Positions 1 through 64,000 of a stretch of DNA of 64,000 nt are shown here, in pieces; position 1 is the stretch's first letter, and the number at the start of each line of letters is the position of its first letter. The translations under genes and the position numbers were made by a program. The notes under the pieces are model-generated. The model made no database searches, was not told the origin of the DNA, and worked only from the letters and a program-made list of their open reading frames with translations. Where the stretch lies: assembly GCA_947502635.1 (NCBI GenBank), contig CANNAN010000001.1, forward strand, positions 729,246 to 793,245, in the 5' to 3' direction. Source of the DNA: an uncultured Flavobacteriaceae bacterium (GTDB lineage Bacteria; Bacteroidota; Bacteroidia; Flavobacteriales; Flavobacteriaceae).

Positions 1-1
1 T

Positions 2-313
2 TTTGATTGTCATAGTGACGTTACTAGATATCCTTGGTATAATCATATTACTCCTGTGAATTATTGGTTGAACGATCATATAAAACATGGAAAAAAACAT
101 TTTAATGTATCTAAATGGGAAGGGAATTCTGTGAAACGAAAAGACCATAAATTTGAAGAACTTATAGAAATGGTTGAAGATAAAAGTATGCCTCTTAATT
201 CATATACCTGGACTCATACTGAAGCTAAACTTACAGAAGAGCAAGTCACTGCTGTTATAAATTGGGCTAAACAAGTCCGTTTTAAGTATAACTTGATGCC
301 AAAACCTCAGTGA
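2..313 (+). CDS. Heme-binding domain protein (Haem_bd-like cytochrome c), 5'-truncated by window edge
   Basis: The frame is open from nt 2 (FDCHSDVTRYPWYNHITPVNYWL...). DCHS is the tail of a CxxCH motif and YPWY...HIKHGKKHFNVSKW is typical of this family. The ORF-track start at 56 is internal. Confidence 0.8.
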   Translation, partial: FDCHSDVTRYPWYNHITPVNYWLNDHIKHGKKHFNVSKWEGNSVKRKDHKFEELIEMVEDKSMPLNSYTWTHTEAKLTEEQVTAVINWAKQVRFKYNLMPKPQ

Positions 314-373
314 TTAGTAGGCAGTGATCATTAGGCAGTGATCATTAGGTAGTGATCAGTCTCAGTGATCAGT
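308..373 (+). repeat. Short tandem repeat, about 14-bp unit CAGTGATCATTAGG, 5 degenerate copies
   Basis: Units start at 308, 322, 336, 350 and 363, all with the AGTGAT core. The first unit contains the upstream stop codon. Confidence 0.85.
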
Positions 374-413
374 AAGTCGTATTCAGTGAAAAATTATAAA
401 TATTCGTGCATTC

Positions 414-1646
414 GTGGCAAAAAAATTATTGATTATTGGTTTTGTCTGGCCTGAACCTAAAAGTTCTGCAGCTGGTAGTAGAATGATGCAGTTAATTCAG
501 TTTTTTCAAACTCAGAATTATCAAATAACATTTTCCAGTCCTTGTGCTAAAAGTGATAATGCATTTGACTTAACAACTATAGGGATTGATCAAATTTCCA
601 TAGAGTTAAATAATACTGATTTTGATATTTTTATAAAAGAACTGAACCCAGACATTGTTTTGTTTGATCGTTTTATGATGGAAGAACAATTTGGTTGGCG
701 TGTTGCAGAACAATGTCCTAATGCTTTGAGAATTATAGATACCGAAGATTTGCATTGTTTACGAAAAGGAAGACAACATGCTTTTAAAGATAATAAAACG
801 TTTGATAAGGCTTATTTATTCAATGATGTTGCTAAACGAGAAATAGCGAGTATTTATAGAAGTGATTTAAGTTTGATAATTTCTGAGGCTGAAATGAAAA
901 TTCTTAAAGAAGATTTTAAAGTAGAAGATACTTTATTGCACTACTTGCCTTTTATGTTAGATGAAGTTAAGAAAGGAGCTATTGGTAAGCTTCCAAATTT
1001 CGAAAAACGGAAACATTTTATAACCATTGGAAATTTTTTGCATGCACCCAATTATAATGCTGTTTTATATTTAAAGGAGACTATTTGGCCGTTAATTAAA
1101 AAACAGTTGCCAACAGCAGAGTTACATATTTATGGAGCGTATGCATCACAAAAAGTAAATCAGCTTCATAATGAAAAAGAACGATTTTTTATTAAAGGAT
1201 TTGCAGAGGATGTAAACGAAGTTATGCAACATGCTAGAGTTTGTTTAGCGCCTATACAATTTGGAGCAGGCTTAAAAGGGAAATTAGTGGATGCCATGCA
1301 AAATGGGACACCATGTGTTATGAGCACTATTGCATCTGAAGGGATGTTTGGTCGTTTTGAAATGAATGGCTTTATAGAAGATCTCCCAGAAAATTTTGCA
1401 AATGAAGCTGTTGGGTTATATTCAAATGAAACTCTTTGGAAAGAAAAACAACAAAACGGATTTCAAATTATAAATAAACGTTTTAATAAGGAGGCTTTTC
1501 AAAAAGAGCTGTTTAATAAAATAGAGCAAATAACAGAAGAACTCAGTAATAATCGGCTTAATAACTTCACAGGACAAATGTTGCAACATCACAGGATGCA
1601 AAGTACTAAGTTTATGAGCAAGTGGATTGAAGAAAAAAATAAATAA
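414..1646 (+). CDS. Glycosyltransferase (GT4/GT-B family)
   Basis: 410 aa. N-terminal VWPEPKSSAAGSR, FITIGNFLHAPN and APIQFGAGLKGKLVDAMQNGTPCV motifs. Confidence 0.85.
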   Translation: MAKKLLIIGFVWPEPKSSAAGSRMMQLIQFFQTQNYQITFSSPCAKSDNAFDLTTIGIDQISIELNNTDFDIFIKELNPDIVLFDRFMMEEQFGWRVAEQCPNALRIIDTEDLHCLRKGRQHAFKDNKTFDKAYLFNDVAKREIASIYRSDLSLIISEAEMKILKEDFKVEDTLLHYLPFMLDEVKKGAIGKLPNFEKRKHFITIGNFLHAPNYNAVLYLKETIWPLIKKQLPTAELHIYGAYASQKVNQLHNEKERFFIKGFAEDVNEVMQHARVCLAPIQFGAGLKGKLVDAMQNGTPCVMSTIASEGMFGRFEMNGFIEDLPENFANEAVGLYSNETLWKEKQQNGFQIINKRFNKEAFQKELFNKIEQITEELSNNRLNNFTGQMLQHHRMQSTKFMSKWIEEKNK

Positions 1647-1660
1647 ATAATTAATTTAAG

Positions 1661-2080
1661 ATGAACAGAATACTTTTTCTTTTAAGTTTAGTAATAGTTT
1701 TAACATCTTGCAGAACTAGTAAAATAAAGGAGATACAGGTTGTTAAGTTAGCTGAAACAACTAAAAGTTGGAATGGCGATAAACTTCCAAATTACCCAGA
1801 AGGAAACCCAAAGATCACGGTTTTAAAAATAACCATTCCACCTAAGACTAAATTGCATAAGCATTACCATCCTGTTATTAACTCGGGTATTTTGTTAAAA
1901 GGAGCATTAACCGTTATAGATAAGGACAATAATGTTTTAAAACTTAAAGCAGGCGACATCATTGTGGAACTAGTAAATAAAGTACACTATGGTATTAATG
2001 AAGGTAATAAACCTGCTGAAATTGTGGTGTTTTATTCAGGAACGGAGGATTTACCTATCACGGTTATAGAAAAAGATTAA
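1661..2080 (+). CDS. Cupin-domain lipoprotein
   Basis: Lipobox VLTSC. Cupin motifs HKHYHP and ELVNKVHYGIN. Confidence 0.8.
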   Translation: MNRILFLLSLVIVLTSCRTSKIKEIQVVKLAETTKSWNGDKLPNYPEGNPKITVLKITIPPKTKLHKHYHPVINSGILLKGALTVIDKDNNVLKLKAGDIIVELVNKVHYGINEGNKPAEIVVFYSGTEDLPITVIEKD

Positions 2081-2222
2081 TATAGTGTTAAATTGAATTA
2101 ATATTGGTTTTGTAAGAAAAACATCTAATTTTGTTAGGTGTCTTATATCAAATATTGAAACGTTAGATATCATAACATTCTCTACAATTTGAGAAATTAA
2201 AATTTTTAAATAAATATTATGT

Positions 2223-4985
2223 ATGAAAATAAGGAATTCTGTAGATGAATTAAAAGATACTAAATTATGGAAATATTTAAGAGGTATTGATGAAAATTAC
2301 TCAGAAATATGTGTAAATTTTGTTGAATTAGTTACTCCTATATTAAAATCAATTCATGATTTTTTTCCTTTTTATACAAGGCACGATGCCCATCATGGAT
2401 ACAGAGTTATCATACGTATTGAACAGATTATTAAAGAAGAATGTATAATAGAAAACGGTGAATTAAGTTTTACTCCACAAGAAATATTGCTTCTAATAGC
2501 TTCCGCTTATGCTCATGATTTGGGAATGGCAGTTTTTCCAGAAGAAGAAACTGAACTTTTAAGTTCATTGAATATTATAAAAGATGATGAATGGAAAACA
2601 AATAAAATACTTCAAAAATATCTTCGAGATGAACACTCAATAAGAGGAGAGAAGTTTATTTCCGAAAATGTCAACAAAATTGGAATTCCCCAGAATTTAG
2701 TAAAACCATTAGGAAATATAATGAGGTCGCATAATTTGCATGTACATGACTTAGAAATTGATCTAGGAAAGAGGTTTGCTGCTGGAGAAAAAGAAATTAA
2801 TTTATCACAATTAGCATGTATATTATGTATAGCTGATGCTTTAGAGTATAGTGATACTAGAGTTATTGATGGTGTGCTAGATAAATTGGCGAAATTAGAA
2901 AATACAGACTCAGTAATTTCTTACAGGGAAAATATGAAGCATATTTGTATAGGTGATAGCGTTGCAATTGGAGATAGAGACGGTAGAGTAATATTTTCAG
3001 GCTCGTTTAATGAACCAGAAGTTTTAGCATTAGCACATAATACTATTGATTTAATCGAAGATTGGGTCACACAATATTGCGAGATAGATAATAAGCAATC
3101 AAATTCTAGACTAAAAATTAAACCTTTAACTTTTTATAGGAATTTGGAAATAGTTGGTTTTGATTTTGAACGATTGGGAATAAAAGTAAAAAAGGAAAAT
3201 ATAATAAGCCTAATTTCATCTAACTCTACATGGTCAAATTCTCATTCAGTAGTTTTTAGAGAATTATTACAAAATGCTATTGAAGCATGTAGGTATAGAG
3301 CATTTCATACACCAACCTCAAAGGCTTATAAATCTGAAATTTCTATTGCTTTTAATAGAGTTGAAAATACTATCATTATAGAAGATAATGGTTGCGGTAT
3401 GAGTAAAAATATAATACTAAATCATTTTCTAAATATTGGCAATAGTAGATCAAGCTTATCAACATATACAAGTAATAACTTCAATTCATTAGCTCGTTTT
3501 GGTATTGGCTTTTGGTCAGTTTTCACTATTTCCTCTAATGTTTTAGTTGAGTCGGCACCTTTCGAATTTCTTAGAAATGAGGAAGATATAGATGGAGTTG
3601 TTCAAGGGTATGGCTTTAATGTTAGTATTGAACAATATAAAGATTATCTTGTTTTTAAACCTATTCAAAGAAAAGTTGGTACAAAAATCACCCTCAAATT
3701 AGAAAATAATATAAGTATTGATGATGTTATAAGTACTTTTAATAAGGAAGTTTTATTTACAATTTTTCCAGTAAGGGTATTTATTGATAATAAGTTTTAT
3801 TTTGAACTTCCAAATAAAATTGAAAAGATAGGTTTTGAAGAACTATTTGAGACAAGACTTATTGCCGCTAAAGCAGAAGAAGTAAAGCTTTTTTCTAGAA
3901 TTTATGAAAAAGATGATGTTACAATTTCTATATGTTTTGCTTATAGAATCAATGAAAATAATCAACTAACTTTTAGGTTGTCTGATAAAGTTAATACTAT
4001 TCAACAATTGCTACCAATAGGTAGCAGTAACCTTCTTGAATATTCAGTTTCTGGATTTAAAGTAAGATTTGGACATATACATACTTGTTTTGAATTGTAT
4101 AGAATTGGTGTTTATAAGGTTAATATCAAGAATAGTGACGGAATTGAATTTCGTTTAGATAGAAATACATTAATTGAATCAGATAGAGTTGAAGAGCTAA
4201 AAAAGAATATTAGTATTTATGCTCATGAAGCTTATATGGAGTTTCTTAAAAAGAATGGCTCTTACAATAAAGAGAATATCTATTTATTGAATAAAGAATC
4301 AAGGCTTCATGGAGGTGGAGTGATGGATAATTATACAAAAGAAATACTTCATATTTCTCAAAAGTACTATCCCGATTTAATATGTTTTAAGCTTATTCAT
4401 ATAACAAAAGAAAAGAATATTGAAAATGCAGACGTTATTTATTTGAATATAAATGAGCTAATTAAAGGAGATTTTGAAATAAGAACTATCCAAAATCCAA
4501 TGATGTCTAACAGAAATCTTAAAGCAGAAGATTTGATGGGTTTTATGTATTCTTTTCTAGCTAAAACAGAAAGTAATAATAATGTCTATTTGATAGAACC
4601 ATGTGTAGAAGGTTCACTTTTATTCGATAATGACACGAATAGTTCAGTGTTTTCAATTAAGATAGGTGCAGGGTTTATTAATGTCATGAGAATGAGTACT
4701 TTAAGACTGGACAAGGAGCATTCATGGATTATTACTGATGTTAGAGGTAGATGGAGTGGTTATATTTATGAAAGAAATATTTTAGGAGAAGAACATTTAG
4801 ATTTTGTATTTCTTGGAAGATATAGATTGATTTTAAATAATAATTCAGAAATATCACAAAAAATAAAGAAACTTAGTAAAGAAAATAGGAAATATGAAAT
4901 ATCTGAAATAGCACATCTGTTATCAGAGGCTTATTCAGGTAATATAAGTGTGAAGTTAAAAGAATTTTTTCCTAATTCGTTTTAA
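2223..4985 (+). CDS. HD-domain (HD-CE-like) fused to HSP90-like GHKL ATPase; putative conflict/defence protein
   Basis: HD module: YTRHDAHHGYRV, AYAHDLGM, H...RSH, CIADALE. GHKL module: FRELLQNAIEA, IEDNGCGM, ARFGIGFWS, GTKITL. Long unassigned C-terminus. Confidence 0.75.
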   Translation: MKIRNSVDELKDTKLWKYLRGIDENYSEICVNFVELVTPILKSIHDFFPFYTRHDAHHGYRVIIRIEQIIKEECIIENGELSFTPQEILLLIASAYAHDLGMAVFPEEETELLSSLNIIKDDEWKTNKILQKYLRDEHSIRGEKFISENVNKIGIPQNLVKPLGNIMRSHNLHVHDLEIDLGKRFAAGEKEINLSQLACILCIADALEYSDTRVIDGVLDKLAKLENTDSVISYRENMKHICIGDSVAIGDRDGRVIFSGSFNEPEVLALAHNTIDLIEDWVTQYCEIDNKQSNSRLKIKPLTFYRNLEIVGFDFERLGIKVKKENIISLISSNSTWSNSHSVVFRELLQNAIEACRYRAFHTPTSKAYKSEISIAFNRVENTIIIEDNGCGMSKNIILNHFLNIGNSRSSLSTYTSNNFNSLARFGIGFWSVFTISSNVLVESAPFEFLRNEEDIDGVVQGYGFNVSIEQYKDYLVFKPIQRKVGTKITLKLENNISIDDVISTFNKEVLFTIFPVRVFIDNKFYFELPNKIEKIGFEELFETRLIAAKAEEVKLFSRIYEKDDVTISICFAYRINENNQLTFRLSDKVNTIQQLLPIGSSNLLEYSVSGFKVRFGHIHTCFELYRIGVYKVNIKNSDGIEFRLDRNTLIESDRVEELKKNISIYAHEAYMEFLKKNGSYNKENIYLLNKESRLHGGGVMDNYTKEILHISQKYYPDLICFKLIHITKEKNIENADVIYLNINELIKGDFEIRTIQNPMMSNRNLKAEDLMGFMYSFLAKTESNNNVYLIEPCVEGSLLFDNDTNSSVFSIKIGAGFINVMRMSTLRLDKEHSWIITDVRGRWSGYIYERNILGEEHLDFVFLGRYRLILNNNSEISQKIKKLSKENRKYEISEIAHLLSEAYSGNISVKLKEFFPNSF

Positions 4986-5158
4986 TATCAAATTTCTAAA
5001 TAAAATACGAAAAACTTATTAATTTTTTCCACCATTAGTAGTAGTTTTAGTAATAATAGTTAGATTTTTTTATTATTGATAATAAGTTTTAGATCTACAA
5101 AATAAGTTAATGTATTATCGTAAACAAGTTATACAGACTCTTGACTAGATTAAGCGTA

Positions 5159-5839
5159 TTATTTATTTAATATATCTAAAATTTTTGAAACCCCAACTGT
5201 AGCAGGTTCAGCAATAACTGTTAAATTTTTTTTACTGGCAATATTAGGTTTAGGATCTATAAAGTAAGTTGGTGTGTTTTGTGGTACATAATTCATCAAG
5301 CCTGCGGCAGGATACACCTGCATAGATGTACCTATAATGATTAAAATATCTGCTGTTTCACAAATAGAAATGGCTTTTTCAATCATAGGAACATCCTCTC
5401 CAAACCAAACAATATGAGGTCGTAATTGAGCGCCTTTTTTACAAGTATCACCCAAGACTAAATCTGTTTGCCATTCTTGAATATCGGTTTCATTAAAAGT
5501 ACTTCTTACTTTAAGTAATTCACCATGTAAATGAATTACGTTGCTGCTTCCTGCACGTTCGTGTAAATCGTCAACATTTTGCGTAACAATGGTGACTTTA
5601 AAGTTATTTTCAAGTTCAGCTAAATCAAAATGAGCGGAATTAGGTTCCACTTCAAAAAGTTGTTTGCGGCGTTGGTTGTAAAAATCTAAAACCAATGCAG
5701 GATTTCTCTTAAAACCTTCGGGTGTTGCTACTTCCATAACATCGTGGCCTTCCCACAAGCCATCTGCATCTCTAAAGGTTTTAATACCACTTTCGGCACT
5801 CATTCCAGCACCAGTAAGAACAACAAGGTGTTTTTTCAT
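5159..5839 (-). CDS. cobB: NAD-dependent protein deacylase, Sir2/CobB family
   Basis: GAGMSAESGIKTFR, TQNVDDLHERAG, HLHG, RPHIVWFGE, GTSMQVYPAA. Start placed at ATG 5839 (MKKHLVVLTG) rather than 5890. Confidence 0.92.
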   Translation of the reverse strand: MKKHLVVLTGAGMSAESGIKTFRDADGLWEGHDVMEVATPEGFKRNPALVLDFYNQRRKQLFEVEPNSAHFDLAELENNFKVTIVTQNVDDLHERAGSSNVIHLHGELLKVRSTFNETDIQEWQTDLVLGDTCKKGAQLRPHIVWFGEDVPMIEKAISICETADILIIIGTSMQVYPAAGLMNYVPQNTPTYFIDPKPNIASKKNLTVIAEPATVGVSKILDILNK

Positions 5840-5922
5840 ATGGTAAAAATAGCTATTATTTGTTATTCCTACTAAAGTAAAAATCCACACTTTTTTATTA
5901 AATTCGATGTTTAACTGTAAAC

Positions 5923-6579
5923 ATGATAGATTTAGAGCTTTTAGACCATTTAGAGACTTATTTAACAGAAAACCGTAAAGAACGTTTTGATAATGTTTTA
6001 TCTCAGCGCACCAAATATTATACAGTAGCTACAGAAGATGTTTATCAACTACATAATACAAGTGCTGTGATAAGAAGTTGTGATGTGTTTGGTATACAAG
6101 AGGTAAACATTGTTGAAGAGCAAAACTCAAAAGATATTGATAGAGAAATTGCTATGGGTGCCCAAAAATGGGTGGATTTAAATAGATATGATACCGTTGT
6201 TGATTGTATTTCAGATTTAAAGCAAAAAGGGTACCAAATTGTAGCTACTACACCCCATGCAAATGATTGTGATTTACATGAATTTGATATCACTAAAAAG
6301 TCCTGTTTTTTCTTTGGAAGAGAGACCGAAGGATTATCTAAAGAAGTTTTAGATGCAGCAGATTGCTATTTAAAAATACCTATGGTTGGTTTTACAGAGA
6401 GTTTAAATATATCGGTTTCTGCAGCCATCATTTTACAATATGTTACTAGTAAGTTAAGGCAAACACCTATGAATTGGCAACTTACAGAGCAAGAGGTTAT
6501 AGAAAAACGTTTGGACTGGTGTAAAAAAACAATTAAAAGTTATGATGAGATTGTTGCTCGTTTTTATAATCAGCAATAA
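5923..6579 (+). CDS. trmH: TrmH/SpoU family tRNA Gm18 methyltransferase
   Basis: HNTSAVIRSCDVFG, FFFGRETEG, IPMVGFTESLNISVSAA. Confidence 0.85.
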   Translation: MIDLELLDHLETYLTENRKERFDNVLSQRTKYYTVATEDVYQLHNTSAVIRSCDVFGIQEVNIVEEQNSKDIDREIAMGAQKWVDLNRYDTVVDCISDLKQKGYQIVATTPHANDCDLHEFDITKKSCFFFGRETEGLSKEVLDAADCYLKIPMVGFTESLNISVSAAIILQYVTSKLRQTPMNWQLTEQEVIEKRLDWCKKTIKSYDEIVARFYNQQ

Positions 6580-6620
6580 TTTTTGTAATTTTAAAACCAT
6601 TAATTAAAAAACTGTTAATC

Positions 6621-7148
6621 ATGTATATAGCTTTTTATATAATCATTGCAATTATTGGTTTATTTGTTCTTTTAGCACTCATAGCTCCTAAAAAATATCA
6701 GGTAAACCGAAGTATTGTAATCAATAAACCACTTCCAGAAGTATTTCAATATTTAAAGCATATAAAAAACCAAGATAATTGGTCGCCTTGGAAAAAGAAA
6801 GACCCAGATATGAAGCAAGAATTTATTGGCCGTGACGGTGAAGTTGGATTTATAGCTAAATGGGATGGTAATAAAGACGTTGGTTTGGGAGAACAAGAAA
6901 TTACGAATATTGTTGATAATGATAGGGTAGAAGCTAGGTTACGATTCTTTAAACCTTGGAAATCTGAATCTGATGCCATTACAAGCGTTGAAGAAGTTGC
7001 GGGAGGAAATACAAAGGTGACTTGGGGTTTTTCTGGAGTTAATAAAGTGCCTGCCAATATTTTTATGATGTTTTATAATGTAGATAAACATGTAGGGAAA
7101 GATTTTGAAGAAGGTTTAGTAAGTTTAAAAGAAATTTTAGAAAATTAG
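6621..7148 (+). CDS. SRPBCC/START-fold protein with N-terminal TM anchor
   Basis: Hydrophobic N-terminus, VNRSIVINKP, WSPWKKKDP, VGKDFEEGL. Confidence 0.85.
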   Translation: MYIAFYIIIAIIGLFVLLALIAPKKYQVNRSIVINKPLPEVFQYLKHIKNQDNWSPWKKKDPDMKQEFIGRDGEVGFIAKWDGNKDVGLGEQEITNIVDNDRVEARLRFFKPWKSESDAITSVEEVAGGNTKVTWGFSGVNKVPANIFMMFYNVDKHVGKDFEEGLVSLKEILEN

Positions 7149-7153
7149 AAATT

Positions 7154-7531
7154 ATGGATACTAATATGGTAGGTTGGTTCGAGATTCCTGTGGTTGATAT
7201 GGATCGAGCCGTAGCATTTTACAATGAAGTATTTAAAATAGAAGTACAGGTACAAGATTTTGGTGGTACTTTAATGGGGTGGTTTCCATTTGAAGAAGGT
7301 AAGCCAGGAGCACCAGGTTCTCTAGTTAAAAATCAGGCTTATGAACCGAGTGATAAAAAAGGAAGCTTGGTGTATTTTAATTCTGAAGATGTTAATAACG
7401 AACTGAATAGAGCAGAAGGAGCTGGCGGACAAGTGGTGCAACCTAAAACACAAATTTCACCAGATATTGGATATATGGGGATTTTTATTGATAGTGAAGG
7501 TAATAGAATAGCATTACATTCCAGAGTATAA
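7154..7531 (+). CDS. VOC/glyoxalase family protein
   Basis: VGWFEIPVVDMDRAVAFY and FIDSEGNRIALHS. Confidence 0.9.
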   Translation: MDTNMVGWFEIPVVDMDRAVAFYNEVFKIEVQVQDFGGTLMGWFPFEEGKPGAPGSLVKNQAYEPSDKKGSLVYFNSEDVNNELNRAEGAGGQVVQPKTQISPDIGYMGIFIDSEGNRIALHSRV

Positions 7532-7549
7532 TTAAAGGAGTAAAAAAAG

Positions 7550-7582
7550 GTCATTCATAAGGAGGAACGACTGGAAGAATCT
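7550..7582 (+). repeat. REP-like element (GTCATTC...GAATCT family), diverged
   Basis: GTCATTCATAAGGAGGAACGACTGGAAGAATCT between convergent genes, with the same ends as the copies at 12326 and 34475. Confidence 0.5.
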
Positions 7583-7593
7583 AAGCATTATTT

Positions 7594-8370
7594 TTAAATT
7601 CTTTTGCTTCTCCCGCGACTTAGTAATTTATATTCTTCATAACACTCGCTTATAGCATCGAGTATTTGCAAATCGTTAGCAGTTTGTATAAAGCCTTTAG
7701 AGTAATTACATTGACTTACAATTTCATCTAAATCAACACGGTCTACTTGTAATAAAACTGTTAGCATTTCCCTATCAAAACGGGATGCCAATAAGTTTCT
7801 AATTTCATCATCTTCTTTCATCTTTTTTAGCTTTCGTAATTCGTTTGGTTTTTTACCAAACATACGATGTAAAAAATCGGCAGGATTAAAAATAGACCCA
7901 ATAATTTTAGTGATTGCACCTTTAGAGCCAGCTTCATAACCTGTACTAGGTAATCCAGAAATACTATAGCGGTAATTATTATTAATAGCAGGTAGTTGTT
8001 TTATATCAACTTCTAGATATCCAGTCAGTTTTAATTGGTTTACAACAACTTCTTCAAGAGCCAGAGCCAATTCTGTTAGTTCAATATTAGAACTTCCAAA
8101 CTTTAGCCAGTCGTTAGTAACTCTAACTTTTATAGATTTAAAGCCTAAATACGAAAAATGCAGCGTATCGTTAACTTTAGCAGAAATCTCAAACGCTCCT
8201 TTTTTATTAGTAGTTGTACCAATTACTTTATTAAGGTTAACAATATTAACGTTTTCAAGAGGCACATCATTTGATGAATTAATAACTACACCTAAAACTT
8301 TATCAGCCTCCTGCCCCATACACATGGCAGAAGTGAATAGAAAAGTAAAAAGAAGTAGGTAGTTTTTCAT
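7594..8370 (-). CDS. Carboxypeptidase-like regulatory domain protein (secreted)
   Basis: Signal peptide. GTTTNKKGAFEISAKVNDTLHFSYLGF and LEEVVV are typical of the Bacteroidetes CarbopepD_reg_2 domain. Confidence 0.8.
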   Translation of the reverse strand: MKNYLLLFTFLFTSAMCMGQEADKVLGVVINSSNDVPLENVNIVNLNKVIGTTTNKKGAFEISAKVNDTLHFSYLGFKSIKVRVTNDWLKFGSSNIELTELALALEEVVVNQLKLTGYLEVDIKQLPAINNNYRYSISGLPSTGYEAGSKGAITKIIGSIFNPADFLHRMFGKKPNELRKLKKMKEDDEIRNLLASRFDREMLTVLLQVDRVDLDEIVSQCNYSKGFIQTANDLQILDAISECYEEYKLLSRGRSKRI

Positions 8371-8768
8371 CTGTTATTGTTTTAGAGTCAGATTCAATTG
8401 CCATGACTCATTCCATCTGTTAAAATTCAATAGCTAAAATACTAAAGAAAACGGCAAAAATTGTAGTTAAGTTGTAATTTGACTAAAAATTAACAAAAAA
8501 GTTTAACTAAAACATAAACTTAAGGTTTTGTTGTGGGATTGACAATATTTTGAAAGTTTGATTTTAATTAGTTTTTGTACGATAATATTAACTCTTCAAA
8601 AGCGAGAAAACCGATATTTATGTTGTTATGAGCAATTATAATTCAGTAAAAAATAATTTTGACTGTAAGAATTTTATTTATATTTGAAATAATAGATAAT
8701 ATGGATGAATAGATTTCGTAGTGTCATGTTTGCAAGAAAAAATTAAGTTTATAGAATATTAAAACCAG

Positions 8769-9539
8769 ATGAAAGCAACCACAATAGATGAAGTCATAGA
8801 GAATTTAGAGCAAATAATTCAGCAGGCAATAAAAGAAGAAAGTACGCTTGGGTATTTTGCAGCTTTATATCAAAATGTAACTATAAATATAAAAGAGAAA
8901 TTAGGCACAAATTATTTCGATGATGATAAAAGGATGGAAGAATTGGATGTTATTTTTGCTAATCGATACTTAGCAGCCTATTCAGAATATAAAGAAAAAA
9001 AGAAGGTAACAAAGTCATGGGACATTGCTTTTAAATCATCGACAAATAATATGTTAATAGTGTTACAGCATTTATTACTAGGAATGAATGCTCATATAAA
9101 TTTGGACTTAGGTATAGCAGCATCTGAAATAACAAATGATAAAACTATAAAATCACTTGAATCAGATTTTAATAAAATAAATGAATTACTGTCAACGCTA
9201 GTAGATGAAGTTCAAAAAGATTTATCTGAAATATGGCCTACGTTCCTGAAAATTTTAAAATATCTAAAAAAGGTAGATGATTTTTTAATAAATTTTAGCA
9301 TGAAATTGGCTAGGGATAAAGCTTGGGAATTTGCAAACAGGTTAGTTAAAGAAGATGAGGAAAATAAGGAGCAATTAATCGAATTAAAAGATCTTGAAGT
9401 ATCGAAACTATCAGAAAAAATAGTAAACCCTGGTATTTTAGTAAAGATATTATTTATTATAATAAGAATAGGAGAACGAGGAAAGCCTTCAGACAAAATT
9501 AAGAAATTGGAAAAGCTAATTGAAAATAAAAGATTTTAA
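8769..9539 (+). CDS. DUF5995-like protein
   Basis: LGYFAALY, FANRYLAAY and QHLLLGMNAHINLDLG match my recollection of DUF5995. Confidence 0.75.
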   Translation: MKATTIDEVIENLEQIIQQAIKEESTLGYFAALYQNVTINIKEKLGTNYFDDDKRMEELDVIFANRYLAAYSEYKEKKKVTKSWDIAFKSSTNNMLIVLQHLLLGMNAHINLDLGIAASEITNDKTIKSLESDFNKINELLSTLVDEVQKDLSEIWPTFLKILKYLKKVDDFLINFSMKLARDKAWEFANRLVKEDEENKEQLIELKDLEVSKLSEKIVNPGILVKILFIIIRIGERGKPSDKIKKLEKLIENKRF

Positions 9540-9621
9540 AATATTGGTACTATTTTGAGTTATGTTGATATTTCAAATAAAAAGTATTACTAAAAACAAG
9601 TAGTAATAAGTAAAAAGAATA

Positions 9622-10155
9622 ATGCAAGATTATATAGATTTAGCCGAAAAGAATGGTGTTATACTTAAAGATAATGGGATGTGCCAATTTTGCGGATCTA
9701 ACACAAAAAGAGGTGTTCATGAATGCTTAGAAATTTTTAATTTTGGGTTTCAAGATATTAACTATTCAGATATCAAAAATCACATATTTAAATTTCTAAT
9801 CGTTGATGCTCATACTTTACAGCATCCTGAAATTCACGGTAGATGGAATAATCATTTTCACCTTACAAGATTACATTTAATATTTAAATACAATATCGAA
9901 TGGTCATATAAATTATCTCCCAAGCTAAGTGATTATCTAAATAAATACAAAATTGGTAAACACGATGAATATTTGATTCCACCTAAAGTTTTAGAAAGAG
10001 GTGTAATTACAGCAACCGATATCTTAGAAAAACCTAAAGAAGCATCTCAAACTAAAGATTTGGTAAGGCAATGGGCTTTTAGTGTGTATAATTCATGGAG
10101 CAATTATCACAATATTGTTGACTCAATTTCGAAAGGATTTTTAAATTTGAAATGA
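9622..10155 (+). CDS. DUF5946-like protein
   Basis: CQFCG...EC N-terminus and VDAHTLQHP motif. Confidence 0.65.
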   Translation: MQDYIDLAEKNGVILKDNGMCQFCGSNTKRGVHECLEIFNFGFQDINYSDIKNHIFKFLIVDAHTLQHPEIHGRWNNHFHLTRLHLIFKYNIEWSYKLSPKLSDYLNKYKIGKHDEYLIPPKVLERGVITATDILEKPKEASQTKDLVRQWAFSVYNSWSNYHNIVDSISKGFLNLK

Positions 10156-10246
10156 ATGTAAACGACTTACCATACATTATCTCATATTGAAAGAGTTGGT
10201 ATTATAACAAGTACTTGTGTTCAAATTAAGTTAAGAAGATTCATGT

Positions 10247-10318
10247 GCCGTATTGGGTACAGTCGAAAAGCTATTAAAACTAAGGCTTAATAATGTCTTC
10301 GACTGTACTCAGACTGAC
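10247..10318. repeat. Inverted pair of 24-bp REP-like units (GTCAGTCTGAGTACAGTCGAAGAC family)
   Basis: + copy GCCGTATTGGGTACAGTCGAAAAG at 10247-10270 and - copy at 10295-10318, sharing GTACAGTCGAA. Lies between convergent genes. Confidence 0.65.
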
Positions 10319-10329
10319 TTTACTATTTA

Positions 10330-12141
10330 TTAGCGTCTAGAACGTCTAGGTCTAGATGCATTTGAATTACCAGAATTTGAATCTGAACGTCTTGGTCTTG
10401 AATCACCATCAGAACGTCGTCTTTCACTTCTGTTTCCAAATCCAGAATTTCTATCATCACGTCTTCCTCCACCTTTTCTGTCATCACGTCTTTTACCTCG
10501 GTTTCTGTCGTTACGTCTTCCGCCGCCTCCACGGTTTTCAGATACTTCAACATTCACAAAACGTCCTTCGTGTTTATAATCGGTGAAAAAAGCTAATACT
10601 TTTTCTTTTAATTCATTTTCAGTGTTAAAAAATGAAAAACTATCTTTTACTTCAACTTTAAAGACATCATCTCTACCTAATTCTAAAACTTCTTTTAAGA
10701 AATCTTTTAGTTTCATCCAGTCGAAACCATCTTTACTACCAACGTTTATAAAGTAACGTGTTGAGTTTGATTTACCTCCAAAATCGCGTCCACCATCACG
10801 GTCACGACCACCATCATCTGAAACGTTTAAATTCTTTGACTTTTGATAATAGTTATAGAAGCGAGTAAACTCTACCGAAAAGAATTTTTTAATCAGCTCA
10901 TCTTTTGTTGAATCTTCAAATAATTCATTGATGCTGGTTAAGTATTTATCAATTTCATGATTTACTTCTGTATTGTGAATTTTATTAGCGAGCGACATTA
11001 ATTGTACCTCGCAAATTTGCATCCCATCAGGAATATCTTTTTTCTCGAACTGACGTTTAATGATACGTTCAATACTTTTTATTTTACGTACCTCACTTTT
11101 AGAAACAATCACCATAGAAACTCCTGTTTTACCAGCACGCCCTGTACGTCCAGAACGGTGGGTGTAGGTTTCAATTTCGTCAGGTAACTGATAGTTTATA
11201 ACATGGGTAATATCGTCTACATCAATTCCACGAGCAGCTACATCGGTCGCTACTAGCGTTTGTATTTGTTTATTTCTAAACGATTTCATTACCAAATCTC
11301 GTTGGTTCTGACTTAAATCACCGTGTAAAGCACCTGCACTGTATCCATCTTCAATAAGTTGTTCAGCTACTTTTTGAGTGTCTCGTTTGGTTCTGCAAAA
11401 TACTACCGAGAAAATATCTGGATTGGCATCCGACAAACGTTTTAAAGCCTGATAACGATCTCTGGAATTTACTAAGTAATATTCGTGGGATACATTACTG
11501 GTACTTTCATTTTTATTTCCAACAGTTATTTCCTGTGGTGTACTCATGAATTTTTTAGCTATAGTAGCTACTTCTCGAGGCATCGTTGCAGAAAATAGCC
11601 AGGTATTTTTATCCTCAGGAGTATGGGAAAGGATATCAGTAATATCTTCTTTAAAGCCCATGTTTAGCATTTCATCAGCTTCATCTAAAACAGAATATTG
11701 GATTTTAGAAATATCAACCATACGTCTGCTAATCATATCTTTCATACGCCCAGGAGTCGCCACAATAATTTGGGCGCCTCTTTTAACCTCTCTAGCTTGA
11801 TCTGTAATGCTAGATCCACCATAAATAGCCACGACATTAAGACCTTTACAGTACTTGCCGTATTGCTTCATTTCATTGGTAATCTGTAAACAAAGTTCAC
11901 GTGTAGGTGATAAAATTAAACCTTGTGTGGTTCTGCTATTAACATCAATTTTCTCTAACATTGGAAAACCAAAGGCAGCTGTTTTACCAGTTCCAGTTTG
12001 TGCCAATGCGACTAAATCTGTTTCAGAATCTAATAAAATGGGGATTGCTTTTTCTTGTACTTCGCTTGGTTTAATAAAACCTAAATCTGTAATTGCTTGT
12101 AATAGGTCATCATTAAGACCTAATTCTTGGAATGTGCTCAT
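10330..12141 (-). CDS. deaD: DEAD-box RNA helicase (DeaD/CsdA-like, DbpA-type C-terminal RBD, RG-rich tail)
   Basis: AQTGTGKT, PTRELCLQ, TPGR, DEADEM, SAT, HRSGRTGR. Confidence 0.9.
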   Translation of the reverse strand: MSTFQELGLNDDLLQAITDLGFIKPSEVQEKAIPILLDSETDLVALAQTGTGKTAAFGFPMLEKIDVNSRTTQGLILSPTRELCLQITNEMKQYGKYCKGLNVVAIYGGSSITDQAREVKRGAQIIVATPGRMKDMISRRMVDISKIQYSVLDEADEMLNMGFKEDITDILSHTPEDKNTWLFSATMPREVATIAKKFMSTPQEITVGNKNESTSNVSHEYYLVNSRDRYQALKRLSDANPDIFSVVFCRTKRDTQKVAEQLIEDGYSAGALHGDLSQNQRDLVMKSFRNKQIQTLVATDVAARGIDVDDITHVINYQLPDEIETYTHRSGRTGRAGKTGVSMVIVSKSEVRKIKSIERIIKRQFEKKDIPDGMQICEVQLMSLANKIHNTEVNHEIDKYLTSINELFEDSTKDELIKKFFSVEFTRFYNYYQKSKNLNVSDDGGRDRDGGRDFGGKSNSTRYFINVGSKDGFDWMKLKDFLKEVLELGRDDVFKVEVKDSFSFFNTENELKEKVLAFFTDYKHEGRFVNVEVSENRGGGGRRNDRNRGKRRDDRKGGGRRDDRNSGFGNRSERRRSDGDSRPRRSDSNSGNSNASRPRRSRR

Positions 12142-12325
12142 TTTTGTATAAGTATTCGATTATGTTTGTAGTGTTACATAAAGAAGCGAATCGACATACT
12201 TAACCTTAAACTTCTATTAACACACCCTCACTCTGAGGAATTTAACTCACTTTCTGAGTTTCAAGCGGCGAAGATAGGTAAAAAATATCATTTCCTTGAA
12301 AGAGGACTCTTTTTAAATTTGACTT

Positions 12326-12350
12326 GTCATTCCTGAAAAGGCAGGAATCT
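12326..12350 (+). repeat. REP-like palindrome GTCATTCCTGAAAAGGCAGGAATCT
   Basis: 25-bp imperfect palindrome (ATTCCTG/CAGGAAT), with related copies at 7550, 34475 and 35167. Confidence 0.7.
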
Positions 12351-12518
12351 TATTAATTGAAGTTTTTATTCTTTTGCATTTTCGAGGTTTTAACACGCTT
12401 TGTTCATGCATTTATATTTTAAGTTGAGGAATTCTTGAATATAAATATTTCGTTACTAAATCTTTTGGAAAAAATAAAAAGGATTTCAAACATACCGTCT
12501 AATCGTTAGCATAAAGAA

Positions 12519-12869
12519 TTATTCCTCTTTTAAAAAAACGGCACCATCTTGAACCCTTTTTAAAGTGGTTTCATTTATTATCTCGAAAGTAATCTCTTCA
12601 TTATAGTTGGCATTTTCCTCTAATTCAATTTTATTACCTTGAATAGTATAATTCATTAATAAAACAATATCTCCAAAAGCAATAATATAAGCTTTTGAAT
12701 CATCTATAAATGAGATTCTACTAATACAGTTTGGTTCTATTTCGACGCTATTACATTTAACAATATTATCATTAAACTGACCGTTAATATCAAAAGATGG
12801 TGCTTTATCATTATTAGAACAAGAAAAGAATACTAAGAAGGAAAATAAAATAAGATAAAAATTTTTCAT
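12519..12869 (-). CDS. Hypothetical lipoprotein
   Basis: Lipobox FFSC, 116 aa, no family recognised. Confidence 0.7.
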   Translation of the reverse strand: MKNFYLILFSFLVFFSCSNNDKAPSFDINGQFNDNIVKCNSVEIEPNCISRISFIDDSKAYIIAFGDIVLLMNYTIQGNKIELEENANYNEEITFEIINETTLKRVQDGAVFLKEE

Positions 12870-12927
12870 AACACAATTGAGTTTTATTTGTAGATGTATA
12901 TTACTACAAATGGTTGCGTTAATATAA

Positions 12928-14160
12928 TTACTTTCTCAAATTAGTAATCCGTTCCAGTAGAGTTGGATGCGAGTAATGCATAAATACATAAGCAGGATGT
13001 GGTGTTAAATTACTCAAACTGTTTTTAGAAAGTTTTTTAAGTGATGTAATTAAAGGTTCTCCTTTATAGGTGTTTTTTGCATAATCGTCTGCCTGGTATT
13101 CAAACTTTCTGGAAAATAGGTTCATAATTAAACCTGTAATTTCAGAAATCGGAGAATATAATAATCCGAAAGCAATGAGTCCGATATGGAAACTTGGAAT
13201 TTCAACACCCAAGGCATTCGATAATAGTGGATTCGAAATAAAAAGAGATAAGATAAAAAGGGTAAATCCTGTTAATAAAATTGATGCAAACAAATTAAAA
13301 ATAATATGTTTTTTTTTATAATGACCAACTTCATGTGCCAGTACGGCAACAATTTCTTCATCATCTAAATCTTTGATTAACGTATCGTAGAGCGTCACAC
13401 GCTTTTCACTACCAAATCCAGAAAAATAAGCATTGGCTTTTGTACTACGTTTAGAACCATCAATTACAAATATTTTATCCAATTTAAAACCAACGGTTTG
13501 TGCATATTCAGAAATTTTATCACGTAAGCTTCCAGATTCCAAAGGGGTTTGTTTATTAAATAAAGGCACGATAAGTTTTGAGTAAAACATATTCATAAAT
13601 AAGGTAAATACGGCAACTAATCCCCAGGCGTATAGCCAAAAATAACTTCCAGTAACTTGATAAAACCAAATAATAAGCGCTAAAATACCACCACCTATAA
13701 TTGCCATCATCAACCAGCCTTTAATTTTATCAAGAATGAATGTTTTTACAGTTGTTTTATTAAAACCAAATTTTTCTTCAATAATGAAAGTACTATAATA
13801 TGAGAAAGGCGTAGAAACAATATCACTACCAATCATAACAATACCAAAGAAAATTAAAGCAATGATAATAGGATTGTCACTATAACTTCTGGCAATATTA
13901 TCTACAAACTCAAAACCATCAAAAAGTAAAAAACCTAAGGTTAAAAGAATAGAAAATGTAGACGTTAAAATCCCAAATTTATAATTAGTTGCTTTATAAT
14001 TTTGCGATTTTTTATATTCAGTATCGTCATAAACATCTTGTAGATCCTCAGGAAGCGCATCATTATAATGTTTTGCGTTTAAGGCATCTAGAATTTTATC
14101 AACTAAAAAATTGATAATTATTATAGCGATGATAATATAGAATAAAGTTGTTGATGTCAT
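12928..14160 (-). CDS. M48 family (Ste24/CAAX-type) membrane metallopeptidase
   Basis: HEVGH zinc motif, DGSKRSTKANAYFSG, SRKFEYQADDYA, HYSHP, multiple TM segments. Confidence 0.92.
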   Translation of the reverse strand: MTSTTLFYIIIAIIIINFLVDKILDALNAKHYNDALPEDLQDVYDDTEYKKSQNYKATNYKFGILTSTFSILLTLGFLLFDGFEFVDNIARSYSDNPIIIALIFFGIVMIGSDIVSTPFSYYSTFIIEEKFGFNKTTVKTFILDKIKGWLMMAIIGGGILALIIWFYQVTGSYFWLYAWGLVAVFTLFMNMFYSKLIVPLFNKQTPLESGSLRDKISEYAQTVGFKLDKIFVIDGSKRSTKANAYFSGFGSEKRVTLYDTLIKDLDDEEIVAVLAHEVGHYKKKHIIFNLFASILLTGFTLFILSLFISNPLLSNALGVEIPSFHIGLIAFGLLYSPISEITGLIMNLFSRKFEYQADDYAKNTYKGEPLITSLKKLSKNSLSNLTPHPAYVFMHYSHPTLLERITNLRK

Positions 14161-14231
14161 AATTTTTTAAATTCCAAATCTCAATATGCTTTATAATTAG
14201 AGACTTGCTTTTTTGATTTTCAGAGAAACTT

Positions 14232-15032
14232 TTATTGAAAATTTCTTTGCCTTTTGGCTTCAAAAATAAGAATTCCAGCGGCAACTGATACATTCATAGA
14301 ATCTATTTCACCTTGCATGGGAATAATAATATTTTGAGTCGAACTTTCGAGCCATTCATTACTCAATCCAGTTGCTTCTGTACCAACAATAATAGCTGTC
14401 GGCTTGTTGAAATCCTGAGTGTGATAATTTACAGAGGCTTGTAAAGCGGCACAATAGATATTAATTGTGTTATCTTTTAAAAAAGTAATAATTTCAGAAG
14501 TACTACCAGTAGCGATTTGGTTGGTAAATAAACAACCCACACTAGATCGAATAATATTAGGGTTGTATAAGTCTGTTTTTGGATTAGCGATTATAACAGC
14601 ATCTACATTAGCAGCATCTGCGGTTCTTAGTATAGCACCAATATTACCTGGTTTTTCAGGAGCTTCTGCCACTAAAATTAATGGAGTTTTGGTACTAAAT
14701 TTTAAATCAGCTATGTTGTGATCTTTACTTTTTGCTACTGCCAAAACACCTTCAGTGGTATCACGATAGGCTAATTTTTGATATACCTCTTTTGATATTT
14801 CTATAATGTTTGTCTGGAGGTTTGTAAATTTATTAAGTTGTTCTTGTGAAATTAACTCAGGATAAAACAATATACTATCTAACTCATAATTTCCTTTTAA
14901 GGCTAATGAAATTTCGCGTGTCCCTTCAATTAAAAACTGGTTTGTTTTTCTACGTTCGCGTGATTTGTCTTTTAATTGTGCGAGTTGTCGAATAAATGGA
15001 TTTTGTGTACTGGTTATTAATGTTGCAGGCAA
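14232..15032 (-). CDS. TrmH/SpoU family RNA methyltransferase
   Basis: ITSTQNPFIRQL, EKPGNIGAILRTADAA, GTEATGLS, IPMQGEIDSMNVSVAA. TTG start. Confidence 0.9.
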   Translation of the reverse strand: MPATLITSTQNPFIRQLAQLKDKSRERRKTNQFLIEGTREISLALKGNYELDSILFYPELISQEQLNKFTNLQTNIIEISKEVYQKLAYRDTTEGVLAVAKSKDHNIADLKFSTKTPLILVAEAPEKPGNIGAILRTADAANVDAVIIANPKTDLYNPNIIRSSVGCLFTNQIATGSTSEIITFLKDNTINIYCAALQASVNYHTQDFNKPTAIIVGTEATGLSNEWLESSTQNIIIPMQGEIDSMNVSVAAGILIFEAKRQRNFQ

Positions 15033-15070
15033 TTTTTAGCTAGTTTTGTTTTGGCAAATTTAATATAAAT

Positions 15071-16807
15071 ATGGTACAACGATTACTATTCTTTCTGTTC
15101 ATTTTTTTATCTTTTTCTGTGTACTCTCAAATACAGGGGCCACCAGCACCTTTTGGATATATAAAATACCATATTTGTGATGAAGATGCTGATGGGGTCG
15201 AAGAGTTTGACTTGTTAACTCATTTTAATTTTCCATTCAATGTTGTTGGAGAAGAATCAACTAATTATAACCCTTTAACTTTTTATTTAACAGAGGAAGA
15301 CAGAAATAATGAAACAAATCAGATAACAAACCCTACTGCCTACTTAAATATATCAAGTCCTCAAAGAATTTATTACCGATCATATGCTATTATTCCTGGT
15401 GCCTATGAGTATCTTGATGGAGATAGCTCAATTCATGCTGAACCTATTCCAACTCCAAACTCTCAAAACTCGCTAATTTTGTGCGATACTAATAATAGCG
15501 GGCTAAATACTTTTGATTTAACAGAAGCAAGAAGTGAAATTCTTGCAGGGCTCGATTTAGAGTTGTACATATTAGAATATTATGAAACCTTAGAAGATGC
15601 CCAAAATCAAACTAATAAAGTACCAGATGTTATTTCTTATAATAATATTACTACTATACAAACCCTTTATGTTAGGGTTTATCATAGATATGCTTCAGCC
15701 TGTTATAGTGTTGTTGAATTAGAATTGATAGTAGAGGGTATTTGTAAAGATTTAGAAGTTTTATTATTTCCTTTAGACTCACCAAGGCCAGGGTTCGTAA
15801 GTGAATATCACTTATATGTGATTAATCGAAGACATGACTCCAAAATATCTGGTAGAATTCAATTTAATTATGAGTCTTTTTTAGAATTAGTGAGTATTTC
15901 TGATGTAGGAATAGGGGAAACTGTAACTAATATTTCTAATGGTTTTTTTCTAGATATTGATGATTTAAGTCCAAAACATTCTACTTATGTCTCTGTAAAT
16001 ATAAAAACACCAATTTCTGTTCCATTGAATACTATTTTAATTAGTGAGGCGAGATATTTGGGTACAGATTATAATGCAAATAATAATTATTCTAAATTGA
16101 CTGAAATAGTAGTTGGCTCATACGACCCTAACGATATTACTGAGTCTCATGGGCCAAATATTCTTTATGATGATTTCGAATCAACAGATTATTTATATTA
16201 TACTGTTAGATTTCAAAACGTTGGAACTGCTGATGCCATAAATGTATCTATTGATAATACACTGAATGCTAAATTAGATAAATCAACCATTCAAATGTTA
16301 AGTGGAAGTCATGATTATGTATTTACTAGAGCAGATGACCAATTAAACTGGAAGTTTGATAATATTCATTTACCAAGTGAGGATATGGACGAACCCAATA
16401 GTCATGGTTATGTGTATTATAAAATAAAACCTTTAGCTGGTTATAAGGTTGGAGATATTATACCAAACACGGCTGAAATTTATTTTGATTTTAATCCAGC
16501 AGTTGTAACTAATACGTTCAATACTGAGTTTTTGGATACTCTTAATAATGAAAGCTTTAATAAAGTTAATTTTTCAATCTTCCCAAACCCAGTAACAGAA
16601 ATAGTTAAATTAAAATTTAATAAAAGTATTAATGACCAAATAAGTGTGAGTATATATAATATTCAAGGAAAATTGATATTAAACTCAAAGAAAACATTAC
16701 AAAATAATACCATACAATTAAGTACATCTTCTTTAAAAAGCGGCATGTATTTTTTAAAGGTAAATGATGGTGTTAATGAGGTTACGCAGAAATTGATTGT
16801 TAAATAG
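15071..16807 (+). CDS. T9SS type A sorting domain protein (GSYDPND-type surface protein)
   Basis: Signal peptide, VGSYDPND, YTVRFQNVG, AEIYFDFNPAVVTN. C-terminal domain IFPNPV...SIYNIQGKL...LKSGMYFLKV...KLIVK. Confidence 0.88.
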   Translation: MVQRLLFFLFIFLSFSVYSQIQGPPAPFGYIKYHICDEDADGVEEFDLLTHFNFPFNVVGEESTNYNPLTFYLTEEDRNNETNQITNPTAYLNISSPQRIYYRSYAIIPGAYEYLDGDSSIHAEPIPTPNSQNSLILCDTNNSGLNTFDLTEARSEILAGLDLELYILEYYETLEDAQNQTNKVPDVISYNNITTIQTLYVRVYHRYASACYSVVELELIVEGICKDLEVLLFPLDSPRPGFVSEYHLYVINRRHDSKISGRIQFNYESFLELVSISDVGIGETVTNISNGFFLDIDDLSPKHSTYVSVNIKTPISVPLNTILISEARYLGTDYNANNNYSKLTEIVVGSYDPNDITESHGPNILYDDFESTDYLYYTVRFQNVGTADAINVSIDNTLNAKLDKSTIQMLSGSHDYVFTRADDQLNWKFDNIHLPSEDMDEPNSHGYVYYKIKPLAGYKVGDIIPNTAEIYFDFNPAVVTNTFNTEFLDTLNNESFNKVNFSIFPNPVTEIVKLKFNKSINDQISVSIYNIQGKLILNSKKTLQNNTIQLSTSSLKSGMYFLKVNDGVNEVTQKLIVK

Positions 16808-16924
16808 CTGTAAAGTCAATCCAGACATTCATTTTTATTTATATTTTCAAACAAATGTTCTTCTGTTGTAATGCAATACCTTAGTAGGCGACAAAAAAGG
16901 ATTAACCAACTTAAAATACCTAAA

Positions 16925-17722
16925 ATGAAACATATACTTTTTTTAGCAATTTTAGTTTTATTTACATCCTGTAAAAAAAATACGGGTACTCAAGAGAGCA
17001 TAAAATATCCTGAAGAAAACCTAGATATAACAACAAGTATTTATCCTGAAAATATATCAAAAGTGTTTAAAGCACATGGAGGAATAGACACGTGGAACAC
17101 GATGCAAAGCTTAGTGTTTGAAATGAAGCTTCCCGAAGGAAAAGAAAAGACAACAACCGCTTTAAAAAGCAGAACATCGTTAATTGAAACAGAAAAATTT
17201 AAAATTGGATTTGATGGAGAGCACGTGTGGTTAAAGCAAGAAGACTCTTTAGCTTATAAAGGGAATGCTAAGTTTTACTATAATTTAATGTTTTACTTTT
17301 ATGCAATGCCTTTTATATTGGCTGACGATGGCATTATTTATGAAAATACAGAACCTTTGGTGTTTGAAGGTAAATCATATCCAGGCATTAAGATTTCTTA
17401 TGAAAGTGGTATAGGAGAATCACCAGAAGACGAATATGTTTTGTACTATGACCCTGAAACTAATAAAATGGCATGGTTGAGTTATACAGTAACCTATTTT
17501 TCTAAAGAGAAAAGTAAAGAATTTAAATTTATAAAATACAGTGATTGGCAAACCGTAGCGGGGGTGTTATTACCAGAAACTTTAATTTGGTATAATTATG
17601 AAAATAATGCGCCTACAACAAAGCGTGATGAGGGATTAAAGTTTACTAACATTAAACTTTCTAGCGAAAAACCCAATGCAGAACTTTTTAAAGTTCCTGA
17701 AGGAGCTACGCTAGTAGAATAA
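16925..17722 (+). CDS. DUF6503-like lipoprotein
   Basis: Lipobox LFTSC after ATG 16925. AHGG...W, YYNLMFYFYAMPF, EDEYVLYYD. Confidence 0.7.
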   Translation: MKHILFLAILVLFTSCKKNTGTQESIKYPEENLDITTSIYPENISKVFKAHGGIDTWNTMQSLVFEMKLPEGKEKTTTALKSRTSLIETEKFKIGFDGEHVWLKQEDSLAYKGNAKFYYNLMFYFYAMPFILADDGIIYENTEPLVFEGKSYPGIKISYESGIGESPEDEYVLYYDPETNKMAWLSYTVTYFSKEKSKEFKFIKYSDWQTVAGVLLPETLIWYNYENNAPTTKRDEGLKFTNIKLSSEKPNAELFKVPEGATLVE

Positions 17723-17732
17723 TTGATATAAA

Positions 17733-18800
17733 CTATATACTCTCAGTTTCAAAATAATTAACTAATAAAGCGACGACGTAGCTATAGCTTTCCATACCTT
17801 TATTTTGATTATTGGCTTTTAAAAAGCTACCATAGAATAATTTAAATAAGGGCTCCATTGGGTTTTCATGAGCTTCCCAAAACTCACGAACTTCTTTGTA
17901 GTTTTTTAAAATCCCTTTGTTAACGTCTGCAACCATGTCTTCAAATAAACATTCGTCACGTCTGTAAATTTCATTCAAACAAAAGCGCAATCCAAAAGTA
18001 TACCCCGTGTATTTAAAATAAATATCATCATGATTTATGGCTGCCATACACCCAATAAAATTAGCCTCATTTTCGGCAGCATAACCTAATTGATGTGCGA
18101 TTTCATGAGAAGCTGTCGTAGGAATTTTAGAAATAGGAATTAAACTGTTAACCTGAGCTTCGTTAGTAAACGGGTTTAAATAACCACTAAATCCCATATA
18201 AGTTAATGGGTAACTGTATAATGACTTTTTTATACTTTTAGGATGATATTCTAAATGAGGGAATATTTGTTTTAAATTTTCATAACCTATAGGCGTCATT
18301 TTTAGTACGTCACTTTTACTATATGGTAAATCAACTTTAATGGTGTCATTATTAGTGATTTTTAAATGAAGCGCATTCGATTTTTTAATAAGGCTTTCGG
18401 TAACAGAAATTAATTGTTCTGTAGTATAATCATTAGCAATATTTAAACTCTTATGTAATGGCAGTCGGTAATAATTAAACCCCCAAAATAAGTGAAAAGC
18501 CAAATACATAATAGATACTAAAGAAAACATATCAACAAACCATTGTTTTGTGTTTTTTCTTAGTTGTTTTCTGTTTTTATAAAACCATCGAATTATATAA
18601 ATAATTGAAAAAGTATAAATAAAATCTCCAAACGAAAATGGTAATGAACCAAGAGTGTATCTAAAAATTTTCGAAATAAATGGATAAAATCCATTACTGT
18701 AAAATTGTTCAACAAATTCAGGGTGGTTAGATAACCATGAGATTAATAAATACTGTGGAATTAGCGATAATGCTATTACGGTCTTTTTCTTTTTCAGCAT
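17733..18800 (-). CDS. DUF3810 family putative zinc aminopeptidase, membrane anchored
   Basis: WGFNYYR, GYLNPFTNEAQVN, HEIAH, AAENEANF. Confidence 0.85.
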   Translation of the reverse strand: MLKKKKTVIALSLIPQYLLISWLSNHPEFVEQFYSNGFYPFISKIFRYTLGSLPFSFGDFIYTFSIIYIIRWFYKNRKQLRKNTKQWFVDMFSLVSIMYLAFHLFWGFNYYRLPLHKSLNIANDYTTEQLISVTESLIKKSNALHLKITNNDTIKVDLPYSKSDVLKMTPIGYENLKQIFPHLEYHPKSIKKSLYSYPLTYMGFSGYLNPFTNEAQVNSLIPISKIPTTASHEIAHQLGYAAENEANFIGCMAAINHDDIYFKYTGYTFGLRFCLNEIYRRDECLFEDMVADVNKGILKNYKEVREFWEAHENPMEPLFKLFYGSFLKANNQNKGMESYSYVVALLVNYFETESI

Positions 18801-19005
18801 AAACCAAAAGTACCAAAAAATTAATTTACTTGTCTTGTTGAAAGCTGTATACTCTATAAAATTCAGAAAACCAGTTTTAATGGGTATTTTATAATTATGA
18901 CCCTATGTAGTACATTGTAATTAATATTTTCAAGTAGTTTAAGGAAAAAAAGTAATGATTTATCGAAAAAAGGTTAGGAAATTTATAGTAAACTTAAATT
19001 ATAGA

Positions 19006-19013
19006 TATATTTG
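19006..19013 (+). promoter_or_regulatory. Bacteroidetes -7 promoter box upstream of PID-CTERM gene
   Basis: TATATTTG matches TAnnTTTG, 34 nt before ATG 19048. Confidence 0.55.
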
Positions 19014-19047
19014 AATAGCTATTATCAATCTTTTTAAATTACAAATT

Positions 19048-19401
19048 ATGAAAATTAAGACTAATACTCTGTTTAAAACTATTAGTATGTTTATGATACT
19101 TTTAGCTTTAACATTCTCTACTAATATGAATGCTAGTTCTATTAGTATAAGTACAATCCCAGTAAGTGTGAATTCGGTTCACACCAACCTGATTGCAATT
19201 TCAGGTAAGTGGTGGCAAAAAAAGGATAAAAAGAAAAAAAGATGTCGCAAATGTGGATCACCAAGTTGTAAAGGTAAATGTGGTAAAAAGGGAGGTCATA
19301 CAGATTCTGTTCCATTGGACGGAGGTCTTAGTATTTTATTATTAGGAGGGGCTGCTTTTGGAATTAGAAAATTGCTTGGAAATAAAAATGGAAAGCTTTA
19401 A
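19048..19401 (+). CDS. Small secreted Lys/Cys-rich protein with PID-CTERM-type sorting signal
   Basis: N-terminal signal peptide. C-terminal VPLDGG, then a TM helix, then basic RK residues. Directly upstream of an exosortase. Confidence 0.8.
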   Translation: MKIKTNTLFKTISMFMILLALTFSTNMNASSISISTIPVSVNSVHTNLIAISGKWWQKKDKKKKRCRKCGSPSCKGKCGKKGGHTDSVPLDGGLSILLLGGAAFGIRKLLGNKNGKL

Positions 19402-19984
19402 TTCATTAAAAAATAAAATTCCTTTACCAATAAGGCTTTTCTTAGGAAAAGCCTTATTGCTTTTTATTGCTTGGGAAATTATTTATGGTGTTTTCTTATA
19501 TGATTCACAATTCTTAGATCACCCATTGACTACTCACATTGGAGAATCTTCGGCTCAATTTTTAAATAATTTCACTTCAATGGATGGGTTTGTTGCGAAA
19601 AATGAAGAGTGGAGTTTAACACATGATGGAGAAACATTAGAAGAAAAAGTTTCGGCAATATATCACAATAAGAATAAAGTATTGTATATAGCTAATGTTT
19701 GTAATGGATTATCATTAATGGCCTTATATGTAGGGTTTATTATTTGTATGCCCTCTAAATTTTGGCGTAAAATACTTTATATTATTCTTGGTTTGATAGC
19801 CCTTGACTTTATAAATATTCTTAGATGTGTTGGATTAATCTATCTTCGAGAATATTTTTATATCTACTTTGAATTTGCGCATCATTATTTATTTAAAGCG
19901 ACTGTATATACAGCTACATTTTTAATATGGATGCTCTATTGTCGCAAAATACATTTTAAAAATGAATCTCTACAAATCGGATAA
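19388..19984 (+). CDS. Exosortase/archaeosortase family protein (XrtX-like)
   Basis: Multi-TM protein with the Cys-Arg-His triad: NVCNGL, NILRC, FAHHY. ATG 19388 preferred to TTG 19358. Confidence 0.8.
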   Translation: MESFNSLKNKIPLPIRLFLGKALLLFIAWEIIYGVFLYDSQFLDHPLTTHIGESSAQFLNNFTSMDGFVAKNEEWSLTHDGETLEEKVSAIYHNKNKVLYIANVCNGLSLMALYVGFIICMPSKFWRKILYIILGLIALDFINILRCVGLIYLREYFYIYFEFAHHYLFKATVYTATFLIWMLYCRKIHFKNESLQIG

Positions 19985-20369
19985 GGTTCGTTTTATATTA
20001 GGACTTATATTTATTGTTATTATTTATTCTTGCTACCATTTGTATTTTGTCGAAAACAAAAATACGTTCTTACTATCAAGAAAGATGAACCATATTATTA
20101 GGTTTTTGGCTACAATAGCAGTTTATTTTGTTGGAACATTGCATCTTGGAAAATTAAAAGACACATGGATGTCATCTCTTTGGCATTTCGTTCATATTTC
20201 TGGGTTATGTATTATTACCTTTTTGGGCTTGTTTGTTTGGTTTATATCTGAAATAAACTTTAGTTTAAGAGAGTTCGCTAAAGCTATTCAAGAATTATTA
20301 ATTTCTCCTGTTTTATATGTAGCTATGGGGTTACTCAATAAAAGTTTAAATAAAGATTCTGCTAAGTAA
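19962..20369 (+). CDS. Exosortase-associated membrane protein
   Basis: Four TM segments, overlaps the exosortase stop, ends in ISPVLYVAMGLL. Confidence 0.7.
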   Translation: MNLYKSDKVRFILGLIFIVIIYSCYHLYFVENKNTFLLSRKMNHIIRFLATIAVYFVGTLHLGKLKDTWMSSLWHFVHISGLCIITFLGLFVWFISEINFSLREFAKAIQELLISPVLYVAMGLLNKSLNKDSAK

Positions 20370-20473
20370 ACTGGAATTTTGTGCATAAACTAACTGAGCT
20401 AAATAAAGTAGTTATTTTATAGACTTCAATTAGTATCTTTGTTCATCATAAAATAAAAGGAAACTAGGCGGAA

Positions 20474-21934
20474 ATGAGCACAGAAATAAGACAACTTCAA
20501 CCACAACAGCTTTGGACTAAATTTGCAGATTTAAATGCTGTACCAAGAGGATCTAAAAAAGAAGAACGTGTTATTGCGTTTATGAAAGATTTTGGTAAAA
20601 CACTAGGTTTAAATACCATTGAAGATGAAGTTGGAAATGTTATTATAAAAAAGCCAGCAACTTCTGGAATGGAGAGTAGAACGACCATTGTTATGCAATC
20701 TCATTTGGACATGGTGCATCAGAAGAATGGGGATACTAATTTTAATTTTGATACCCAAGGGATTGTAATGTATGTTGAGGGTGATTGGGTACGTGCCAAA
20801 GGAACAACTTTAGGAGCAGATAATGGTTTAGGAGTCGCTACTATAATGGCTATTTTGGAAAGTACAGATATTCCGCATCCTGCTATTGAAGCTTTATTTA
20901 CTATAGATGAAGAAACTGGTATGACAGGAGCTATGGGTTTAAAAGGCGGATTGCTCTCTGGAGGCATCCTTTTAAATTTGGATACAGAAGAAGATAATGA
21001 AATTGGTGTAGGTTGTGCAGGTGGTATTGATGTCACAGCGACAAGAACTTATAACGAAGAAGAAACTCCCGAATTTAAAATAGGATATAAGATTACTGTA
21101 AAAGGATTACAAGGTGGGCATTCGGGGATGCAAATTCATGAAGGTTTAGGGAATGCTAATAAAATAATGAATCGCGTATTATTTGATGGTTTTGAAAATT
21201 ACGGATTGAGAATTTCGGAAATTGATGGCGGGAGTTTACGTAATGCCATTCCTCGCGAAAGCAATGCTATAGTTGCTATTGATGCGGTTCATGAAGATGC
21301 TTTTTTATTAGAAATTGCTTTGATCTCTAATGTTCTTAAAAAGGAATTAAAAACGATGGAACCAGATTTAGAAATTAATATTTCTAAAATAGACACACCA
21401 AAGTATATTATGGACTTAGGGGTTCAGGAAGGATTGACCAGAGCTTTATATGCCGCTTATAATGGTGTTTACAGAATGAGTGCAGATATTCCTGAGTTGG
21501 TGGAAACATCAAATAATATTGCTAGGGTATTGGTTAAGGATGGGCATATTCATATTGGCTGTTTAACGCGTTCTTCTGTTGAAAGTTCTAAGATGGATCT
21601 GGCAAATACATTACGAGCAACTTTTGAATTAACAGGTTGCGAAGTAGAGTTTTCTGGTGATTATCCAGGATGGACACCTAATATGGATTCAGCTATCTTA
21701 AAGGTAATGACTGAATTGTATGAAGATCTGAATGATGAAAAACCACATGTAGCAGCGTGTCATGCTGGGCTAGAATGTGGTATTCTAGGAACAAATTATC
21801 CAGAAATGGATATGATTAGTTTTGGACCTAATATAAAAGGAGCACACTCACCCGATGAGCGAGTTCAAATATCTTCTGTTCAAAAATATTGGAAGTTTGT
21901 TTTGGAGATATTGAAGGGGATACCAGTTAAATAA
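20474..21934 (+). CDS. pepD: Aminoacyl-histidine dipeptidase (M20C)
   Basis: QSHLDMV, TLGADNGLG, DEETGMTGA, NLDTEED, HAGLECG, HSPDERV. TATCTTTG promoter box at 20434-20441. Confidence 0.95.
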   Translation: MSTEIRQLQPQQLWTKFADLNAVPRGSKKEERVIAFMKDFGKTLGLNTIEDEVGNVIIKKPATSGMESRTTIVMQSHLDMVHQKNGDTNFNFDTQGIVMYVEGDWVRAKGTTLGADNGLGVATIMAILESTDIPHPAIEALFTIDEETGMTGAMGLKGGLLSGGILLNLDTEEDNEIGVGCAGGIDVTATRTYNEEETPEFKIGYKITVKGLQGGHSGMQIHEGLGNANKIMNRVLFDGFENYGLRISEIDGGSLRNAIPRESNAIVAIDAVHEDAFLLEIALISNVLKKELKTMEPDLEINISKIDTPKYIMDLGVQEGLTRALYAAYNGVYRMSADIPELVETSNNIARVLVKDGHIHIGCLTRSSVESSKMDLANTLRATFELTGCEVEFSGDYPGWTPNMDSAILKVMTELYEDLNDEKPHVAACHAGLECGILGTNYPEMDMISFGPNIKGAHSPDERVQISSVQKYWKFVLEILKGIPVK

Positions 21935-21955
21935 AATTATTGGAAGAGATGTTTT

Positions 21956-22115
21956 GTTTAACATCTCGGCCGAAATTAATAGAAGTAAGCTTTAGGTTAG
22001 GTGCTTAGCCCATATTTTAATTTTGTTTTATCTTTTCTATCTAAAACCAGATTAAAAAATTTGGTGGACTAAGTTATTAAGCACTAACACCCATATTAAT
22101 TAGTCATTGTTGTGT
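21956..22115 (-). repeat. attC-like long imperfect hairpin (160 bp)
   Basis: On the - strand it starts ACACAAC 11 nt after the lipoprotein stop and ends GTTAAAC (GTTRRRY). Paired arms AATTAATA/TATTAATT, GTTAGGTGCTTA/TAAGCACTAAC, TTAGCCC/GGACTAA. Confidence 0.6.
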
Positions 22116-22126
22116 ATCGTGTCTTT

Positions 22127-22792
22127 TTATTTCATTCGATACTTAAAATCAGGAATTCCTCTTAAAAAAAGCGTGTCATCTATATATGCTCCAGCATTTA
22201 ATTTTCCTTCAAAAGTATCAAATTCAAATTCTCCATCAACCTCGTTATAATAAGAATAGTACATCATTCCAATTTGAATATTTGTAATCATTTGTGGATG
22301 CAAATAGGATTGGGGGGTAGAATTCTGATAATGGTTTGGAAGGATAACATCAAAAACAGATTCATGATTTTCGGAAAAGTATTTCAATACATATTGTTGG
22401 TTCGCTTTGAGTAATAAGTTGTTTTCTAATTCAACGTATTGAAACACACTCTCATTAGTTACATTAAGTTTCTTGCTTAAAACAATAGGTTCAGTTTCAT
22501 GTAAAAGCCCCCAATCACTGTAAGACTCAATAATTTCAATTTCATAATTACCCGCTGTAGCCATGCGTCCACCAACGGCTGTTATTTCGATATCTACGTG
22601 TGGTTTGAAATAGAATCCGCGTTTAGTTGCCTTATGTAGGTAATCACTATTCAATTCATTTATAGGTTCTATAACAATTTCTGAATCTTCCAAGAATAAT
22701 CCTTCTAACATTCCGTGAGGTTCAAGTATTTGCTCATCAGTATTATTACACGAGGTAACAAGTATTAGTAATAAAATACAAAGTTTTTTCAT
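22127..22792 (-). CDS. Hypothetical lipoprotein (possible beta-sandwich)
   Basis: Lipobox LVTSC, 221 aa. TATCTTTG box at 22850-22857 (- strand). Confidence 0.7.
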   Translation of the reverse strand: MKKLCILLLILVTSCNNTDEQILEPHGMLEGLFLEDSEIVIEPINELNSDYLHKATKRGFYFKPHVDIEITAVGGRMATAGNYEIEIIESYSDWGLLHETEPIVLSKKLNVTNESVFQYVELENNLLLKANQQYVLKYFSENHESVFDVILPNHYQNSTPQSYLHPQMITNIQIGMMYYSYYNEVDGEFEFDTFEGKLNAGAYIDDTLFLRGIPDFKYRMK

Positions 22793-22938
22793 TTTTTGAT
22801 ATGTCTTTAGTTCAAGTAGTTTTTTTGTACATTATACATAGACACAATACAAAGATAAAGTTCCGCTTCAATGAACTTTATTGATTGCTAAACGAAGTTA
22901 GTGGAAAATTTTTACAAAATCAAGGAGAATAATTATGT

Positions 22939-23163
22939 TTAAGGGACTGGGTCATAACCAGAGCCACCCCAGGGATGACAACTAAAAATACGCTTTAAAG
23001 CCAGTTTTCCGCCTTTAAATAAACCATGTTTTTTTAAAGCTTCTTTGGTGTAGTGCGAACATGTGGGGTGAAATCTACAAGTTGCAGGCGTTAAAGGTGA
23101 TATGAATATTTGATATATTTTTATCAAAAATAAAAACGGCGCAATGAGTAGTTTTTTTAACAT
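22939..23163 (-). CDS. yidD: Membrane protein insertion efficiency factor YidD
   Basis: [30 protein letters not shown]. Confidence 0.95.
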
Positions 23164-23251
23164 CGATGTCTGTCACATTTCCACATTTCCTCGAAGGAGG
23201 AAACCCTTTTTAATTGAATTTCAAAAGATGCGATTCTGCCCGTACAGTAAT

Positions 23252-24733
23252 TTAATTAGTCGAAAAAGTCGTACCATCTTTACCGTCTTTGAGTTGAATG
23301 CCAACTTCCAAGAGCTCATCACGTATTTTATCAGACAAAGCAAAGTCTTTATTTGCTCTAGCCTCTTGTCTTAATTTAATTAATATATCTACAGCTCCAG
23401 ATAATTTATTGGTTCCAGAATCACTTTTAGTCTCATTTTCAAGACCTAAAACTTCAAAAACAAAATTATTGATGGTTGTTTTAAAAATATTTAAATCTTC
23501 TGCTAATATAGTTTCAGAGCCTTCTTTAATCTGATTGATGTATTTTGCAGCTTCAAACAAATGCGAAATTAAAATAGGAGAATTGAAATCGTCATTCATT
23601 GCATCATAACATTTCTGTTTCCATGCGTTAACATCTATCGTAGAAGCGTTAGAAGCTTTTAAATCGTCTAGAAGGTTAACAGCATCCATCAATCTATAAA
23701 ACCCTTTTTCGCTAGCTAATAAACCATCATCAGTTAAATCTAAAACACTACGGTAAGATGATTGCGCATTAAAAAAACGAATCACACTAGGCGCATAGGC
23801 TTTGCTGAAAAATTTGTTATTTCCAGATAATAATTCATCAGGATTAACAGTATTTCCTGTGGTTTTAGACATACGTTGTCCATTAAGCTCTAACATATTG
23901 GCATGCATCCAATACTTAACAGGTGATTTTCCTTTAGCAGCTTCGTTTTGAGCAATTTCACATTCGTGATGCGGGAATTTTAAATCCATACCACCACCAT
24001 GAATATCAAATTGATCGCCTAAGTATTTGGTACTCATTGCTGTACATTCTAAGTGCCATCCAGGGAAGCCATCACTCCAGGGGGAAGGCCAGCGCATAAT
24101 GTGCTGTGGTTCGGCTTTTTTCCAAAGAGCAAAGTCCTGCGGATTCTTTTTATCACTTTGTCCATCTAACTCACGCGTATTGTGAATCAAATCATCAAGC
24201 TTACGCTTACTTAGTATTCCGTAATCGTTAGTTTCATTAAATTTATGTACATCAAAATAAACAGAACCATTTATTTCATAGGCAAAGCCATTATTAATAA
24301 TACTTTTTATCAATTCAATTTGTTCAATGATATGACCAGTTGCTGTAGGTTCAATACTTGGCGGTAAAAAATTAAATATATTTAATATATTATGAAAATC
24401 AACTGTATAGCGCTGCACAACTTCCATCGGTTCAATTTGCTCTAAGCGCGCTTTCTTAGTGATTTTATCTTCACCAGCGTCAGCATCGTTTTCCAAATGA
24501 CCAGCATCAGTAATATTTCTAACATACCGTACTTTGTAACCTAAATGTTTTAGGTATCGAAATACCACATCAAAAGACATAAAGGTTCTTACATTACCCA
24601 AATGTACATTGCTATAAACAGTTGGACCACAAACATACATTCCAACATAACCTTCGTTAATTGGTTCGAATGTTTCTTTTTTGCCCGTAAGTGAATTGTA
24701 TAATTTTATTTGCTGATGCTGAAAAAGTGGCAT
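23252..24733 (-). CDS. cysS: Cysteine--tRNA ligase
   Basis: [12 protein letters not shown] (HIGH), [25 protein letters not shown] (KMSKS). Confidence 0.97.
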
Positions 24734-24769
24734 GTTTATTATAATGATTTGGTTAATGGTTAAAATAAA

Positions 24770-25447
24770 TTAAAACTTCGTATCTAATTTTATATAATCT
24801 AAAAATTCTCTACGAGTTGCTTCTTCTTTAAATTTCCCTCCAAATTCTGAAGTAACTGTGCTACTTTCAATATCCCTAATACCTCTTGAATTAACACATA
24901 AATGTTTAGCATCTATAACACAAGCAACATCCTGAGTATCTAAAACTTCCTGAAGTTCTTTTACGACTTGAATGGTAAGGCGTTCTTGGACTTGCGGGCG
25001 TTTAGCAAAATAATCTACAATACGATTCATTTTGGATAAACCAACAACAGTGCCGTTAGAAATATAAGCAATATGAGCTTTTCCAACGATGGGTAATAAA
25101 TGGTGTTCGCAAGTTGAATAAACAGTAATATTTTTTTCAACAAGCATTTCTCCATATTTATACTTGTTTTCGAATGTAGAAGCATTTGGTTTTTTCTTCG
25201 GATTTAATCCTCCAAAAATTTCCTTAACAAACATTTTAGCAACGCGATTTGGTGTACCGCTTAAACTATCATCAGTTAAGTCAAGGCCTAAAGTTTCCAT
25301 AATATGCCGCACATCATCCTTAATAATGTCTATTTTTTCTTCATTAGAAAGTTTAAAGGCATCATTACGTAATGGTGTGTTTGAAGAAGTTCCAATATGG
25401 TCATCCCCTAAAGATTCGAATTCTTCTATGTTATTTTCAATTTTCAT
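24770..25447 (-). CDS. folE: GTP cyclohydrolase I
   Basis: TPNRVAKM, STCEHHLLP, GLSKMNR, RPQVQERLT, HLCVNSRG. TATCTTTG box at 25476-25483. Confidence 0.97.
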   Translation of the reverse strand: MKIENNIEEFESLGDDHIGTSSNTPLRNDAFKLSNEEKIDIIKDDVRHIMETLGLDLTDDSLSGTPNRVAKMFVKEIFGGLNPKKKPNASTFENKYKYGEMLVEKNITVYSTCEHHLLPIVGKAHIAYISNGTVVGLSKMNRIVDYFAKRPQVQERLTIQVVKELQEVLDTQDVACVIDAKHLCVNSRGIRDIESSTVTSEFGGKFKEEATRREFLDYIKLDTKF

Positions 25448-25572
25448 TAGCTAAAAAAGTGATGTTTTTAGTCTGCAAAGATAAGTAAAACACTTTTGTT
25501 ATGTTTTGTCTTAACAAACAATTAATTTTCTTATGTTGGTCTCTTTTTTATTAATTAAATTACAATAAAAAG

Positions 25573-25608
25573 AAAAAGGTCTGACTATTAAACAGTCAAA
25601 CCTTTTTT
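25573..25608 (-). terminator. Intrinsic terminator
   Basis: AAAAAGGTCTGAC...GTCAAACCTTTTTT hairpin just downstream of the FadL-like gene. Confidence 0.65.
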
Positions 25609-25625
25609 AGAATATTTTGTTTGTA

Positions 25626-27164
25626 TTATATATTAAAACTTAATGATAATGTAATGTTCGAATTTGTTCGATCTATATTTGCTGTATCAACTAATCCAAC
25701 ACTGTACAAAGGAGTAGAAGTGGAGCGTTCAGATTGGTCGTAAGTAAGGTCTAATTTTGTGTTTCCAAAATTATAGCCAACTCCTAAAGAATATCCGTTT
25801 AAATCGCCTATGGTAAAACCGTCTTTATATGGGCTTTCTTCATAGCGGTAACCGCCTCTAAAGCTAAATTGTTCATATTTGTATTCACCACCAATTCTAT
25901 AGGTAGCAGCATCGGTTAAAATATTACTTATAATGTCGTTTTGATCTGCAAAAAACGAATCTGAGGTAGGTTTAAACTTTGTTTGACTATAATCTTTACG
26001 AGAATAATCAAAACTAATTAAACCCTGTTTTCCAAAAACGTAAGCTAAGCTTCCTGTTAATTTTGCAGGTGTTTGTAATTTATATCGTGGATAGATATTT
26101 ATAACATCAGGGTTTACAACTTGTGTTGCATTAGAACCAGCATCATTCCTTACAGTAGCTAAGTACTGTGTTGTTTCTTCCTCAATGGTATACCAGATAG
26201 GAGAATCATAAGTAATACCAACTCTAAATTCATTTGATAGTTTCATGATACCTCCTAATTGAAAAGAAAAACCATTACCAGTAGTCGTCAAATTATTTTC
26301 AAATTCGATACTGTTAACAATCGATCCTACATTTGAATTGTTTTCAAATAATAAATTAGTTCGTTCATAGTCAATAAAATGAGAATTTAAATTTAACCCT
26401 AGATATAAATTATCTTCATATTGAGTGGCTATATTAAATGTTACTTTTCCATTATAACCTCTAGAGAAATGAGAATAATCATGGTCAAAATTTCCTGAGT
26501 TTACATTAGCAAAATATGTTGTATTAGCATCATTATTAATATCCTCTGGTTGAAGAATGAACGATTCAAAACCTAAAAATGCTTGTTGATGAGCAAACCC
26601 ATAAACAGCTCCTATGTCTCTATAAGCTTCACTTAATGACTCACCTGGTAAAGCAGATATTTCATCTAATCTTTTACCATTTGCATAATCATAAAAATAA
26701 CTAGCAATGGAATTACTAAAATTACCATCATCATTTGTATTTAAGCCACTTGCTCTCCAATTAGTGTCATGATTATTAGTTCTTTCGTAGGCAATAGCAA
26801 TTGTAAATTTTCGCCATGGGGAATTATTATTACTTGCGAATACAAATGCTGCACCACCTTGATTGATGTCAAAATTAGAATCGTTAGAATTATTTAATCC
26901 ATTAAAATATTGCGTTTTATTATCGGTATCTGTATTTAATACTGTAAAAGAAGCATGACTTCTACTAAAAACAGCAGATCCAGCAGGGTTTAAACTAACA
27001 GCACTCATATCGCCTCCTAATGCACCAAAAGCACCGCTCAATGCTCTAAAACGAGCCGATCCTTGAATTTCATCTTGAGAAAATCTGACAGCATCACCAA
27101 TTTCCTGAGCGTAAATTGTAGACATAGATAGCACACCTATGAATAGTAAACATAACTTTTTCAT
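25626..27164 (-). CDS. OmpP1/FadL-family outer-membrane beta-barrel
   Basis: Signal peptide, GSARFRALSGAFGALGGD, NPAG, C-terminal aromatic LSFNI. Confidence 0.85.
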   Translation of the reverse strand: MKKLCLLFIGVLSMSTIYAQEIGDAVRFSQDEIQGSARFRALSGAFGALGGDMSAVSLNPAGSAVFSRSHASFTVLNTDTDNKTQYFNGLNNSNDSNFDINQGGAAFVFASNNNSPWRKFTIAIAYERTNNHDTNWRASGLNTNDDGNFSNSIASYFYDYANGKRLDEISALPGESLSEAYRDIGAVYGFAHQQAFLGFESFILQPEDINNDANTTYFANVNSGNFDHDYSHFSRGYNGKVTFNIATQYEDNLYLGLNLNSHFIDYERTNLLFENNSNVGSIVNSIEFENNLTTTGNGFSFQLGGIMKLSNEFRVGITYDSPIWYTIEEETTQYLATVRNDAGSNATQVVNPDVINIYPRYKLQTPAKLTGSLAYVFGKQGLISFDYSRKDYSQTKFKPTSDSFFADQNDIISNILTDAATYRIGGEYKYEQFSFRGGYRYEESPYKDGFTIGDLNGYSLGVGYNFGNTKLDLTYDQSERSTSTPLYSVGLVDTANIDRTNSNITLSLSFNI

Positions 27165-27191
27165 ATGATTGTATTTTTTCTTTTTAAAATT

Positions 27192-28325
27192 TTAACGACG
27201 TCTTCCTCCACCTGAAGAACCAGAACTTCTACTACCTCCTGAGCTACGACTACTAGATGAAGATCTTGAAACTGAACCAGGTGATCTAGAGCTCGAACTT
27301 CTACTTGGTGTGTAACCTGAATTTCTGGAAGGTGAATAAGACCTAGAAGTATTAGAACTTCTTCTACTCGTATTAGCAGGCTGTCTGTAAACAGTACTTG
27401 AATTTCTTCTTACTGTTGAAGATGATGATCTTCTTACCGAATTTGTTGATGGTGTTCTAGAGGCTACCGTTCTCCTTTGAGTATTGGTAGTATATCTTCG
27501 GGTACCATTGGAATTGTAATTTCTTGTGTTGTTTGATCTTGAAACAGCGTTAGTACTACTTCTTCTTGATGTATTGTATTTTGAAGTCGTTGAACGTCTG
27601 TTTAGATTATTTACAGAGCTACGACGTGTAGAACTAATATTATTTCTATTACTTAAGCCTCTAGAATTATTTGCATAGTAGCTACCTCTTCTACCAGCAT
27701 TATATGCATAATTTCTTCTGCTGTAATATCTGTTATTTCCATAGTATCCATTATTTCTATAAGGGTAGTAGCCATTATAAGCCCAAGAATTTCCGTAAAA
27801 TCCACCACCATAAAAAGGAGGACACCAAAAAGAATTATAATATCCCCAATTGTTCCAGCCCCAGTTGTTCCATCGGTTCCATCCCCAACCAAATCCTGCA
27901 TTCCATCCCCAGTTATTCCAACCGTTGTCTACGTAATTGATGGTAACACTATTTGTGTTTTCTCCCCAACCTGCATAGCCTTGATAATTATTTGCTATCG
28001 TATCATTCTCAACATAGTAGTTTCCTTCATAGGAATCTATATCCGTAAAAATGGCATCATCAGAAAATATATTATCAGCTTCTAAAGATTTGTTCCTAAA
28101 ATGATTCTGATAGAAATCACTATTTGAAGTATTAGGAACTTCAACAACTGTTCGATTATTATTTTGTGGAGCGCTTTCAACGCTTACTTGTCTTTGTGTA
28201 TTACCGTAAATACCATCATCGTCTGAACCAACATATTGATAAGAACCACACGAAGCTAAGCTAAATAGCAAGCCAAGAATGGCTATAAACGATACTTTCT
28301 CTTTTAAGTAGTTGTTAAATTGCAT
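27192..28325 (-). CDS. Low-complexity lipoprotein (W/G/N/Y-rich middle, S/R-rich tail)
   Basis: Lipobox LASC, DDDGIYG, GWNNWGW repeats, SRSSSS tail. Confidence 0.75.
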
Positions 28326-28424
28326 ATCTCTAGAATTTTATTGTTGAACATAACAAAAATAGTTAGTTTTGCTGAACTATTCTTTTATTTAACAGAGTCA
28401 CAATATTTGTGCCAAAAAATCGAT

Positions 28425-29903
28425 ATGAGCAAAAAACTTACCAGTAGAGCAGAAGATTATTCAAAATGGTATAACGAATTGGTTGTCAAAGCAGACCTGG
28501 CTGAGAATTCGGCAGTTAGAGGTTGCATGGTTATCAAGCCTTATGGGTATGCTATTTGGGAAAAAATGCAAGCAGAATTAGATAAAATGTTTAAAGAAAC
28601 AGGTCATCAAAATGCATATTTTCCATTATTTGTACCAAAAAGTTTATTCGAAGCAGAAGAAAAAAATGCAGAAGGGTTTGCTAAAGAATGTGCGATTGTA
28701 ACACATTATAGATTGCAAAATGATCCTGATAAAAAAGGGAAATTGCGAGTTGACCCCGAAGCTAAACTGGAAGAAGAGTTAATAGTACGACCAACAAGTG
28801 AAGCCATTATTTGGAATACATATAGAGGGTGGATTCAATCTTATAGAGATTTACCGCTTTTAATAAACCAATGGGCTAATGTGGTACGTTGGGAAATGCG
28901 TACACGCCTGTTTTTGCGTACTGCAGAGTTTTTATGGCAAGAAGGACATACAGCACATGAAACAAAAGCAGAGGCTTTAACAGAGGCTAAATTAATGAAT
29001 AATGTTTATGCAACCTTTGTTGAAAATTTTATGGCCATACCAGTAATACAAGGCGTAAAAACTGAAAGTGAACGTTTTGCCGGAGCAGAAGAGACCTACT
29101 GTATTGAAGCTTTAATGCAGGATGGAAAAGCACTACAAGCAGGAACATCTCACTTTCTTGGTCAGAACTTTGCAAAAGCTTTTGATGTTAAATATGCTAA
29201 TAAAGAAGGTAAACAAGATTATGTTTGGGCAACCTCTTGGGGGGTGTCTACTCGATTAATGGGGGCTTTAATTATGACGCATAGTGATGACAACGGATTG
29301 GTTTTACCTCCAAGTTTAGCGCCAAATCAAGTTGTTATTGTTCCTATTTACAAAAGTGAAGAAGATTTAAATGCGATTACTGAAGTTGCAAATAGTATTT
29401 TAAGTGACTTAAGAGGTAAAAATATATCAGTAAAATTTGATAATAGAACCACGCACAGGCCAGGAGCAAAATTTGCACAGCATGAATTGCAAGGTGTGCC
29501 GTTGCGTATTGCAATTGGTCCTAAAGATTTAGCAAATGGAACTGTAGAGATTGCACGTAGGGATACTTTAACAAAACAGATAGTTCATTTAGAAGATTTA
29601 ACAGAAACGATTGAGGGGTTACTAAAAGAAATTCAAGAAACATTATTCAATAAGGCTTTAGATTTTAGAAATACGCATATAACAGAAGTAGATACTTTTG
29701 AGGAATTTAAAGAAGTTTTAGAAACAAAAACAGGATTTATTTCTGCGCATTGGGATGGTACAAATGAGACTGAAGAAAAAATTAAAGAGATAACAAAAGC
29801 AACTATTCGTTGTATTCCTTTAGATATGAAGGAAGTAGAGGGGGTTTGTGTGTATTCTGGTAACCTTTCGAAAGGCAGAGTATTGTTTGCAAAAGCATAC
29901 TAA
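28425..29903 (+). CDS. proS: Proline--tRNA ligase (archaeal/eukaryote-like type)
   Basis: [43 protein letters not shown]. Start at ATG 28425 (MSKKL). Confidence 0.97.
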
Positions 29904-29936
29904 TTTAATTTTTTTTCAAAAAAAATCATCTAGCTA

Positions 29937-30033
29937 TTGTGACATTTAAAAATAGTTGTATTTTTGCATCCGCAATGGAGACATTGTTAGTTATTTGAAA
30001 GTATTGCAAGTTTAAAATTAATGTTTATATTTG
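29937..30033 (+). promoter_or_regulatory. Tandem Bacteroidetes sigma-70 promoters for tRNA-Glu/rpsT
   Basis: TTG(29937)-19nt-TATTTTTG(29959) and TTG(30004)-19nt-TATATTTG(30026). Confidence 0.7.
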
Positions 30034-30051
30034 CGCACTGAAAAAACAAAT

Positions 30052-30123
30052 GGCCCGTTCGTCTATCGGCTAGGACGCCAGGTTTTCATCCTGGTAAGAG
30101 GGGTTCGATTCCCCTACGGGCTA
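30052..30123 (+). tRNA. tRNA-Glu(TTC)
   Basis: Acceptor GGCCCGT/ACGGGCT, anticodon arm CCAGG-TTTTCAT-CCTGG, T arm AGGGG-TTCGATT-CCCCT. CCA not encoded. Confidence 0.97.
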
Positions 30124-30149
30124 CAATATTTTAATAATAAAAAGAACAA

Positions 30150-30401
30150 ATGGCAAATCATAAGTCAGCGTTAAAAAGAATTAGAAGTAACGAATCTAAA
30201 CGTTTAATAAACAAGTATCAACATAAAACAACTCGTAATGCTATTAAGAAGTTACGTGAGTTGACTGATAAGAAAGAAGCTGAAGCTTTATTTCCATCGG
30301 TAGTATCTATGTTAGATAGATTAGCTAAGAAAAATGTTATTCATGCTAATAAAGCTGCAAACCTTAAATCTGGTTTGGCTAAGCATGTTGCTGCACTTTA
30401 A
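30150..30401 (+). CDS. rpsT: 30S ribosomal protein S20
   Basis: [12 protein letters not shown]...[11 protein letters not shown]. Confidence 0.98.
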
Positions 30402-30428
30402 ATTAGATTTAAAACTTTAAGATATTTT

Positions 30429-30459
30429 AAAAGCTTCTCAGAAATGGGAAGCTTTTTTT
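30429..30459 (+). terminator. Intrinsic terminator after rpsT
   Basis: AAAAGCTTCTCA-GAAA-TGGGAAGCTTTTTTT. Confidence 0.8.
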
Positions 30460-30599
30460 ATGAGTTTCTTAGACTATTTTTGAATTAAAAAGAATTATTG
30501 ATTCTATTAAAAATTTAAACAAAGTATTTACGTTTTTAGAAATCAAAGTATAAATTTGCAATTATAACAAGTTAATTATTCAAATAATCCTTTAACCCT

Positions 30600-30962
30600 T
30601 TGGAAAATAAAAAAGCAATTAAATTAATCGATAAAATCCTGGAAGATCTTGATAAAACAGGTATCAATACAGAGACATTAATTGACGATATAAAAGAATT
30701 AAGAACGTATGCTTTAGAAGAGCAAGTTCCTTTAGTCGTAAAGGTTCTTAGGTTTACTTATGAGCACATAGAAGAAAATAACGCATTTCTTATTCCTATT
30801 CTTGATGATGAACCTGCAGATGAAGAGGTGCATATTGAAGAGGATGAAGATGTTTCTCCTGTAGAAAGTCTTAAGTATTTACTTTCTCTTCTTAAAAACC
30901 TTAAAAACAAAGTTAATATTTCAGACTTAAAGGAGTACAGAGACCTTTTAATGGAATATTAA
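30600..30962 (+). CDS. Hypothetical acidic protein
   Basis: 120 aa, TTG start, own promoter box TAAATTTG at 30551-30558 and own terminator. Confidence 0.75.
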   Translation: MENKKAIKLIDKILEDLDKTGINTETLIDDIKELRTYALEEQVPLVVKVLRFTYEHIEENNAFLIPILDDEPADEEVHIEEDEDVSPVESLKYLLSLLKNLKNKVNISDLKEYRDLLMEY

Positions 30963-30994
30963 TTATAAATAAATAACACCTTTCAAAATAATTT

Positions 30995-31027
30995 AAAAGC
31001 CTTGGCAAATAATTGCTAAGGCTTTTT
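30995..31027 (+). terminator. Intrinsic terminator
   Basis: AAAAGCCTTGGCAA-ATAA-TTGCTAAGGCTTTTT. Confidence 0.75.
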
Positions 31028-31106
31028 AGTTTCGTAATTCTGTTCTGAAATTGTATTATGGTTTAATCATAGTTAGTGATTGGCTTTATTTTACTGGAAT
31101 AATTAT

Positions 31107-31299
31107 CTATAACTTTAAATATATGGCAAGCAGGGCAAAAAACAAGCGATTATTTTCAGTTTAGCCACAAGCCAAATCTTTTATGTTTTGTTTTAATTTT
31201 TCTCTTTTAATACCAAATCAAAAGATTTGGCACTTCGAAAATAGACAATAATCGTTCGACTAAACACTAATCACCTTATTTGCTATACATGTGTTTGTA
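31107..31299 (-). repeat. attC-like long imperfect hairpin (193 bp), homologous to 21956-22115
   Basis: On the - strand TACAAAC ... GTTATAG ends. Perfect 12-bp inverted repeat GCCAAATCTTTT (31171) / AAAAGATTTGGC (31220). Outer arms ATATGGCAA/TTGCTATAC. Confidence 0.6.
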
Positions 31300-31309
31300 A
31301 TTTTTAATT

Positions 31310-31822
31310 TCAATCCATCCAAGGATAATCAACAATAAATCCAAATTTATTCAATTTTTGAAAGTCATCTTCGGTCAAATCGTTTTCAAAATCAATTGTT
31401 TCTCCATTTATTAAATCAGTTAGAATTTGTTTAGATTCAAGTGTTCCTTTATCTGTCATTTTTTTCAAAAGTGATACCATTGATTTCAAGTTGAAATTTT
31501 CACTTTTAACAAATGATAAAATAATTTTAGAAGTATCTTTTTCTAAATAAGGATCTCCATATTTTTCAAATGATTCGATTGAGTCCTCAACAAATCGACC
31601 AGAACCTGTCTGAAACAATTTTCCATCAGTTTTAGAAACTATAGTCGGCCCTTGTCCAATTGCAATATCTTCAATTTTTTTAGATTCAAGGTATTTGTCC
31701 GATTGATAAAAAACAGCAAAACAAGTTTCCGATTCCATAGTAGATTCTGCAATAACAGAGAAACCTTTTAAGGTCTCCGTTAAATGGACTTGAACTAGTT
31801 TTTTAGCTTCTCTTTTAGTCAT
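31310..31822 (-). CDS. YrhB/Imm35-like protein (putative immunity protein)
   Basis: FAVFYQSDKYLE...IGQGPTIVSKTDGKLFQTGS resembles the YrhB/Imm35 pattern. Confidence 0.6.
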   Translation of the reverse strand: MTKREAKKLVQVHLTETLKGFSVIAESTMESETCFAVFYQSDKYLESKKIEDIAIGQGPTIVSKTDGKLFQTGSGRFVEDSIESFEKYGDPYLEKDTSKIILSFVKSENFNLKSMVSLLKKMTDKGTLESKQILTDLINGETIDFENDLTEDDFQKLNKFGFIVDYPWMD

Positions 31823-31965
31823 AGCTTATAAATAATGCCAACGATTAAATATACTTAGCAGGTAACAATATCTTTATTATGCTCGCATCACACTAAAATA
31901 ATTAATTTTTGTCATTGTAAGTGAGCTTTTAGGATAGGAGATATTGTTTACATCAAATATTTTGT

Positions 31966-32004
31966 AAAAAAAAGCCTTAACTATTTAATATAGCTAAGGC
32001 TTTT
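31966..32004 (-). terminator. Intrinsic terminator after rho
   Basis: AAAAGCCTTA...TAAGGCTTTT hairpin with an A-run on the + strand (U-tract on the - strand). Confidence 0.7.
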
Positions 32005-32035
32005 AAGCTTAGTTTAGTTATAGAAATTGAATATT

Positions 32036-33748
32036 TTACCCGTTCATAGAGATTAAAAACTCTTCATTATTTCGTGTTTGCTTAAAGCGGTCGTTAATAA
32101 ATTCCATAGCTTCAACAGGGTTCATATCTGCAAGATATTTACGCATAACCCACATACGTTGAATTGTATTTGCATCCAATAGAATGTCGTCACGACGCGT
32201 ACTAGAAGATGTAAGATCGATAGCAGGGAAAATTCTACGGTTAGAAATTTTTCTGTCTAACTGTAATTCCATGTTACCTGTTCCTTTAAATTCTTCGAAG
32301 ATAACTTCGTCCATTTTAGAACCAGTTTCAGTTAATGCTGTTGCAATAATAGTTAAAGAACCACCATTTTCTATATTTCTGGCAGCACCAAAGAAACGTT
32401 TTGGTTTATGAAGCGCATTAGCATCTACACCACCACTTAGTATTTTTCCAGAAGCTGGTTGCACCGTATTGTAGGCTCTTGCTAAACGTGTAATAGAATC
32501 TAAAAGAATAACAACATCATGTCCACATTCAACCAATCTTTTAGCTTTTTCAAGCACAATATTTGCAATTTTTACGTGTTCATGAGCTTCTTTATCGAAA
32601 GTTGAAGCAATAACTTCACCACGAACATTACGTTGCATATCGGTTACCTCTTCAGGACGTTCATCTATAAGTAAAATCATTTGATATACTTCAGGATGAT
32701 TTGCAGCAATAGCATTTGCAACATCCTTTAATAACATAGTCTTTCCTGTTTTTGGTTGTGATACAATCATACCACGTTGTCCTTTTCCTATTGGGGAAAA
32801 CAAATCCATTATCCTAGTAGAGATCGTACTTTGCTTTTCGGCTAAATTGAATTTCTCTTGTGGAAATAAAGGTGTTAAATGCTCGAAAGAAACTCGGTCT
32901 CTAACAACGTTAGGATTTTGTCCATTAATTTTACTGACTTTAATTAATGGGAAATATTTTTCACCTTCTTTTGGAGGTCTTACATGACCCAGAACGGTAT
33001 CACCAGTTTTTAAACCAAACAATCTAATTTGCGATTGTGAAACATAAATATCATCAGGTGATGATAAGTAGTTATAATCTGAAGAACGTAAAAAACCGTA
33101 ACCATCTTGCATAATATCTAAAACGCCTTCACTTTCTATAATGGCATCAAATTCAAAGTCAGGCTCTCTGTAACGGTTTCTACCATCTTTATTACCAGAA
33201 TCAACATTACCATTTTTTTGATTTCTATGCTGGTTTTTTTGCTGATTTTGATTGTTATCGCGTCTTTGATGCGGTTTTTGTTGATTGTCGTTTTGGTTTT
33301 TTTGTTTTGGCTTGTTGTCTTGTTTTTGCTCTTCGTTGTTCTGCTTGGCAACAGGCTTAGGAGTATTAACCTTTTCAACAGGCTTAGGAGTTTCAACTTT
33401 TTTATCGGTCGAAACTTTTTCTTCATTTTTAACAGGTTCTTTTTTTATAGGTGTGCTCTTAGCAGGCTCACTTATGGCAGGAGTGTTCTTTGCAGGTGTG
33501 TTCTTAGTAGGTTTTTGAACACGCTGTCTAGGTTTTCTTGCTGCTGGCTTATTTTCTGTTTTATTTTCTGCTGCTTCTATAGGAGCAACAACAGCTTTTA
33601 CTGCTTTTGGATCGGCAGCTTGTTGATCTAGAATTTGGTAAACTAAATCTAATTTTTTTAATGAACGGTATTTGGGTACGTTCATTTTTTTAGCAATCTC
33701 TTGTAAATCAGAGAGCTTTTTTTCTTTTAATTGTGAAATTTCAAACAT
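32036..33748 (-). CDS. rho: Transcription termination factor Rho with N-terminal low-complexity insertion
   Basis: [48 protein letters not shown]. Confidence 0.98.
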
Positions 33749-33957
33749 TTATGTTTAATTGAATATGATATGTGATATTTTTTTTGAATATAAACTTTTG
33801 AGTAATTCTGAAAAATGATTTCTTATTCTGAAGAATAACCACTTGTAATAGCGGTTGTTGAGAATTATTACTGCAATTATACAACTTTATTTTAAGTTTT
33901 TGGGGTATTTTTATAAAAGAAACTATTATTTTTGCTTTCTAGTTTTTAAAAAATCAT

Positions 33958-34368
33958 ATGCTACAGCGTATTCAAACCATATACCTTTTAATAGCAGCAG
34001 GAATTTCTGCTGGTTTAATTTTTGTGTTTCATTTATGGATTACAAATGAGAGTGTTAGTGTGTTTGCTAAAGATGATATACTTTATCTGGGACTGTTTTT
34101 AGGCTCTGCATTATTATCTTTAATAGCTATTTTTATGTACAAAAATAGGAAGTCTCAATTTGTTTTGGGGCGACTTAACATCATATTAAACTTTGTTTTA
34201 CTAGGATTTTTTGTATATCAATCTCTAAACATATCTGGAGAAACGGCGGTTTCTGAGAAAGGTATTGGGATGCTTCTTCCTATTGTTTCTATCGTGTTTT
34301 TGGCATTAGCCAATAAGGCCATCAAAAAGGATGAAGATCTCGTAAAATCTGTAGATCGATTACGATAA
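33958..34368 (+). CDS. DUF4293 family membrane protein
   Basis: MLQRIQTIYL ... LANKAIKKDEDLVKSVDRLR. Confidence 0.9.
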   Translation: MLQRIQTIYLLIAAGISAGLIFVFHLWITNESVSVFAKDDILYLGLFLGSALLSLIAIFMYKNRKSQFVLGRLNIILNFVLLGFFVYQSLNISGETAVSEKGIGMLLPIVSIVFLALANKAIKKDEDLVKSVDRLR

Positions 34369-34397
34369 ACCTAACATCTTAGTAGTATTAGTGCGTT

Positions 34398-34427
34398 AAA
34401 ACCCAAAGTGAAAGCTTTGGGTTTTTT
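34398..34427 (+). terminator. Intrinsic terminator
   Basis: AAAACCCAAAG-TGAAAG-CTTTGGGTTTTTT. Confidence 0.8.
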
Positions 34428-34474
34428 ATTGAAAAAACGCTTCGAAGTTTTATTTTGAGGTTTCCATTGAAATT

Positions 34475-34499
34475 GTTATTCCCTCGGAGGCGAGAATCT
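34475..34499 (+). repeat. REP-like element, diverged
   Basis: GTTATTCCCTCGGAGGCGAGAATCT, with the same length and ends as the 12326 copy. Confidence 0.55.
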
Positions 34500-34596
34500 A
34501 AATAGAGAATTTTGATTCTTAATCTTAAAGTTAAAATGAACTGATAATTCTTTATGTAAATATTTCTGAAATATGGAAGGTTACATGAATTATCTA

Positions 34597-35091
34597 TTAA
34601 CGTTTATTAAATTCGATGACTTCTAAATTGTCAATTTTGCTACCGTCAATAGTAAAACGCAGCATTGTACGTGTTTTATGAAATCCATGCTTACCAACTG
34701 CCCCAGGATTCATATGTAGTAAATGTAACTTTTTATCAGGCATAACTTTTAATATATGCGAATGCCCAGAAATAAAAAGTTTAGGAGGGTTTTGTTTTAT
34801 TTCATCCCGAACTCTCATATTATAAGCATTTGGATAGCCACCTATATGTGTGATCCATACATCAACACCTTCACACATAAAACGATTATTTTCGGGGAAT
34901 TCCATTCTCACTTTATTATCATCAATATTACCAAAAACGGCACGTAAAGGCTTTAATTTTTTTATGGCATCCGTCACTTTTAAATCGCCAATATCACCAG
35001 CATGCCAAACTTCATCTACTTGTTTTACATATTTTAAAATGTCATTATCTATATAACTGTGCGTATCTGAAAGTAATAATATTTTTATCAT
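34597..35091 (-). CDS. Metallophosphoesterase (YfcE/MJ0936-like)
   Basis: LSDTH, HAGDIG, GNID, GHSH, NPG. Confidence 0.9.
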   Translation of the reverse strand: MIKILLLSDTHSYIDNDILKYVKQVDEVWHAGDIGDLKVTDAIKKLKPLRAVFGNIDDNKVRMEFPENNRFMCEGVDVWITHIGGYPNAYNMRVRDEIKQNPPKLFISGHSHILKVMPDKKLHLLHMNPGAVGKHGFHKTRTMLRFTIDGSKIDNLEVIEFNKR

Positions 35092-35166
35092 AGTATTTTG
35101 CGAGAAAATAATTTGTTTTTTAACTAAGGGTTCTTTCTTCTTTAATTTTTTTTAATATATAATTAA

Positions 35167-35190
35167 GGTTCCTGTCTTCGCAGGAATAGT
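35167..35190 (-). repeat. REP-like palindrome
   Basis: - strand ACTATTCCTGCGAAGACAGGAACC, same family as 12326. Confidence 0.65.
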
Positions 35191-35243
35191 AAAACTATCT
35201 ATCTTTGCATACCTAATATCATTTACAAAAGTATTAAATCAGA

Positions 35244-35993
35244 TTGAGGTATTTTATAGAACTTTCTTATAATGGTGCTGCGTATCATGGCTGGCAAAAT
35301 CAACCAAAAGATATATCGGTACAAGAAGTTATTGAAAAAGCATTGTCTATGCTTTTAAGAGCACACATCTCTATTATGGGAGCAGGTCGTACAGATACAG
35401 GTGTACATGCTTCTCAAATGTTTGCTCATTTTGATGCACATGAGGTTTTTAACGAAAAAAATCTGGTTTTTAAATTGAATTCTTATTTACCAAAAGATAT
35501 TGCTATTCGTAATATCTTCAAAGTAAAAGAAAATGCACATGCTCGTTTTGATGCAGTAAGTAGAACTTATTTATATAGAATAGCACTAAAAAAGGATGTG
35601 TTTTCGTTTGATAATAGTTTTTTTGTAAAACAAGATTTGGATGTTGAAAAAATGAATGAAGCTTCAGCGATTTTATTTAAGTATAAAGATTTTCAATGCT
35701 TTTCAAAAAGTAATACCGATGTAAAAACGTATTATTGTGATATAATGAAAGCAAAATGGACATTGCAAGGGGATGAGCTTCATTTTGTGATAAAAGCAGA
35801 TCGATTTTTACGTAATATGGTCCGTGCTATTGTAGGTACTATGATTAACATTGGTTTGGGTAAAATAGATGTTGAATATTTGAATACCATTATAAAGTCT
35901 AAAAATAGGAGTGAAGCGGGGTTTTCAGTCCCTGCCCATGGGTTATATTTAGCAGAAGTGGAATATCCTAACGATATAAAGATAAATGAGTAA
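35244..35993 (+). CDS. truA: tRNA pseudouridine(38-40) synthase
   Basis: YHGWQ, AGRTDTGVHA, FLRNMVR. TATCTTTG box at 35200-35207. Confidence 0.96.
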   Translation: MRYFIELSYNGAAYHGWQNQPKDISVQEVIEKALSMLLRAHISIMGAGRTDTGVHASQMFAHFDAHEVFNEKNLVFKLNSYLPKDIAIRNIFKVKENAHARFDAVSRTYLYRIALKKDVFSFDNSFFVKQDLDVEKMNEASAILFKYKDFQCFSKSNTDVKTYYCDIMKAKWTLQGDELHFVIKADRFLRNMVRAIVGTMINIGLGKIDVEYLNTIIKSKNRSEAGFSVPAHGLYLAEVEYPNDIKINE

Positions 35994-37752
35994 AAAACAA
36001 GAAAAAATATTTGACGTCACTTTATTTAAACGTCTTTTTCAATATATAAAGCCTTATAAATTTGTTTTTTTAGGTTTAGTGCTTATGGTGGTTCTATTGG
36101 CTATTTTTAGTGCAGCAACACCTCGTGTTACTCAGTTTGCTATAGATGATAGTATTACGGGCGAGCAACCTAAAAAGTTTCTCTTTTATATTATGATCAT
36201 GTTTGCTATTTTAATTTTGCAAACCATATTTCAATTGGCATTTATTTATTATGCAGCCTGGTTAGGACAAAGTTTGGTTGTTGATGTACGAATAAAATTA
36301 TTCGATCATCTACTGCGTTTTAAAATGAAGTACTACGATAATTCTTCAGTAGGTGTGCTTATTACGAGAGCTGTAACCGATATGGAACGTATCGCTGATA
36401 TTTTTGGGCAGGGTTTATTCATGATTGTTAAAGACTTACTCACTATGGCTGTAGTTTTTGGAATCATGGTTTATACAAATTGGCGATTGAGCTTAATCGT
36501 ATTTATTATGTTGCCTCTGTTATTATACGCAACACGCATTTTTCAAAAGTATATGAAGCGGGCTTTTGAAGAAGTTAGAACAGAAGTCTCTAATTTAAAC
36601 TCTTTTGTACAAGAGCGATTAACTGGAATGAAGATTCTCCAGTTATTTACCCGTGAAGCTATTGAATATAAGAATTTTAAAAAAATAAATGAGCGGCATA
36701 AGAAAGGTTGGCTTAAAACTGTTTGGTATAACTCAATTTTCTTTCCTTTAGCAGACTTGTCGTCATCAATAACCGTTGGTTTAGTAGCCTGGTATGGCGG
36801 TTTAAATGTTGTGTTGGAGGGAAAAGTCACAGAAGGTGTTTTGATAGCATTTATTATGTATATTCCAATGTTATTCAGACCATTACGTCAAATAGCAGAT
36901 AAGTTTAATACATTGCAAATGGGCATGGTAGCAGCTACCAGAGTGTTTAAAGTTATAGATACGACTTCGCAGATTGATGATTTAGGAACACATGTTGCAG
37001 AACATTTAAAAGGCGATATAAAATTTGATAATGTATTTTTTAGCTATGTCGAAGAAGAAGAGGTTTTAAAAGGTATTTCTTTTGATGTAAATGCTGGGGA
37101 AACCGTCGCCATTGTAGGTGCAACAGGAGCAGGGAAATCGACTATTATTAATTTATTAAATCGTTTTTACGAAATTAATGATGGCGTTATTTATGTTGAT
37201 GGTATTGATATTAAACAAGTCACTTTAGAATCCTTACGTACCCAGATAGCTGTGGTATTACAGGATGTATTCTTATTTGCCGATACCATTTTAAATAATA
37301 TTACATTAAATCATCCAGAGATTACCGAAGCACAGGTGGAACATGCAGCCAAAGAGATTGGGATTCATGATTTTATAATGAGTTTACCGAACGGATATCA
37401 TTATAATGTAAAGGAAAGAGGTGTTATGTTATCTTCTGGGCAACGGCAACTCATATCGTTTTTAAGAGCTTATGTAACCAATCCAAGTATTTTGGTATTA
37501 GATGAGGCGACATCATCTGTAGATTCTTATTCAGAGCAACTCATTCAAAATGCCACAGATAGAATTACTAAGGGTAGAACTTCCATTGTTATTGCGCATA
37601 GATTGGCAACTATTAAAAAAGCTGATAAAATTATAGTAATGGATGCTGGTAATATTGTAGAACAAGGCACACATAAAGAGTTGCTTAAAAAAGAGAATGG
37701 TTATTATAAGAACTTATACGAAGTACAGTTTTTACAAGAAGAAGCTATTTAG
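35986..37752 (+). CDS. ABC exporter, fused permease/ATP-binding
   Basis: Six-TM domain, GATGAGKST, LSSGQRQ, LDEATS. Confidence 0.93.
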   Translation: MSKKQEKIFDVTLFKRLFQYIKPYKFVFLGLVLMVVLLAIFSAATPRVTQFAIDDSITGEQPKKFLFYIMIMFAILILQTIFQLAFIYYAAWLGQSLVVDVRIKLFDHLLRFKMKYYDNSSVGVLITRAVTDMERIADIFGQGLFMIVKDLLTMAVVFGIMVYTNWRLSLIVFIMLPLLLYATRIFQKYMKRAFEEVRTEVSNLNSFVQERLTGMKILQLFTREAIEYKNFKKINERHKKGWLKTVWYNSIFFPLADLSSSITVGLVAWYGGLNVVLEGKVTEGVLIAFIMYIPMLFRPLRQIADKFNTLQMGMVAATRVFKVIDTTSQIDDLGTHVAEHLKGDIKFDNVFFSYVEEEEVLKGISFDVNAGETVAIVGATGAGKSTIINLLNRFYEINDGVIYVDGIDIKQVTLESLRTQIAVVLQDVFLFADTILNNITLNHPEITEAQVEHAAKEIGIHDFIMSLPNGYHYNVKERGVMLSSGQRQLISFLRAYVTNPSILVLDEATSSVDSYSEQLIQNATDRITKGRTSIVIAHRLATIKKADKIIVMDAGNIVEQGTHKELLKKENGYYKNLYEVQFLQEEAI

Positions 37753-37761
37753 GTTAATGTA

Positions 37762-38571
37762 CTACTTCGCAGCTTCTATGGCTGATTTTTTAGCTTCTAT
37801 AATGGCATTTAAAGTACCATCGTAGTACATGACGATACTAGCCAAAACAATAAATATTATAAATAAGACTCCCGTAATTAATAAAAATAAAATAGCTTTT
37901 AATAAGATTTGCTTAATACTTAAATTAAAAATACGTTTAAAGCAATAAGTAGAAAATAAGATTTGTAAGAACGTTAATAAAATACCTATAATTCCAAAAT
38001 TAATACCAAATAATGAGACTATTATAATGAGTATTGAGCTTACAATTGATAAATGGGCGGCCAAATACATATTTATGACTAAATGCTCTGTATAATTATA
38101 TTTTTTATAATCAAAAAAAATAATTTTTGAGATGACGGCATAAACTGGAACGATGAGCATGTATATAACAGATTGATATTCCTGAACAAAATTCATGTTC
38201 TTTTGCTGAAAATCTTCAGCACCTTTTTGAGTAAGAAAATCTACATTCATTAATTCTGGAAAGAATTTATTCAATACAAACATTTGAAATCCAGATAATG
38301 TAAGTCCTATGGCAAAATAACTAATAACATCGACATACTTTTTTCTAGTTCCTTGAATATAGCCTTTAATAACAGTCTCTGGCTTTGTAAAAAGCGTTAT
38401 GAAAGTTTGCAGCAGTTTGTTGTCATAATTAAGAAATGTTTCACTGAAATGTTCAAATAGATTTTTAAGAGTTAATCTATTCTTAATGACTTTAGCACCG
38501 CAAAAATCACAAAAGTTATTTTCGGAATTTAGATCTTTATTACAATTTTTACAGAGATTAAGACAAGTCAC
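37762..38571 (-). CDS. DUF3667-domain membrane protein with N-terminal Zn ribbon
   Basis: CKNC...FCDFCGAK, LFTKPETVI..YI.G.RKKY, multiple TM segments. Confidence 0.8.
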   Translation of the reverse strand: MTCLNLCKNCNKDLNSENNFCDFCGAKVIKNRLTLKNLFEHFSETFLNYDNKLLQTFITLFTKPETVIKGYIQGTRKKYVDVISYFAIGLTLSGFQMFVLNKFFPELMNVDFLTQKGAEDFQQKNMNFVQEYQSVIYMLIVPVYAVISKIIFFDYKKYNYTEHLVINMYLAAHLSIVSSILIIIVSLFGINFGIIGILLTFLQILFSTYCFKRIFNLSIKQILLKAILFLLITGVLFIIFIVLASIVMYYDGTLNAIIEAKKSAIEAAK

Positions 38572-39343
38572 TCTTAATTATTGATTTAAGTTGTTTTGTG
38601 TCTTCAAAAACGACGAACTCTCCATCTTTGAAATAAGAAATATGCCCCGTTTCTTCACTCACTACAAGAGACAATGCATCTGTCTTCTCAGTAACTCCAA
38701 TGGCTGCTCTATGTCGAAGACCAAAACGTTGTGGAATATTTTTTTCATTATTAACAGGTAAAATAACCCGGGTTGCTTTTACAATGTTATTATTGACTAT
38801 AATGGCACCATCGTGCAATGGGCTATTTTTAAAAAAGATACTTTCAATAATAGGTTGGGTCACTTTTATATTCATTTCATCTCCCGACGATGATAAAAAA
38901 TCCAGATTATTATTTCTCTCAAAAACGATTAAAGCTCCAGTTTTTGACATGGCCATTTTATTGCAAGCAGAAATAATAGCATCGATATCAGTTTCGTCGT
39001 TAGTTTCAGTTTTTAAAAACTTAAGCTGTTTTAAGAATTTACGCCGTCTATTAAAATTGGTAGAACCTACCATTAGTAAAAATTTACGAATCTCTGGTTG
39101 GAATACAACTATTAAAGCAATAATTCCCACTTTCATAAAACCGCCAAAAATACCAGTTAACAGTTGCATATCAAGGAATTCGGTAAGTTTCCAAACCAAA
39201 TAAATAATAATAATACCTATAAAAATATTAATAGCAACAGTTCCTTTTACAAGCTTGTAAACATAATAGAGTAAAAGAGCTACAAGAACAACATCAACAT
39301 AATCGATGAGATGCAAATCTAAAATGTCTTTAAAAATATCCAA
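38558..39343 (-). CDS. cdaA: Diadenylate cyclase CdaA/DacA
   Basis: Three N-terminal TM segments, FQPEIRKFL, catalytic HDGA and GLRHRAA. Confidence 0.93.
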   Translation of the reverse strand: MDIFKDILDLHLIDYVDVVLVALLLYYVYKLVKGTVAINIFIGIIIIYLVWKLTEFLDMQLLTGIFGGFMKVGIIALIVVFQPEIRKFLLMVGSTNFNRRRKFLKQLKFLKTETNDETDIDAIISACNKMAMSKTGALIVFERNNNLDFLSSSGDEMNIKVTQPIIESIFFKNSPLHDGAIIVNNNIVKATRVILPVNNEKNIPQRFGLRHRAAIGVTEKTDALSLVVSEETGHISYFKDGEFVVFEDTKQLKSIIKSDLS

Positions 39344-39378
39344 TAGTAGTGGGTTTTTGTAAATTTAGTAAAATATGG

Positions 39379-40068
39379 TTAATTAAAAATAAATTCGTCA
39401 TTTAGCAGCGATATATTTTGATTGCTTATTTTAAGCAAGTCAGATTTTAAAGTTATATACGATTGAAATGTGGTATTATCATTTATTTCTATAATGATTT
39501 CTGTTTTTTCATGAGTACTATTAAAAAGACTTTTAATATCATTTAAAAAGTCTTCGTCATTTGATATATAAACATCAGTTACTTTAATAATTCCATGGAT
39601 TTCTATTTTTTTAGAAGATTTATAAACAATTTTGACTCTTTTTTTTGTTGGAATATCTGAGATTTTCGAAAAATAACCTAAAGAGCTGCCTTCGTGAAAA
39701 GTAATATCCGTAAATTCAATAAATCCTAAATTTTTTCTGCTAATGTCATTACAAGTAAAATAGTTTTTGGCATTTTTATTTTTATGACTTGAGTTTTGTT
39801 TTTTATCCTGAAGAAACTTTATGTGAGGTATCACCTGTTTTAGGGTTAAACGCTTATCAATATTAACCAGCCAGTTTGTAGTGCTAATTAAGTTCTTTCT
39901 ATTCAACTCAACACTATCTTTTTGAGTGTCATCATAAAATAAATAAGCAGGAGAAACATCGTTTATTTCTGTAATTTCAGAATGGTTTATTTCTGGAAGA
40001 TGTATGACTTTTTCTTTTCCGCAAGAAAAAATAATTAATAATAATCCAAGAGCTAATACTGGCTTCAT
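39379..40068 (-). CDS. Hypothetical lipoprotein
   Basis: Lipobox IFSC. 1-nt gap after folP. Confidence 0.75.
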   Translation of the reverse strand: MKPVLALGLLLIIFSCGKEKVIHLPEINHSEITEINDVSPAYLFYDDTQKDSVELNRKNLISTTNWLVNIDKRLTLKQVIPHIKFLQDKKQNSSHKNKNAKNYFTCNDISRKNLGFIEFTDITFHEGSSLGYFSKISDIPTKKRVKIVYKSSKKIEIHGIIKVTDVYISNDEDFLNDIKSLFNSTHEKTEIIIEINDNTTFQSYITLKSDLLKISNQNISLLNDEFIFN

Positions 40069-40069
40069 G

Positions 40070-40894
40070 TTATGTGTTTAAAGATTCAACCAATTTAATA
40101 CATTCAATAGCTTCTTTAACATCATGAACTCGTAAAATGGAAGCCTTTTTTTGTAAAGCAATCGTATTTAAAACACTGGTACCATTAAGAGATTCTTTAG
40201 CCGAAGTTTCTAAGGTTTTGTAAATCATAGATTTTCTGGAAACACCAACTAATAAAGGGGTTTCCGTTATTTTAAAATGCTCCAGTTTATTTAGTAATTC
40301 ATAATTTTGCTTTAAAGTTTTGGAAAATCCAAACCCAGGGTCGACAATGATATCAACAATCCCTAATTGTTTTGCAGTAGCAAGGCGTTCAGAAAAGTAT
40401 AAGAGGCTGTCCTTAATAATATCATCATAATCCGTGTGCTCTTGCATGGTTTGCGGTGTTCCTCTCATATGCATCATAATATATGGAACATGTAAGTTAG
40501 CTATAGTTTGCAACATATTATGATCTAATTTTCCTGCGGAAATATCATTAATTAGCGCAGCTCCAGCTTCAATACATGATTTTGCAACACGACTTCTAAA
40601 CGTATCAATAGAAAGTAAAACCTCAGGAAACTCTTTTAAAATTAAGTCGACAATTGGTAGGATTCTTTTTAACTCATCGGTCTCACTAACATGATCCGCA
40701 TTGGGCCGCGAACTGTAGGCGCCAATATCAATAAAAGTAGCCCCTTCATTAAGCATTAATGCAACATGCTTTAAAATATCATGGTCATTTTTATGTTTTC
40801 CGCCATCGTAAAACGAATCGGGCGTTATGTTTAGAATTCCCATCACTTTTGGTGATGTTAAATCGATAAGTTTTCCTTTACAGTTTAGTGTCAT
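40070..40894 (-). CDS. folP: Dihydropteroate synthase
   Basis: GILNITPDSFYDGG, SIDTF, DPGFGF, GVSRK, LRVHDV. Confidence 0.97.
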   Translation of the reverse strand: MTLNCKGKLIDLTSPKVMGILNITPDSFYDGGKHKNDHDILKHVALMLNEGATFIDIGAYSSRPNADHVSETDELKRILPIVDLILKEFPEVLLSIDTFRSRVAKSCIEAGAALINDISAGKLDHNMLQTIANLHVPYIMMHMRGTPQTMQEHTDYDDIIKDSLLYFSERLATAKQLGIVDIIVDPGFGFSKTLKQNYELLNKLEHFKITETPLLVGVSRKSMIYKTLETSAKESLNGTSVLNTIALQKKASILRVHDVKEAIECIKLVESLNT

Positions 40895-40999
40895 TTATAC
40901 CTTTTTGTATGGTGTTTGTACTAAGTTTAAAACTTTAATCCTGAAACTTTGACGGTTAAGCTTTTTTATGCGAAATTTACGCAAAATACATTTTAATTC

Positions 41000-41536
41000 A
41001 TGCAAAATACTTCAAAACAATATGATGCCGTAGTCGATACGTGTAAAAATTTATTTATTAAAAAAATGTCGGATTATGGTAGTGCATGGCGCATCTTGCG
41101 TTTACCATCGCTTACCGATCAAATTTTTATTAAAGCACAGCGTATAAGAGGGCTTCAAGAAAATGATGTTCGAAAAGTAGATGAAGGTGAAGTGAGTGAA
41201 TTTATTGGTATTATAAACTACTGTATTATGGCCTTAATTCAGTTAGAGAAAGGAGTGGTAGAACAACCAGATTTATCTACAGAAGTTGCCACTGAGTTAT
41301 TTGAAAAACAAGTTGCTATTACAAAGCAACTCATGCAAGATAAAAATCATGATTACGGGGAAGCATGGCGCGATATGAGAGTAAGTAGTTTAACCGATTT
41401 AATTTTACAAAAATTATTGCGAGTTAAACAAATTGAAGATAATGCAGGTAAAACTTTAGTAAGTGAAGGTATCGATGCGAATTACCAAGATATGATAAAT
41501 TATGCCATTTTTGCATTAATTCATTTAAACGAATAA
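41000..41536 (+). CDS. DUF1599 family protein
   Basis: KKMSDYGSAWR and KNHDYGEAWRDMR duplicated motif. Confidence 0.9.
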   Translation: MQNTSKQYDAVVDTCKNLFIKKMSDYGSAWRILRLPSLTDQIFIKAQRIRGLQENDVRKVDEGEVSEFIGIINYCIMALIQLEKGVVEQPDLSTEVATELFEKQVAITKQLMQDKNHDYGEAWRDMRVSSLTDLILQKLLRVKQIEDNAGKTLVSEGIDANYQDMINYAIFALIHLNE

Positions 41537-41537
41537 T

Positions 41538-42851
41538 ATGAAAACACTTGTTACTATTTGTCGGGGTTTAGTTGGCGGACTATTTATTTTTTCGGGACTT
41601 ATTAAACTAAACGACCCATTGGGAGTGTCTTATAAATTGCAAGAATATTTTAGTCCCGATGTGTTAAACATGCCTTCTTTTGAGCCTTATGCTTTAATAA
41701 TTGCAATCTTAATGGTTGTACTAGAGGTGGTTTTGGGTGTTTTTTTGTTAATAGGCTATAAACGAAAATTTACCGTTTGGAGTTTATTTGTTTTAATTGT
41801 GTTTTTTACATTCTTAACGTTTTATGCTTGGTATTTTGATAAAGTTAAAGATTGTGGGTGTTTTGGTGATTTTTTAAAGCTAAAACCTTTTCAGAGTTTT
41901 GTTAAAGATTTAGTCCTGTTAGTATTAATTGTTATTTTGTTATTTGGAATAAAGCATATTAAGCCCGTTTTCAGCAAATTTGTAACGACAATAATAGCTT
42001 TGGTTGGTTTTCTTGGAAGCCTTTGGTTTGGATATCATGTACTCATGCATTTACCAACTTGGGATTTTAGAGCTTATCAAATAGGGAAAAATATTCAAGA
42101 AGGGATGAGTGTTCCTGAGGATGCTGTAAAGCCAATTGTAGAGTATAGTTGGAAATTTAATGTAGGAGGTGAAGATAAAGTTGTTATAACCAATGGGCCT
42201 TATCCATCAATTGAAGGAGATTTTGTTAGTGTTGATACTAAAGTAATTCAAGAAGGGGCTCAACCTGCTATCTATGATTTTTCAATAGAAAGTGAAAGCG
42301 AAGATTTAACAGCACAGTTTTTAGAAGAAGAAAATCTAATAATAGTAATTTCGTATAGTCTAGAGAAAATAGAGCAAGGTGGTGCTATGAAATTGAAAGC
42401 TTTATCTGAAGAAGCTATTAAAAATGGTTATAAAATAATTGGTTTAACGGCTTCTGGCGAAGAAGCTAAACAACGGATTAAAGACACTTATAATATTGAT
42501 TTCGATTTTTATTTGTGTGATGAAAAGGCTCTTAAAACAGTAGTACGTTCTAATCCAGGGGTTTTAGAATTAGATAAAGGTACTATTAAGCAAAAAGTGC
42601 ATTGGAATGATATTGACGCATTAGATTTGCCTAAAGTTGAAAGAAAACCAGAACCAAAAGTAGTTGAAGATAGCACCTTATATTTAATAGATGGAAAGGT
42701 AGCTGCCAAAGCAGATTTGGATACTTTAGATAAGGAAGATATTGAGGAAATGTATGTTTTAAAAGACAACCAGGACGTATTAGATTCAATTAATCAAGTT
42801 AATAATAGCAATTATACTGGTTTTGTAAAAGTGATATTAAAAAAGGAATAA
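41538..42851 (+). CDS. DoxX/MauE-like membrane protein (BT_3928 family)
   Basis: FIFSGLIKLNDP, DCGCFGD, C-terminal thioredoxin-like region. Confidence 0.85.
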   Translation: MKTLVTICRGLVGGLFIFSGLIKLNDPLGVSYKLQEYFSPDVLNMPSFEPYALIIAILMVVLEVVLGVFLLIGYKRKFTVWSLFVLIVFFTFLTFYAWYFDKVKDCGCFGDFLKLKPFQSFVKDLVLLVLIVILLFGIKHIKPVFSKFVTTIIALVGFLGSLWFGYHVLMHLPTWDFRAYQIGKNIQEGMSVPEDAVKPIVEYSWKFNVGGEDKVVITNGPYPSIEGDFVSVDTKVIQEGAQPAIYDFSIESESEDLTAQFLEEENLIIVISYSLEKIEQGGAMKLKALSEEAIKNGYKIIGLTASGEEAKQRIKDTYNIDFDFYLCDEKALKTVVRSNPGVLELDKGTIKQKVHWNDIDALDLPKVERKPEPKVVEDSTLYLIDGKVAAKADLDTLDKEDIEEMYVLKDNQDVLDSINQVNNSNYTGFVKVILKKE

Positions 42852-42852
42852 T

Positions 42853-43929
42853 CTGATAAGCTATTTATTAAATAAAATCACATATGCTATACTCACATTG
42901 TTTGGGGTAGTTACTGTTATTTTCTTTTTATTTAATGTCCTTCCTGGAGATCCTGCACAAATGATGCTTGGACAAAATGAAGATAGTGAGCAACTAGCAA
43001 TCGTAAAGCAAAAATATGGATTCGATAAGTCTATAACGACACAGTATTTCTATTATTTAAATGATTTATCACCGATCTCATTTCATTCTAAAAAACAAGA
43101 CGATTATACTTTTTTAAGAAAAGGAAAGTATAATGCAACCGCATTATTTTCAATAGGAAACACAACGACTGTTTTAAAATTTCCATATTTAAGAGAATCT
43201 TTTACGAAACAGGGAAAGAAAGTAAGTTATGTATTAGCAGAAACATTACCCAATACCTTTGTGCTGGCAATAACAGCTATAATAATAGCTATGATTTTAG
43301 GTGTTTTATTAGGCATCGTATCTGCATTATATAAAGACAGGTGGTTAGATAAAACGATTCAAATCCTTAGCACCCTTGGCATGAGTATTCCATCTTTTTT
43401 CAGTGCCATACTATTTGCCTGGTTTTTTGGATACATCCTGCATGAGTATACAAATTTGGAAATGACAGGCAGTTTATATGAGTTAGACGATTTTGGTGAA
43501 GCTATGCATATTAAATGGAAAAACTTGATTCTTCCAGCTATAGTATTAGGTATTCGTCCTTTGGCTGTCGTTATTCAACTCATGCGAAATTCGTTATTGG
43601 AAGTTTTTAATCAGGATTATATCCGTACGGCAAGAGCAAAAGGTTTGAGTGAATTTCAAATTATAAAAAGACATGCTGTAAAGAATGCTCTAAACCCAGT
43701 TGTTACAGCAATATCTGGTTGGTTTGCTTCAATGTTAGCGGGAGCCGTTTTTGTAGAGTACATTTTTGGTTGGAACGGATTGGGAAAAGAGATTGTAAAT
43801 GCTCTAAATACATTAGATTTACCTGTCATTATGGGTTCGGTGTTAATTATAGCTCTACTTTTCATAATTATTAATATTTTTGTAGACTTAATTTATGTAT
43901 GGTTAGATCCAAAAGTGAAGTTGCAATAA
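42853..43929 (+). CDS. ABC transporter permease (DppB/OppB family), probable CTG start
   Basis: LPGDPA, EAA motif DYIRTARAKGL, GAVFVEYIFGWNGLG. The frame extends 15 codons upstream of TTG 42898 to CTG 42853. Confidence 0.85.
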   Translation: MISYLLNKITYAILTLFGVVTVIFFLFNVLPGDPAQMMLGQNEDSEQLAIVKQKYGFDKSITTQYFYYLNDLSPISFHSKKQDDYTFLRKGKYNATALFSIGNTTTVLKFPYLRESFTKQGKKVSYVLAETLPNTFVLAITAIIIAMILGVLLGIVSALYKDRWLDKTIQILSTLGMSIPSFFSAILFAWFFGYILHEYTNLEMTGSLYELDDFGEAMHIKWKNLILPAIVLGIRPLAVVIQLMRNSLLEVFNQDYIRTARAKGLSEFQIIKRHAVKNALNPVVTAISGWFASMLAGAVFVEYIFGWNGLGKEIVNALNTLDLPVIMGSVLIIALLFIIINIFVDLIYVWLDPKVKLQ

Positions 43930-43936
43930 AAGATAT

Positions 43937-44422
43937 ATGAAAAAAATGAATTATCTACTCATACTGATCATCAGTTTTTTTAGTTGTAATACAGAGTCCC
44001 CAACACAATTCTCAGTAGAAGCTTTAAACGATACATTTATTACTAAGGAAGGTCATTCTATAGCCTTTAAAGATATTTTGGAAAATCATAAAGGAAAAAC
44101 ATTAGTGATTGATGTTTGGGCATCATGGTGTAGAGACTGCATAGAAGGCATGCCAAAAATAAAAGGATTACAAGAGGAATATAAAAATGTTACTTATATC
44201 TTTTTGTCTTTAGATAAAACTGAAAAGGCTTGGAAAAAAGGCATTAAAAAACATCATATAGAAGGCGCGCATTATTTTATGCAATCAGGATGGGAAGGTG
44301 CTTTTGGTAAGTTTTTAGACCTCGACTGGATTCCGCGTTACATGGTTGTAGATGCTAATGGGAATATAAAACTATTTGAAGCTGTTAAAGCAGACGACAT
44401 AAGAATTAAAGAAAATTTATAA
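43937..44422 (+). CDS. TlpA-family thioredoxin-like lipoprotein
   Basis: Lipobox FFSC, WASWCRDC, IPRY. Confidence 0.88.
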   Translation: MKKMNYLLILIISFFSCNTESPTQFSVEALNDTFITKEGHSIAFKDILENHKGKTLVIDVWASWCRDCIEGMPKIKGLQEEYKNVTYIFLSLDKTEKAWKKGIKKHHIEGAHYFMQSGWEGAFGKFLDLDWIPRYMVVDANGNIKLFEAVKADDIRIKENL

Positions 44423-44462
44423 TAATTAATAAAGTCCTTTATTTTAAAAGGTTTAAATTAAA

Positions 44463-45212
44463 ATGAGAAAACAAATTGTAGCAGGTAACTGGAAGATGAA
44501 TAATGATTTATCGCAAACAGGATCATTAATTGATGCGTTAAAAAGTAAAACTCAAACCTCAAATGCAGAGGTTATGGTAGCACCAACATTTACTAATTTA
44601 TACCATGCTTTTGAAGCATTGAAAACTGTTAATATTGAAGTTGTTGCACAAAACATGCATTTTGCAGAAAATGGAGCCTACACAGGTGAAATAAGTGCAA
44701 GTATGCTTAAAAGCGTCGGGATTCAAACAGTGATTTTAGGACATAGTGAACGCCGTGCCTATTTTAATGAAACGGATGAATTGCTAGCTAAAAAAGTTGA
44801 TGCTGCTTTAGCAAATAATATGCGTGTTATTTTCTGTTTTGGAGAAGAGTTGGCCGATAGAAAATCTGGAAATGAAGAAACAGTAGTTGGCAACCAAATT
44901 AAAAACGCTTTATTTCATTTAGATGCTTCGGCATTCAAAAACATTGTATTGGCATACGAACCTGTTTGGGCAATTGGTACAGGTGAAACTGCCAGTCCAG
45001 AGCAAGCACAAGATATGCATGCTTTCATTAGAAAAACACTTAGCGATAAATACGGTAATGAAGTGGCAAATACGGTTTCAATTCTTTATGGAGGTAGTGT
45101 AAAACCAGCAAACGCTCAGGAAATTTTTTCTAAGCCTGACGTAGATGGTGGTTTAATTGGAGGTGCTGCACTTAATGCAGACGACTTTTTCGCAATTGTA
45201 AATGCATTTTAA
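44463..45212 (+). CDS. tpiA: Triose-phosphate isomerase
   Basis: AGNWKMN, GHSERR, AYEPVWAIGTG, YGGSV, GGLIGGA. Confidence 0.98.
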   Translation: MRKQIVAGNWKMNNDLSQTGSLIDALKSKTQTSNAEVMVAPTFTNLYHAFEALKTVNIEVVAQNMHFAENGAYTGEISASMLKSVGIQTVILGHSERRAYFNETDELLAKKVDAALANNMRVIFCFGEELADRKSGNEETVVGNQIKNALFHLDASAFKNIVLAYEPVWAIGTGETASPEQAQDMHAFIRKTLSDKYGNEVANTVSILYGGSVKPANAQEIFSKPDVDGGLIGGAALNADDFFAIVNAF

Positions 45213-45326
45213 ATAAAGCATTTGGACATACATGTCTTTAAAATAAATTGAAGGTATTTTGTTTGGTATTTTAAGAATATTGAACGTATGAATAAAAAAT
45301 ATAGCTTACATGCTAATATGAAAAAT

Positions 45327-45356
45327 AACCTCATGAATTGTATAATTCATGAGGTT
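45327..45356. repeat. Perfect 13-bp inverted repeat between tpiA and prmA
   Basis: AACCTCATGAATT-GTAT-AATTCATGAGGTT. Could be a terminator or an operator. Confidence 0.6.
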
Positions 45357-45374
45357 TAAATTCAATATAAAACT

Positions 45375-46211
45375 ATGTCGAATATCATTTATATAGGTTA
45401 CGAGTTTAAAGTAGAACCCATACAGCCAGGAGTAGAAATACTTATTGCAGAATTAGGTTACGAAGGTTTTGAAAGCTTTGTGGAGACAGAAGAAGGTGTT
45501 ACCGCATATATTCAAAAAGAAGATTGGAAGCAATCTATACTTGAGGATGTTCAAATTATAAATTCTGAAGAGTTTAAAATCAGTTTCACTTTTAACGAGA
45601 TTGAACAAACCAATTGGAATAAAGAATGGGAAAAGAATTTCAATCCTATTGTAGTGGATAATATGTGTTCTGTTCGTGCACCATTTCACGAAAAACCAGA
45701 GACTAAATTTGATATTGTTATAGAACCAAAAATGAGTTTTGGTACAGGTCATCACGAAACGACTCATATGATGATTCAGCATATTTTAAATAATGATTTT
45801 ACTAACAAATCTGTTTTAGATATGGGCTGTGGTACAGGTGTATTAGCGATTTTGACAGAAATGAAAGGCGCAAAACCCATTGATGCTGTAGATTACGATA
45901 ATTGGTGTTATTTAAACAGTCTTGAGAATGTTGGACGTAATAATTGTAATCACATTACCGTTATAGAAGGAGATGCATCGGTTTTAGAAAATAAAAAATA
46001 TGATATTATTATTGCTAATATCAACCGGAACATTTTATTAAACGATATGGAAACGTATGTATCGTGTTTAAACAAAAAGGGCATGTTGTTTTTAAGCGGA
46101 TTTTATAATGATGATATTCGCATGATTACCGACGAATGTGAAAAGCATTTGTTAAAATTTGAAGAAAAATTAGAAAGAAACAATTGGGTTTCCTTAAAAT
46201 TTTTAAATTAG
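45375..46211 (+). CDS. prmA: Ribosomal protein L11 methyltransferase
   Basis: SFGTGHHETT, LDMGCGTG, ANINRNIL. Confidence 0.95.
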   Translation: MSNIIYIGYEFKVEPIQPGVEILIAELGYEGFESFVETEEGVTAYIQKEDWKQSILEDVQIINSEEFKISFTFNEIEQTNWNKEWEKNFNPIVVDNMCSVRAPFHEKPETKFDIVIEPKMSFGTGHHETTHMMIQHILNNDFTNKSVLDMGCGTGVLAILTEMKGAKPIDAVDYDNWCYLNSLENVGRNNCNHITVIEGDASVLENKKYDIIIANINRNILLNDMETYVSCLNKKGMLFLSGFYNDDIRMITDECEKHLLKFEEKLERNNWVSLKFLN

Positions 46212-46226
46212 TATAAAAATTGAAAA

Positions 46227-46502
46227 ATGAGTACAAGAGAAAAAGCATCCGAAGAATTACTACTTGAAGAAGAAGTATCCACTCAAAATGAAATTGTTTT
46301 GTTTAATGACGATGTTAATACATTTGACCATGTTATAGAAACGCTTATCTATGCTTGTGATCACACAGCAGAACAAGCAGAGCAATGCTCACTCATAGTG
46401 CATTATAAGGGAAAATGTACAGTTAAAACAGGTTTGTACGACGATTTAAAACCACGTTGTTCCATGCTGCTTGAAGCAGGGCTAAGCGCAGAAATAGTAT
46501 AA
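46227..46502 (+). CDS. clpS: ClpS adaptor
   Basis: VLFNDDVNTFDHV and VHYKGKC. Confidence 0.92.
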   Translation: MSTREKASEELLLEEEVSTQNEIVLFNDDVNTFDHVIETLIYACDHTAEQAEQCSLIVHYKGKCTVKTGLYDDLKPRCSMLLEAGLSAEIV

Positions 46503-46504
46503 GT

Positions 46505-46774
46505 CTAGCTGCTTAATCTTCCTATAGCACAACTTACAAAAGATTTTGCTTTTGTAGTTAATGCATTCTTTTCTCCCACAATAGGGTATCCAATTTTGTG
46601 TAATAATTCTTTGGCCTCGAAGAGTGTTTTGTCATTTTTATATGAAAATGAAACAGTATAAGCTTCATGGTTGATTGTTACATCTCTAATGTTTTCTATA
46701 TCAGATAACTTATTGGTAATTGTGTGAGCACAACCTCCACATTTAAGATTCTGTATTTCTAAAGCTATTTTCAT
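46505..46774 (-). CDS. Heavy-metal-associated (HMA) domain protein
   Basis: NLKCGGC, and SFVSCAIG at the C-terminus. Start ATG 46774. Confidence 0.88.
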   Translation of the reverse strand: MKIALEIQNLKCGGCAHTITNKLSDIENIRDVTINHEAYTVSFSYKNDKTLFEAKELLHKIGYPIVGEKNALTTKAKSFVSCAIGRLSS

Positions 46775-46776
46775 TT

Positions 46777-48186
46777 TTATAAAGTTGACGGACAAATATA
46801 AGTGGTGGTTGGTAAATCTGTTGTTTTAATAGCACCAAATCCCCCTGCAATGTCTATCACGTTAAACCCTCTGGCTTTTAAAATAGATGCGGCAATAACC
46901 GAACGATACCCTCCAGCACAATGCAGGTAATAGGTTTTATTTTTATCAATAGCATTCATATTATCATTAATATAGTCTAAAGCAAAGTGTTGTACCAAAT
47001 CACTATTTAGGTGTTCCGATTTGTATTCACCATCTTTTCTAACATCAAGTATATTAATTGAACCCTTCTTAAAACGATTAGAAAATTCATTAACAGAAAT
47101 AGACTCAATAGTTTCAATATCTTTACCAGCGTCTTTCCAAGCATGAATAGCACCTTTTAGATATCCCAAAGTATTATCATAACCAACACGAGATAATCGA
47201 GTTACAGTCTCTTTTTCTTTCCCTTCAGGAGTAACAAGAAGAATTGGTTGTTTTAAATCGGTAATTAAAGCGCCAACCCATGGCGCGAATCCCCCATTAA
47301 TACCAATAAAAATAGAATTTGGGATATGTTCTTTTACGAATTCTTTTTCAGTTCTAACATCAAGAACTAAGGCATCTTTTTGATTTGCAATGGCTTCAAA
47401 CGCTTCTGGACTAAGTTCTGTACCCCCTTTTTGTAAAATAGTTTCAAAATTATCATAACCAGACTTATTCATCATCGCATTTTTAGCAAAATATTGTGGA
47501 GGAGGCGTAATGCCATCTAAAACTTCTTTAACAAAATCTTCTTTAGTCATATCTGCTCTTAAAGCATAGTTTGTTTTTTTCTGATCTCCTAAAAGACCAA
47601 TAGTTTCTTTGCTCAAATTTTTTCCACACGCAGAACCGGCACCATGTGCAGGGTAAACGATTATGTTGTCTGCTAATGGGATAATTTTATTTCGTAGAGA
47701 CTCGTATAACATTCCAGCTAAATCCTCTTTTGTTAAGTCAGATTTTATTGCTAAATCTGGACGTCCTACATCACCTAAAAACAAGGTGTCTCCACTAAAA
47801 ATAGCATGATTATTTCCTTGTTCATCAATTAAAAGAAACGTGGACGATTCTAAAGTATGTCCAGGTGTGTGCAAAACTTTTATGGTAATATTCCCGATTT
47901 TAAATACTTCATTATCGGTTGCTATATGTGCATCATAATCTGTTTCTGCACCAGGTCCAAAAACAATAGTAGCTCCTGTTTTTTTAGCTAAATCAACATG
48001 TCCAGAAACAAAATCGGCATGAAAATGAGTCTCGAAAATATACTTGATTTTGGCATTTTCTTTCTTTGCTTTATCAACATATTGTTGAGTTTCTCGCAAT
48101 GGGTCAATAATGGCAACTTCGCCATTAGATTCTATATAGTAGGCTCCTTGAGCTAAACATCCTGTATAAATTTGTTCTATTTTCAT
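46777..48186 (-). CDS. MBL-fold hydrolase fused to two rhodanese domains (persulfide dioxygenase-rhodanese type)
   Basis: THFHADFVSG, TPGHT, GDTLF, PAHGAGS, LDVR twice, active-site HCAGGYRS. Confidence 0.9.
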   Translation of the reverse strand: MKIEQIYTGCLAQGAYYIESNGEVAIIDPLRETQQYVDKAKKENAKIKYIFETHFHADFVSGHVDLAKKTGATIVFGPGAETDYDAHIATDNEVFKIGNITIKVLHTPGHTLESSTFLLIDEQGNNHAIFSGDTLFLGDVGRPDLAIKSDLTKEDLAGMLYESLRNKIIPLADNIIVYPAHGAGSACGKNLSKETIGLLGDQKKTNYALRADMTKEDFVKEVLDGITPPPQYFAKNAMMNKSGYDNFETILQKGGTELSPEAFEAIANQKDALVLDVRTEKEFVKEHIPNSIFIGINGGFAPWVGALITDLKQPILLVTPEGKEKETVTRLSRVGYDNTLGYLKGAIHAWKDAGKDIETIESISVNEFSNRFKKGSINILDVRKDGEYKSEHLNSDLVQHFALDYINDNMNAIDKNKTYYLHCAGGYRSVIAASILKARGFNVIDIAGGFGAIKTTDLPTTTYICPSTL

Positions 48187-48233
48187 GATCTATTTTTTTA
48201 AGTAAACAGAAATCCTATTAAATTAAAACATTT

Positions 48234-48278
48234 CAAAATTACAAATCCTAAACGATTCACTTTGTGACTTAAGTCACA
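48234..48278 (-). promoter_or_regulatory. Promoter with CRP/FNR-type box
   Basis: TAATTTTG -7 box (48234-48241) and perfect palindrome TGTGACTTAAGTCACA (48263-48278). Confidence 0.7.
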
Positions 48279-48284
48279 TTACAA

Positions 48285-49076
48285 TTACTTAAGCTCTTTA
48301 TAAATAATATAAATAGCCATTATTAAAACAAAAAAACCAAAGCTTTTTTTGAGTTTCTTTCCACTTATAAATTTGGAGATAAATACACCTATAATAATTC
48401 CTATTACAGAAATTAGTGTAAAAGAAAGTAGAAATATCCATTCAATTTCTAAAGTTTGAATATCTCCTATAAAACCAATTAGAGAATTAATTGTTACAAT
48501 AATTAATGAGGTACCTACTGCCTTTTTCATTGGGATATTTGCCCAAACAACTAGTGCAGGAACATATAAAAAGCCACCACCAGCACCAATTAGCCCAGTA
48601 ATTGTCCCAATAATTAATCCTTGAATAAATGTCTTATAATAAGGTTGGGGTTTTGAAACATTATTAGTGTTTTTTTCTCTTTTTATCATAGAAAATGAGG
48701 CTAAAAGCATGATAATAGCAAAAAATACCATGATGCTCATTTCTTTTGAAAGCGTATAGTCATTAAAGCTGTAAAGCGTATCGGGAATACTTGGAACTAA
48801 ATAACGTCTAGATAAATAAACCGCAACAAATGATGGAAACGAAAAGGCTAGGCCTGTTTTAAAATCGACCAGTCCTTCTTTGTATTTTTGGTAGGTACCT
48901 ACCATAGAAGATGTTCCAACTACAAAAAGAGAATACGCGGTTGCTATTACAGGATTATAACCCAAAAGATATACTAGTAGTGGTACGGTGAGTATGGAAC
49001 CACCGCCACCTATTAATCCTAAAACCAAACCTACAATTAAAGCTCCAAGGTATCCTAAAAGTTGCGTGGAGTCCAT
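48285..49076 (-). CDS. TauE/SafE sulfite exporter family
   Basis: GLIGGGGSILTVP, GLIGAGGGFL, KAVGTSL. Confidence 0.9.
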   Translation of the reverse strand: MDSTQLLGYLGALIVGLVLGLIGGGGSILTVPLLVYLLGYNPVIATAYSLFVVGTSSMVGTYQKYKEGLVDFKTGLAFSFPSFVAVYLSRRYLVPSIPDTLYSFNDYTLSKEMSIMVFFAIIMLLASFSMIKREKNTNNVSKPQPYYKTFIQGLIIGTITGLIGAGGGFLYVPALVVWANIPMKKAVGTSLIIVTINSLIGFIGDIQTLEIEWIFLLSFTLISVIGIIIGVFISKFISGKKLKKSFGFFVLIMAIYIIYKELK

Positions 49077-49489
49077 TAATGTGGCAGTTTATTTTTTAAA
49101 GCCCCATATATATATGTGCCTAAGATAGCTGCAGCAATTGCAATAGCCATACTAAATACACCAGTTCCTAATAGAATGTACATAGGACCTGGGCACGCTC
49201 CGATAAGTGCCCAGCCAAATCCGAATAATATCCCGCCAATAATATATCTTGAGATGCCTTTTTCTTTTTTAGGAACAAAAATATCAGCGCCTTTAATGCT
49301 TTTTACTATTCCTCTTTTTGATATTTGAAGAAATAAGATTCCAGAAGCAATAGCAGTACCTATAATGCCATACATATGAAATGATTGAAATCTAAACATC
49401 TCATAAATTCTATACCATGAAACTGCTTCAGATTTTACTAAAACAATTCCGAAGAAAATACCAACTAATAAAAATTTTAAATATTTCAT
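49076..49489 (-). CDS. YeeE/YedE family membrane protein
   Basis: FQSFHMYG and GWALIGACPGP. Confidence 0.88.
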   Translation of the reverse strand: MKYLKFLLVGIFFGIVLVKSEAVSWYRIYEMFRFQSFHMYGIIGTAIASGILFLQISKRGIVKSIKGADIFVPKKEKGISRYIIGGILFGFGWALIGACPGPMYILLGTGVFSMAIAIAAAILGTYIYGALKNKLPH

Positions 49490-49492
49490 TTT

Positions 49493-50050
49493 TTAGAAAA
49501 TTAGAGGTAAAATAAAATTAGCCATAATTAATCCACCAATAAAAAAGCCAACGACGGCTATTAATGATGGTTTTTGTAGACTACTAAGGCCCGTTATAGC
49601 ATGTCCAGAGGTGCAACCACCAGCGTAACGTGTACCAAAACCAACGAGTAAGCCACCCAAAATTAAAAGGAATAATCCTTTTGGTGAGGTTATAGCCTCA
49701 AGGCCATACATTTCATTAGGAACTAATGTGGCTCCTGAATTTTCAAAACCCATATTTTGAAGTTCCATGATGGTCGCTGGATTTAAATTTGTGACACTAT
49801 CATTTGATAAAAATTGCGTGGCTATAAAACCACCAATAACAGCACCAAGCACAACAATTAAGTTCCATATTTGTGCTTTCCAGTTAAATTTAAAGAAGTT
49901 AACTGTTTTTCCTGCTCCTATAATTGAGCACATGGTCCTAAGGTTAGAAGACATGCCAAATGTCTTACCAAAATAAAGCAATAATGCCATAACGAATGCG
50001 ATCAGTGGCCCCGAGATATACCATGGCCAAGGGTTTAAAATGTATTCCAT
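49493..50050 (-). CDS. YeeE/YedE family thiosulfate-transporter-like protein
   Basis: [11 protein letters not shown] and [16 protein letters not shown]. Confidence 0.9.
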
Positions 50051-50069
50051 ACCTGTATTTAATTAATTA

Positions 50070-50114
50070 CAAATGTAAAATTAAACTGAAGTAAGTTTTG
50101 TGATAAATGTTACT
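50070..50114 (-). promoter_or_regulatory. Promoter with CRP/FNR-type box
   Basis: TACATTTG -7 box (50070-50077) and TGTGA-N6-TTACT (50099-50114), with the same spacing as the 48234 promoter. Confidence 0.65.
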
Positions 50115-50186
50115 TATACAGATATGTTTAATTATGTTTTGAGTTTTGTGATGAGAATCTAATACAAGTATAGTTGTTATTTTAAA

Positions 50187-50816
50187 CTATAAAATTTCAA
50201 TTTTATTCCTGCTGAGTTTTATTTTGTTTTCGTTTTCAAATTGCTTTAAAAGTCTAGAGATAACAACACGTGATGTATGTAAATCTTCGGCAATATCTTG
50301 ATGTTTTACAATAATAATGTTAGATGTATGAAGCTTAACTTTGTTAATTAAATACTTATAAAGACGTTCGTCCATTTTCATGAAAGCCAAATTATCTATA
50401 GCTTCCAGCATTTCATCAAAACGAGTTTGGTAACTTTCTAGTATAAAATTTCGCCAACTTTCATTATTATGAAACCATGTTTGCATGTTTTGAACAGGAA
50501 TCATAATAAGACTTGAGTCTTTTTCAGCAACAGCTCTGATTTTACTTCTGGAAGTTCCCATACAACAAGTGAGAGACATGGTACAGGTTTCTCCTGCTTC
50601 TAAAAAATAGATAAGTAATTCATTACCGTCATTATCTTCTCGGAGTATTTTTATATTTCCGCTTAATAAAAGTGGTATATACTGTAAAGGTTGATTAATA
50701 TCTATAATAATATCATCTTTAGAAAAGGTGCTTATAGTACCAATTTTTCCGATTTCATCTATTAAGACCTCATCAAAAATATGATTGAATTTTTGATATA
50801 ATAATTTCTTTCCCAT
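50187..50816 (-). CDS. Crp/Fnr family transcriptional regulator
   Basis: cNMP-binding-like GETCTMSLTCC and HTH HQDIAEDLHTSRVVISRLLK. Start ATG 50816 (TTG 50822 is an alternative). Confidence 0.92.
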   Translation of the reverse strand: MGKKLLYQKFNHIFDEVLIDEIGKIGTISTFSKDDIIIDINQPLQYIPLLLSGNIKILREDNDGNELLIYFLEAGETCTMSLTCCMGTSRSKIRAVAEKDSSLIMIPVQNMQTWFHNNESWRNFILESYQTRFDEMLEAIDNLAFMKMDERLYKYLINKVKLHTSNIIIVKHQDIAEDLHTSRVVISRLLKQFENENKIKLSRNKIEIL

Positions 50817-50996
50817 ATTCAAAAATAATGAATTACAAATTAAGAGTTAGGGCAAAAAACAATACAATAATTGGGACAATCACAAGAAGTCAATTGTTTT
50901 TTAAGTTATATTAGTTGGAATTTATAAATAATGTTGTTTCATGCTGTTAATACCCAGAGGAAGCAAAATTTATTAAAAACTAAAAGATGGAAAAAC

Positions 50997-52817
50997 ATGA
51001 ATAAAACGATTAACTTATTTGTTAAAACGTGCTTGATAACCCTTTTTTTTACCCAATTAAATGCACAAAAAATAAAAGGAGAACTTAAAAAGTGGCATAA
51101 AGTTACTCTAGAATTCAAGGGACCGGAAACTTCTGAAAAAGCTGAAGACAACCCATTTTTAAATTATAAATTGGACGTAACCTTTAAGCATAATGTTTCA
51201 GGAAAAACCTATGTGATACCAGGGTTTTATGCTGCAGATGGAGTTGCAGCCAACACTAGTGCCACAGCTGGGAATGTTTGGAAAGTTCATTTTTCGCCAG
51301 ATGAAGAAGGAGCTTGGACCTATAGTGTCAGGTTTGTAAAAGGTAAATGGGCAGCGATAAGGACTTCGAACAAATTGAAGTCTGCTGGATTTATGGATAA
51401 AGATAAGGGCGGTTTTTCTATTGCTTCTTCAGACAAAACTGGACGGGATATGAGGGCCAAAGGCCGTTTGCAATATGTTGGAGAACGTTATTTAAAGTTT
51501 GCCGAGACTGGAGAATATTTTTTGAAATGCGGTTCTGATGCTCCTGAAAATTTATTATCCTATGTAGATTTCGATGGTACATTTAAAAAAGATGGTATAA
51601 AAGACGATTTGGTTAAAACCTGGGAGCCCCATAAAAAGGATTGGAAGCCAGGCGATCCTGTCTGGAAGGATACCAAAGGCAAAAGTATTATAGGAGCTGT
51701 TAATTATTTAGCTTCAAAAGGTATGAATGCCTTTTCCTTTATTACTATGAATATTGAAGGAGACGACAAAAACGTATTTCCATATGTAGACTATCATACT
51801 ATAGATCGTTTCGATGTGTCTAAATTGGATCAATGGGAGATCGTTTTTGAGCATGGTGAAAGATTGGGAATGTTTTTACATTTTAAAACTTTAGAGGCAG
51901 AAAATCAGGGGCTTTTAGATAATGGAGGTGTTGGACTTTATACCAAATTGTACTACAGGGAATTAATTGCCCGTTTTGGGCATCATTTGGCCTTAAATTG
52001 GAATTTATGTGAAGAAACTGGCGATTGGCAAAACCCTCCCAGAACATTTCCTGTTGATGCTCAGGGGCGTTTAACATTGGCTAATTATGTTAATTCTATT
52101 GATTCGTATAAGCATCACATAGTAATACACAACGGTAATTGGTTTACAGAAATCTATGGAAAAGACAGCAAATTTAGTGGAGCGTCGCTTCAAACGAATA
52201 GGGAGGACTTTGGTAATGTACATAAAAGAGTATTACAGGTTTTAAAAGAGGCAAAGGCTGAAGGGAAAATATGGGCCGTAGCGTGTGATGAGCCTGGAGA
52301 TGCGCAACATTCTCTGGTACCAGACGCTGATGATCCAGAACATAATAATGCTAGGAAAAATGGTTTATGGGGAGCCATGTTAGCTGGAGCCTGGGGAACA
52401 GAATGGTATTTTGGTTACAAACATGCACATTCCGATTTAACCTGTCAGGATTTCCGATCTCGAGATCTGTTCTGGACTCAGGGGAAAATTTGTTTAGATT
52501 TTTTTAATGATAACAAGGTTCCTGTTTGGGAAATGACATCTAGAGATAATTTAATATCTAACAAGGGAGACTATGTTTTAGCTAAACCTGGTAAAGTGTA
52601 TGTGGTTTTCTTAAAAAATGGCGGAGAGTCTCAGCTTAATCTGGAAAATAATAATACCACCTATGAAGTATTTTGGTATAACCCACGAAAAGGAGGGAAG
52701 CTATTAAAAGGGAAAGTAACATCAATTTCAGGAGAGGGATTCCAGTCGTTAGGATTACCACCAAAGGATAAAGACAAAGACTGGGTTGTTCTTATCAAAT
52801 CAATAGCTAAATCATGA
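50997..52817 (+). CDS. Secreted DUF5060-domain, glycoside-hydrolase-like protein with C-terminal putative collagen-binding domain
   Basis: Signal peptide from ATG 50997, WHKVTL.F.GP, GFYAADG, WKVHFSPDEEGAW, WNLCEE, WYNPRKG. Confidence 0.75.
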   Translation: MNKTINLFVKTCLITLFFTQLNAQKIKGELKKWHKVTLEFKGPETSEKAEDNPFLNYKLDVTFKHNVSGKTYVIPGFYAADGVAANTSATAGNVWKVHFSPDEEGAWTYSVRFVKGKWAAIRTSNKLKSAGFMDKDKGGFSIASSDKTGRDMRAKGRLQYVGERYLKFAETGEYFLKCGSDAPENLLSYVDFDGTFKKDGIKDDLVKTWEPHKKDWKPGDPVWKDTKGKSIIGAVNYLASKGMNAFSFITMNIEGDDKNVFPYVDYHTIDRFDVSKLDQWEIVFEHGERLGMFLHFKTLEAENQGLLDNGGVGLYTKLYYRELIARFGHHLALNWNLCEETGDWQNPPRTFPVDAQGRLTLANYVNSIDSYKHHIVIHNGNWFTEIYGKDSKFSGASLQTNREDFGNVHKRVLQVLKEAKAEGKIWAVACDEPGDAQHSLVPDADDPEHNNARKNGLWGAMLAGAWGTEWYFGYKHAHSDLTCQDFRSRDLFWTQGKICLDFFNDNKVPVWEMTSRDNLISNKGDYVLAKPGKVYVVFLKNGGESQLNLENNNTTYEVFWYNPRKGGKLLKGKVTSISGEGFQSLGLPPKDKDKDWVVLIKSIAKS

Positions 52818-52885
52818 TTGGTTTTTAGAGATAATAACCCCTTGCTTTTGTTCAAAAAAAATGAATTACAAATTTGGAATAAAAA

Positions 52886-52918
52886 TTTGGTGATGTTTTA
52901 ATAAAAATACTATATTTG
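52886..52918 (+). promoter_or_regulatory. Bacteroidetes promoter for tRNA-Arg
   Basis: TTTG(52886)-21nt-TATATTTG(52911). Confidence 0.7.
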
Positions 52919-52931
52919 CACCCACAAAAAA

Positions 52932-53005
52932 GGCCTCGTGGCGCAACTGAATAGCGCACTTGATTACGGCTCAAGAGGTTACTGGTTTGAATCCAGTCGA
53001 GGTCA
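52932..53005 (+). tRNA. tRNA-Arg(ACG)
   Basis: Acceptor GGCCTCG/CGAGGTC, anticodon arm CTTGA-TTACGGC-TCAAG, T arm ACTGG-TTTGAAT-CCAGT. Confidence 0.95.
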
Positions 53006-53029
53006 CTAAAAGCTGTTACAAACAGTATA

Positions 53030-53063
53030 AAAACCACATAATTCATATGAATTACGTGGTTTT
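53030..53063 (+). terminator. Hairpin/terminator after tRNA-Arg
   Basis: AAAACCACATAATTCAT/ATGAATTACGTGGTTTT. Confidence 0.65.
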
Positions 53064-53180
53064 CTGTTTTAGAGCAACATCTAAGTTTGATTTCTCTTTA
53101 TGATTAAATAAAACGGTCTAAATTATACCAGATTTTATCTTAAATTAGCTATATTCTGTTGTTAGTGAAAGAAAAATGAG

Positions 53181-53906
53181 TTACTTTTTCTGAATTGCTT
53201 GCACAACTTCTTTTGTTGTAAATACGTGACTGGCAATCATTCTGAAATTTATCAGAGCAGCCTCATAAGCATCCATATCAGGAAGAATTGCCCCAGCGGT
53301 TGCATCTTTTACAACAGCAACTTCAAATCCATTTTCAATCAGATCTCTCATATGAGATTCTGTACAAAGGTTAGCAGACATTCCTGCCAATATAATTTTG
53401 CTAAATCCATGTTTTCGTAATTGTAAAGCTAGATCATTTGATTCTGGACCATACACTTTATGTGGACTTGTAACAATAACATTCTCACCATTAATGTAAT
53501 TCTTATAGTCATCCAGCCAATCTGCTCCTGAACCTTCAAATCCTTTTAAAGATAAAGCATCTGTTCTGTCAAACATTTTAATGTTATGCATTAAAACCTC
53601 CAAAGCTCCTTCAAATTTCCAAGAATGATCGTGCTTATAGTAATAGTGTGGTGAAACAAAAACGGTAATATTTTTTTTCTTTGCAATTTTAAACAAAGAT
53701 TCTATGTTTGGGACTGTATTGTTTTTGGTAACGCTAGCGCCCACTACTCCCCATGTTACTCCTTTTGGACTTAAAAAGTCATTTTGCGGATCGGTAATTA
53801 CAATTGCTGTATTTTCATCTACAGTAAACCCTGGATCTGGTAATTGCGCAATCAATCCATTTACACTAAAAATTGTTGCTACTAATAATAGAATTAAATG
53901 TCTCAT
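53181..53906 (-). CDS. Isochorismatase-family cysteine hydrolase with signal peptide
   Basis: ITDPQNDF (Asp), PHKVYG (Lys), ANLCTES (Cys). Hydrophobic N-terminus ending LIA-Q. Confidence 0.88.
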   Translation of the reverse strand: MRHLILLLVATIFSVNGLIAQLPDPGFTVDENTAIVITDPQNDFLSPKGVTWGVVGASVTKNNTVPNIESLFKIAKKKNITVFVSPHYYYKHDHSWKFEGALEVLMHNIKMFDRTDALSLKGFEGSGADWLDDYKNYINGENVIVTSPHKVYGPESNDLALQLRKHGFSKIILAGMSANLCTESHMRDLIENGFEVAVVKDATAGAILPDMDAYEAALINFRMIASHVFTTKEVVQAIQKK

Positions 53907-54094
53907 CTTTTTAAATTTAGAATGTTAATATTATTTTTATTAAACTTATGGTACTTGATGGATGCTATAAATATTTTATTCTGACTCAACATAGTTCCAT
54001 ACATTTCAATTAATTTTTGTTAAATATTATCTTTTAATCAAATTCAAAATAGTCGCTTTCAGTTCTTAAGAAGAGCTCTAAGTATGTGTTTTAA

Positions 54095-54130
54095 ATTAGG
54101 GCCTATGAATACATTTCCATTGGCCCTAAT
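54095..54130 (-). terminator. Hairpin downstream of yceI-like gene
   Basis: ATTAGGGCC ... GGCCCTAAT 9-bp inverted repeat. Confidence 0.5.
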
Positions 54131-54156
54131 AACCACCATTAATCAAACATAAAAAA

Positions 54157-54681
54157 TCACTCTTTTACAAACAGAAGGTCTATAATTAACTTAATATTAT
54201 CACTTACTACTACGTTGTTTTCTTCGGTAACCTTATTCCAGTTAAGGTTAAAGTCTCTTCTGCTAAGATTACCTGTTATTTTAAAACCTGCTTTTATTTG
54301 GCTATAAAGATCCACTGCTATACCATTGAAATTTACATCTAAAGAAATTTCTTTAGTTATATTTTTTATGGTTAAATCTCCAATCATTTTATTCCCATTA
54401 AAAGATTTTGATTTAAAAATCATTTCTGGATACTCTTTTGCGTTAAAAAAATCATCTGATTTTAAATGTGTATCTCTATTCTTATTTTTTGTGTTTATGG
54501 ATTCAATTTGAGCCATAAAATTAAAGTCTGCATTAATAAAACTATCGTTTTCTGTTTTAACAAAAGCGTTCATATTATCGAAACGACCAGTTACTGTAGA
54601 AATCTTCATATACTTAGCTTTAAAACCAATTTCAGAATGTGTTGAATCTATGTACCATACTGTTTTTATTACAGTTTCCAT
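54157..54681 (-). CDS. YceI family protein
   Basis: WYIDSTHSEIGF, RDTHLKSDDFFN, GDLTIK, LSRRDFNL. Confidence 0.92.
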   Translation of the reverse strand: METVIKTVWYIDSTHSEIGFKAKYMKISTVTGRFDNMNAFVKTENDSFINADFNFMAQIESINTKNKNRDTHLKSDDFFNAKEYPEMIFKSKSFNGNKMIGDLTIKNITKEISLDVNFNGIAVDLYSQIKAGFKITGNLSRRDFNLNWNKVTEENNVVVSDNIKLIIDLLFVKE

Positions 54682-54747
54682 TTTCGTTAATTATTTTATT
54701 TATTTTGATACTTTTTCATTTTTATTATTTGATCAATAACACTGTTT

Positions 54748-55137
54748 TTAAAATTTCATTAAAACACAATGGTACTCTCTACATGCTTTTATTTTGTCTT
54801 CTATGATATCAAAAGATATCGCCATACTATTTTGAAAACATTCACTATATGGATGAAAATTGTAAACAAATTCAAAAACTACATGATTCTCACCATAAGA
54901 AGTTTTATTGGGTTTATTTTTATAAGCTTTAAGTCGTTTGTCATTAAAGCTAGAGTCGATTAACTGTTCATTAGAGAACAATAAATCGGATGTTTTGTAT
55001 GTAAATCCAACCTCTGGTAACCAAAATGTATAATCTTCTGTAAGTATTTCTAAATAAGGTCCCCAGTCTTTGGTCTCTATAGCATGAATCCAATATTCTA
55101 AAGCTTTTCTGGCTGTATGCTCCATTATATTCATCAT
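54748..55137 (-). CDS. NTF2/SnoaL-like protein
   Basis: ILTEDYTFW, ENHVVFE, SFDIIEDKIKACREY. True start is likely ATG 55137, 55134 or 55125. Confidence 0.7.
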   Translation of the reverse strand: MMNIMEHTARKALEYWIHAIETKDWGPYLEILTEDYTFWLPEVGFTYKTSDLLFSNEQLIDSSFNDKRLKAYKNKPNKTSYGENHVVFEFVYNFHPYSECFQNSMAISFDIIEDKIKACREYHCVLMKF

Positions 55138-55433
55138 AATATTTTTAAATTTAGAATTGCGAGAACTCTTTACAAATACTAAATACATTTAGTCATGTTT
55201 TTTAAGCCAAGAGTTATACCAGAAACCATCAGAAACAATTAGGTTATCATAAAATAATATTTAATTAATTGATTTTTAGTATGTTGTGTTGTTTTTTTTG
55301 TGTGTTTTTGAAACCAAATAGAAGAAAACATACTGTTTAAAAAACACGATATATCCTATCTGAAAATGTATTTCTATGATATTTCGTATATTTAAGAAAG
55401 CCCTTATCGAATTCTAACCAAAATTTTAAAATT

Positions 55434-58400
55434 ATGAGTGGAATCAAAAAGGGGAAAAATAAAATAAGAGTTTTTAATAAAAATCAATTAAACGCAATTA
55501 TTTTAAAACTGAATACATTAATTGCCTCTATACGGGACAGAGAAAAATTATTAGAGTTCATTTTCATTATACTTAAACATGAATTAGGGTTTGATAATGC
55601 TACAATACATCTTTGGGAAGATCAAGAAAAAAAACTTTCAGTATTCAGTCAAACAAAACCAAGCAAAAATTTAAAGGAGTCTTTCTCTATAAAGGGTACA
55701 CCCTATGAAAAATGCCATAATAATAGAAGAATAGAATTTCTAGATTTTTCAGCAAAAAACAATTTCTTTTTAAATACACCTGCTTCTAAGAGATTAAGCA
55801 AATTAAAATACGTAGAGGGTTTAATTATACCTCTCTTTTTCGAAGACAATAAAATTGGTATAATAGAATTGTTAAGTAGCAAAAAAGGACATTTAAAAAC
55901 CTTGGAATTAAAATTGTTAGAAGCTATTGGAGTACAAATGGCTATTACCATTTCCAATATTCTACTTCAAGAAGAAAATTTAGAAAAGAAAAAGGAAAAA
56001 GAAACTCTTTTGAAGGTTAGTCAAGCAATGACAACAATACAGAGAAGGGAAGACCTTTTTAGTTTTATAATGAATCAAATTCGCCCTGTTATAAATTTCC
56101 AAGATGCCGTTGCTGTAGAGGTTAATTCTTCTAAAACACATCACAAAACATTTTTAACCATATCTCCAAAATCTACACAAGAAAATCCAAGGTATCATAA
56201 AGTAGTAGGTCAATGGTTACCAATAGAAGGAGGTATTGTTTCATGGACGCTAAGCCAATCAAAAGATATATTCTTTTCAAGCACCGAGAAATTATTAAAA
56301 TTATTTCCAGAGAGTATAATTGCTAACTTAATGAAAGAAGAAGCATTAAATCATTCTTTAATATTAAAACTTTATTCAAGCAGAATTTTAAAAGGATTTA
56401 TAGTATTCCACTTTACCGAAAGACCTGAGTTTAGTATTGAAAAAATGAATGTTTTTAAGGGGCTTGCAAATCAAATATCAATGGCGTTACTTAATATTTT
56501 AACAAATGAAAATGCCTTGAGAAAAGAGAATGAAAAAGAAATCCTATTAAGTATTAGTAAAGCTATGGTCACCATTCGAGATAGAGATGAGCTTTTTAGT
56601 TTTATAATGAATCAAATTCGCCCAATTATTAACTTTCAAGATGCTGCAGTTGTAGAAATAAATAATCAAAAAACGCATCATCATCTATTTCTGACTATGT
56701 CACCAGAATCTACAAAAGAACATCCTATTTATAAAAAAGTGATTAGAAATTGGATACCTATAGAAGGTGATTTGATAGAATGGATGTTGGAACAAGAAGA
56801 TGATTTATTTGTAAGTCATATTGATGACTTACAAAATCTGTATCCTGAAAGCAGTATAGTAAAAACTATGAAAGAGATTTCTTTAAATCATTACTTAATA
56901 TTAAAACTCTATTCCAGTGGCGTTTTAAAAGGTTTAATCATATTTAGTTTTATTGATGAGCCTAAGATTGATTTACAAAGAACAAATTTCTTTAAAAATA
57001 TTGCCAATCAAGTATCAATGGCACTGGTTAACATTATAGCAAATGAAGATATTCTAAGAAGGCAGAAAGAAAAAGAAATCCTTTTAAATATCAGCGAACA
57101 TTTATCACAAGTACGGCAATGGAATGATTTATTTGATTCCGTTTTTATAAAGCTACAGTCTATATTTATGTTTGAAGAAGCTATAATTATATTACCAATT
57201 TCCAAGAGTATTAAAAAATATAAAATATTATCTAGAACTACCATAAATAAGAATAAAAACAAACCTTCAATAGAAATTTATAGTAATGAATTTACAAAAC
57301 CTTCTCATTTTAACATTCTTTATACCCTAAAAAAGCCTAAGCTCTTTTCCATTGAAGAATATGAGAAATTATCTCCAGAATTTATTGGTATTGATCTCAT
57401 GAAAAAAACTGGAGCAAATGCTACCTGGGTTCAACCATTACGAAATGCTAATAATGTTATAGGGATACTAGAGTTTTATTATAAATCTAATTTAGAAGCG
57501 AGTAACATAAATGTTTCGTTGTTTGAAAATGTGGTTAATCAACTCTCCGTAACAGTTTCTAATATTCTGGCTAACGATGATATATCTGAGCGCGAAAAAA
57601 TAAAAGTTTTGAGGGGGAAACTGGCATTGTCACTTACTTCTCAATCAAATTGGCCTTCTAGGTTTTTAGAGATTACTAATGCCTTAAAAAAAGTAGTCCC
57701 TTTTGAGTTAGTTACTTTTGTCCTTGATGCTGAAGGTGATTTTGATAAAGGTTATGCTTTTGAAAAAATAGGCTATGATGAATATAGACTGATAAGTGCT
57801 GACCAATTTTATAAACTTTCAGGAAAGACACTTCAAGAATTTAAAAATGAAAGATCTAAAACACCATATATAAAACCTGAAATATTTAATGACCAAGATT
57901 TTATTATTAAGACTAAGGTTGATTCTTTAAAGAAAGCTATCAGTAATATATTTCATGTAAAGTCCAATCTTAATATACCTCTTAAGTTAAACTTAAATGG
58001 TTTTTTTCAACTATCATTTTACAGTAAAAAGAAGGTTGCATACAATAATATGCATTTAAATCAAATGAATCTGTTAATTGAATCTATTGTTCACCCATTG
58101 GAAAAGGTTTTAGCATATGAACAAATTGAGCAATTAAACAGCCTCTTAAAACAAGAAAAAGATTATTTACAAGAAGAAATAAAATACAATTATAATTTTG
58201 AAGAAATTGTAGGTAATAGTGAAGGAATTAAGAAAGTCTTTTTAAAGGTAAGTCAAGTTGCTTATACAAATAGTACAGTATTAATCACAGGTGAAACAGG
58301 AACAGGAAAAGAACTTATAGCCAGAGCTATACACAATCTTTCTTCTCGTAAAAAGAAACCTCTGATAAAAATAAATTGTGCAGCATTACCTTCTCAATTA

Positions 58401-59156
58401 ATTGAATCTGAATTGTTTGGTCATGAAAAAGGTGCGTTTACAGGTGCTAATATACAACGTATTGGGAAATTTGAATTAGCGGATAATGGAAGTATCTTTT
58501 TGGATGAAATTGGTGAATTACCTATTGAAGTACAAGCAAAATTATTACGCGTTATTCAAGAAAAAGAATTTGAGCGTTTGGGAGGAAACAAAATTATTAA
58601 AACTGACGTACGCATAATTTCTGCAACAAACAGAAATCTAGAGGACGAAATTTCTAAAGGAAACTTTAGGTCAGACCTTTTTTTTAGATTAAATGTGTTT
58701 CCTATAGAGATACCTCCTCTACGAGAAAGACCAGAAGATATTGCTGCGTTGGCTATTTATTTTTTAAATAAAAGCTCTAAAAAAATTGGTAAAAAAATAA
58801 CGAGTATTTCAAGTAATTCATTAAAAAAATTGATGGGCTATGATTGGCCAGGAAATATTAGAGAATTAGAGCATGTTATAGAAAGATCAATACTCCTTAA
58901 CAAAGGATCTACCTTATCTATAAATCTAGAAAAGCGAAACATTGACAGAGATAATGAGAAGAAAACGGAAGGTCTTTTTCAAGTAAAAACATTTGAAAAA
59001 GCAGAGCGTGAATTAATACTTAAGACATTAAAGTTTTGTGGCGGAAAAGTTCGTGGTTCAGGAGGGGCAGCTGAATTGTTAGATATGAATCCTTCTACTT
59101 TAGATTCAAGAATAAAGAAACTGGAAATATCTAAAGTTCATATTTTTGAAAATTAA
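55434..59156 (+). CDS. Sigma-54-dependent activator (FhlA-like) with about five GAF domains, AAA+ and Fis HTH
   Basis: GETGTGKE, ESELFGHEKGAFTGA, FLDEIGE, FRSDLFFRL, WPGNIREL, GAAELLDMNPSTLDSRIKKL. Confidence 0.93.
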   Translation: MSGIKKGKNKIRVFNKNQLNAIILKLNTLIASIRDREKLLEFIFIILKHELGFDNATIHLWEDQEKKLSVFSQTKPSKNLKESFSIKGTPYEKCHNNRRIEFLDFSAKNNFFLNTPASKRLSKLKYVEGLIIPLFFEDNKIGIIELLSSKKGHLKTLELKLLEAIGVQMAITISNILLQEENLEKKKEKETLLKVSQAMTTIQRREDLFSFIMNQIRPVINFQDAVAVEVNSSKTHHKTFLTISPKSTQENPRYHKVVGQWLPIEGGIVSWTLSQSKDIFFSSTEKLLKLFPESIIANLMKEEALNHSLILKLYSSRILKGFIVFHFTERPEFSIEKMNVFKGLANQISMALLNILTNENALRKENEKEILLSISKAMVTIRDRDELFSFIMNQIRPIINFQDAAVVEINNQKTHHHLFLTMSPESTKEHPIYKKVIRNWIPIEGDLIEWMLEQEDDLFVSHIDDLQNLYPESSIVKTMKEISLNHYLILKLYSSGVLKGLIIFSFIDEPKIDLQRTNFFKNIANQVSMALVNIIANEDILRRQKEKEILLNISEHLSQVRQWNDLFDSVFIKLQSIFMFEEAIIILPISKSIKKYKILSRTTINKNKNKPSIEIYSNEFTKPSHFNILYTLKKPKLFSIEEYEKLSPEFIGIDLMKKTGANATWVQPLRNANNVIGILEFYYKSNLEASNINVSLFENVVNQLSVTVSNILANDDISEREKIKVLRGKLALSLTSQSNWPSRFLEITNALKKVVPFELVTFVLDAEGDFDKGYAFEKIGYDEYRLISADQFYKLSGKTLQEFKNERSKTPYIKPEIFNDQDFIIKTKVDSLKKAISNIFHVKSNLNIPLKLNLNGFFQLSFYSKKKVAYNNMHLNQMNLLIESIVHPLEKVLAYEQIEQLNSLLKQEKDYLQEEIKYNYNFEEIVGNSEGIKKVFLKVSQVAYTNSTVLITGETGTGKELIARAIHNLSSRKKKPLIKINCAALPSQLIESELFGHEKGAFTGANIQRIGKFELADNGSIFLDEIGELPIEVQAKLLRVIQEKEFERLGGNKIIKTDVRIISATNRNLEDEISKGNFRSDLFFRLNVFPIEIPPLRERPEDIAALAIYFLNKSSKKIGKKITSISSNSLKKLMGYDWPGNIRELEHVIERSILLNKGSTLSINLEKRNIDRDNEKKTEGLFQVKTFEKAERELILKTLKFCGGKVRGSGGAAELLDMNPSTLDSRIKKLEISKVHIFEN

Positions 59157-59454
59157 TTTTTAAGTGTTTTTTTATAATATATAAAGTTCCAATTGAATAT
59201 TCAGTCCAATTCGTTGTATATTCCACTTGTTTACACTCAGAACTAATTCCAACTGTAATACTTTTAATTCCTTTATCATTTAGTTCTTTAGATAATGCTT
59301 TGCCTATGTCTTTTGGATATGTGAATTTACCTTGATTTGAAATCACAAATGTGGCTTTTAAAATCCGCTGAGTTAAATTATACCATTCGGCTTGCTTATC
59401 TGTAAATTGTTCTATTTTTTTAGTGACGATTTCTTTTCTTTTTACTCTATTGTT
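59131..59454 (-). pseudogene. Possible decayed ORF
   Basis: The - frame is open for 108 codons from 59454 to the stop at 59131, with no ATG and stops upstream. Protein-like composition; no family recognised. Confidence 0.3.
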
Positions 59455-59574
59455 TTACAGGACAGAAGACTAAAAGTTAAGAAAAAATCAGAATTATGGT
59501 TCTTAGACGGTTCATTTCTCAAATTAGGTATAAAATATGTAGTTAATAGTAACTACATATTTTATATATGCGTA

Positions 59575-59721
59575 CTAAGATAATACATCTTTTATCTGCA
59601 TAAAGTTATTTGTAGTTACATGAGTATATATTTTTGTAATTTCAGTAGAGTTATGACCTAATAAATACTGAATGTAACGAGTATCTGTACTACTTTCTAA
59701 GAGATTTTCTGCAAAACAGCA
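59575..59721 (-). pseudogene. C-terminal remnant of a tyrosine recombinase (IntI/XerD-like)
   Basis: My translation CCFAENLLESSTDTRYIQYLLGHNSTEITKIYTHVTTNNFMQIKDVLS* matches RHSFATHLLExGxDLRYIQxLLGHxSxxTTxIYTHV. The HxxR box is lost and there is no start codon. Confidence 0.8.
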
Positions 59722-59873
59722 TACTTGATTAAAGAGGTATAAATAATTAGAAAAGGACGAATAATTACTGAAGATATCGTATAATTATTTCCCTGATATT
59801 AAACCATCCAGAAAAATGTTCAAGCATACATAAAGTGTTTCAGAAAAATTTAAATGTTCTCTTAAAAAAAGAA

Positions 59874-59931
59874 GGCTTGATTTCATCTTAATTATATTAA
59901 CCCTAAAATATAATTAAGACTATTTCAAGCC
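59874..59931 (-). terminator. Long intrinsic terminator ending the five-gene operon
   Basis: GGCTTGA..TCTTAATTATATT/AATATAATTAAGA..TCAAGCC, followed on the - strand by TTCTTTTTTT. Confidence 0.7.
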
Positions 59932-59952
59932 ATCACCAACATATATGTAATC

Positions 59953-61053
59953 CTAGAAATCTATATCATCCCCAGCTTTTACAGAAGCAAATTCGGTATT
60001 GTATTTTTCCATAAGCTCACCCATTTTTACAGCTAAACGCGTATCTGTAGCCATTTTTGGGGCCCAGTGCGCCCCTACAGAACTCCAATCGGTAACTGTA
60101 AGGCCATATTCTTGTAAAATAGAGGCAGCATCTTTACCTTGTGTAGCTCCCATATTTTGATGACACATAATTTTAATATATAGATCAAAATCTTCCAAAA
60201 CTCCTTGTAAGGCATTGTTGTTATTTGACACACTTGGCTCTGAATCCTGATTGGTTGCTGCGTTTGCAAACTTTCCGATATTTGAATTCATAAATGCATC
60301 TCCGTATACTTTAGAGATAGCAAAGGTGGTATCTTGAGACATTCTTGCGTTCCACTCAGCAGAGACTTCATCCCAAATTGGTTTTTCGGTTCCTACCACT
60401 TTTAAGACTTCTTCTAGACCCATACCTCCAGCGATTTTCGCATTAGCAGCTGCCCATGTTTCCATATCGATGCCCTTTATAGGATCTAATAATCCGCCTT
60501 CTGTTGCTGCTTCTATATGGGCATCCATTTGGGCATCCAACTTCGCTTTTTGTTCCTTTAATAAATTATCTGATTCATCATATGCTTTGGATTCTGATTC
60601 TTTTAATTTTACGCTAGCTGAATCTACATGATCCTTAATAGAAAATTGTTCATTATTTTTAAACCCATATTTTCGAGCTGCAGTTTCGAAATTCTCACTA
60701 TTCTGAATTTCTTTTAATATGTCTTTGACTTTTTCATATTCTTGCCCTAATTCCTTAGGAAATCCTAGTGTTAATAAACAAGCATTAAGCTTTCTTTCTG
60801 TACCATTAGAAAACTCATTTAAATCAACCCATCCCCCTGTAGTACCATCTGGATATTTTTTATAACATAACCAAGGTTCGATATAACCAATTTTATCTTG
60901 ATCTATATTTGGCCAGGTAAAATCTGCAGCCTCTTGAATGGTATAATCGTAATTTTCAGGACCAATACCATTTTTTGTTTGAATGCCTAAAGCAATTGCT
61001 TTTTGTCCTTGTTCTGTTTTGTCGTGATCTGAAAACTTATGTATTGTACTCAT
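59953..61053 (-). CDS. Uncharacterised protein with two C-terminal helical repeats (DUF6620-like)
   Basis: Repeats with the pattern L..(V/Y)G.....W..V.A.W...M..DT..A. The family name is recalled, not verified. Confidence 0.6.
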   Translation of the reverse strand: MSTIHKFSDHDKTEQGQKAIALGIQTKNGIGPENYDYTIQEAADFTWPNIDQDKIGYIEPWLCYKKYPDGTTGGWVDLNEFSNGTERKLNACLLTLGFPKELGQEYEKVKDILKEIQNSENFETAARKYGFKNNEQFSIKDHVDSASVKLKESESKAYDESDNLLKEQKAKLDAQMDAHIEAATEGGLLDPIKGIDMETWAAANAKIAGGMGLEEVLKVVGTEKPIWDEVSAEWNARMSQDTTFAISKVYGDAFMNSNIGKFANAATNQDSEPSVSNNNNALQGVLEDFDLYIKIMCHQNMGATQGKDAASILQEYGLTVTDWSSVGAHWAPKMATDTRLAVKMGELMEKYNTEFASVKAGDDIDF

Positions 61054-61084
61054 AGTATTAAATTTTAAGATTTATTTTTTGATT

Positions 61085-62113
61085 TTAAAATTGTGATAAT
61101 ATTTCTTGCTTTTTCTGCTTGTATTCTTGTTCATCTATAAACCCTGCCTCGAACATTTTTTTGAGTTTTTCGAGTTTTTGCATGGGGTCATCAGCTTGTG
61201 GAGTGGGGTTTTGCTGTTGAGGAGGCTGTTGTTGCTGGTTATTTTGGTTAGTCATCATGTTACCCATCATTTGTCCCATGCCTAATCCAGCTCCCATTTG
61301 CATACCAATATTACCTCCACCTTCGTTTTTAGCCATATTTTTAAGCGCTTCTAGTTGCTGGTAATCTTGATAGCTAACACCAAGTTCTTTCATTGCTTGA
61401 GCTTCTGCACTCATATCAGCAATTCTACCTATTCTTGTCTTGGTTTCTTCATCAAAACTGGTGCCTTCTATTCTAAAATCGAGTAATTCAAATCCAAGTT
61501 CATCAAAAATGGTGGTGCTTGATGTTTTAGAAAATGATGCAATTTCATTACGATGTTTATCAATTTCTGTATAACTAAAAGAAGCGTTGGCAAGAAAATC
61601 ACTAATAGGCTGGGTAATTCTAGATAATATGACTTTTTGTATTGCTTTTACAGGGTAATAATCGTCACCTGCTATGACATTGGAAAAGAAATCCACGGGT
61701 TTGGTAATTCTGAATGAAAAGTTACCAAAAGCACCCAATCCTACTGGAAAATTATAAACGGGATCTTTATACGTAATAGGAGAAGGCGTTCCCCAACGGA
61801 TATTTTGCATTTCTGCTTTTCTGTAAAAGAAGAGACCCACTTTATGAGCAGATTCAAACTTATACATAGCATTTTTAATTGTTGTCCAGAAAGGAATATT
61901 TCCAGTCTTAAGATCATAAAGACCTTCTTCTTCAAAAACACCTTCTACTTTACCTTCGTAAACAAAAAGGCATCCTTGTCCTGGATTAATGATAAGCTTA
62001 GAAGCATTTTTGATCTCATCACCGCTTTCGGTCCATTTTTCAAATAGTGTTTCGGGTTTTGGATCTTGCCATTCGATAACCGAACGGAATTGGTTGCTAA
62101 ATGAATTTGACAT
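61085..62113 (-). CDS. SPFH/Band-7 domain protein (YdjI-like) with Q-rich linker and SHOCT tail
   Basis: RSVIEW, IKNASKLII.PGQ, IRWGTPSPITYKDP, GAFGNFSFRI, GMQMGAGLGMG, KLEKLKKMFEAGFIDEQEYKQKKQEIL. Confidence 0.85.
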   Translation of the reverse strand: MSNSFSNQFRSVIEWQDPKPETLFEKWTESGDEIKNASKLIINPGQGCLFVYEGKVEGVFEEEGLYDLKTGNIPFWTTIKNAMYKFESAHKVGLFFYRKAEMQNIRWGTPSPITYKDPVYNFPVGLGAFGNFSFRITKPVDFFSNVIAGDDYYPVKAIQKVILSRITQPISDFLANASFSYTEIDKHRNEIASFSKTSSTTIFDELGFELLDFRIEGTSFDEETKTRIGRIADMSAEAQAMKELGVSYQDYQQLEALKNMAKNEGGGNIGMQMGAGLGMGQMMGNMMTNQNNQQQQPPQQQNPTPQADDPMQKLEKLKKMFEAGFIDEQEYKQKKQEILSQF

Positions 62114-62131
62114 TTTTCTTTTTTTGAGTTA

Positions 62132-62896
62132 TCAATAATTAGTTACTAAAGCTATTTTGGCTTCTAGGTCTTTTTCATATCGATCACCATAATCGGGTAT
62201 GATTTCAATTCTTTTCTTCAGGTAGGCTTCTACATATTTTCGGTATTGCATGGTCAAATGGTCTTTTCCATTTACTTCTCGATCTTCCAAATAGTTTTGA
62301 AACTTAAGCTGCTCATATTGAAGATAGTGTTCGAGAGCCGCTTCTTCTCCCAAGGCATGAATCGCAAAGTGTTCTACGTTTCGAGCCTTAGTTCCTGGTT
62401 CGAAAGTGTTTACAGTTTGACAATATTCACATGTGCTATAATAGGATCTGAAAAAATTATCTTTCACAGGAAGTTTTGCTTGACATTGTGTGCAGCAAAA
62501 GTCTTCAGATAATGTGTCTTTTACTTTCTTTACTAGCATTTTTGCTGCTTCAGCAAAAATTTTAACTTCGTATGATTTGAGTTTTTGTTCCAGATCAAAT
62601 TTGGTATAAAACCCTTTATTTCTTTCTTGAATAAATTGATTTGAATTAAATTCTATTCCTGCATCTTCAAAGGTTTCTCCAACCTTTTCATACCAAACGT
62701 CGTCTATTTTATAAATTAAATCACTGGCTTGAGAGTAAATTCCCTGCCATGCATTATTAAAAGTAGTCGTTTCAAAATCTGTAGCTTCGAATAATAAAGG
62801 TAACGCAGCTTCCGTTTTTTCTAATACTTCTTTAAATCGATCTTCAATTTTTTTAAGAAAACCGTTCCATCTATTTTGAGTTTCACTGAAAGACAT
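62132..62896 (-). CDS. Helical protein with internal zinc ribbon (CTQC...CEYC)
   Basis: CCTQCQA-x12-TCEYCQT. Start re-placed at ATG 62896 (MSFSETQ). Confidence 0.75.
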   Translation of the reverse strand: MSFSETQNRWNGFLKKIEDRFKEVLEKTEAALPLLFEATDFETTTFNNAWQGIYSQASDLIYKIDDVWYEKVGETFEDAGIEFNSNQFIQERNKGFYTKFDLEQKLKSYEVKIFAEAAKMLVKKVKDTLSEDFCCTQCQAKLPVKDNFFRSYYSTCEYCQTVNTFEPGTKARNVEHFAIHALGEEAALEHYLQYEQLKFQNYLEDREVNGKDHLTMQYRKYVEAYLKKRIEIIPDYGDRYEKDLEAKIALVTNY

Positions 62897-62916
62897 ATTT
62901 ATAAGGAAATTATATT

Positions 62917-63117
62917 TTAATAAAATTGGTTTCCGCAAAAATCACAATATTGAAGATCTGTGTCATCAGGCCTGGCTGCTCCACATCCATTACATTTCTT
63001 AGTTTCAAGACCAGCATTTGTTTCTTCATATTTTTTGGTAGAAGCGGTTGCATTGGCGAGAATATCATCCAAAATATTTTTTTCTTTTTTGGGCTTTTCG
63101 TTATTGTTTTCTTCCAT
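62917..63117 (-). CDS. Small zinc-ribbon protein (CNGC...CDFC)
   Basis: 66 aa, ATG start, CxxC-x12-CxxC, 20-nt gap to the next gene. Confidence 0.7.
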   Translation of the reverse strand: MEENNNEKPKKEKNILDDILANATASTKKYEETNAGLETKKCNGCGAARPDDTDLQYCDFCGNQFY

Positions 63118-63310
63118 ATTGAATAGTTGATTTTAAATAGGGTTATCCCTATACTTTCGAATTAAAAAATATAGGAATAACCATATGGTTTAATATTTTA
63201 ATTTATACTTTAACACTTTCTTTAAGTCTGCATTAATTTTAACCATTACTATACTTTTAAGTAATTGTTAAAGTAGCTTCACTGATTTAAAATCAATGAT
63301 CAAAAAAATA

Positions 63311-63730
63311 TTAATAAGGTAAAAATGATAGTGCAATCATAGCAGCACCTACTATTATTCCTATTACTCCTAGCTTACCTTGCTTAGGAGCTAGTTTTGC
63401 TCTTAATTGATTTGCTTTTTCTTGAGCAGCTTCGTTTTTAGATAAGACAAGCTTATTAATCATACCAAAGCCGAGCATAAAACCTAATATGGCTTCAACA
63501 ATATTTCCTGCTAGATAAGTAGACCATCGAATTGGGAACGTAGCCAGCCAGGATACTCCTAAAATTGATGTAATAATTCCCCATACTCCCCAGAAGCAGA
63601 ATATAAGTCCGATCCATCCTTGATAAGGCTCGATTTTTTCCAAAAGTTCTTTGGCGTTAGGTTTTTTAGATAACAATAATGATGGTACTGCTATAATACT
63701 TAATAGAATTAATGTGATTCCCCAGATCAT
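63311..63730 (-). CDS. Four-TM membrane protein
   Basis: 139 aa, PYQGWIG motif, helical cytoplasmic loop [16 protein letters not shown]. Confidence 0.8.
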
Positions 63731-64000
63731 AGTTTTTTAGTTTTAAAGGGTTAGTAATTATTTTTTAATAGAGCAACTTGTTTAAGTAAAAAAATATGTA
63801 TTAGCTTATTCATAATTGCAGTACAAAGATGCGACAGAAGTATTGGTAGGAAAACACCTTTTATAGTGAAAAAGAACACCCTGAAAACAGGGGGGGGGAG
63901 ATTTGCTATTACTTTAAATTATAAAAGTTGGTTAGAGGTTGGAGTGGTGTATGGAACCTATTCTCCATTGAATCTTCGCGTGTCTTAATTAATTGAAAGG

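Follow-up and report, generated by a model that had tools for sequence, protein, structure and literature searches.

The window analysed in this work, a 64,000-nt stretch of DNA from an uncultured Flavobacteriaceae bacterium (genome G000), carries two solitary relic cassettes located between core genes (cysS/peptidase M20, and rho), a decayed recombinase tail upstream of one of them, and a further recombinase relic at 59.5 kb. Separate terminators flank the window units. A preliminary description of this DNA had assigned to one system four hairpins, following the genes at 2223, 12519, 22127, and 31310; those after 22127 and 31310 are real and homologous, whereas those after 2223 and 12519 are not members. 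The features are as follows (window positions, strand):

4986..5158, plus: spacer after the HD-CE/HATPase gene 2223..4985; outside the system (z +0.77; no BLAST, HMM or covariance-model match)
12142..12518, minus: spacer after ORF 12519..12869; outside the system (z +0.09 and +0.55; best R1 match 11.7 bits, E 2.9)
21953..22118, minus: cassette 1, degenerate long-class element (R1 50.6 bits with the L box shown as a deletion; nhmmer; fold z −3.27)
22118-22109, minus: cassette 1 element, R'' GATACACAAC
22067-22046, minus: cassette 1 element, inner hairpin
21962-21960, minus: cassette 1 element, putative R' GTT
22127..22792, minus: cassette 1 cargo, 221-aa ORF with no Pfam match, taken for a lipoprotein in the preliminary description; stop 8 nt before R''
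30972..31961, minus: whole inserted block of cassette 2 (relic tail, attI-like site, cassette, element, and 85 nt of further DNA)
31100..31303, minus: cassette 2, long-class attC-like element (R1 157 bits; nhmmer; fold z −3.48)
31303-31293, minus: cassette 2 element, R'' ..AAATTACAAAC
31289-31274, minus: cassette 2 element, L'' arm
31231-31212, minus: cassette 2 element, inner conserved hairpin
31135-31119, minus: cassette 2 element, L' arm
31113-31111, minus: cassette 2 element, R' GTT, plus a 14-nt extension to 31100
31310..31822, minus: cassette 2 cargo, 170-aa Imm35-like (immunity-protein-like) ORF; stop 10 nt before the R'' extension
31828..31960, minus: second relic, newly found in this analysis (decayed recombinase 3' tail and decayed attI-like site)
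about 31960-31893, minus: decayed 3' tail of the array recombinase gene, final TTTTAG
31871-31828, minus: decayed attI-like palindrome, spacer and GTT, ATATTGTTACC TGC TAAGTATAT TTAATC GTTGGCA (motif compared with intact loci)
59532..59563, minus: attI-like perfect palindrome with 14-bp arms after the relic stop (fold z −6.95; compared with intact loci)
59575..59721, minus: C-terminal fragment (about 48 codons) of an array-type Xer-like recombinase, ending in ..LLGHNSTEITKIYTHVTTNNFMQIKDVLS and a stop (PF00589)

Hairpin elements and relics in the window

The homology of the hairpins located 3' of 22127..22792 and 31310..31822 (both minus strand) was confirmed by alignment. Both folded better than shuffles (z −3.27 for the 22127 hairpin and −3.48 for the 31310 hairpin), and both matched a covariance model (R1) built from the genome-wide copies of the element. 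Only two significant matches to the R1 covariance model were present in the window, at 31104-31303 (minus strand, 157 bits, E 1e-24) and 21953-22118 (minus strand, 50.6 bits, E 9e-7); the corresponding nhmmer E-values were 2e-35 and 4e-15. The 31310 element begins with ..ACAAAC 10 nt past the stop codon and ends in ..AAAGTT, and the 22127 element begins with ..CACAAC 8 nt past the stop and ends in ..GATGTT. In the latter, the L stem is mostly deleted, and a terminator-like hairpin (21946-21967) overlaps the 3' end of the element. On the other hand, the spacers 3' of 2223..4985 and 12519..12869 folded no better than shuffles and gave no match to three element profiles or to the covariance model, and a four-way alignment of the hairpin regions revealed no element common to all four. 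Pfam identified the 2223 ORF as an HD-CE/HATPase protein and gave no match for the 12519 ORF. The 12519 spacer holds just an unrelated short repeat, TTCCTGCCTTTTCAGGAATGACAAGTC, dispersed genome-wide.

Comparison with congeneric genomes, another proposed check, revealed that both window cassettes are missing at the same sites in relatives. The block 21934-22942 is missing in G011 and G007, where the flanks are 23 bp and 59 bp apart, respectively, and the block 30972..31961 is missing in three congeners, G007, G003, and G010, whose empty sites measure 68-151 bp; elsewhere among the congeners, unrelated inserts occupy either spot. The rho terminator (31966-32004) lies on one side of the latter block and a second terminator (30995-31027) on the other. 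Its cargo ORF matched Pfam PF15567 (Imm35) with an E-value of 5.7e-6 and 26.8 bits, just below the cut-off of 27.5. Upstream, the GTT of the decayed attI-like site is found at 31842-31840, 17 nt ahead of the ATG. Local alignment of the 31828..31960 relic to recombinase-tail/attI copies of the same genome gave scores of 76 (C12), 67 (C27), and 59 (C24), the maximum of 200 shuffles, run for the C24 comparison only, being 57. Pairing of the 31310 R'' with the 5' GTT flank was no better than chance, as was pairing of the 22127 R'' with its 5' flank in a hand check. The idea that the 31310 unit had simply been seeded at a GTT target does not agree with these data: it has its own decayed recombinase tail and attI-like palindrome upstream, and is therefore a stranded mini-platform.

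The relic at 59575-59721 (minus strand), originally described as an integrase remnant of IntI/XerD type, is indeed a tyrosine recombinase relic (PF00589, E 3.2e-8, model positions 136-170, LLGH...IYTHV retained), but the array recombinase to whose family it belongs is not an IntI, scoring below the TIGR02249 cut-off and having no IntI insert. The fragment is 58% identical to the C27 fragment and matched the tail/attI profile with an E-value of 9e-15. This relic consists of recombinase tail and palindrome only, the latter without the GTT core that comes next in intact loci.

A family of attC-like elements organised in arrays

Genome-wide searches identified 89 copies of the element, which start with ..AAC, finish with GTT, and group by length into three classes, near 135, 190, and 280 nt; the usual length of attC sites is 57-141 bp. 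The arrays looked for at the suggestion of the preliminary description were found, and its view that the system is characteristically dispersed as single cassettes was not upheld: 67 of the 89 elements lie within co-oriented arrays and only about 11 are truly solitary. Solitary copies mostly have weak profile E-values, the 31310 copy being an exception. Elements with a neighbour at less than 6 kb had same-strand neighbours only (67/67). A same-strand ORF ends within 70 nt for 63 of 82 elements, and in 52 of those 63 the gap from stop to AAC is 8-15 nt, in agreement with the strict post-stop placement that had been predicted.

Over 17 copies, 77% of stem cells were paired, compared with 30-41% when the partner was slid, and the covariation score of the stem was 0.285 vs 0.09 or less, a value reached by none of 500 shuffles; two stem positions are conserved as non-pairs in these copies. 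In integrons, it is the folded single strand of attC that recombines, under the direction of extrahelical bases. The elements are AT-rich (G+C 0.29-0.47), no T-run follows the stem in the element alignments, and Rfam gave no match for them. Intrinsic terminators, which consist of a short G+C-rich stem and a T-run, were considered and rejected, given the length (135-280 nt), AT-richness, and lack of a T-run of the elements.

Elements are carried by all 12 species of the genus, one of which (G002) has an array of about 25, and the long attC-like sites initially proposed (AAC...GTT, imperfect stem, directly post-stop) are borne out in this Flavobacteriaceae genus. Three IS types insert at fixed positions within or beside the element, and IS110-family insertions were found in elements; IS110-family elements are known to target REP sequences. 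Among 47 cargo proteins checked, most had no match or functions other than immunity; one array carries DMP19, and array cargo includes GNAT, DinB, and toxin-antitoxin-like genes.

An array recombinase and its attI-like site in related genomes

The linkage of arrays to an intact homologous recombinase, proposed earlier as a test, was found in congeners. A Xer-like tyrosine recombinase of roughly 290-375 aa is intact in 6 of the 12, and comes in two lengths, 375 aa (long form) and about 290 aa (short form), with the catalytic R, K, HxxR, H, and Y invariant. The intact gene lies at the array head in G005, G006, G008, and G010; in G009 the contig ends two genes downstream, and in G011 only one partial element match is found downstream. 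In the complete systems of the congeners, a small Zn-ribbon gene is divergent from the recombinase gene. Over 80 recombinase loci from many Bacteroidota genera, all 64 element model matches were downstream of and co-oriented with the recombinase, and the family extends to Bacteroidales MAGs at 42-50% identity; judged from these loci, the system is widespread in Bacteroidota. About 20 nt after the recombinase stop codon, all intact loci conserve an attI-like site formed by a perfect palindrome (10-11 bp arms), a 5-8 nt spacer, and GTTRNNNNN(A/C)A(T/G). By analogy, we infer that the palindrome and GTT act as the insertion site.

Array-head recombinases scored 180-209 bits against the integron-integrase model TIGR02249 (cut-off 265), aligning in two stretches that skip the IntI-specific region, and VchIntIA (PDB 2a3v) also aligned with them in two stretches. 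Assignment of the array recombinase to IntI was rejected on the basis of this score and the lack of the IntI insert. Among the proteins of the genome under study, none reached the TIGR02249 cut-off, the best scoring 70.9 bits. No intact array recombinase is present in this genome, where the gene survives only as 3' fragments; the 89 elements are therefore frozen, and nothing is currently mobile by that route. In G002, with its array of about 25 elements, only two housekeeping Xer genes matched; frequent loss of the recombinase, or activity of a different enzyme, would explain this.

Cassette boundaries

The bases preceding the AAC of an element pair with those following the GTT of the previous element at 0.84-0.92 per position (positions +4 to +9, n = 62), compared with 0.30-0.68, equal to random, for its own downstream bases. 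The mean number of paired positions was 8.11 of 11 with the flank of the previous element vs 4.84 with the own flank, and in a permutation control the average was 4.8 and the highest of 5000 values 5.5. This pairing is the signature expected of integron cassettes with crossover at GTT. The same cassettes were found in different arrays: for one common to G008 and G000 behind unrelated elements, homology begins exactly at GTT, and in the C12 mini-platform exact pairing is seen between the first cassette and the GTT flank of the attI-like site. In two of three cross-array cassette comparisons, high identity begins 11-13 nt past GTT and not at GTT, and thus the exact cut position within the R box of about 14 bp is not fixed.

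Discussion

The two homologous hairpins of the window are very probably attC-like sites of a Bacteroidota integron-like cassette system with a Xer-type recombinase. The earlier proposal of an integron-like cassette system was correct for this Flavobacteriaceae genus, as supported by the attC-like sites, the window relic, the array-linked recombinase of relatives, and the empty sites. With the recombinase lost from this genome, the window holds only stranded relics. In congeners, the complete system consists of a divergent Zn-ribbon gene, the Xer-like recombinase, the attI-like site, and then the co-oriented cassette array, with each cassette made of one or two ORFs and an imperfect hairpin site. 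The order within this site is an R'' extension of ~14 nt ending in AAC, the L'' arm, a variable core with the conserved inner hairpin, the L' arm, a spacer of 5-6 nt, and R' GTT with about 11 nt. The recombinase would cut and rejoin at or beside GTT, so that a cassette would span from just after one GTT to the next. Cassette boundaries, recombinase-array linkage, post-stop placement, and stem covariation are demonstrated at the sequence level; circular excision, reintegration at the attI-like site, and the use of a folded single strand of DNA are predicted by analogy with integrons.

With their long, imperfect inverted termini and many dispersed copies, the elements look like MITE or REP-type repeats, in other words non-autonomous transposons bounded by long terminal inverted repeats and able to spread on their own through intergenic DNA, and the insertion of IS110-family elements, known REP targeters, is in line with this origin. 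However, the elements have a fixed orientation and lie at a fixed distance from the upstream stop codon, array neighbours are all co-oriented, as are the 64 matches with the recombinase, and R'' matches the flank of the previous element, which is unexpected of a self-contained transposon. In addition, no flanking direct repeat was evident on an informal look at the empty-site comparisons. The random placement named beforehand as the mark of MITEs was not observed, the elements being gene-linked and of fixed orientation; the boundary test already largely refutes this explanation, which we regard as extremely improbable. A role as RNA, in which the elements would be structured 3' UTRs, terminators, or stabilisers of accessory genes, would suit their location directly 3' of ORFs on the coding strand and their good folding as RNA, and stem covariation suits RNA as well as a folded DNA strand. 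Against it are the absence of Rfam matches and of a T-run after the stem, and the separate terminator-like hairpin of the 22127 unit; nor does it explain the pairing with sequence upstream of the own gene, the attI-like site, or the recombinase linkage. As the main function it is highly unlikely, although the elements may have a secondary RNA effect.

Two further explanations keep site-specific recombination and differ in the enzyme. If a classical IntI integron had left ordinary attC sites behind (CALIN/SALIN), this would account for the AAC/GTT cores, the R''/R' cassette logic, the post-stop placement, and a cargo of the type found in chromosomal integrons (GNAT, DinB, toxin-antitoxin-like). 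This origin has very little probability in view of the scores of this genome's proteins and of the array-head recombinases on the integron-integrase model, the skipped IntI-specific region, the two-stretch alignment with VchIntIA, a recombinase co-oriented with the array and not divergent, and size classes (about 190 and 280 nt) exceeding typical attC; moreover, classical integrons were almost absent from Bacteroidetes in published scans (10.1101/2022.02.28.482270). Alternatively, the housekeeping XerC/XerD could recombine the sites, as in IMEX or plasmid dif modules, with the array-head recombinase being dispensable. The dedicated enzyme is itself Xer-like, and large, well-conserved arrays persist in G002 and G000, neither of which has an intact dedicated recombinase. 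Nevertheless, integrase loss with retention of the array, as CALINs, is also common in classical integrons (10.1101/2022.09.11.507474), and we argue that the dedicated recombinase is the cognate enzyme because it is found strictly at the head of arrays, with an attI-like site, in many genera. We consider XerC/XerD action unlikely.

Comparison with known systems

The cassette system described here shares with classical integrons mostly promoter-less cassettes, each closed by an imperfect AAC...GTT hairpin starting right after the stop codon, a crossover at GTT as a result of which the 5' end of each cassette complements its own R'', a simple attI-like site adjoining the recombinase gene, frequent integrase-less arrays, and a diverse, mostly unknown cargo. 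Specialised IS elements insert in the sites of both, as do the IS1111-attC in integrons. In contrast to classical integrons, the recombinase fails the IntI model, its gene is co-oriented with the array, and a Zn-ribbon gene diverges from it. The R box, of about 14 bp, has a fixed 2-nt mismatch, site lengths fall into the three classes of about 135, 190, and 280 nt, and the counterpart of attI combines a perfect palindrome with GTT. The recombinase also lacks the IntI-specific insert, the additional domain around patch III of integron integrases (PMC9668308).

SALIN, CALIN, and attG insertion were defined with IntI and the IntegronFinder attC model (Loot et al., 10.1101/2022.09.11.507474). The solitary cassettes and integrase-less arrays outside a platform resemble them, as first proposed for this DNA; unlike SALINs, solitary copies are here a minority and mostly in a degenerate state, and at least one represents a stranded mini-platform, as opposed to cassette insertion at a genomic GNT site. 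Polyimmunity loci are likewise gene arrays beside Xer-type recombinases; the passage describing these immunity-gene arrays adjoining XerC/D recombinases proposes accretion by recombination, said only to be conceivable, and, unlike the system here, mentions no recombination sites (Zhang et al. 2012, PMC3482391).

rAID-1 is described, for Bacteroidales only, as an AT-rich, co-oriented array made up of short genes, with a XerD-like tyrosine recombinase at its 5' end and intergenic repeats 'reminiscent of integrons'; close recombinase homologues are said to be restricted to that order (10.1101/471110; 10.1101/2025.05.03.651265). As defined there, rAID-1 has a 5' XerD-like recombinase at least 44% identical to BF9343_RS08045, two or more co-oriented low-G+C downstream genes with intergenic repeats, and cargo dominated by orphan immunity genes. 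Word searches of these papers found nothing on the structure of the sites, the crossover point, or a counterpart of attI; in the 2025 preprint (10.1101/2025.05.03.651265) the mechanism is called an open question and the word 'hairpin' is absent. By description, both systems have a XerD-like recombinase at the 5' end of a co-oriented array and immunity-type cargo (Imm35-like here), and co-oriented low-G+C genes with repetitive intergenic sequences are also found in the arrays of the congeners, although the cargo here seems broad and not mainly of immunity genes. Tentatively, and with the chances somewhat short of even, Bacteroidota may possess an integron of their own, from Flavobacteriaceae to Cytophagales, with a Xer-like recombinase without the IntI domain, long folded attC-like sites, a conserved GTT, and an attI-like palindrome, rAID-1 being one branch. 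If true, this would explain the near-absence of classical integrons from the phylum, and the IntI insert would be dispensable for structure-specific cassette recombination.

Hairpins of the window

The preliminary description placed an attC-like hairpin behind each of four genes, named 2223, 12519, 22127 and 31310 by their start coordinates. All four genes are present in the window (C1:729246-793245), and alignment of the four downstream spacers revealed that only those following 22127 and 31310 are alike. These two spacers folded better than their shuffled counterparts (z of −3.27 and −3.48, respectively), whereas the 2223 and 12519 spacers behaved like shuffled sequence (z of +0.77, +0.09 and +0.55), matched none of the element models and yielded no element remnants in a profile search. 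An Rfam scan of the window returned two tRNAs and nothing else. The integrase relic proposed at 59575-59721 proved to be a genuine C-terminal tyrosine recombinase fragment (PF00589, E = 3.2e-8). Altogether, the preliminary description was partly right for the window, whose own features are inert relics, and it points to a real system.

Structure, census and cargo of the element family

The element, located 3′ of a cassette ORF, consists of an R″ box ending in AAC, an L″ arm, an inner hairpin, an L′ arm and an R′ box with GTT. Blast and iterated nhmmer searches of the source genome (5.45 Mb, 82 contigs) identified 33 copies of about 190 nt, many of them terminal on small contigs and paired with a copy on the same strand. 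Their alignment begins with ..YAAC, ends with CGTTRGC and contains a long imperfect stem, both arms of which vary in concert among sub-families. Owing to alignment shifts, default RNAalifold recovered the stem only in part, and the structure (R box, L stem and inner hairpin) was therefore set by hand and then tested. In 17 copies, 77% of cells were paired vs 30-41% when the partner was slid, with covariation scores of 0.285 and at most 0.09, respectively; two stem positions were almost never paired.

A second class of about 135 nt was discovered in arrays of congeners (the genus has 11 other species), and a third, of about 280 nt, in a co-oriented array of 13 cassettes on contig C2 of the source genome (239.9-260.5 kb; C2:239900-260550). 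The census of the source genome amounts to 89 elements (41 short, 31 long and 17 extra-long). The proposed scattering of single cassettes holds for about 11 truly solitary elements on large contigs, most with weak profile E-values (the 31310 element, at 2e-35, being the exception), but not for the 67 of the 89 that have a neighbour within 6 kb, on the same strand in every case.

Placement was analysed for 82 elements, 63 of which were preceded on their own strand by an ORF (50 aa or longer) whose end was no more than 70 nt away. The distance from stop codon to AAC was 8-15 nt in 52 of these 63, in agreement with the post-stop placement described for the window and indicating that the extended R″ box begins at the stop codon. 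The cargo of 47 cassettes was varied and mostly lacked Pfam matches, the matched genes encoding XRE HTH, flavodoxin-like, RadC, DMP19, ABC ATPase, OMP barrel, TPR, DinB, GNAT, SymE, MOSC and Schlafen-type helicase proteins. In the array of congener G005, a 433-aa tyrosine-recombinase-like ORF with a SAM-like and a partial catalytic domain (locus L033:6013-7314) occupies a cassette position, accompanied by an element of its own.

A covariance model built from element copies (R1) detected 7-34 elements per species in all 12 species of the genus. In congener G002, an array of about 25 R1 hits extends over about 22 kb and is bounded by a TonB-dependent receptor gene and rsgA, with an element after almost every gene and a recombinase at neither end; the same locus in the source genome spans only 5.5 kb.

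Recombinase and attI-like site

No protein of the source genome exceeded the integron-integrase cut-off. Its tyrosine recombinases comprise two housekeeping-type Xer genes, two pairs on contig C26, one 414-aa integrase and fragments, the best preserved of which (70 aa, contig C27) was used as the query for the genus. Intact recombinase ORFs were found directly upstream of arrays and co-oriented with them in four congeners (G005, G006, G008 and G010), which substantiates the suspected linkage to an intact homologous enzyme. The contig carrying the G009 recombinase stops after two downstream genes, and the G011 recombinase is followed by one partial element match and no more; fragments also occur in G001, G003, G007 and G011.

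The recombinases are 375 aa long, a shorter form of about 290 aa lacking an N-terminal extension, and show SAM-like and catalytic domains with invariant R, K, HxxR, H and Y residues. They score 212-214 bits on the XerA model (cut-off 220) and 180-209 bits, split into two stretches, on the IntI model (cut-off 265); the closest solved structures are archaeal XerA, then VchIntIA (in two stretches) and then XerD. Model scores and two-stretch structure alignments thus indicate an Xer/IntI-like recombinase without the IntI-specific insert. A Zn-ribbon gene of about 122 aa is always divergent from the recombinase gene. In the source genome this gene is intact (C24:1534-1905) beside a 41-codon recombinase stub, indicating that the recombinase was deleted in place.

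At every intact locus, a perfect palindrome about 20 nt past the recombinase stop is followed by a 5-8 nt spacer and GTTRNNNNN(A/C)A(T/G), which is also the motif at the GTT of every element. This attI-like site is retained at the recombinase fragments on contigs C27, C12, C18 and C24, and the 3′ end of the 280-nt class is similar to the attI-like site belonging to the short recombinase form. One array region of G007 (C29:215728-229804) contains at least six copies of a recombinase 3′ fragment, whose open frames measure 65-113 aa; it seems that modules of tail plus attI are duplicated or mobilised themselves.

A collection-wide search retrieved 560 recombinase relatives. The best 80 of these 560 belong to many Flavobacteriaceae genera, Cytophagales, Cyclobacteriaceae, Saprospiraceae, Marinilabiliaceae and Bacteroidales MAGs; many of their contigs stop shortly past the recombinase gene, and all significant R1 hits across these 80 loci (64/64) lie downstream on the recombinase strand. 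Cytophagales loci carry their own repeats of 131-142 nt, those listed (Arundinibacter locus) ending in ..AAAACGTTRGC. Downstream of the recombinase in a Prolixibacteraceae locus (L107), only unrelated tandem repeats were found.

Cassette boundaries

Cutting and joining at the GTT would assign the bases 3′ of a GTT to the following cassette, with whose R″ they would be expected to pair. In 62 pairs of consecutive elements, the bases 5′ of the AAC of one element paired with those 3′ of the GTT of the preceding element; the frequency was 0.84-0.92 from +4 to +9, dropped to nearly nil at +10/+11 and recovered from +12 to +14. Mean pairing was 8.11 of 11 positions vs a permuted mean of 4.8 and maximum of 5.5 (5000 permutations); with the bases downstream of the same element, pairing was at the random level. 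The extra-long class followed the rule wherever the search window reached far enough. On contig C12, the first cassette of a mini-platform (recombinase tail, attI-like site, cassette and element) pairs with the attI-like flank. For a cassette common to G008 and the source genome, preceded by unrelated elements, homology begins exactly at the GTT, and in two other shared-cassette pairs it begins 11-13 nt past it, which places the cut within the R box of about 14 bp. The pairing pattern is that predicted by site-specific cassette exchange; neither a self-contained transposon nor an RNA element, the alternatives considered for the repeated hairpin, would generate pairing between an R″ and the flank of the preceding R′.

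In at least three or four elements, an IS110-family element has inserted at one fixed position of the L″ arm, in parallel to the IS1111-attC elements of integrons:

Source genome, C32:2784-3839, IS110-family insertion
Source genome, C30:1-79, IS110-family insertion
Source genome, C62:1-77, IS110-family insertion
Recombinase locus L038:6901-8203, IS110-family insertion

Two further repeats of the source genome, GGTACGTTAAAGGCAC... (C24, C36, C61 and C62) and GACCCGTCCTGAAATAAGG... (C12, C18, C19, C68 and C69), begin exactly 14-15 nt past the GTT of many elements. Probably IS ends, they target the R box at its outer edge and are probably the reason why the assembly breaks at elements.

Relics of the window

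Both real units are flanked by core genes (cysS and an M20 peptidase gene; rho). The interval between ORF 30600 and rho measures 68-151 bp in G003, G007 and G010, and that from the peptidase gene to a small yidD-like gene 23-59 bp in G011 and G007. Both window blocks are absent from these orthologous sites. The two spots (21934-22942 and 30972-31961) lie between convergent genes and are insertion hot spots in the genus; congener inserts there are unrelated and comprise an ATP-grasp-like gene, an ORF of 380 aa and, between flanking GTCACTGCGAGGAGGAACGAC... repeats, a GIY-YIG gene.

Upstream of the 31310 ORF, a decayed recombinase tail with TTTTAG at its end precedes the following site:

31871-31828, decayed attI-like site: ATATTGTTACC TGC TAAGTATAT TTAATC GTTGGCA

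The GTTGGCA previously noticed upstream of 31310 is the core of this site. The relic was detectable only through direct alignment to other tail/attI copies, with scores of 76 to the C12 copy, 67 to C27 and 59 to C24, the shuffle control (200 shuffles, maximum 57) covering the C24 comparison only. Since the decayed tail and attI-like site sit upstream of its cassette and element, the 31310 unit is a stranded mini-platform, of a type also found on C12 and C24. It is bracketed by two terminators, and its R″ lacks convincing pairing to the 5′ flank (9/13), so the history of the unit is blurred. The element of the 22127 unit is badly eroded, and a platform remnant was not detected. Profile searches upstream of both window cassettes found no element remnants, and the complement of each R″, sought upstream of its gene, gave chance-level matches only. 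The ATTGTGT highlighted earlier at 22842-22848 was not upheld, having 2 mismatches in 9, with about 0.2 such matches expected there by chance (hand estimate).

The 59575-59721 relic is followed by a perfect palindrome (z −6.95), the GTT being missing, and sits at the edge of a five-gene operon (59953-63730). This operon is accessory DNA, since it occurs in just 2 of the 11 congeners and in other contexts; no empty site was found for the relic.

Two other window repeats were observed. A short hairpin repeat, TTCCTGCCTTTTCAGGAATGACAAGTC (12300-12350, minus strand), has at least 10 copies genome-wide and looks REP-like and unrelated to the cassette sites. A 66-nt direct repeat (50776-50841 and 52809-52874, 77% identical, ending in ..AATGAATTACAAATT) adjoins two genes and may be a shared regulatory region.

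Significance and relation to known systems

The window alone has modest practical meaning; its two cassettes are dead, and its two recombinase relics lie in a genome from which the enzyme has been lost. The anatomy of the system offers testable sites for the mechanism of rAID-1, the Bacteroidales clusters headed by an XerD-like recombinase: site boxes, GTT crossover, attI-like site and cognate recombinase. The pairing of R″ with the preceding R′ flank supplies a rule for which any array can be tested, and element profiles allow annotation of such cassettes in marine and soil Bacteroidota.

Integrons, the textbook gene-capture device, are generally regarded as dependent on IntI and as almost missing from Bacteroidota. 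Clusters of the rAID type occur commonly in gut Bacteroidales. Published scans found integrons nearly absent from Bacteroidetes (10.1101/2022.02.28.482270), and for classical integrons the occurrence of solitary cassettes (SALINs) and of attG insertion is established knowledge (10.1101/2022.09.11.507474). Polyimmunity loci adjoining XerC/D were noted in 2012 (PMC3482391), and in a 2025 preprint rAID-1 biogenesis is still described as an open question (10.1101/2025.05.03.651265). In the literature covered, which is incomplete and may lack an earlier account, we found the system described in no order other than Bacteroidales, and no account of its site structure or crossover. We rate the system as a cassette system of the integron/rAID type. 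It has its site logic in common with integrons, which are defined by the additional domain of IntI (PMC9668308).

Follow-up and report, generated by a model that had tools for sequence, protein, structure and literature searches.

A compact three-gene PID-CTERM/exosortase cassette with its own membrane partner in Flavobacteriaceae

Exosortases are widespread and, to our knowledge, the acceptor of their substrates is not known for any bacterial member. Does one short locus of an uncultured Flavobacteriaceae bacterium contain a complete sorting system of this kind, with a substrate of its own? Within the window (the whole 64,000-nucleotide stretch of DNA that was analysed), an initial annotation had read positions 19048–20369 as three overlapping genes for a protein with a C-terminal sorting signal, an exosortase and a four-helix membrane protein. 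Our ORF reading confirmed this arrangement on the plus strand, to which all coordinates refer: the substrate and exosortase genes overlap by 14 nt (44 nt if a TTG start is used), the exosortase and partner genes by 23 nt. The cassette, about 1.4 kb in length, is a real three-gene exosortase unit, in which most likely one short, strongly cationic secreted peptide is processed by an exosortase together with a small partner protein of its own.

The substrate gene (19048..19401) encodes 117 residues, arranged as a signal peptide, a cationic peptide with four Cys and two Trp, and a PID-CTERM tail. The signal peptide, judged by eye to be of the Sec type, covers residues 1–29 (MKIK...LALTFSTNMNA/SS) and is followed by a mature part of about 62 residues (pI 10.0, net charge +10.6). 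As annotated, the C-terminus consists of PLDGG (residues 89–93, 19312..19326), LSILLLGGAAFGI and RKLLGNKNGKL up to the last residue. Hydropathy places a helix at residues 88–106 with the basic cluster behind it; that is, the tripartite signal of P-[IL]-D-G-G, hydrophobic helix and basic cluster lies at the extreme C-terminus. The protein scored 38.3 bits against the PID_CTERM model NF046080 over residues 88–111 (curated cut-off 26) and 40.3 bits in a six-frame search of the genome, while Pfam matches to DUF6520 and DUF4668 fell below threshold and were disregarded. PLDGG is the presumed cleavage region, and its cleavage by the cognate exosortase is predicted. Orthologous tails follow the consensus S[VI]PLDGGLSILLLGAAAFG[VI][RK]KLR, and against this constant tail the mature peptides diverge almost totally between genera. 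They are short, very basic and often rich in Cys and Trp, with the exception of acidic or Gly/Asn-rich cargoes at three orthologous loci (L015, L047 and L051). In the literature collection that we searched, PID-CTERM proteins were not the subject of any experiment.

Upstream of the substrate gene, the initial annotation had pointed to a TAnnTTTG box. Such a candidate Bacteroidota-type -7 box (TATATTTG, 19006..19013) is present 35 nt 5' of the ATG. However, the motif occurs at chance frequency in the AT-rich window (112 observed versus 114 expected), so the box by itself is not evidence of a promoter. What supports a promoter at this position is recurrence: most related substrate genes carry a TAnnTTT[G/A]-like box at an equal distance, with a conserved GCTAT[TA]A element downstream of it. 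Here this leader- or operator-like element (GCTATTATCAAT, 19018..19029) lies 30 nt 5' of the substrate ATG. Among the genes with the same tail class as our substrate (class A, see below), 16 of 23 carry GCTAT[TA]A at -45 to -25, copies remote from a cassette included, compared to 15 of 2989 upstream regions of this genome as background. A search of this genome for further members of a GCTATTA-motif regulon returned nothing relevant, the motif being too short for this purpose.

A hairpin within the exosortase gene is a new observation of this analysis. The RNA hairpin and its T-run (19428..19469, exosortase codons 14–24) begin 27 nt past the substrate stop codon, and with a 14-bp stem, five G-C pairs, a 4-nt TTAG loop and five T in the next eight bases they have the stem-loop and U-run form of an intrinsic terminator on the transcribed strand. 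The predicted fold reaches -20 kcal/mol (z = -3.1), and Rfam held no match for it. Across 15 loci, 98.6% of the cells pair, and synonymous diversity among the 15 orthologues is 0.14 in the hairpin versus 0.45 elsewhere (permutation p < 1e-5). Judged from its sequence, the hairpin most likely serves as an attenuating terminator for transcripts that leave the substrate gene.

Could the palindrome (19428–19459) instead act as an RNA stability or processing element, as a brake on exosortase translation or as a DNA operator? It lies within a coding region, and efficient termination there would shut off the enzyme as well. Its T-run is interrupted (CTTTTTATTG), and the evidence for it is conservation together with one-sided G.U changes, without double compensatory changes. 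However, all seven changed cells in the 13 inner stem pairs still pair in the sense RNA, in each case through G.U alone. As DNA or antisense RNA the same positions would be mismatched, and this speaks against a DNA operator. Moreover, the hairpin is missing from relatives that lack the upstream substrate gene (three loci), and canonical terminators directly follow the PID-CTERM genes at the equivalent place of the seed XrtX locus L075 and of locus L086, which points to a shared design. Taken with the terminator-like form itself, these observations make a role other than termination unlikely. The hairpin might also stabilise the substrate mRNA at its 3' end, which would be compatible with termination.

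The exosortase gene (19388..19984, 198 residues) could start at 19358 (TTG) or 19388 (ATG); the ATG is the more likely start, since the beginning MESFNSLKNK is conserved in orthologues. With 50.2 bits the protein passed the cut-off of 23 of the exosortase superfamily model TIGR04178, and the proposed catalytic residues C105 (codon at 19700), R146 (19823) and H165 (19880) were invariant in 30 sequences, among them relatives at 27–36% identity. The Pfam model Exosortase_EpsH gave 19.8 bits, below its cut-off of 25.7. The curated subfamily models were not reached either: the enzyme scored 119.3 bits on the XrtX model NF046081 (cut-off 170) and 59.8 bits on the XrtF model TIGR04128 (cut-off 90). 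Since bona fide XrtF proteins themselves reach 100–126 bits on NF046081, the sub-threshold score there does not discriminate. In the phylogenetic tree, the partner-bearing exosortases formed one separate clade (support 100/99.7) on a long stem (1.5–2.6 substitutions per site), distinct from XrtF (100/100) and tentatively placed as sister to the seed-type XrtX (L074/L075) within the XrtX radiation (94/85, root uncertain). We modelled the enzyme with AF2 (mean pLDDT 82); a fold search against the PDB gave no match at E <= 0.001 (best E = 0.34).

The third gene (19962..20369) encodes a 135-residue membrane protein, for which the AF2 model showed the four long helices expected from the annotation (mean pLDDT 85, pTM 0.79). 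It belongs to an unnamed family, in which a profile search found 144 clusters at 50% identity, and none of the NCBIfam and Pfam models matched it. The XrtX-associated model NF046082 (cut-off 75) gave no match at E <= 1, and only one of 99 members of the wider family matched it (E = 0.0034); TIGR04127, the model of the XrtF partner (cut-off 35), did not match. Homology to the XrtF and XrtX partners was rejected, as BLASTP found nothing and hhalign with narrow and wide profiles returned probabilities of 0.6–11% (0.6–2.6% against NF046082). The upper value goes with a weak motif before the last helix, LISP in our protein and LIQP in the XrtF partner; likeness among the partner types is limited to this short LISP/LIQP/IVSP motif. 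Partners of cut-off-passing XrtX enzymes in another Bacteroidota family likewise miss NF046082. A catalytic role was also considered, as H61, H75, H78, D7, R10 and E111 are invariant in close orthologues. However, in the 99-sequence family conservation is limited to G58, W69, W74, S115 and P116 and does not extend to these polar residues, and we therefore rejected the partner as a second enzyme. Its fold search against the PDB found nothing at E <= 0.001 (best E = 0.9), the top matches of both membrane proteins came from unrelated proteins or from helical bundles of a generic kind, and sequence searches likewise found no solved relative. In NCBI, the orthologues are labelled 'archaeosortase/exosortase family protein' and 'hypothetical protein', respectively.

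Distribution ties the genes to each other. The cassette exosortase occurs in 12 of 201 Flavobacteriaceae genomes, and the partner gene is found in exactly these 12, always directly downstream. Distant members of the partner family stood directly behind such an enzyme in 4/4 cases, and the partner adjoins the exosortase even where there is no neighbouring substrate gene (L087–L089). These observations support the four-helix protein as an obligate partner of the exosortase. The substrate gene adjoins the exosortase in 15 orthologous loci. Within the genus, some genomes have the cassette and others lack it; in one of the latter the two flanking genes are kept and the whole cassette is missing between them, so the cassette was gained or lost as one unit. 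Comparison with this genome resolved no exact insertion boundaries, as the intergenic DNA is too diverged for alignment.

How does the cassette relate to named systems? Closest is the set of PID-CTERM protein, XrtX and XrtX-associated membrane protein (NF046080, NF046081 and NF046082; Pfam PF28310). The seed locus L075/L074, with a PID-CTERM mini-protein, an XrtX of 249 bits and a partner of 172 bits, shares with the cassette the three-part layout, the gene order, a sorting signal above the PID_CTERM cut-off and a terminator, in the cassette a candidate one, after the substrate gene. As the initial annotation had stated, such systems are defined by comparative genomics only, and the literature collection that we searched held no paper naming PID-CTERM or XrtX. 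Its reading of an XrtX-like pair, however, held only as to kind: what we found supports a self-contained, compact exosortase module of the PID-CTERM/XrtX kind, but with an enzyme at 119 of the 170 bits required and a partner lacking both an NF046082 match and a profile-profile signal. Furthermore, the XrtX substrate is a short Pro-rich stub and that of the cassette a cationic peptide of about 60 residues, and the cassette genes overlap, which puts the candidate terminator inside the coding region of the enzyme. With the enzyme below the XrtX and XrtF cut-offs and the partner outside the curated models, the cassette represents a side branch, as yet without a name, of a kind of sorting system already in the databases.

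XrtF (TIGR04128) with its associated membrane protein (TIGR04127) resembles the cassette in that the gene of a short exosortase overlaps the next one, which encodes a multi-TM partner (about 140 residues). In Flavobacterium johnsoniae (Fjoh_1448/1449), deletion of xrtF or of the partner gene gives one phenotype, in which biofilm, zorbs and the colonisation of sand are lost (PMC10936215). In contrast to the cassette, XrtF has no adjacent substrate gene in our genome, and its substrates are called unknown in the literature. Archaeosortase A (ArtA) of Haloferax volcanii shares the TIGR04178 superfamily and the tripartite logic of motif, helix and basic tail; its Cys173, Arg214 and Arg253, among them the Cys and Arg residues homologous to those of our enzyme, are needed for activity, and its PGF-CTERM substrates are cleaved and lipid-anchored (PMC9263693, PMC7157517). 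By analogy, lipid attachment may also occur in the cassette system. ArtA differs in being archaeal, in acting on many large substrates with another motif, the S-layer glycoprotein among them, and in lacking a dedicated partner gene or adjacent substrate. The PEP-CTERM/XrtA (EpsH) system of Gram-negative bacteria has the superfamily and signal architecture in common with the cassette; XrtA, however, is a larger enzyme with eight TM helices, serves tens of substrates per genome and is tied to EPS loci.

Does the enzyme serve this substrate alone, as first proposed? A proteome scan for further P[IL]DGG tails revealed a second PID-CTERM protein (65 residues, contig C9) of a different tail class, and the genome encodes two further exosortases, XrtK and XrtF, the latter with its partner at C19:30423-31371 (200 bits on TIGR04128 and 143 bits on TIGR04127). 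One enzyme for one substrate thus holds only if tail classes map to enzymes. A class-A HMM gave 68.5 bits on the window protein and 8.1 on the C9 protein; with 9.1 as the next score, the window protein is the only class-A tail of the genome. Conversely, a class-B HMM gave 58.1 bits on the C9 protein and 22.8 on the window protein. Among the genomes surveyed, PID-CTERM matches occurred in 69 of 125 with an XrtF/X-type enzyme versus 0 of 76 without. Class-A tails were confined to cassette genomes. Class B, by contrast, was found also in genomes with XrtF only, where its gene has a fixed place next to ribE; this distribution makes a one-to-one pairing plausible here. An apparent tie of the class-B mini-protein to neighbouring GspF-like and pseudopilin genes was discarded, as it is not conserved in other genomes.

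Alternatively, the exosortase and XrtF could act redundantly on both PID-CTERM proteins, with gene adjacency reflecting co-inheritance only. Both tails combine P[IL]DGG, helix and basic cluster and pass the same NCBIfam model, the two enzymes score almost equally on the XrtX model (about 118 and 117 bits), and in relatives the number of PID-CTERM genes ranges from two to four, with some of them, class-A genes included, remote from the cassette. XrtF of the same genome might indeed also recognise a PxDGG tail. Against general redundancy stand the clean separation of the two tails by the HMMs, the restriction of class A to cassette genomes, and the count of matches, always at least two per cassette genome versus one in each XrtF-only genome that has any (with a single exception). 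We regard redundancy as quite unlikely; the distribution supports a putative mapping of the tail classes to the two enzymes.

With a probability of roughly 70%, we propose that the cassette is a dedicated PID-CTERM/exosortase system for C-terminal protein sorting, with the processing, partner role and expression scheme outlined here. This reading builds on gene content, family assignments, co-occurrence, and the conservation of catalytic residues and hairpin. The 117-residue precursor would be exported via Sec, lose its signal peptide after NMNA and, through the C-terminal helix and the basic tail, stay fixed to the inner membrane. The exosortase, with C105 as putative nucleophile assisted by R146 and H165, would cut at PLDGG and remove helix and tail. 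From the precedent of archaeosortase A, we infer that the new C-terminus is probably passed to an acceptor in the membrane or envelope and not to water. What results would be a peptide of about 60 residues, tethered to the surface and carrying four Cys, two Trp and a net charge of about +10. As an obligate subunit of the enzyme, the four-helix partner would take part in handling substrate or acceptor. Expression would be governed by one promoter 5' of the substrate gene and the conserved hairpin terminator within exosortase codons 1–25; such a terminator would leave substrate mRNA in excess, with both membrane proteins made only from read-through transcripts.

With a precursor gene, a terminator hairpin, a processing enzyme and a small membrane protein, the cassette resembles ribosomal-peptide operons in layout. 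Its presence varies within one genus, and its mature peptides are short, basic, often Cys/Trp-rich and different between genera beside a constant tail. This would suit a bacteriocin-like system, in which removal of the membrane tail by the exosortase frees an antimicrobial and the multi-TM protein is the immunity protein of the producer. Such a system is nevertheless distinctly improbable, since the partner stays with the exosortase where no substrate gene is adjacent (L087–L089) and has co-evolved with the clade of the enzyme, XrtF and XrtX are accompanied by partners in the equivalent position even though the PID-CTERM peptides there are Pro-rich stubs, the F. johnsoniae XrtF partner mutant phenocopies the enzyme mutant (PMC10936215), and the cargoes of L015, L047 and L051 are acidic or Gly/Asn-rich.

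If the cassette is a dedicated sorting system, it may, tentatively, represent the cargo-bearing form of a family-wide Bacteroidota system in which exosortases of the XrtF/XrtX type, each with a small membrane subunit, make lipid- or glycan-linked surface peptides out of ribosomally synthesised mini-proteins. In any case it belongs to a coherent third branch, with its own partner family, that the curated XrtX and XrtF models leave out, and the hairpin is a clear case of a terminator-like RNA structure in a coding region that is kept by selection on synonymous sites. On the tentative reading, synonymous positions of the enzyme gene would encode a terminator and thereby set the dosage of the peptide. 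The class-B PID-CTERM mini-protein, which is Pro-rich and lies next to ribE, could by the same logic be the long-sought substrate of XrtF. With a single enzyme, a single partner and a short substrate expected to be easy to detect, and with XrtF and a second, different PID-CTERM peptide as a natural specificity control in the same genome, the self-contained cassette would be convenient for mapping cleavage site and acceptor by MS. On the same tentative reading, marine flavobacteria associated with algae would use the cassette to display a hypervariable, polycationic Cys/Trp peptide, with anionic polysaccharides as possible ligands or competitors as possible targets.

The three genes of the cassette lie on the plus strand, point in the same direction and overlap one another, as the initial annotation had described: a substrate gene (19048-19401, 117 aa), an exosortase gene (19388-19984, 198 aa, with an ATG start) and a partner gene (19962-20369, 135 aa). 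A TTG at 19358 is open as an alternative exosortase start, but orthologues conserve the ATG start (MESFNSLKNK) instead. The cassette is flanked by a divergent DUF3810 gene (17733-18800, minus strand) and a pepD-type dipeptidase gene (20474-21934). The genome itself comprises 5.4 Mb with 32% G+C, and its nearest named relatives are Flavivirga species (proteins 91% identical to F. algicola). In a genome of the same genus (G025, L091, G025:C1:4870000-4875600), the DUF3810 and pepD orthologues adjoin, separated by a spacer of 247 bp, and the whole cassette is missing. The cassette is therefore a presence/absence polymorphism within the genus; in other genera its neighbours differ.

The exosortase matches the general exosortase/archaeosortase signature TIGR04178 with 50.2 bits (cut-off 23), yet stays below the cut-off of every named subfamily (XrtX 119.3 versus 170 bits, XrtF 59.8 versus 90). 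The proposed catalytic triad is borne out, since C105 (VCNGL), R146 (NILRC) and H165 (FAHHY) are invariant among 30 sequences down to 27% identity. Archaeosortase A needs its conserved residues Cys173, Arg214 and Arg253 for activity (PMC9263693). A search with the structural model of the window exosortase (pLDDT 82) found no solved relative.

Taken alone, the sub-threshold XrtX match of the window enzyme is not meaningful. The genome encodes a genuine XrtF on contig C19 (TIGR04128 200 bits, TIGR04127 partner 143 bits), which reaches 117 bits with the XrtX model, the same as the window exosortase. Since that model (NF046081) gives genuine XrtF proteins 72-126 bits (G000:C19:30423-30938 and 125 Flavobacteriaceae genomes), 'XrtX-like' matches below threshold cannot tell XrtF from a third branch, and the adjoining partner gene is the better marker. 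At least one XrtF/X-type match was present in 125 of 201 Flavobacteriaceae genomes, 12 of which carry a second copy, and no protein in the 201 passed the XrtX cut-off of 170. A set of 401 Bacteroidota genomes contained 63 with a true XrtX enzyme (>170 bits), every one from other families and classes; the seed type (loci L074 and L075) combines a PID-CTERM mini-protein, an XrtX of 249 bits and an NF046082 partner of 172 bits. The third exosortase of the window's genome is an XrtK (132 bits versus a cut-off of 55), whose gene overlaps a downstream gene for a 932-aa multi-TM protein; a run of small membrane-protein genes surrounds the pair (C18:11329-14635, minus strand).

In a maximum-likelihood tree, the window enzyme and its orthologues formed one clade on a long stem (100/100), sister to seed-type XrtX (94/85), with XrtF as a separate clade. 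When the tree was extended by four distant enzymes located via the partner family, every enzyme with this partner fell into one clade (100/99.7), again beside seed-type XrtX. NCBI labels the orthologues only as 'archaeosortase/exosortase family protein'. The window enzyme thus belongs to a coherent, unnamed branch, probably within the XrtX radiation. The earlier view of a PID-CTERM/XrtX-like dedicated module was right in kind, but the enzyme represents a separate branch with its own partner family, and a second PID-CTERM protein and two further exosortases are encoded elsewhere in the genome.

The partner had been described as a four-TM protein, and its confident AlphaFold2 model (pLDDT 85, pTM 0.79) indeed shows four long helices. 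It matched no NCBIfam or Pfam entry, and no structural relative was found in the PDB. Among the 201 Flavobacteriaceae genomes, the partner is confined to exactly the 12 with a second exosortase, and in every case its gene comes immediately after the exosortase gene. When 1.84 billion representatives were searched by profile, the family grew to 144 clusters (50% identity), almost all of them 120-145 aa long and none covered by NCBIfam models. Four distant members (~17-29% identity to the window's partner) each lie directly behind an exosortase with an XrtX score of 110-119 bits and an XrtF score of 66-83; at one of these loci, L086, a PID_CTERM gene adjoins as well. Profile-profile comparison revealed no significant similarity of the window partner family to the XrtF and XrtX partners, which fail to detect one another too. 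In another Bacteroidota family (L076 1989-2462, L078-L084), exosortases pass the XrtX cut-off with ~200 bits, while their adjoining partners (157-171 aa) gave no match to NF046082, and an adjoining PID-CTERM gene is also absent. Such partners therefore diverge fast. His, Asp and Glu residues of the window partner are invariant among close orthologues and lost across the wider family, which argues for a subunit or adaptor rather than an enzyme. In F. johnsoniae, deletions of xrtF and of its analogous partner share one phenotype (PMC10936215).

The substrate ends as described, with PLDGG followed by LSILLLGGAAFGI and RKLLGNKNGKL, and exceeds the NCBIfam PID_CTERM cut-off (38.3 versus 26 bits). 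At the N-terminus, a signal of Sec type was recognised by eye (...LALTFSTNMNA/SS); the mature part of ~62 residues behind it is cationic (pI 10.0, net charge +10.6), with four Cys (CxxC-x4-C-x3-C) and two Trp. The suggested proteome scan for further P[IL]DGG tails recovered one more PID-CTERM protein, a Pro-rich mini-protein of 65 aa outside the window (C9:193239-193436, minus strand). Across the family, such tails fall into two classes. Class A tails (S[VI]PLDGGLSILLLGAAAFG[VI][RK]KLR) follow variable cargo peptides of 70-145 aa, often cationic and Cys- or Trp-rich; all sampled class-A loci (10/10) belong to cassette genomes, either beside the cassette, at times as a tandem pair, or at a distance from it. 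The cassette of Tamlana laminarinivorans has a further class-A gene behind the partner gene (L012 5154-5408), a second copy whose 84-aa product carries repeats of the form KRDNKRDNKKDSRRDSRR. Class B comprises mini-proteins of 57-72 aa (PPPPG[LF]PIDGG...) with a conserved signal peptide (MxIQNKRIxASILFVLISFVC), found in genomes with XrtF as sole XrtF/X-type exosortase (L045-L073); in 17 Flavobacteriaceae loci their gene is convergent with ribE.

PID-CTERM matches occurred in 69 of the 125 genomes with an XrtF/X-type enzyme versus none of the 76 without (Fisher p = 2e-19, ignoring phylogeny). Cassette genomes hold 2-4 matches each; 57 of the 113 XrtF-only genomes hold any, in all but one a single match. 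Among six-frame ORFs of the window's genome, HMMs whose training sets included the window's own sequences detected a single class-A tail, that of the window (68.5 bits, next match 9.1), and a single class-B tail, that of the C9 protein (58.1 bits). The simplest reading of this distribution is that the window enzyme takes the adjoining class-A substrate and XrtF the class-B peptide. One enzyme for one substrate, as first suggested, would hold only on such a pairing of tail class and enzyme. XrtF substrates are still termed unknown in the literature, and the class B mini-protein beside ribE is a candidate.

The TAnnTTTG box claimed ahead of the genes exists (TATATTTG, 19006-19013), but within the window this motif is as frequent as expected by chance. 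About 30 nt ahead of the substrate ATG lies a GCTAT[TA]A(T)(C/T)AAT element (19018-19029). Of 23 class-A substrate genes (upstream regions, L009-L062), 16 carry GCTAT[TA]A between -45 and -25 relative to the ATG, including copies far from the cassette, versus 0.5% of upstream regions in the window's genome, although some rows are orthologues and the p-value is thereby inflated. TAnnTTT[G/A] usually precedes the element. This recurrence suggests that class-A genes have a promoter or leader in common, and GCTAT[TA]A may serve them all as a leader element or an operator.

A terminator scan flagged a hairpin within the exosortase gene (19428-19459; CAATAAGGCTTTTC-TTAG-GAAAAGCCTTATTG, then CTTTTTATTG; -20 kcal/mol, z = -3.1), which begins 27 nt past the substrate stop codon and encodes exosortase residues 14-24 (PIRLFLGKALL). 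In 15 orthologous loci from different genera, 98.6% of cells were paired versus 38-60% with the partner arm slid; the only three non-pairing cells all concern the outermost C-G pair. At the 13 inner pairs, all seven changed cells are one-sided, to G.U on the sense strand, and double compensatory changes were absent from the 15 loci. Synonymous diversity is 0.14 across the hairpin's eleven codons but 0.45 across the remaining 55 degenerate codons that are fully conserved (permutation p < 1e-5). Codons that the window's genome seldom uses are retained in the hairpin, AGG (11% usage) and CTT (15%) in 15/15 loci and GCC (13%) in 14/15. Three distant family loci without an upstream substrate gene have no comparable hairpin at the equivalent position (best 45-nt windows -5 to -10 kcal/mol versus -19.5 in the window). 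Canonical intergenic terminators lie directly 3' of the PID-CTERM genes in the seed XrtX locus L075 (about 2040-2126, minus strand, -29 kcal/mol) and in L086 (about 3400-3455, minus strand, about -37 kcal/mol). From conservation, synonymous constraint, absence without an upstream substrate and these terminators, we read the hairpin as a putative attenuating terminator of the substrate transcript, which the gene overlap forces into the coding sequence of the exosortase. A further role may be to stabilise the short substrate transcript at its 3' end.

The system class is already curated in NCBIfam and Pfam and is not categorically new. What sets the window's cassette apart is its cationic cargo and separate partner family, together with a terminator-like hairpin preserved at the level of synonymous sites, and a leader motif common to class-A genes.

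Follow-up and report, generated by a model that had tools for sequence, protein, structure and literature searches.

The window, a stretch of 64,000 nucleotides from a Flavivirga genome, carries a single orphan gene between pepD and yidD. The gene codes for a 221 amino acid lipoprotein whose signal peptide ends in LVTSC. Past its stop codon (TAA, 22127-22129) lies a long imperfect hairpin, and a promoter box lies upstream. The initial annotation had read, on the minus strand, the succession of stop codon, 11 nt, ACACAAC, nested arms and GTTAAAC, all of which were found at the positions it gave, correct to the base. The sequence also confirms ATTGTGT at 22842-22848, adjoining a TATCTTTG box at 22850-22857. 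The features of the locus are as follows:

20474-21934, + strand: pepD (dipeptidase), conserved, bounding the hot spot on the left
21946-21967, no strand assigned: small 8-bp hairpin, GAGATGTT / AACATCTC, overlapping R'; no canonical intrinsic terminator
21956-22115, - strand: attC-like recombination site of 160 nt, a diverged and partly deleted copy of a ~195-nt Flavobacteriaceae family
21956-21962, - strand: R' core GTTAAAC, an exact fit to GTTRRRY, homologous to the invariant ...CGTT 3' end of the family
21962-22847, - strand: putative whole cassette of 886 nt (TTGTGT...ORF...ACACAAC...hairpin...G); TTGTGT and ACACAA are reverse complements
21971-22088, - strand: inner variable part of the site, with nested hairpins; the best conserved portion of this copy
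22109-22115, - strand: R'' inverse core ACACAAC, an exact fit to RYYYAAC, 11 nt past the stop codon
22127-22792, - strand: ORF of the orphan lipoprotein, 221 aa
22850-22938, - strand: repeated promoter module of ~90 nt, with the Bacteroidota-type -7 box TATCTTTG at 22850-22857
22939-23163, - strand: yidD, conserved right border of the hot spot

A Pfam search with the lipoprotein returned only DUF4082, a weak and sub-threshold match. No homologue was found in 300 genomes of the family, and among 5.8 billion proteins there was one, with 52% identity (P0002, from the distant MAG L069). The AlphaFold2 model built from the lipoprotein and this single homologue was unusable (mean pLDDT 42.6). A foreign GC signature is absent, the cassette having 31.0% and the window 31.4%.

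Folding of the 196-nt intergenic region gave z values of -2.5 to -3.0 against dinucleotide shuffles, for DNA of either strand and for RNA (z = -3.0 for the latter). The innermost arms of the hairpin pair 22012-22030 with 22042-22060, and the matching helix covaries in the family alignment. Around them are nested arms with one bulged G, in which GTTAGGTGCTTA (+ strand, near 21996-22007) pairs with TAAGCACTAAC (near 22077-22087). In attC sites the extrahelical bases are located in the L box. The G that had been proposed as extrahelical does form a bulge here, but it is situated in the inner variable (distal) part of the site, outside the L box. The outer R and L arms yield -6.4 kcal/mol, compared with -15.5 +/- 3.3 for the family, and are equal to shuffled arms; the outer stem of this copy has decayed. 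At 160 nt the site, like the family at 192-200 nt, is longer than the attC range of ~57-141 nt.

A family of folded sites

The profile of the family matched the window site in nhmmer with an E-value of 7.5e-12 over 21971-22088 (the inner 118 nt; envelope 21951-22108). BLAST ties it to five other copies in the same genome, which contains at least 30 copies of the ~195-nt family; relatives also have many. Its ends are homologous to those of a subfamily comprising C61 and G002_19648, as judged by eye from the alignments. Across the family the AAC and GTT ends are nearly invariant, and conservation stops exactly there. One further copy lies in the window:

31103-31295, - strand: second family copy, full-length, closing an Imm35-like gene (nhmmer E 2.8e-35)

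In this copy, too, the outer arms pair weakly (-6.7 kcal/mol), and the gene that it closes (31310-31822) scores 26.8 bits with Imm35, under the cut-off of 27.5.

On the bottom strand the family folds into an R box of 3-7 bp, then an internal loop, then an L stem of 17 bp that covaries and has a single bulged base. In 29 sequences 85% of the cells pair, versus 33-46% with slid partners, a control that the structure is somewhat favoured in by construction since its fuller form is the bottom-strand MFE consensus. In the same sequences 23 pairs have changed on both sides, and the observed covariation values were reached by 0 of 500 shuffles. RNAalifold recovered only the L stem on the top strand. 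The mean energy of whole-site folding is -25.4 kcal/mol for the bottom and -24.4 kcal/mol for the top strand (p = 0.05). As this asymmetry is weak, the argument for a strand rests instead on two conserved columns, which are A·C on the top strand and G·T on the bottom strand. We suppose that the site is folded as a single strand in vivo.

Such a hairpin might be mainly a feature of the transcript, whether a terminator, a small RNA or a stabilising structure in the 3' UTR, with the likeness to attC being secondary. It stands between convergent genes, where termination is needed, and its RNA fold has the z value given above. A scan of 21935-22126 disclosed no intrinsic terminator, in which a T run follows a G+C-rich stem, and no T run behind any stem, including the hairpin at 21946-21967 (in the congener G003 another small hairpin occupies the equivalent position), and owing to the missing T run the terminator reading was rejected. 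Rfam offered nothing relevant for the region (E up to 10) or for the whole window. A role in the transcript is also at odds with conservation that stops at AAC/GTT, with flanks that obey a rule of DNA recombination (see below) and with the conserved A·C on the transcribed-sense strand, which is unpaired in mRNA and G·T on the other DNA strand. We consider it highly improbable.

Arrays, the cassette rule and the recombinase

In relatives the sites lie in co-oriented arrays, and a tyrosine recombinase stands upstream of them. In G002 there are 12 co-oriented sites, with one to three ORFs in each interval, and in G016 there are 7; sites stand directly behind the recombinase in G010, G008 and G006. 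The recombinase at the head of the array is XerA-like and co-directional with it in G016, G010, G008 and G006. Members of Cellulophaga, Aquimarina, Sediminicola, Polaribacter and Winogradskyella likewise have sites downstream of the recombinase and co-oriented. Neighbouring sites are related by a rule, in that the bases after the GTT of one site are the reverse complement of the bases preceding the AAC of the next. Adjacent pairs obey it in 10 of 14 cases (7/11 in G002, 2/2 in G010 and 1/1 in G006), with exact or near-exact complements of 9-10 nt. One of these pairs is attI-like (CCGTTG|TTAGCAAAT versus ATTTGCTAAC). In G016 each site has a group II intron at its R'', in the opposite strand, so that the bottom-strand hairpin is the 5' exon of the intron.

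The homologue of the lipoprotein in L069 is a cassette too, with the same ACACAAC after the stop codon and the same TTGTGT start. Its junctions, G|TTGTGTGTA and TACACACAAC, are complementary over 10 nt. Outside R'' the bodies of the two sites have no detectable similarity.

These data bear on the possibility that the family consists of palindromic repeats of a non-autonomous, MITE- or REP-like kind, spread by transposition, the lipoprotein gene having arrived independently. Copies of the family are indeed dispersed (~30 in this genome), are long imperfect palindromes and in many cases are solitary and intergenic or at contig ends. MITE-like target duplications, which the initial annotation had named as counter-evidence to an attC site, are absent around 30 copies, the window site included: the mean shared flank k-mer is 2.97, versus 3.10 +/- 0.15 for shuffled partners. 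On this ground the MITE reading was rejected. A transposing repeat also accords poorly with flanks complementary over 9-10 nt from the tail of one unit to the head of the next, with copies co-oriented with genes and an upstream recombinase, and with a homologous gene in L069 that has the same R'' and 5' end and a different hairpin body. The chance that it is correct is very small.

TIGR02249 gave the array recombinases 180-209 bits (cut-off 265), and nothing above this cut-off was detected in the genome itself or in 40 relatives. Their top NCBIfam match is XerA_Arch, and archaeal XerA aligns with them in one piece. The alignment with VchIntIA is in two pieces, and IntI4 residues 180-245 are skipped versus only 23 profile positions; the array recombinases are devoid of ~43 residues of the IntI additional domain, which lies around patch III. 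Membership in the classical integrons was rejected because of the absence of this domain, together with site lengths of 160-200 nt. Relatives of the array-type recombinase number more than 7,800 at E < 1e-30 and reach Bacteroidales MAGs, with ~50% identity to the Flavivirga type, a protein of 289 aa in G006 and G008. The genome under study contains no intact one, only relics, located at C27:826-1074, at C12:1699-1852 and in the window, none of them near the lipoprotein cassette. The relic in the window is:

59581-59718, - strand: C-terminal recombinase relic, 46 aa (tblastn, 52-59% identical to the recombinases of G008 and G010; TIGR02249 C-terminal match)

The promoter module and the pepD-yidD hot spot

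The promoter module is present in 5 copies in this genome and in many copies in relatives, with 85-90% identity. The initial annotation had proposed a resident promoter upstream of the cassette; a promoter box does stand there, but it is itself within this repeated ~90-nt module. In alignments, conservation of the module ends at ...TTTG(C/T)A, and the window cassette begins after the last A (22848), with TT at 22847-22846 directly following the last conserved base. The upstream junction triplet is ATT, not GTT. Complementarity to the cassette's own R'' is short, at 6 nt (TTGTGT/ACACAA). Since the register is set independently by the end of the conserved module, the agreement of the four variable bases at the start (TT-GTGT) with R'' (ACAC-AA) has p ~1/256. 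The signal lies above chance in four respects, namely this start, the fold z values, the E-value of 7.5e-12 with the family profile and the ends of the L069 homologue.

Within the genus the pepD-yidD gap ranges from ~21 nt to ~19 kb, and its contents are unrelated among congeners, with islands of 4-19 kb and, in G001 and G008, a GIY-YIG element. Three cassettes of G003 are found in the same gap; each starts at the same module boundary, with 9 nt complementary to its own R''. The G003 locus consists of tandem units including pseudo-fragments of the pepD end, and in our genome part of the pepD end is duplicated at the start of the gap. Counted from TT towards pepD, 38/50 positions agree with G003, versus 23/50 on the cassette side, and homology thus breaks exactly at G|TT. 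The initial annotation had suggested an empty-site comparison as a check. An exact empty pad (the module abutting TTAAAC) did not turn up: in 300 genomes the pattern TTTATCTTTGYATTAAAC had only generic promoter-box matches, near the control rate. The "empty" congeners G011 and G007 are without the module altogether.

Even with a real site family, the cassette might have reached the gap by homologous recombination of the flanks, following transformation or transduction. Such an exchange is suggested by the unrelated content of the gap in every congener, GIY-YIG element and islands included, by the tandem units of G003 with their pepD-end pseudo-fragments, which suggest unequal or Campbell-type recombination, and by the partial pepD-end duplicate with which the gap opens here. 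Flank exchange fits less well with a cassette that spans exactly the interval from the module end to G|TTAAAC, where G003 homology resumes, and with three G003 cassettes that share both boundaries and carry other cargo, as site-specific exchange predicts. We regard it as unlikely.

A probable fossil cassette and its place among known systems

We conclude, with a probability of about 0.8, that the lipoprotein gene and the hairpin form one cassette of an integron-like capture system of marine Flavobacteriaceae, now fossil. The family, the array rule, the homologue and the break at G|TT support an attC-type site that closes a single cassette behind a promoter, as the initial annotation had it, albeit not in a classical integron. 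In the relatives a XerA-like tyrosine recombinase, probably the acting enzyme, heads a co-oriented array of cassettes, each closed by a ~195-nt site. Folded on its bottom strand, the site would have an R box (AAC/GTT) separated by an unpaired spacer from a long L stem, with a variable part at the distal end. The point of crossover would be between G and TT, in the window probably between G (21962) and TT (21961-21960), so that every cassette would open with TT and bases complementing its own R''. At some time in the past one cassette (TTGTGT...lipoprotein...ACACAAC...hairpin...G) would have come to lie apart from any array, within the pepD-yidD hot spot, with the module's last A on one side and the TTAAAC next to pepD on the other, where the TATCTTTG box could drive the lipoprotein gene. 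With the loss of the recombinase from the genome and the decay of the outer stem, the cassette would have become fixed. The window site is a fossil, not an active site, because only relics of the recombinase are left and the outer stem has decayed; without an intact array-type recombinase, nothing shows that it ever recombined in this genome.

A broader proposal, for which we would offer slightly less than even odds, is that the Flavobacteriaceae, and probably much of the Bacteroidota including the rAID-1 arrays, harbour a second integron lineage, with XerA-like recombinases, ~195-nt sites and, besides arrays, single cassettes placed in the core genome at landing pads that carry a promoter. 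Its recombinase may never have had the IntI domain or may have lost it, and the pads (module ...TTTGYA|TT...) can multiply in tandem, as in G003. If so, capture at folded sites would not require the additional domain, and the A|TT junctions would locate the crossover genetically, between bases 1 and 2 of the triplet. The system follows the sequence rules of integrons (AAC/GTT cores, a covarying folded site, self-complementary ends, introns that target the folded strand), yet with a plain Xer-type recombinase. At this locus it appears that single cassettes, too, enter the core genome, downstream of a promoter module that can be reused, and that in a distant organism the same cargo travels with the same R'' and 5' end but with a site body that is unrelated. 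Genes annotated as "XerD/tyrosine recombinase", which run into the thousands, and the orphan genes downstream of them would gain meaning.

The pepD-yidD gap, with different genes in each species between conserved flanks, resembles the minimal mobile elements known from Neisseria, hot spots between conserved genes that are exchanged by homologous recombination. Unlike these, the cassette is bounded by site-specific junctions and brings a recombination site of its own.

Among published systems, integrons and the rAID-1 arrays of Bacteroidales come closest. With classical integrons, which comprise IntI, attI and attC cassette arrays and include the sedentary chromosomal integrons, the present system shares promoterless short ORFs, each with an imperfect hairpin site having RYYYAAC...GTTRRRY ends, co-oriented arrays adjoining a tyrosine recombinase, bottom-strand-biased pairing, and solitary and decayed sites outside arrays. 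It also shares cassettes whose 5' end complements their own R'', which implies circular cassettes and crossover at G|TT. Group IIC-attC introns insert at attC sites on the opposite strand, as the introns of G016 do at the sites there. The differences are that the recombinases here align with XerA, without the ~43 residues of the additional domain, and are co-directional with the cassettes, and that the sites, at 160-200 nt and with a conserved distal part, exceed the usual 57-141 nt of attC. The IntI-specific domain grips the extrahelical bases of the folded attC, and integron recombination is held to depend on it. Messier and Roy (2001), in the passage of PMC9668308 where they are cited, are credited with the finding that this domain is necessary for IntI activity. 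IntegronFinder defines integrase-less CALIN and single-attC remnants, and its surveys report almost no integrons in Bacteroidetes (PMC9024848). In the literature searched we found no integron-like system specific to Flavobacteriia.

rAID-1 clusters (recombinase-associated acquired interbacterial defence clusters of gut Bacteroidales; Ross et al. 2019, bioRxiv 10.1101/471110; PMC12247911) are defined by a XerD-like recombinase at the 5' end that shares at least 44% identity with B. fragilis BF9343_RS08045, followed by at least two co-directional short genes with immunity-gene cargo (Ross et al. 2019). The description of the rAID-1 sites stops at motifs and does not extend to a folded site of ~195 nt or a G|TT rule. 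Immunity genes make up the rAID-1 cargo; here most cargo is without a family. The window lipoprotein, moreover, is a solitary cassette with a single gene, no recombinase and no immunity family. The two nevertheless belong to the same phylum. In both, short orphan genes are arrayed in one direction behind a tyrosine recombinase of the XerD family, located at the 5' end, and are separated by repetitive intergenic motifs, which the authors of rAID-1 found "reminiscent of integrons"; an Imm35-like cassette is also present in this window. Were both part of a second integron lineage, this would provide a mechanistic model for the rAID-1 arrays of the gut.

The window site and its family

The initial annotation placed an attC-like layout behind the lipoprotein gene: stop, 11 nt, ACACAAC, hairpin, GTTAAAC, with ATTGTGT upstream. 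All of these elements are present in the minus-strand sequence, and the bulged-G arms it described pair in the predicted fold of the intergenic stretch.

Features of the proposed lipoprotein cassette (basis in brackets)
22850-22857, minus strand: TATCTTTG box (sequence)
22842-22848, minus strand: ATTGTGT upstream of the lipoprotein gene (sequence)
22127-22792, minus strand: lipoprotein ORF (ORF reading)
22127-22129, minus strand: TAA stop codon of the lipoprotein gene (sequence)
11 nt, minus strand: spacer from stop codon to ACACAAC (sequence)
22109-22115, minus strand: ACACAAC, the 5' inverse core R'' (sequence)
Between the ACACAAC and GTTAAAC cores, minus strand: nested hairpin (sequence and predicted fold)
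21956-21962, minus strand: GTTAAAC, the 3' core R' (sequence)

Against dinucleotide shuffles, the 196-nt intergenic stretch gives z = -2.5 (minus) and -2.6 (plus) as DNA and -3.0 as RNA. A separate 8-bp hairpin at 21946-21967 overlaps GTTAAAC; it lacks a trailing T run, and the terminator scan gives no call.

Searched against its own genome, the stretch has partial matches of approximately 80% identity on five other contigs. These loci hold full elements of about 195 nt which start ...AAC-A(C/A)T.TATA... and end ...TTAA-CGTT, with a small gene beginning 10-30 nt past the end. Iterated nhmmer revealed some 30 copies, many at contig ends. The window site matches the full-length family profile with E 7.5e-12 over 21971-22088, its ends having diverged beyond the profile's reach. 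By eye, its 5' end (AATGACTA..ATTAATATGGG) and 3' end (GGCCGAGATGTT) are homologous to those of one subfamily (AATGACTATAGTTAATACGGG and AGCCGAGACGTT, respectively), and it has lost about 20 nt internally. A second, full-length window copy (31103-31295) closes an Imm35-like gene (26.8 bits; cut-off 27.5), with which it forms a solitary cassette at 31103-31822. The R'' of this cassette (TTACAAAC) has no complementarity to the GTTGGCA preceding its ATG, so that its upstream junction departs from the cassette rule described below.

At four own-genome sites (C28:~10550, C12:~134500, C61:~270 and C2:~25790) the sequence ...GTTGTGCAACAGCCAC adjoins R'', with CAC in place of AAC. This sequence resembles the terminus of a further element, one that targets the site.

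Conserved structure and arrays in relatives

Conservation in the family runs from AAC to GTT, the bases beyond both cores being variable. Across 29 sequences, 85% of cells pair in the R box, L stem and distal long-range helix, the fuller consensus structure having been drawn from the same sequences on which pairing was scored. When the partners are slid by 1-3 columns pairing drops to 33-46%; 23 pairs have both sides changed, and none of 500 shuffles attains the observed values. By itself RNAalifold finds the L stem, in which 8 of 10 pairs are compensatory. In two L-stem columns the top strand conserves A·C (24/28 and 28/28 sequences), and the bottom strand therefore G·T. The R''-L'' arm has one bulged base. 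Folded as a whole, the site is only slightly more stable as the bottom strand. No target-site duplications were found at the flanks of family sites. In sequence and predicted fold, the family behaves like attC.

Among relatives, G002 carries 12 co-oriented sites across 20 kb, neighbouring sites being separated by one to three ORFs, and G016 an array of seven. In G010, G008 and G006 the sites begin directly after a tyrosine recombinase gene of the same direction; co-oriented family sites also lie downstream of the recombinase in named genomes of Cellulophaga, Aquimarina, Sediminicola, Polaribacter and Winogradskyella. The bases after one site's GTT are the exact reverse complement of those before the next site's AAC (for example GTTACCTGC after one site and GCAGGTAAC in the next). 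This cassette rule is kept in 7/11 adjacent pairs in G002, 2/2 in G010 and 1/1 in G006; in one G010 pair, CCGTTG|TTAGCAAAT behind the recombinase is matched with ATTTGCTAAC of the first R''. Such complementarity is the trace that circular cassettes, opened at G|TT, would leave.

At R'' of all seven G016 sites (L059-L061, C1:520001-572000) a group II intron (RF02001) lies on the opposite strand, so its 5' exon is the bottom-strand hairpin. It encodes a 426-aa reverse transcriptase, and several copies are truncated. The arrangement resembles the group IIC-attC introns of classical integrons.

Junctions and cargo at the pepD-yidD gap

Within the genus, Flavivirga, the gap between pepD and yidD is hypervariable.

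Approximate length of the pepD-yidD gap
G011: about 21 nt
G007: about 46 nt
G001 and G008: about 555 nt, GIY-YIG element
Own genome: about 1 kb
Other genomes: 1.3-19 kb

In G008 (L041) and G001 (L042) the gap is filled by a GIY-YIG-domain gene between direct repeats of about 95 nt (CGTCATTACGAGGAA...CGCAGTGACG), a different small mobile element in the same hot spot.

Between yidD and the lipoprotein cassette lies a promoter module of about 90 nt (22850-22938, minus strand), with the pattern TTGA.TTTGTAAAA.TTTTC.ACTAACTTCGTT ... ATTGAAACGGAA.TTTATCTTTG. It has five own-genome copies (the others at C3:23241-23345, 24647-24730 and 27026-27133, and C1:260326-260410) and many more in relatives, precedes unrelated accessory genes, and has variable small hairpins inserted within it. 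Its conservation stops at ...TATCTTTG(C/T)A. The module may serve as a landing pad akin to attI or as the promoter of a regulon.

Where the module comes next, yidD ends ...DPVP* (own genome, G003, G004, G005, G009); yidD genes that do not adjoin it carry an extra acidic tail such as EKEK, EKEDD or DKDDN (loci L039-L048). The gene seems to have been truncated by the module's arrival.

Cassettes begin directly past the module's last A, the lipoprotein cassette with TT-GTGT, which complements ACAC-AA of its own R''. Since the module's end fixes the register, the four variable bases would match by chance with p ~1/256. At the same locus the congener G003 has an array, three cassettes of which start at this boundary, each complementing its own R'' over 9 nt. 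In the G003 gap (L046, C1:4875000-4884100) seven genes lie on the same strand as yidD, parted by a tandem unit of site, G|TTAAAC, small hairpin, pepD 3'-end pseudo-fragment and promoter module; the putative landing pad itself is multiplied here.

On the pepD side, the own genome and G003 are identical at 38/50 positions from the TT of TTAAAC onward and at 23/50 before it. Homology therefore breaks at G|TT, matching the prediction for cassette exchange. Arrival by homologous exchange of the flanks is improbable; an exact empty pad, with the module abutting TTAAAC, was not found by pattern search of 300 genomes. At the upstream junction the own genome and G003 both read A|TT; L069, a MAG locus, reads G|TT. 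The TT is constant and the base before it varies, so that the crossover would fall after the first base of the triplet and before the second.

L069 holds the only homologue of the lipoprotein, P0002 (52% identity), among 5.8 billion proteins; none occurs in 300 genomes of the family Flavobacteriaceae. The MAG is GC-richer. The P0002 stop is followed by 3 nt, TACACACAAC, a hairpin of about 140 nt (bottom strand -25.2, top -21.3 kcal/mol) and GTTATAA, and G|TTGTGTGTA, some 148 nt upstream of its ATG, is a 10-nt complement of its R''. The site bodies of the two cassettes are unrelated. Because both genes are flanked by the same two ends, we conclude that the gene travels as a cassette. Pfam gives a weak DUF4082 match, and the AlphaFold model (pLDDT 42.6) is unusable.

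The array recombinase and known systems

TIGR02249 at its cut-off of 265 bits was never reached in the own genome or 40 relatives. The array-linked proteins score 180-209 bits against it, in two pieces; their top NCBIfam match is XerA_Arch (188-228 bits; cut-off 220), and they align in one piece to the solved structures of archaeal XerA (4a8e, 5hxy). VchIntIA (2a3v) aligns in two pieces (profile 27-197 with IntI4 9-179, and 221-293 with 246-318), leaving 23 profile positions against 66 IntI4 residues in between. This gap coincides with the location of the additional domain, a defining feature of integron integrases. Judged by these alignments, the array recombinase is not IntI. Its family exceeds 7,800 proteins at E < 1e-30, named merely 'tyrosine recombinase' or 'XerD' by the sources, and the G006 member is 92% identical to one from Flavivirga amylovorans, a species of the genus to which the window is assigned.

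Divergently upstream of the array recombinase (G016, G010, G008, G006) there is always a small ORF (120-150 aa) whose N-terminus carries a CxxC...GRxDKKFCSxxC zinc ribbon; it may encode an accessory factor. The own genome keeps three copies of this ORF where the recombinase is gone (C24:1543-1896, C13:119781-120089, C18:5095-5415), and of the array-type recombinase only C-terminal relics, at C27:826-1074, window 59581-59718 and C12:1699-1852. At window 59535-59718 a 46-aa relic (...LLGHNSTEITKIYTHV...) has a perfect palindrome, AAAATATGTAGTTA/TAACTACATATTTT, behind it; after the intact G010 recombinase come a palindrome and then CCGTTG|TTAGC. Palindrome and CCGTTG|TTAGC may form part of attI.

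The outer arms of the window site (-6.4 kcal/mol, family -15.5 +/- 3.3) are equalled in energy by 38% of shuffles, and those of the Imm35-like cassette's site are also weak (-6.7 kcal/mol). We read both window cassettes as probable fossils, fixed after loss of the enzyme.

Apart from one complete integron, in Salinibacter, IntegronFinder 2.0 reports nothing but In0 elements in Bacteroidetes (PMC9024848). The closest published system in the phylum, likened here by description, is rAID-1 of gut Bacteroidales, in which a recombinase of the XerD family accompanies orphan genes for immunity that run co-directionally, with intergenic repeats described as 'reminiscent of integrons' (Ross et al. 2019, bioRxiv 10.1101/471110; PMC12247911).

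Follow-up and report, generated by a model that had tools for sequence, protein, structure and literature searches.

Four adjacent genes on the minus strand of the window (the whole stretch of DNA analysed, 64,000 nucleotides) encode a small zinc-ribbon protein (ZnR66), a helical protein with a zinc knuckle (ZnH254), a flotillin-like scaffold protein of SPFH-SHOCT type (SPFH342) and a DUF6620-family protein, and comparison of gene neighbourhoods showed that these genes (63117..59953) make up a conserved, self-contained unit. The most probable reading of this module is as a variant of the YdjI/SamI-type SPFH scaffold that has zinc-ribbon partners and does without PspA.

Gene organization of the locus

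An ORF listing reproduced the gene set and gap lengths given in an earlier reading of the DNA made from sequence alone (the sequence-only reading): five co-oriented ORFs on the minus strand of the window, separated by 193, 20, 18 and 31 nt. The first encodes a four-segment membrane protein, TM139 (63311..63730), and is followed on the same strand by the genes for ZnR66 (62917..63117), ZnH254 (62132..62896), SPFH342 (61085..62113) and the DUF6620-family protein (59953..61053). Hydropathy analysis gave about four hydrophobic segments in TM139 and none in the other four proteins, and CxxC...CxxC motifs were present in both zinc-ribbon proteins, ZnR66 and ZnH254. Searches of Pfam, NCBIfam and PADLOC detected no enzyme domain in any of the five proteins, which upholds the absence of enzyme motifs noted earlier. 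All five genes were under purifying selection when compared with four orthologous loci (dN/dS 0.03–0.16; 0.04–0.15 for ZnR66, 0.03–0.05 for SPFH342 and about 0.10 for the DUF6620 protein), and the 66-codon ORF, short as it is, is therefore a genuine gene.

An intrinsic terminator (59864..59931, minus strand) closes the module; its hairpin is long and bulged and precedes UUCUUUUUUU. The hairpin spans 59931–59875, with the 3' arm and T-run at 59881–59864, and folding gave a dG of −26.4 kcal/mol (z = −5.6), confirming the strong terminator proposed before; a simple hairpin scan overlooked it on account of the long stem and its bulges. It sits within a block conserved with two close relatives, genomes G005 and G011. 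That all five genes form a single operon is an interpretation.

Conservation of the module

The sequence-only reading had taken all five genes as one operon. In our neighbourhood comparison across Bacteroidota and Myxococcota the five did not co-occur, but the four downstream of TM139 did. Among 80 loci, 32 of them from Bacteroidota, a ZnH gene adjoined DUF6620 at 74, ZnR homologues were found at 59 and an SPFH gene adjoined DUF6620 at 37, including all 32 Bacteroidota loci. The comparison showed the triad of DUF6620, ZnR and ZnH to be the evolutionary core. In Bacteroidota the SPFH gene invariably accompanies it in cis; in Myxococcota, where the majority of loci have no adjacent SPFH gene, it usually lies elsewhere in the genome. 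A Band_7_1 gene was present elsewhere in all six tested Myxococcota genomes whose triad has no adjoining SPFH gene, a weak hint of a trans-encoded partner, as large genomes may carry such genes anyway. Three gene orders occurred (ZnR-ZnH-SPFH-DUF6620, ZnR-ZnH-DUF6620-SPFH and DUF6620-ZnR-ZnH-SPFH), and the genes flanking the module were unrelated from genus to genus. Inheritance of the module was shown to be both vertical and horizontal.

Natural fusion proteins were found that join ZnH to SPFH and SHOCT (P0321), ZnH to DUF6620 (P0420) and ZnR to ZnH (P0309), each represented by one metagenomic protein, so that sequencing errors or the loss of a stop codon may account for them. With ZnH254 fused to each of the three other proteins, a single complex that has this protein as its hub is indicated, and the earlier suggestion that the zinc-ribbon proteins act as adaptors becomes plausible.

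Proteins of the module

SPFH342 is a soluble YdjI/SamI-type SPFH protein of 342 aa in which a Gly/Met/Gln-rich linker connects the Band_7_1 domain to SHOCT at the C-terminus. It matched Band_7_1 (PF13421) over model positions 6–209 of 211 (125.2 bits, cut-off 24, E = 3.7e-36), a match also recovered by the genome search, and SHOCT (PF09851) at residues 313–339 (28.7 bits, cut-off 27, E = 1e-6). The highest 19-residue Kyte–Doolittle mean was 0.78 and no segment reached 1.6; the protein has neither a transmembrane nor a hairpin anchor. The SHOCT terminus has no Cys motif, and the zinc ribbons are carried by separate proteins. Homologues of SPFH342 fall into at least 1973 clusters; close SPFH-SHOCT homologues elsewhere adjoin other zinc-ribbon proteins, for example Zn_ribbon_TFIIB and Tim44-DZR proteins.

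ZnH254 was modelled as an elongated six-helix bundle with a zinc knuckle (AF2; pLDDT 93.7, pTM 0.87), and its fold had no match in PDB or BFVD at E ≤ 0.001. The homologue alignment backs its ATG start and gives no support to a TTG at 62938 that would lengthen the protein. The CxxC...CxxC knuckle occupies residues 135–159 and is followed by an invariant E-P; the four Cys, W10, W68, E166 and P167 are invariant in the alignment. The family comprises 448 clusters among 1.84 billion representatives. In ZnR66, the motif DILANA..S..KY precedes C-x2-CGAxR-x5-8-C-x-[FY]-CG, and the homologues have two length forms, 66–100 aa or 165–218 aa. The ribbons of ZnR66 and ZnH254 are homologous (hhalign probability 93.8%, E = 1.7e-7), and on this alignment the two zinc ribbons of the module are paralogous. 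Neither ZnH254 nor ZnR66 matched a Pfam family.

The DUF6620-family protein (366 aa) begins with an alpha/beta domain that is variable, continues with a long helix and a helical unit of about 55 aa duplicated in tandem, and closes with a tail that is disordered in the AF2 model (pLDDT 78). The internal repeat was detected by alignment of residues 203–255 to 299–356 (hhalign probability 92%, E = 5e-7), and the fold had no PDB match. The match of its C-terminal 187 residues to PF20325 (45.1 bits, cut-off 27) covered only model positions 264–450 of 450; seven of nine relatives likewise matched only inside positions 247–450 and two had no match. The N-terminal two-thirds are unlike those of Pfam DUF6620 and also differ between the two subtypes that we found. 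The protein ends in D-I-D-F, and the tail D-I-x-F-COOH is kept in about 180 of 187 relatives. A literature search found no mention of DUF6620, a family without a described function, and this agrees, together with the two proteins outside Pfam, with the undescribed status that had been proposed for the system.

The upstream membrane protein gene

On the comparative evidence, TM139 belongs to a separate TM139–LipL32 unit and is not a component of the conserved module. TM139 homologues were found in 12 of the 41 genomes (the window's own included), and in the 7 of these that are without DUF6620 they were 73–79% identical to it. At four of five examined loci TM139 lies next to a LipL32-like gene, one of these being truncated. 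In G005 and G011 TM139 is deleted beside the module and the TM139 copy lies elsewhere. In the window, the 3' end of a LipL32-like lipoprotein gene survives as a relic between TM139 and ZnR66 (63183..63252, minus strand); this relic aligned locally to loci L010, L012, L024 and L033 with scores of 61–124 against shuffle maxima of 34–37. It is a scar that marks a deletion of the Zn_ribbon_15, SIMPL and LipL32 genes between TM139 and the module, and only because of this deletion does TM139 adjoin the module here.

Upstream of the ZnR66 start, at a distance of about 25 nt, lies a conserved hairpin with an 18-bp stem (63141..63182, minus strand; dG −21.3 kcal/mol, z = −5.4 by folding). Aquimarina loci keep this hairpin, but it has decayed in cases of direct fusion between the TM139 promoter and ZnR66, and it could be either an attenuator or the terminator of the gene formerly upstream. 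Here it is intact between TM139 and ZnR66, and the DNA downstream of it showed no clear promoter. The promoter region upstream of TM139 (63722..63926, minus strand) travels with the module, being 78–81% identical to the DNA immediately upstream of ZnR66 in G005 and G011. It holds CATCTTTG (63831–63824), which is similar to the Bacteroidota −7 box, and a small hairpin with a T-run at 63892–63879. TM139 shares this region with the module and may be co-transcribed with it.

Such an arrangement could be read as a five-gene operon in which TM139, as a counterpart of YdjG/YdjH, would be dedicated to anchoring the SPFH complex in the membrane. This would account for the common orientation and the moving promoter region, for the position of TM139 upstream and on the same strand at most Aquimarina loci, and for the core proteins having no membrane segment of their own; TM139-like genes also lie less than 2 kb from DUF6620 at three Myxococcota loci (L070, L072 and L078). 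The latter loci, however, are mutually related and have no ZnR, ZnH or SPFH genes, and TM139 occurs at no Bacteroidota locus beyond Aquimarina and close relatives. At other Aquimarina loci 1.3–1.9 kb and two or three other genes lie between TM139 and the module, and here the strong hairpin separates the two. Together with the relatives that carry TM139 without DUF6620, the LipL32-like neighbours and the two genomes in which the module has no TM139 beside it, these observations make a five-gene operon unlikely.

Distribution and genomic context

The module was present in 4 of 41 sampled genomes (the window's own and three among 40 relatives); in a collection that covers 185,579 species genomes, tblastn confirmed 126 stretches. 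In three congeneric genomes the block of about 4 kb occupies three different contexts, in line with the mobility suggested earlier. The integrase relic (59578–59769) is real, matching the C-terminus of PF00589 (E = 2.8e-8), and here the module lies next to it at the border of a strain-specific region.

The patchy spread, the changing contexts and the position beside the relic would fit an anti-phage or conflict system, as the sequence-only reading had suggested, in which the SPFH scaffold would hold a sensor formed by the DUF6620 head and infection would lead to membrane damage or growth arrest. One DUF6620 relative carries at its N-terminus a SUKH/SMI1_KNR4 domain, whose fold is frequently met among immunity proteins. 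The searches, however, gave no defence signal: none of the five proteins matched a PADLOC-DB v2 family at E ≤ 0.1, and they contained no effector domain, be it a nuclease, NADase, pore or other kind; the flanks are not defence islands, since at 13 Bacteroidota loci the 101 flanking proteins showed no enrichment of any defence family, with at most three hits per model and those few being generic (MotB, methyltransferase, ATPase); and the family was not found in phage and plasmid collections. The GC content of the module is ordinary for this genome, and selection is uniformly strong and purifying, with no sign of diversification. A defence role thus appears quite improbable.

A proposed complex

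The proposal to which we give about an even chance is that the four proteins form one cytoplasmic complex in which the SPFH scaffold gates the triad, with a membrane- or envelope-related role and without PspA. All four would assemble together, SPFH342 oligomerising into a ring or cage beneath the inner membrane like other SPFH proteins. ZnH254 would be the hub that binds the scaffold, its small zinc-ribbon paralogue and the DUF6620 protein. The last would act as a client or sensor subunit with a lineage-variable N-terminal head, its acidic-aromatic C-terminal tip (D-I-x-F) docking into a partner. The scaffold would sequester or gate the triad in a manner tied to the state of the membrane or envelope, much as SamI restrains SamH in Bacillus subtilis. 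Membrane association of SPFH342 is assumed from its family, and a soluble cage is possible. Linked to the module, neither a regulator related to stress nor a sigma factor or a PspA-like effector was found, and the envelope role is thus drawn by analogy alone.

The D-I-x-F tip bears on two further readings. If it mimicked the tip of SSB, the triad might act in DNA or nucleoid transactions, recruiting or titrating SSB-interacting enzymes while the zinc ribbons bound nucleic acid. The tail [G/D]-x-D-I-x-F-COOH is nearly invariant and resembles the SSB tip, ...NDDLPF in this genome, and nucleic-acid binding is common among zinc ribbons (PMC3581485). Acidic-aromatic C-terminal tips are, however, a widespread docking device, and the likeness extends over no more than four or five residues. 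Neither an OB fold nor a nuclease, a helicase or any other domain or neighbour related to DNA was found, and SPFH proteins are membrane scaffolds; we regard a DNA-linked role as highly improbable. It is also rather doubtful, if less so, that the triad is an unrecognised self-sufficient cytoplasmic machine of Bacteroidota and Myxococcota, built on two orphan folds and gated by an SPFH cage, whose output would run through the SSB-like tip recruiting cellular enzymes. If this held, the triad would be no Psp variant; signalling or surveillance under SPFH control would then have a system of a new kind.

The module matters in several respects. SPFH-SHOCT proteins of the YdjI type abound in bacteria, as the at least 1973 homologous clusters indicate, and are understood only in B. 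subtilis, together with PspA; the module ties the same scaffold to a different, fully soluble set of partners in genomes free of PspA. It offers a small four-gene case for studying SPFH scaffold function and zinc-ribbon docking, and the first genomic context for the uncharacterised family DUF6620. ZnH254 and the ZnR66 type represent two nameless protein families, the former with a high-confidence model that has no counterpart among solved structures.

Comparison with known systems

HflK/C-FtsH, QmcA-YbbJ (NfeD) and the flotillins have the SPFH fold in common with SPFH342. They form large rings or cages that enclose or regulate clients, a property that SPFH342 would share. Each is anchored by a transmembrane segment or hairpin of its own and works with a protease or NfeD as partner, none of which is in the module. 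The combination of Band_7_1 and SHOCT described by Eberhardt et al. (2013; PMC3581485) is exactly the architecture of SPFH342 and is described as the commonest one with SHOCT. That study covers the single protein only; the DUF6620, ZnH and ZnR partners are not reported in it and no function is assigned.

The closest comparison is with PspA-YdjGHI (PspA-SamGHI) of B. subtilis (PMC8581546, PMC13713150, PMC11237479), a system characterised by induction under envelope stress (sigma-W or alkaline shock). YdjI works there with the zinc-ribbon protein YdjG (PMC8581546, PMC11237479), and there is a model in which SamI acts as a brake that restrains SamH (PMC13713150). As here, the SPFH protein belongs to Band_7_1, is anchorless and is encoded beside partners that bear zinc ribbons; it is thought to scaffold or restrain these partners under the membrane, which for the module would hold by analogy. 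The likeness to pspA-ydjGHI put forward earlier stands for YdjI/SamI and fails for YdjG and YdjH: YdjG-type proteins combine two zinc ribbons with an NTF2-like domain and a transmembrane segment and YdjH-type proteins have a TPM domain (PMC11237479), whereas no TPM or NTF2-like domain was matched in any of the five proteins. Neither the operon nor the genome has PspA: PF04012 had no match in this 99.98%-complete genome, while the same search was positive in 9 of 14 control genomes, and the PspA independence proposed earlier is borne out. YdjI of B. subtilis ends in a zinc ribbon and SPFH342 in a SHOCT; in place of YdjG and YdjH the partners here are two soluble proteins of unnamed families and the DUF6620 protein; and the module occurs in Bacteroidota and Myxococcota, whereas PspA-YdjGHI is found in Bacillota.

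Coding status and domain content of the five genes

The five co-oriented genes described in the sequence-only reading were all found on the minus strand: TM139 (63730..63311), ZnR66 (63117..62917), ZnH254 (62896..62132), SPFH342 (62113..61085) and DUF6620 (61053..59953), separated in this order by gaps of 193, 20, 18 and 31 nt. The dN/dS ratio measured against four orthologous loci was 0.03–0.16 for each of these ORFs, which indicates that all five are genuine coding genes. Domain searches were consistent with the protein labels of that reading. SPFH342 contains a Band_7_1 domain (PF13421, E = 3.7e-36) and a SHOCT domain, and the product of the last gene matched PF20325 (DUF6620) over model positions 264–450 only. 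Searches of Pfam, NCBIfam, PADLOC and PHROGs assigned no family to TM139, ZnR66 or ZnH254, and the SHOCT tail was the sole match in PHROGs. About four hydrophobic segments were detected in TM139 and none in the other four proteins. The strong terminator claimed for the end of the operon was found 3' of the DUF6620 gene as a long hairpin followed by a T-run (dG −26.4 kcal/mol, z = −5.6), on which Rfam gave sub-threshold chance matches only, and the integrase relic claimed beside the operon was located at 59578–59769 (C-terminus of PF00589, E = 2.8e-8).

Four of the genes form a conserved module

We ran an alignment of DUF6620 relatives (A1) against one genome per prokaryote species and counted the neighbours of each hit using ORF calling, phmmer and all-against-all clustering. 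The scan found 126 places, and the 80 loci kept belong to Aquimarina, Flavivirga, Allomuricauda, Fluviicola, Chitinophaga, Paraflavitalea, a Cytophagales MAG, many Myxococcota and one Chlorobiales MAG. DUF6620 was adjacent to a ZnH254 homologue at 74 of the 80 loci, to a ZnR homologue at 59, to an SPFH-SHOCT gene at 37 (32/32 in Bacteroidota, 5/48 in the others) and to a TM139 homologue at 25. Of the five genes proposed as one unit, four co-occur in other genomes and the full set of five does not.

The order ZnR-ZnH-SPFH-DUF6620 was observed in most Bacteroidota and some Myxococcota, ZnR-ZnH-DUF6620-SPFH in Allomuricauda (L047), and DUF6620-ZnR(long)-ZnH-SPFH in a second, divergent module of the congeneric genome G002 (L008), at locus L049 and at the P0211 locus. 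Most Myxococcota have DUF6620-ZnR-ZnH with no adjacent SPFH gene, and in all six tested Myxococcota with this triad and no neighbouring SPFH gene a Band_7_1 gene was present elsewhere in the genome. The variable gene order argues that the linkage is functional and not merely historical. Outside Aquimarina the flanks of the module are unrelated from genus to genus. The second module of G002 (L008:5605-9168) represents a divergent subtype that encodes DUF6620, a 203-aa ZnR, a 284-aa ZnH and an SPFH-SHOCT protein; identity to the window's proteins is only 24–30% for DUF6620 and ZnH, and 56% for SPFH.

TM139 and the 193-nt gap

At other Aquimarina loci TM139 lies 1.3–1.9 kb upstream of ZnR66, and the genes between them encode a Zn_ribbon_15 protein, a LipL32-like lipoprotein and sometimes a SIMPL/DUF541 protein. 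The 193-nt gap of the window contains a 3'-terminal relic of the LipL32-like gene (63183–63252; alignment scores 61–124 against a shuffle maximum of 34–37), followed just 5' of ZnR66 by a hairpin with an 18-bp stem (63141–63182, dG −21.3 kcal/mol). This hairpin, a possible terminator, attenuator or operator, is kept across Aquimarina and has decayed in two relatives in which ZnR66 is joined directly to the TM139 promoter. The relic and the conserved hairpin in the gap indicate that a deletion placed TM139 beside the module; the genes removed in the window are those for Zn_ribbon_15, SIMPL/DUF541 and the LipL32-like protein. In G005 and Flavivirga algicola (G011), both close relatives, a larger deletion took TM139 as well and spared only its first codons and the DNA upstream of it, now joined to the hairpin region.

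Homologues of TM139 were found in 12 of 41 genomes (the window's own and 40 relatives), 7 of these 12 without DUF6620, and at four of the five loci examined TM139 adjoins a LipL32-like gene, truncated in one case. Judged by this distribution, TM139 is to be regarded as a neighbour of the module and not as a member. It is unlikely that TM139 serves as a dedicated anchor of a complex formed by the module's proteins; what speaks for such a role is three Myxococcota loci, related to one another, at which a solo DUF6620 gene lies close to a TM139-like gene. In all three congeners the module is accompanied by the promoter region 5' of TM139 (63722–63926), an association that favours co-transcription of TM139 and the module. 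A search of the 193-nt gap and of the DNA upstream of TM139 for sigma-54 promoters and Bacteroidota TAnnTTTG boxes gave the CATCTTTG box upstream of TM139 as the sole promoter candidate, and detected nothing convincing after the hairpin in the 193-nt gap. A second, pseudogenised copy of TM139 is present in the same genome outside the window (C4:77140-77509), as two matching pieces with seven in-frame stop codons together.

Genomic surroundings

The block 59867–63926 was the only DNA common to the window and the loci of G005 and G011, where it is flanked by ordinary genes (TetR, KAS, GntR and MFS in G005; ankyrin, SSF and SusE-like in G011). In its own genome the module lies on the border of a strain-specific region. 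Synteny with three congeners starts only at about 64017 (L005), just before a conserved ABC-transporter gene, and the 20 kb upstream of this gene in those three relatives had no match anywhere in the 64-kb window, so the right part of the window lies within a large strain-specific region. No att-like flanking direct repeats were found around the 4-kb block. Recent transfer was not supported by composition, the module's GC of 0.348 being unremarkable against a coding mean of 0.331 (SD 0.028) for the genome.

The 1240-aa, GAF-rich sigma-54 activator encoded at 55434–59156 was considered as a regulator of the module and rejected, as it does not recur beside the module at other loci; among 12 congeners it is unique to this genome, and 11 congeneric genomes have no orthologue. 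In two Myxococcota loci, FHA-domain sigma-54 activators (L070:5919-7631 and L072:4175-5944) lie directly upstream of solo DUF6620 genes; both loci have a divergent TM139-like gene, and L070 also has a Ser/Thr kinase gene downstream.

The anti-phage role that had been proposed gained no support. The DUF6620 family had no match in plasmid or phage collections, and neither comparison of the five proteins with PADLOC nor inspection of the flanking genes spoke for defence. We consider it improbable that the module is a defence system.

Features of the module proteins and evidence for a complex

The AlphaFold model of ZnH254, which is very confident (pLDDT 93.7, pTM 0.87), has six long helices and places a zinc knuckle at residues 132–167. 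Four Cys, W10, W68 and an E-P after the ribbon are invariant, and the family is small (448 clusters among 1.84 billion representatives). ZnR66 is a short form, the protein of the other subtype reaching 165–218 aa; the ZnR motif is [IL][LF]ANA followed by C-x2-CGAxR...C-x-[FY]-CG, and the helix-plus-ribbon regions of ZnR66 and ZnH254 are homologous (hhalign probability 93.8%, E = 1.7e-7). The N-terminal extension of long ZnR, considered as the missing N-domain of type-2 DUF6620, was rejected because no similarity was found.

DUF6620 starts with a domain that varies with the subtype, continues with a long helix and two tandem copies of a helical unit of about 55 aa, and finishes in a disordered tail. 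Fusion of an N-terminal SMI1_KNR4/SUKH domain to the DUF6620 C-terminal domain was observed in a metagenomic relative (P0050) and suggests that the N-terminal head of the family is exchangeable. No structure matched the ZnH254 model in PDB or BFVD, or the DUF6620 model in PDB, at E <= 0.001; the best structural matches to the models were generic helical bundles, such as syntaxin/Sso2, ClyA and designed proteins, and profile searches against PDB sequences gave nothing significant.

SPFH342 is a member of a very large Band_7_1 + SHOCT family, an architecture on record since 2013 (PMC3581485), and its close homologues elsewhere adjoin other Zn-ribbon proteins. Chitinophaga pinensis has a second SPFH-SHOCT gene 4 kb from its module (L042:10498-13871), followed by a gene whose 366-aa product has a short Cys motif, and an OmpA-family gene lies near; this is another pairing of SPFH with a Zn motif.

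Among relatives of ZnH254 we detected three fusions, each in one single metagenomic sequence: to Band_7_1 + SHOCT, with an in-frame junction in place of the SPFH start (P0321), to the DUF6620 C-terminal domain (P0420) and to the long form of ZnR (P0309). Together with the shuffling of gene order, these fusions point to a physical complex of the module proteins with ZnH254 as a putative hub. The fusions and the Zn-ribbon neighbours of SPFH342 homologues are consistent with a docking role of Zn ribbons, by which partners would be attached to this scaffold. The SPFH342 scaffold would oligomerise, ZnH254 would bridge it to ZnR66 and DUF6620, and DUF6620 would be a variable-headed client whose D-I-x-F tip docks into a partner. 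About 180 of 187 relatives have a tail that ends in D-I-x-F-COOH. In the window (59953–59976) the tail reads ...GDDIDF and resembles the tip of the genome's own SSB (...NDDLPF; C2:408906-409220); that the tail may mimic the SSB tail is a lead only.

Comparison with known systems

By analogy, our best guess for the proposed complex is a role at the envelope or membrane, which fits the LipL32-like and SIMPL envelope genes found upstream in Aquimarina. The sequence-only reading, a five-gene PspA-independent membrane-stress, anti-phage or anti-predation operon, was borne out in its observation and in part of its interpretation. Among systems that have been studied, PspA-YdjGHI/SamGHI of B. subtilis comes closest. 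There YdjG, a Zn-ribbon membrane protein, and YdjH, a TPM protein, recruit the soluble SPFH protein YdjI/SamI, which in turn recruits PspA and restrains SamH (PMC8581546, PMC13713150, PMC11237479). In contrast to that system, PspA is absent from the whole genome of the window, and so is a TPM or NTF2-TM partner; SPFH342 ends in SHOCT, whereas the C-terminus of YdjI is a Zn ribbon. Because of these differences the module may be read as a variation, independent of PspA, on the combination of a Band_7_1 SPFH scaffold with Zn-ribbon partners.
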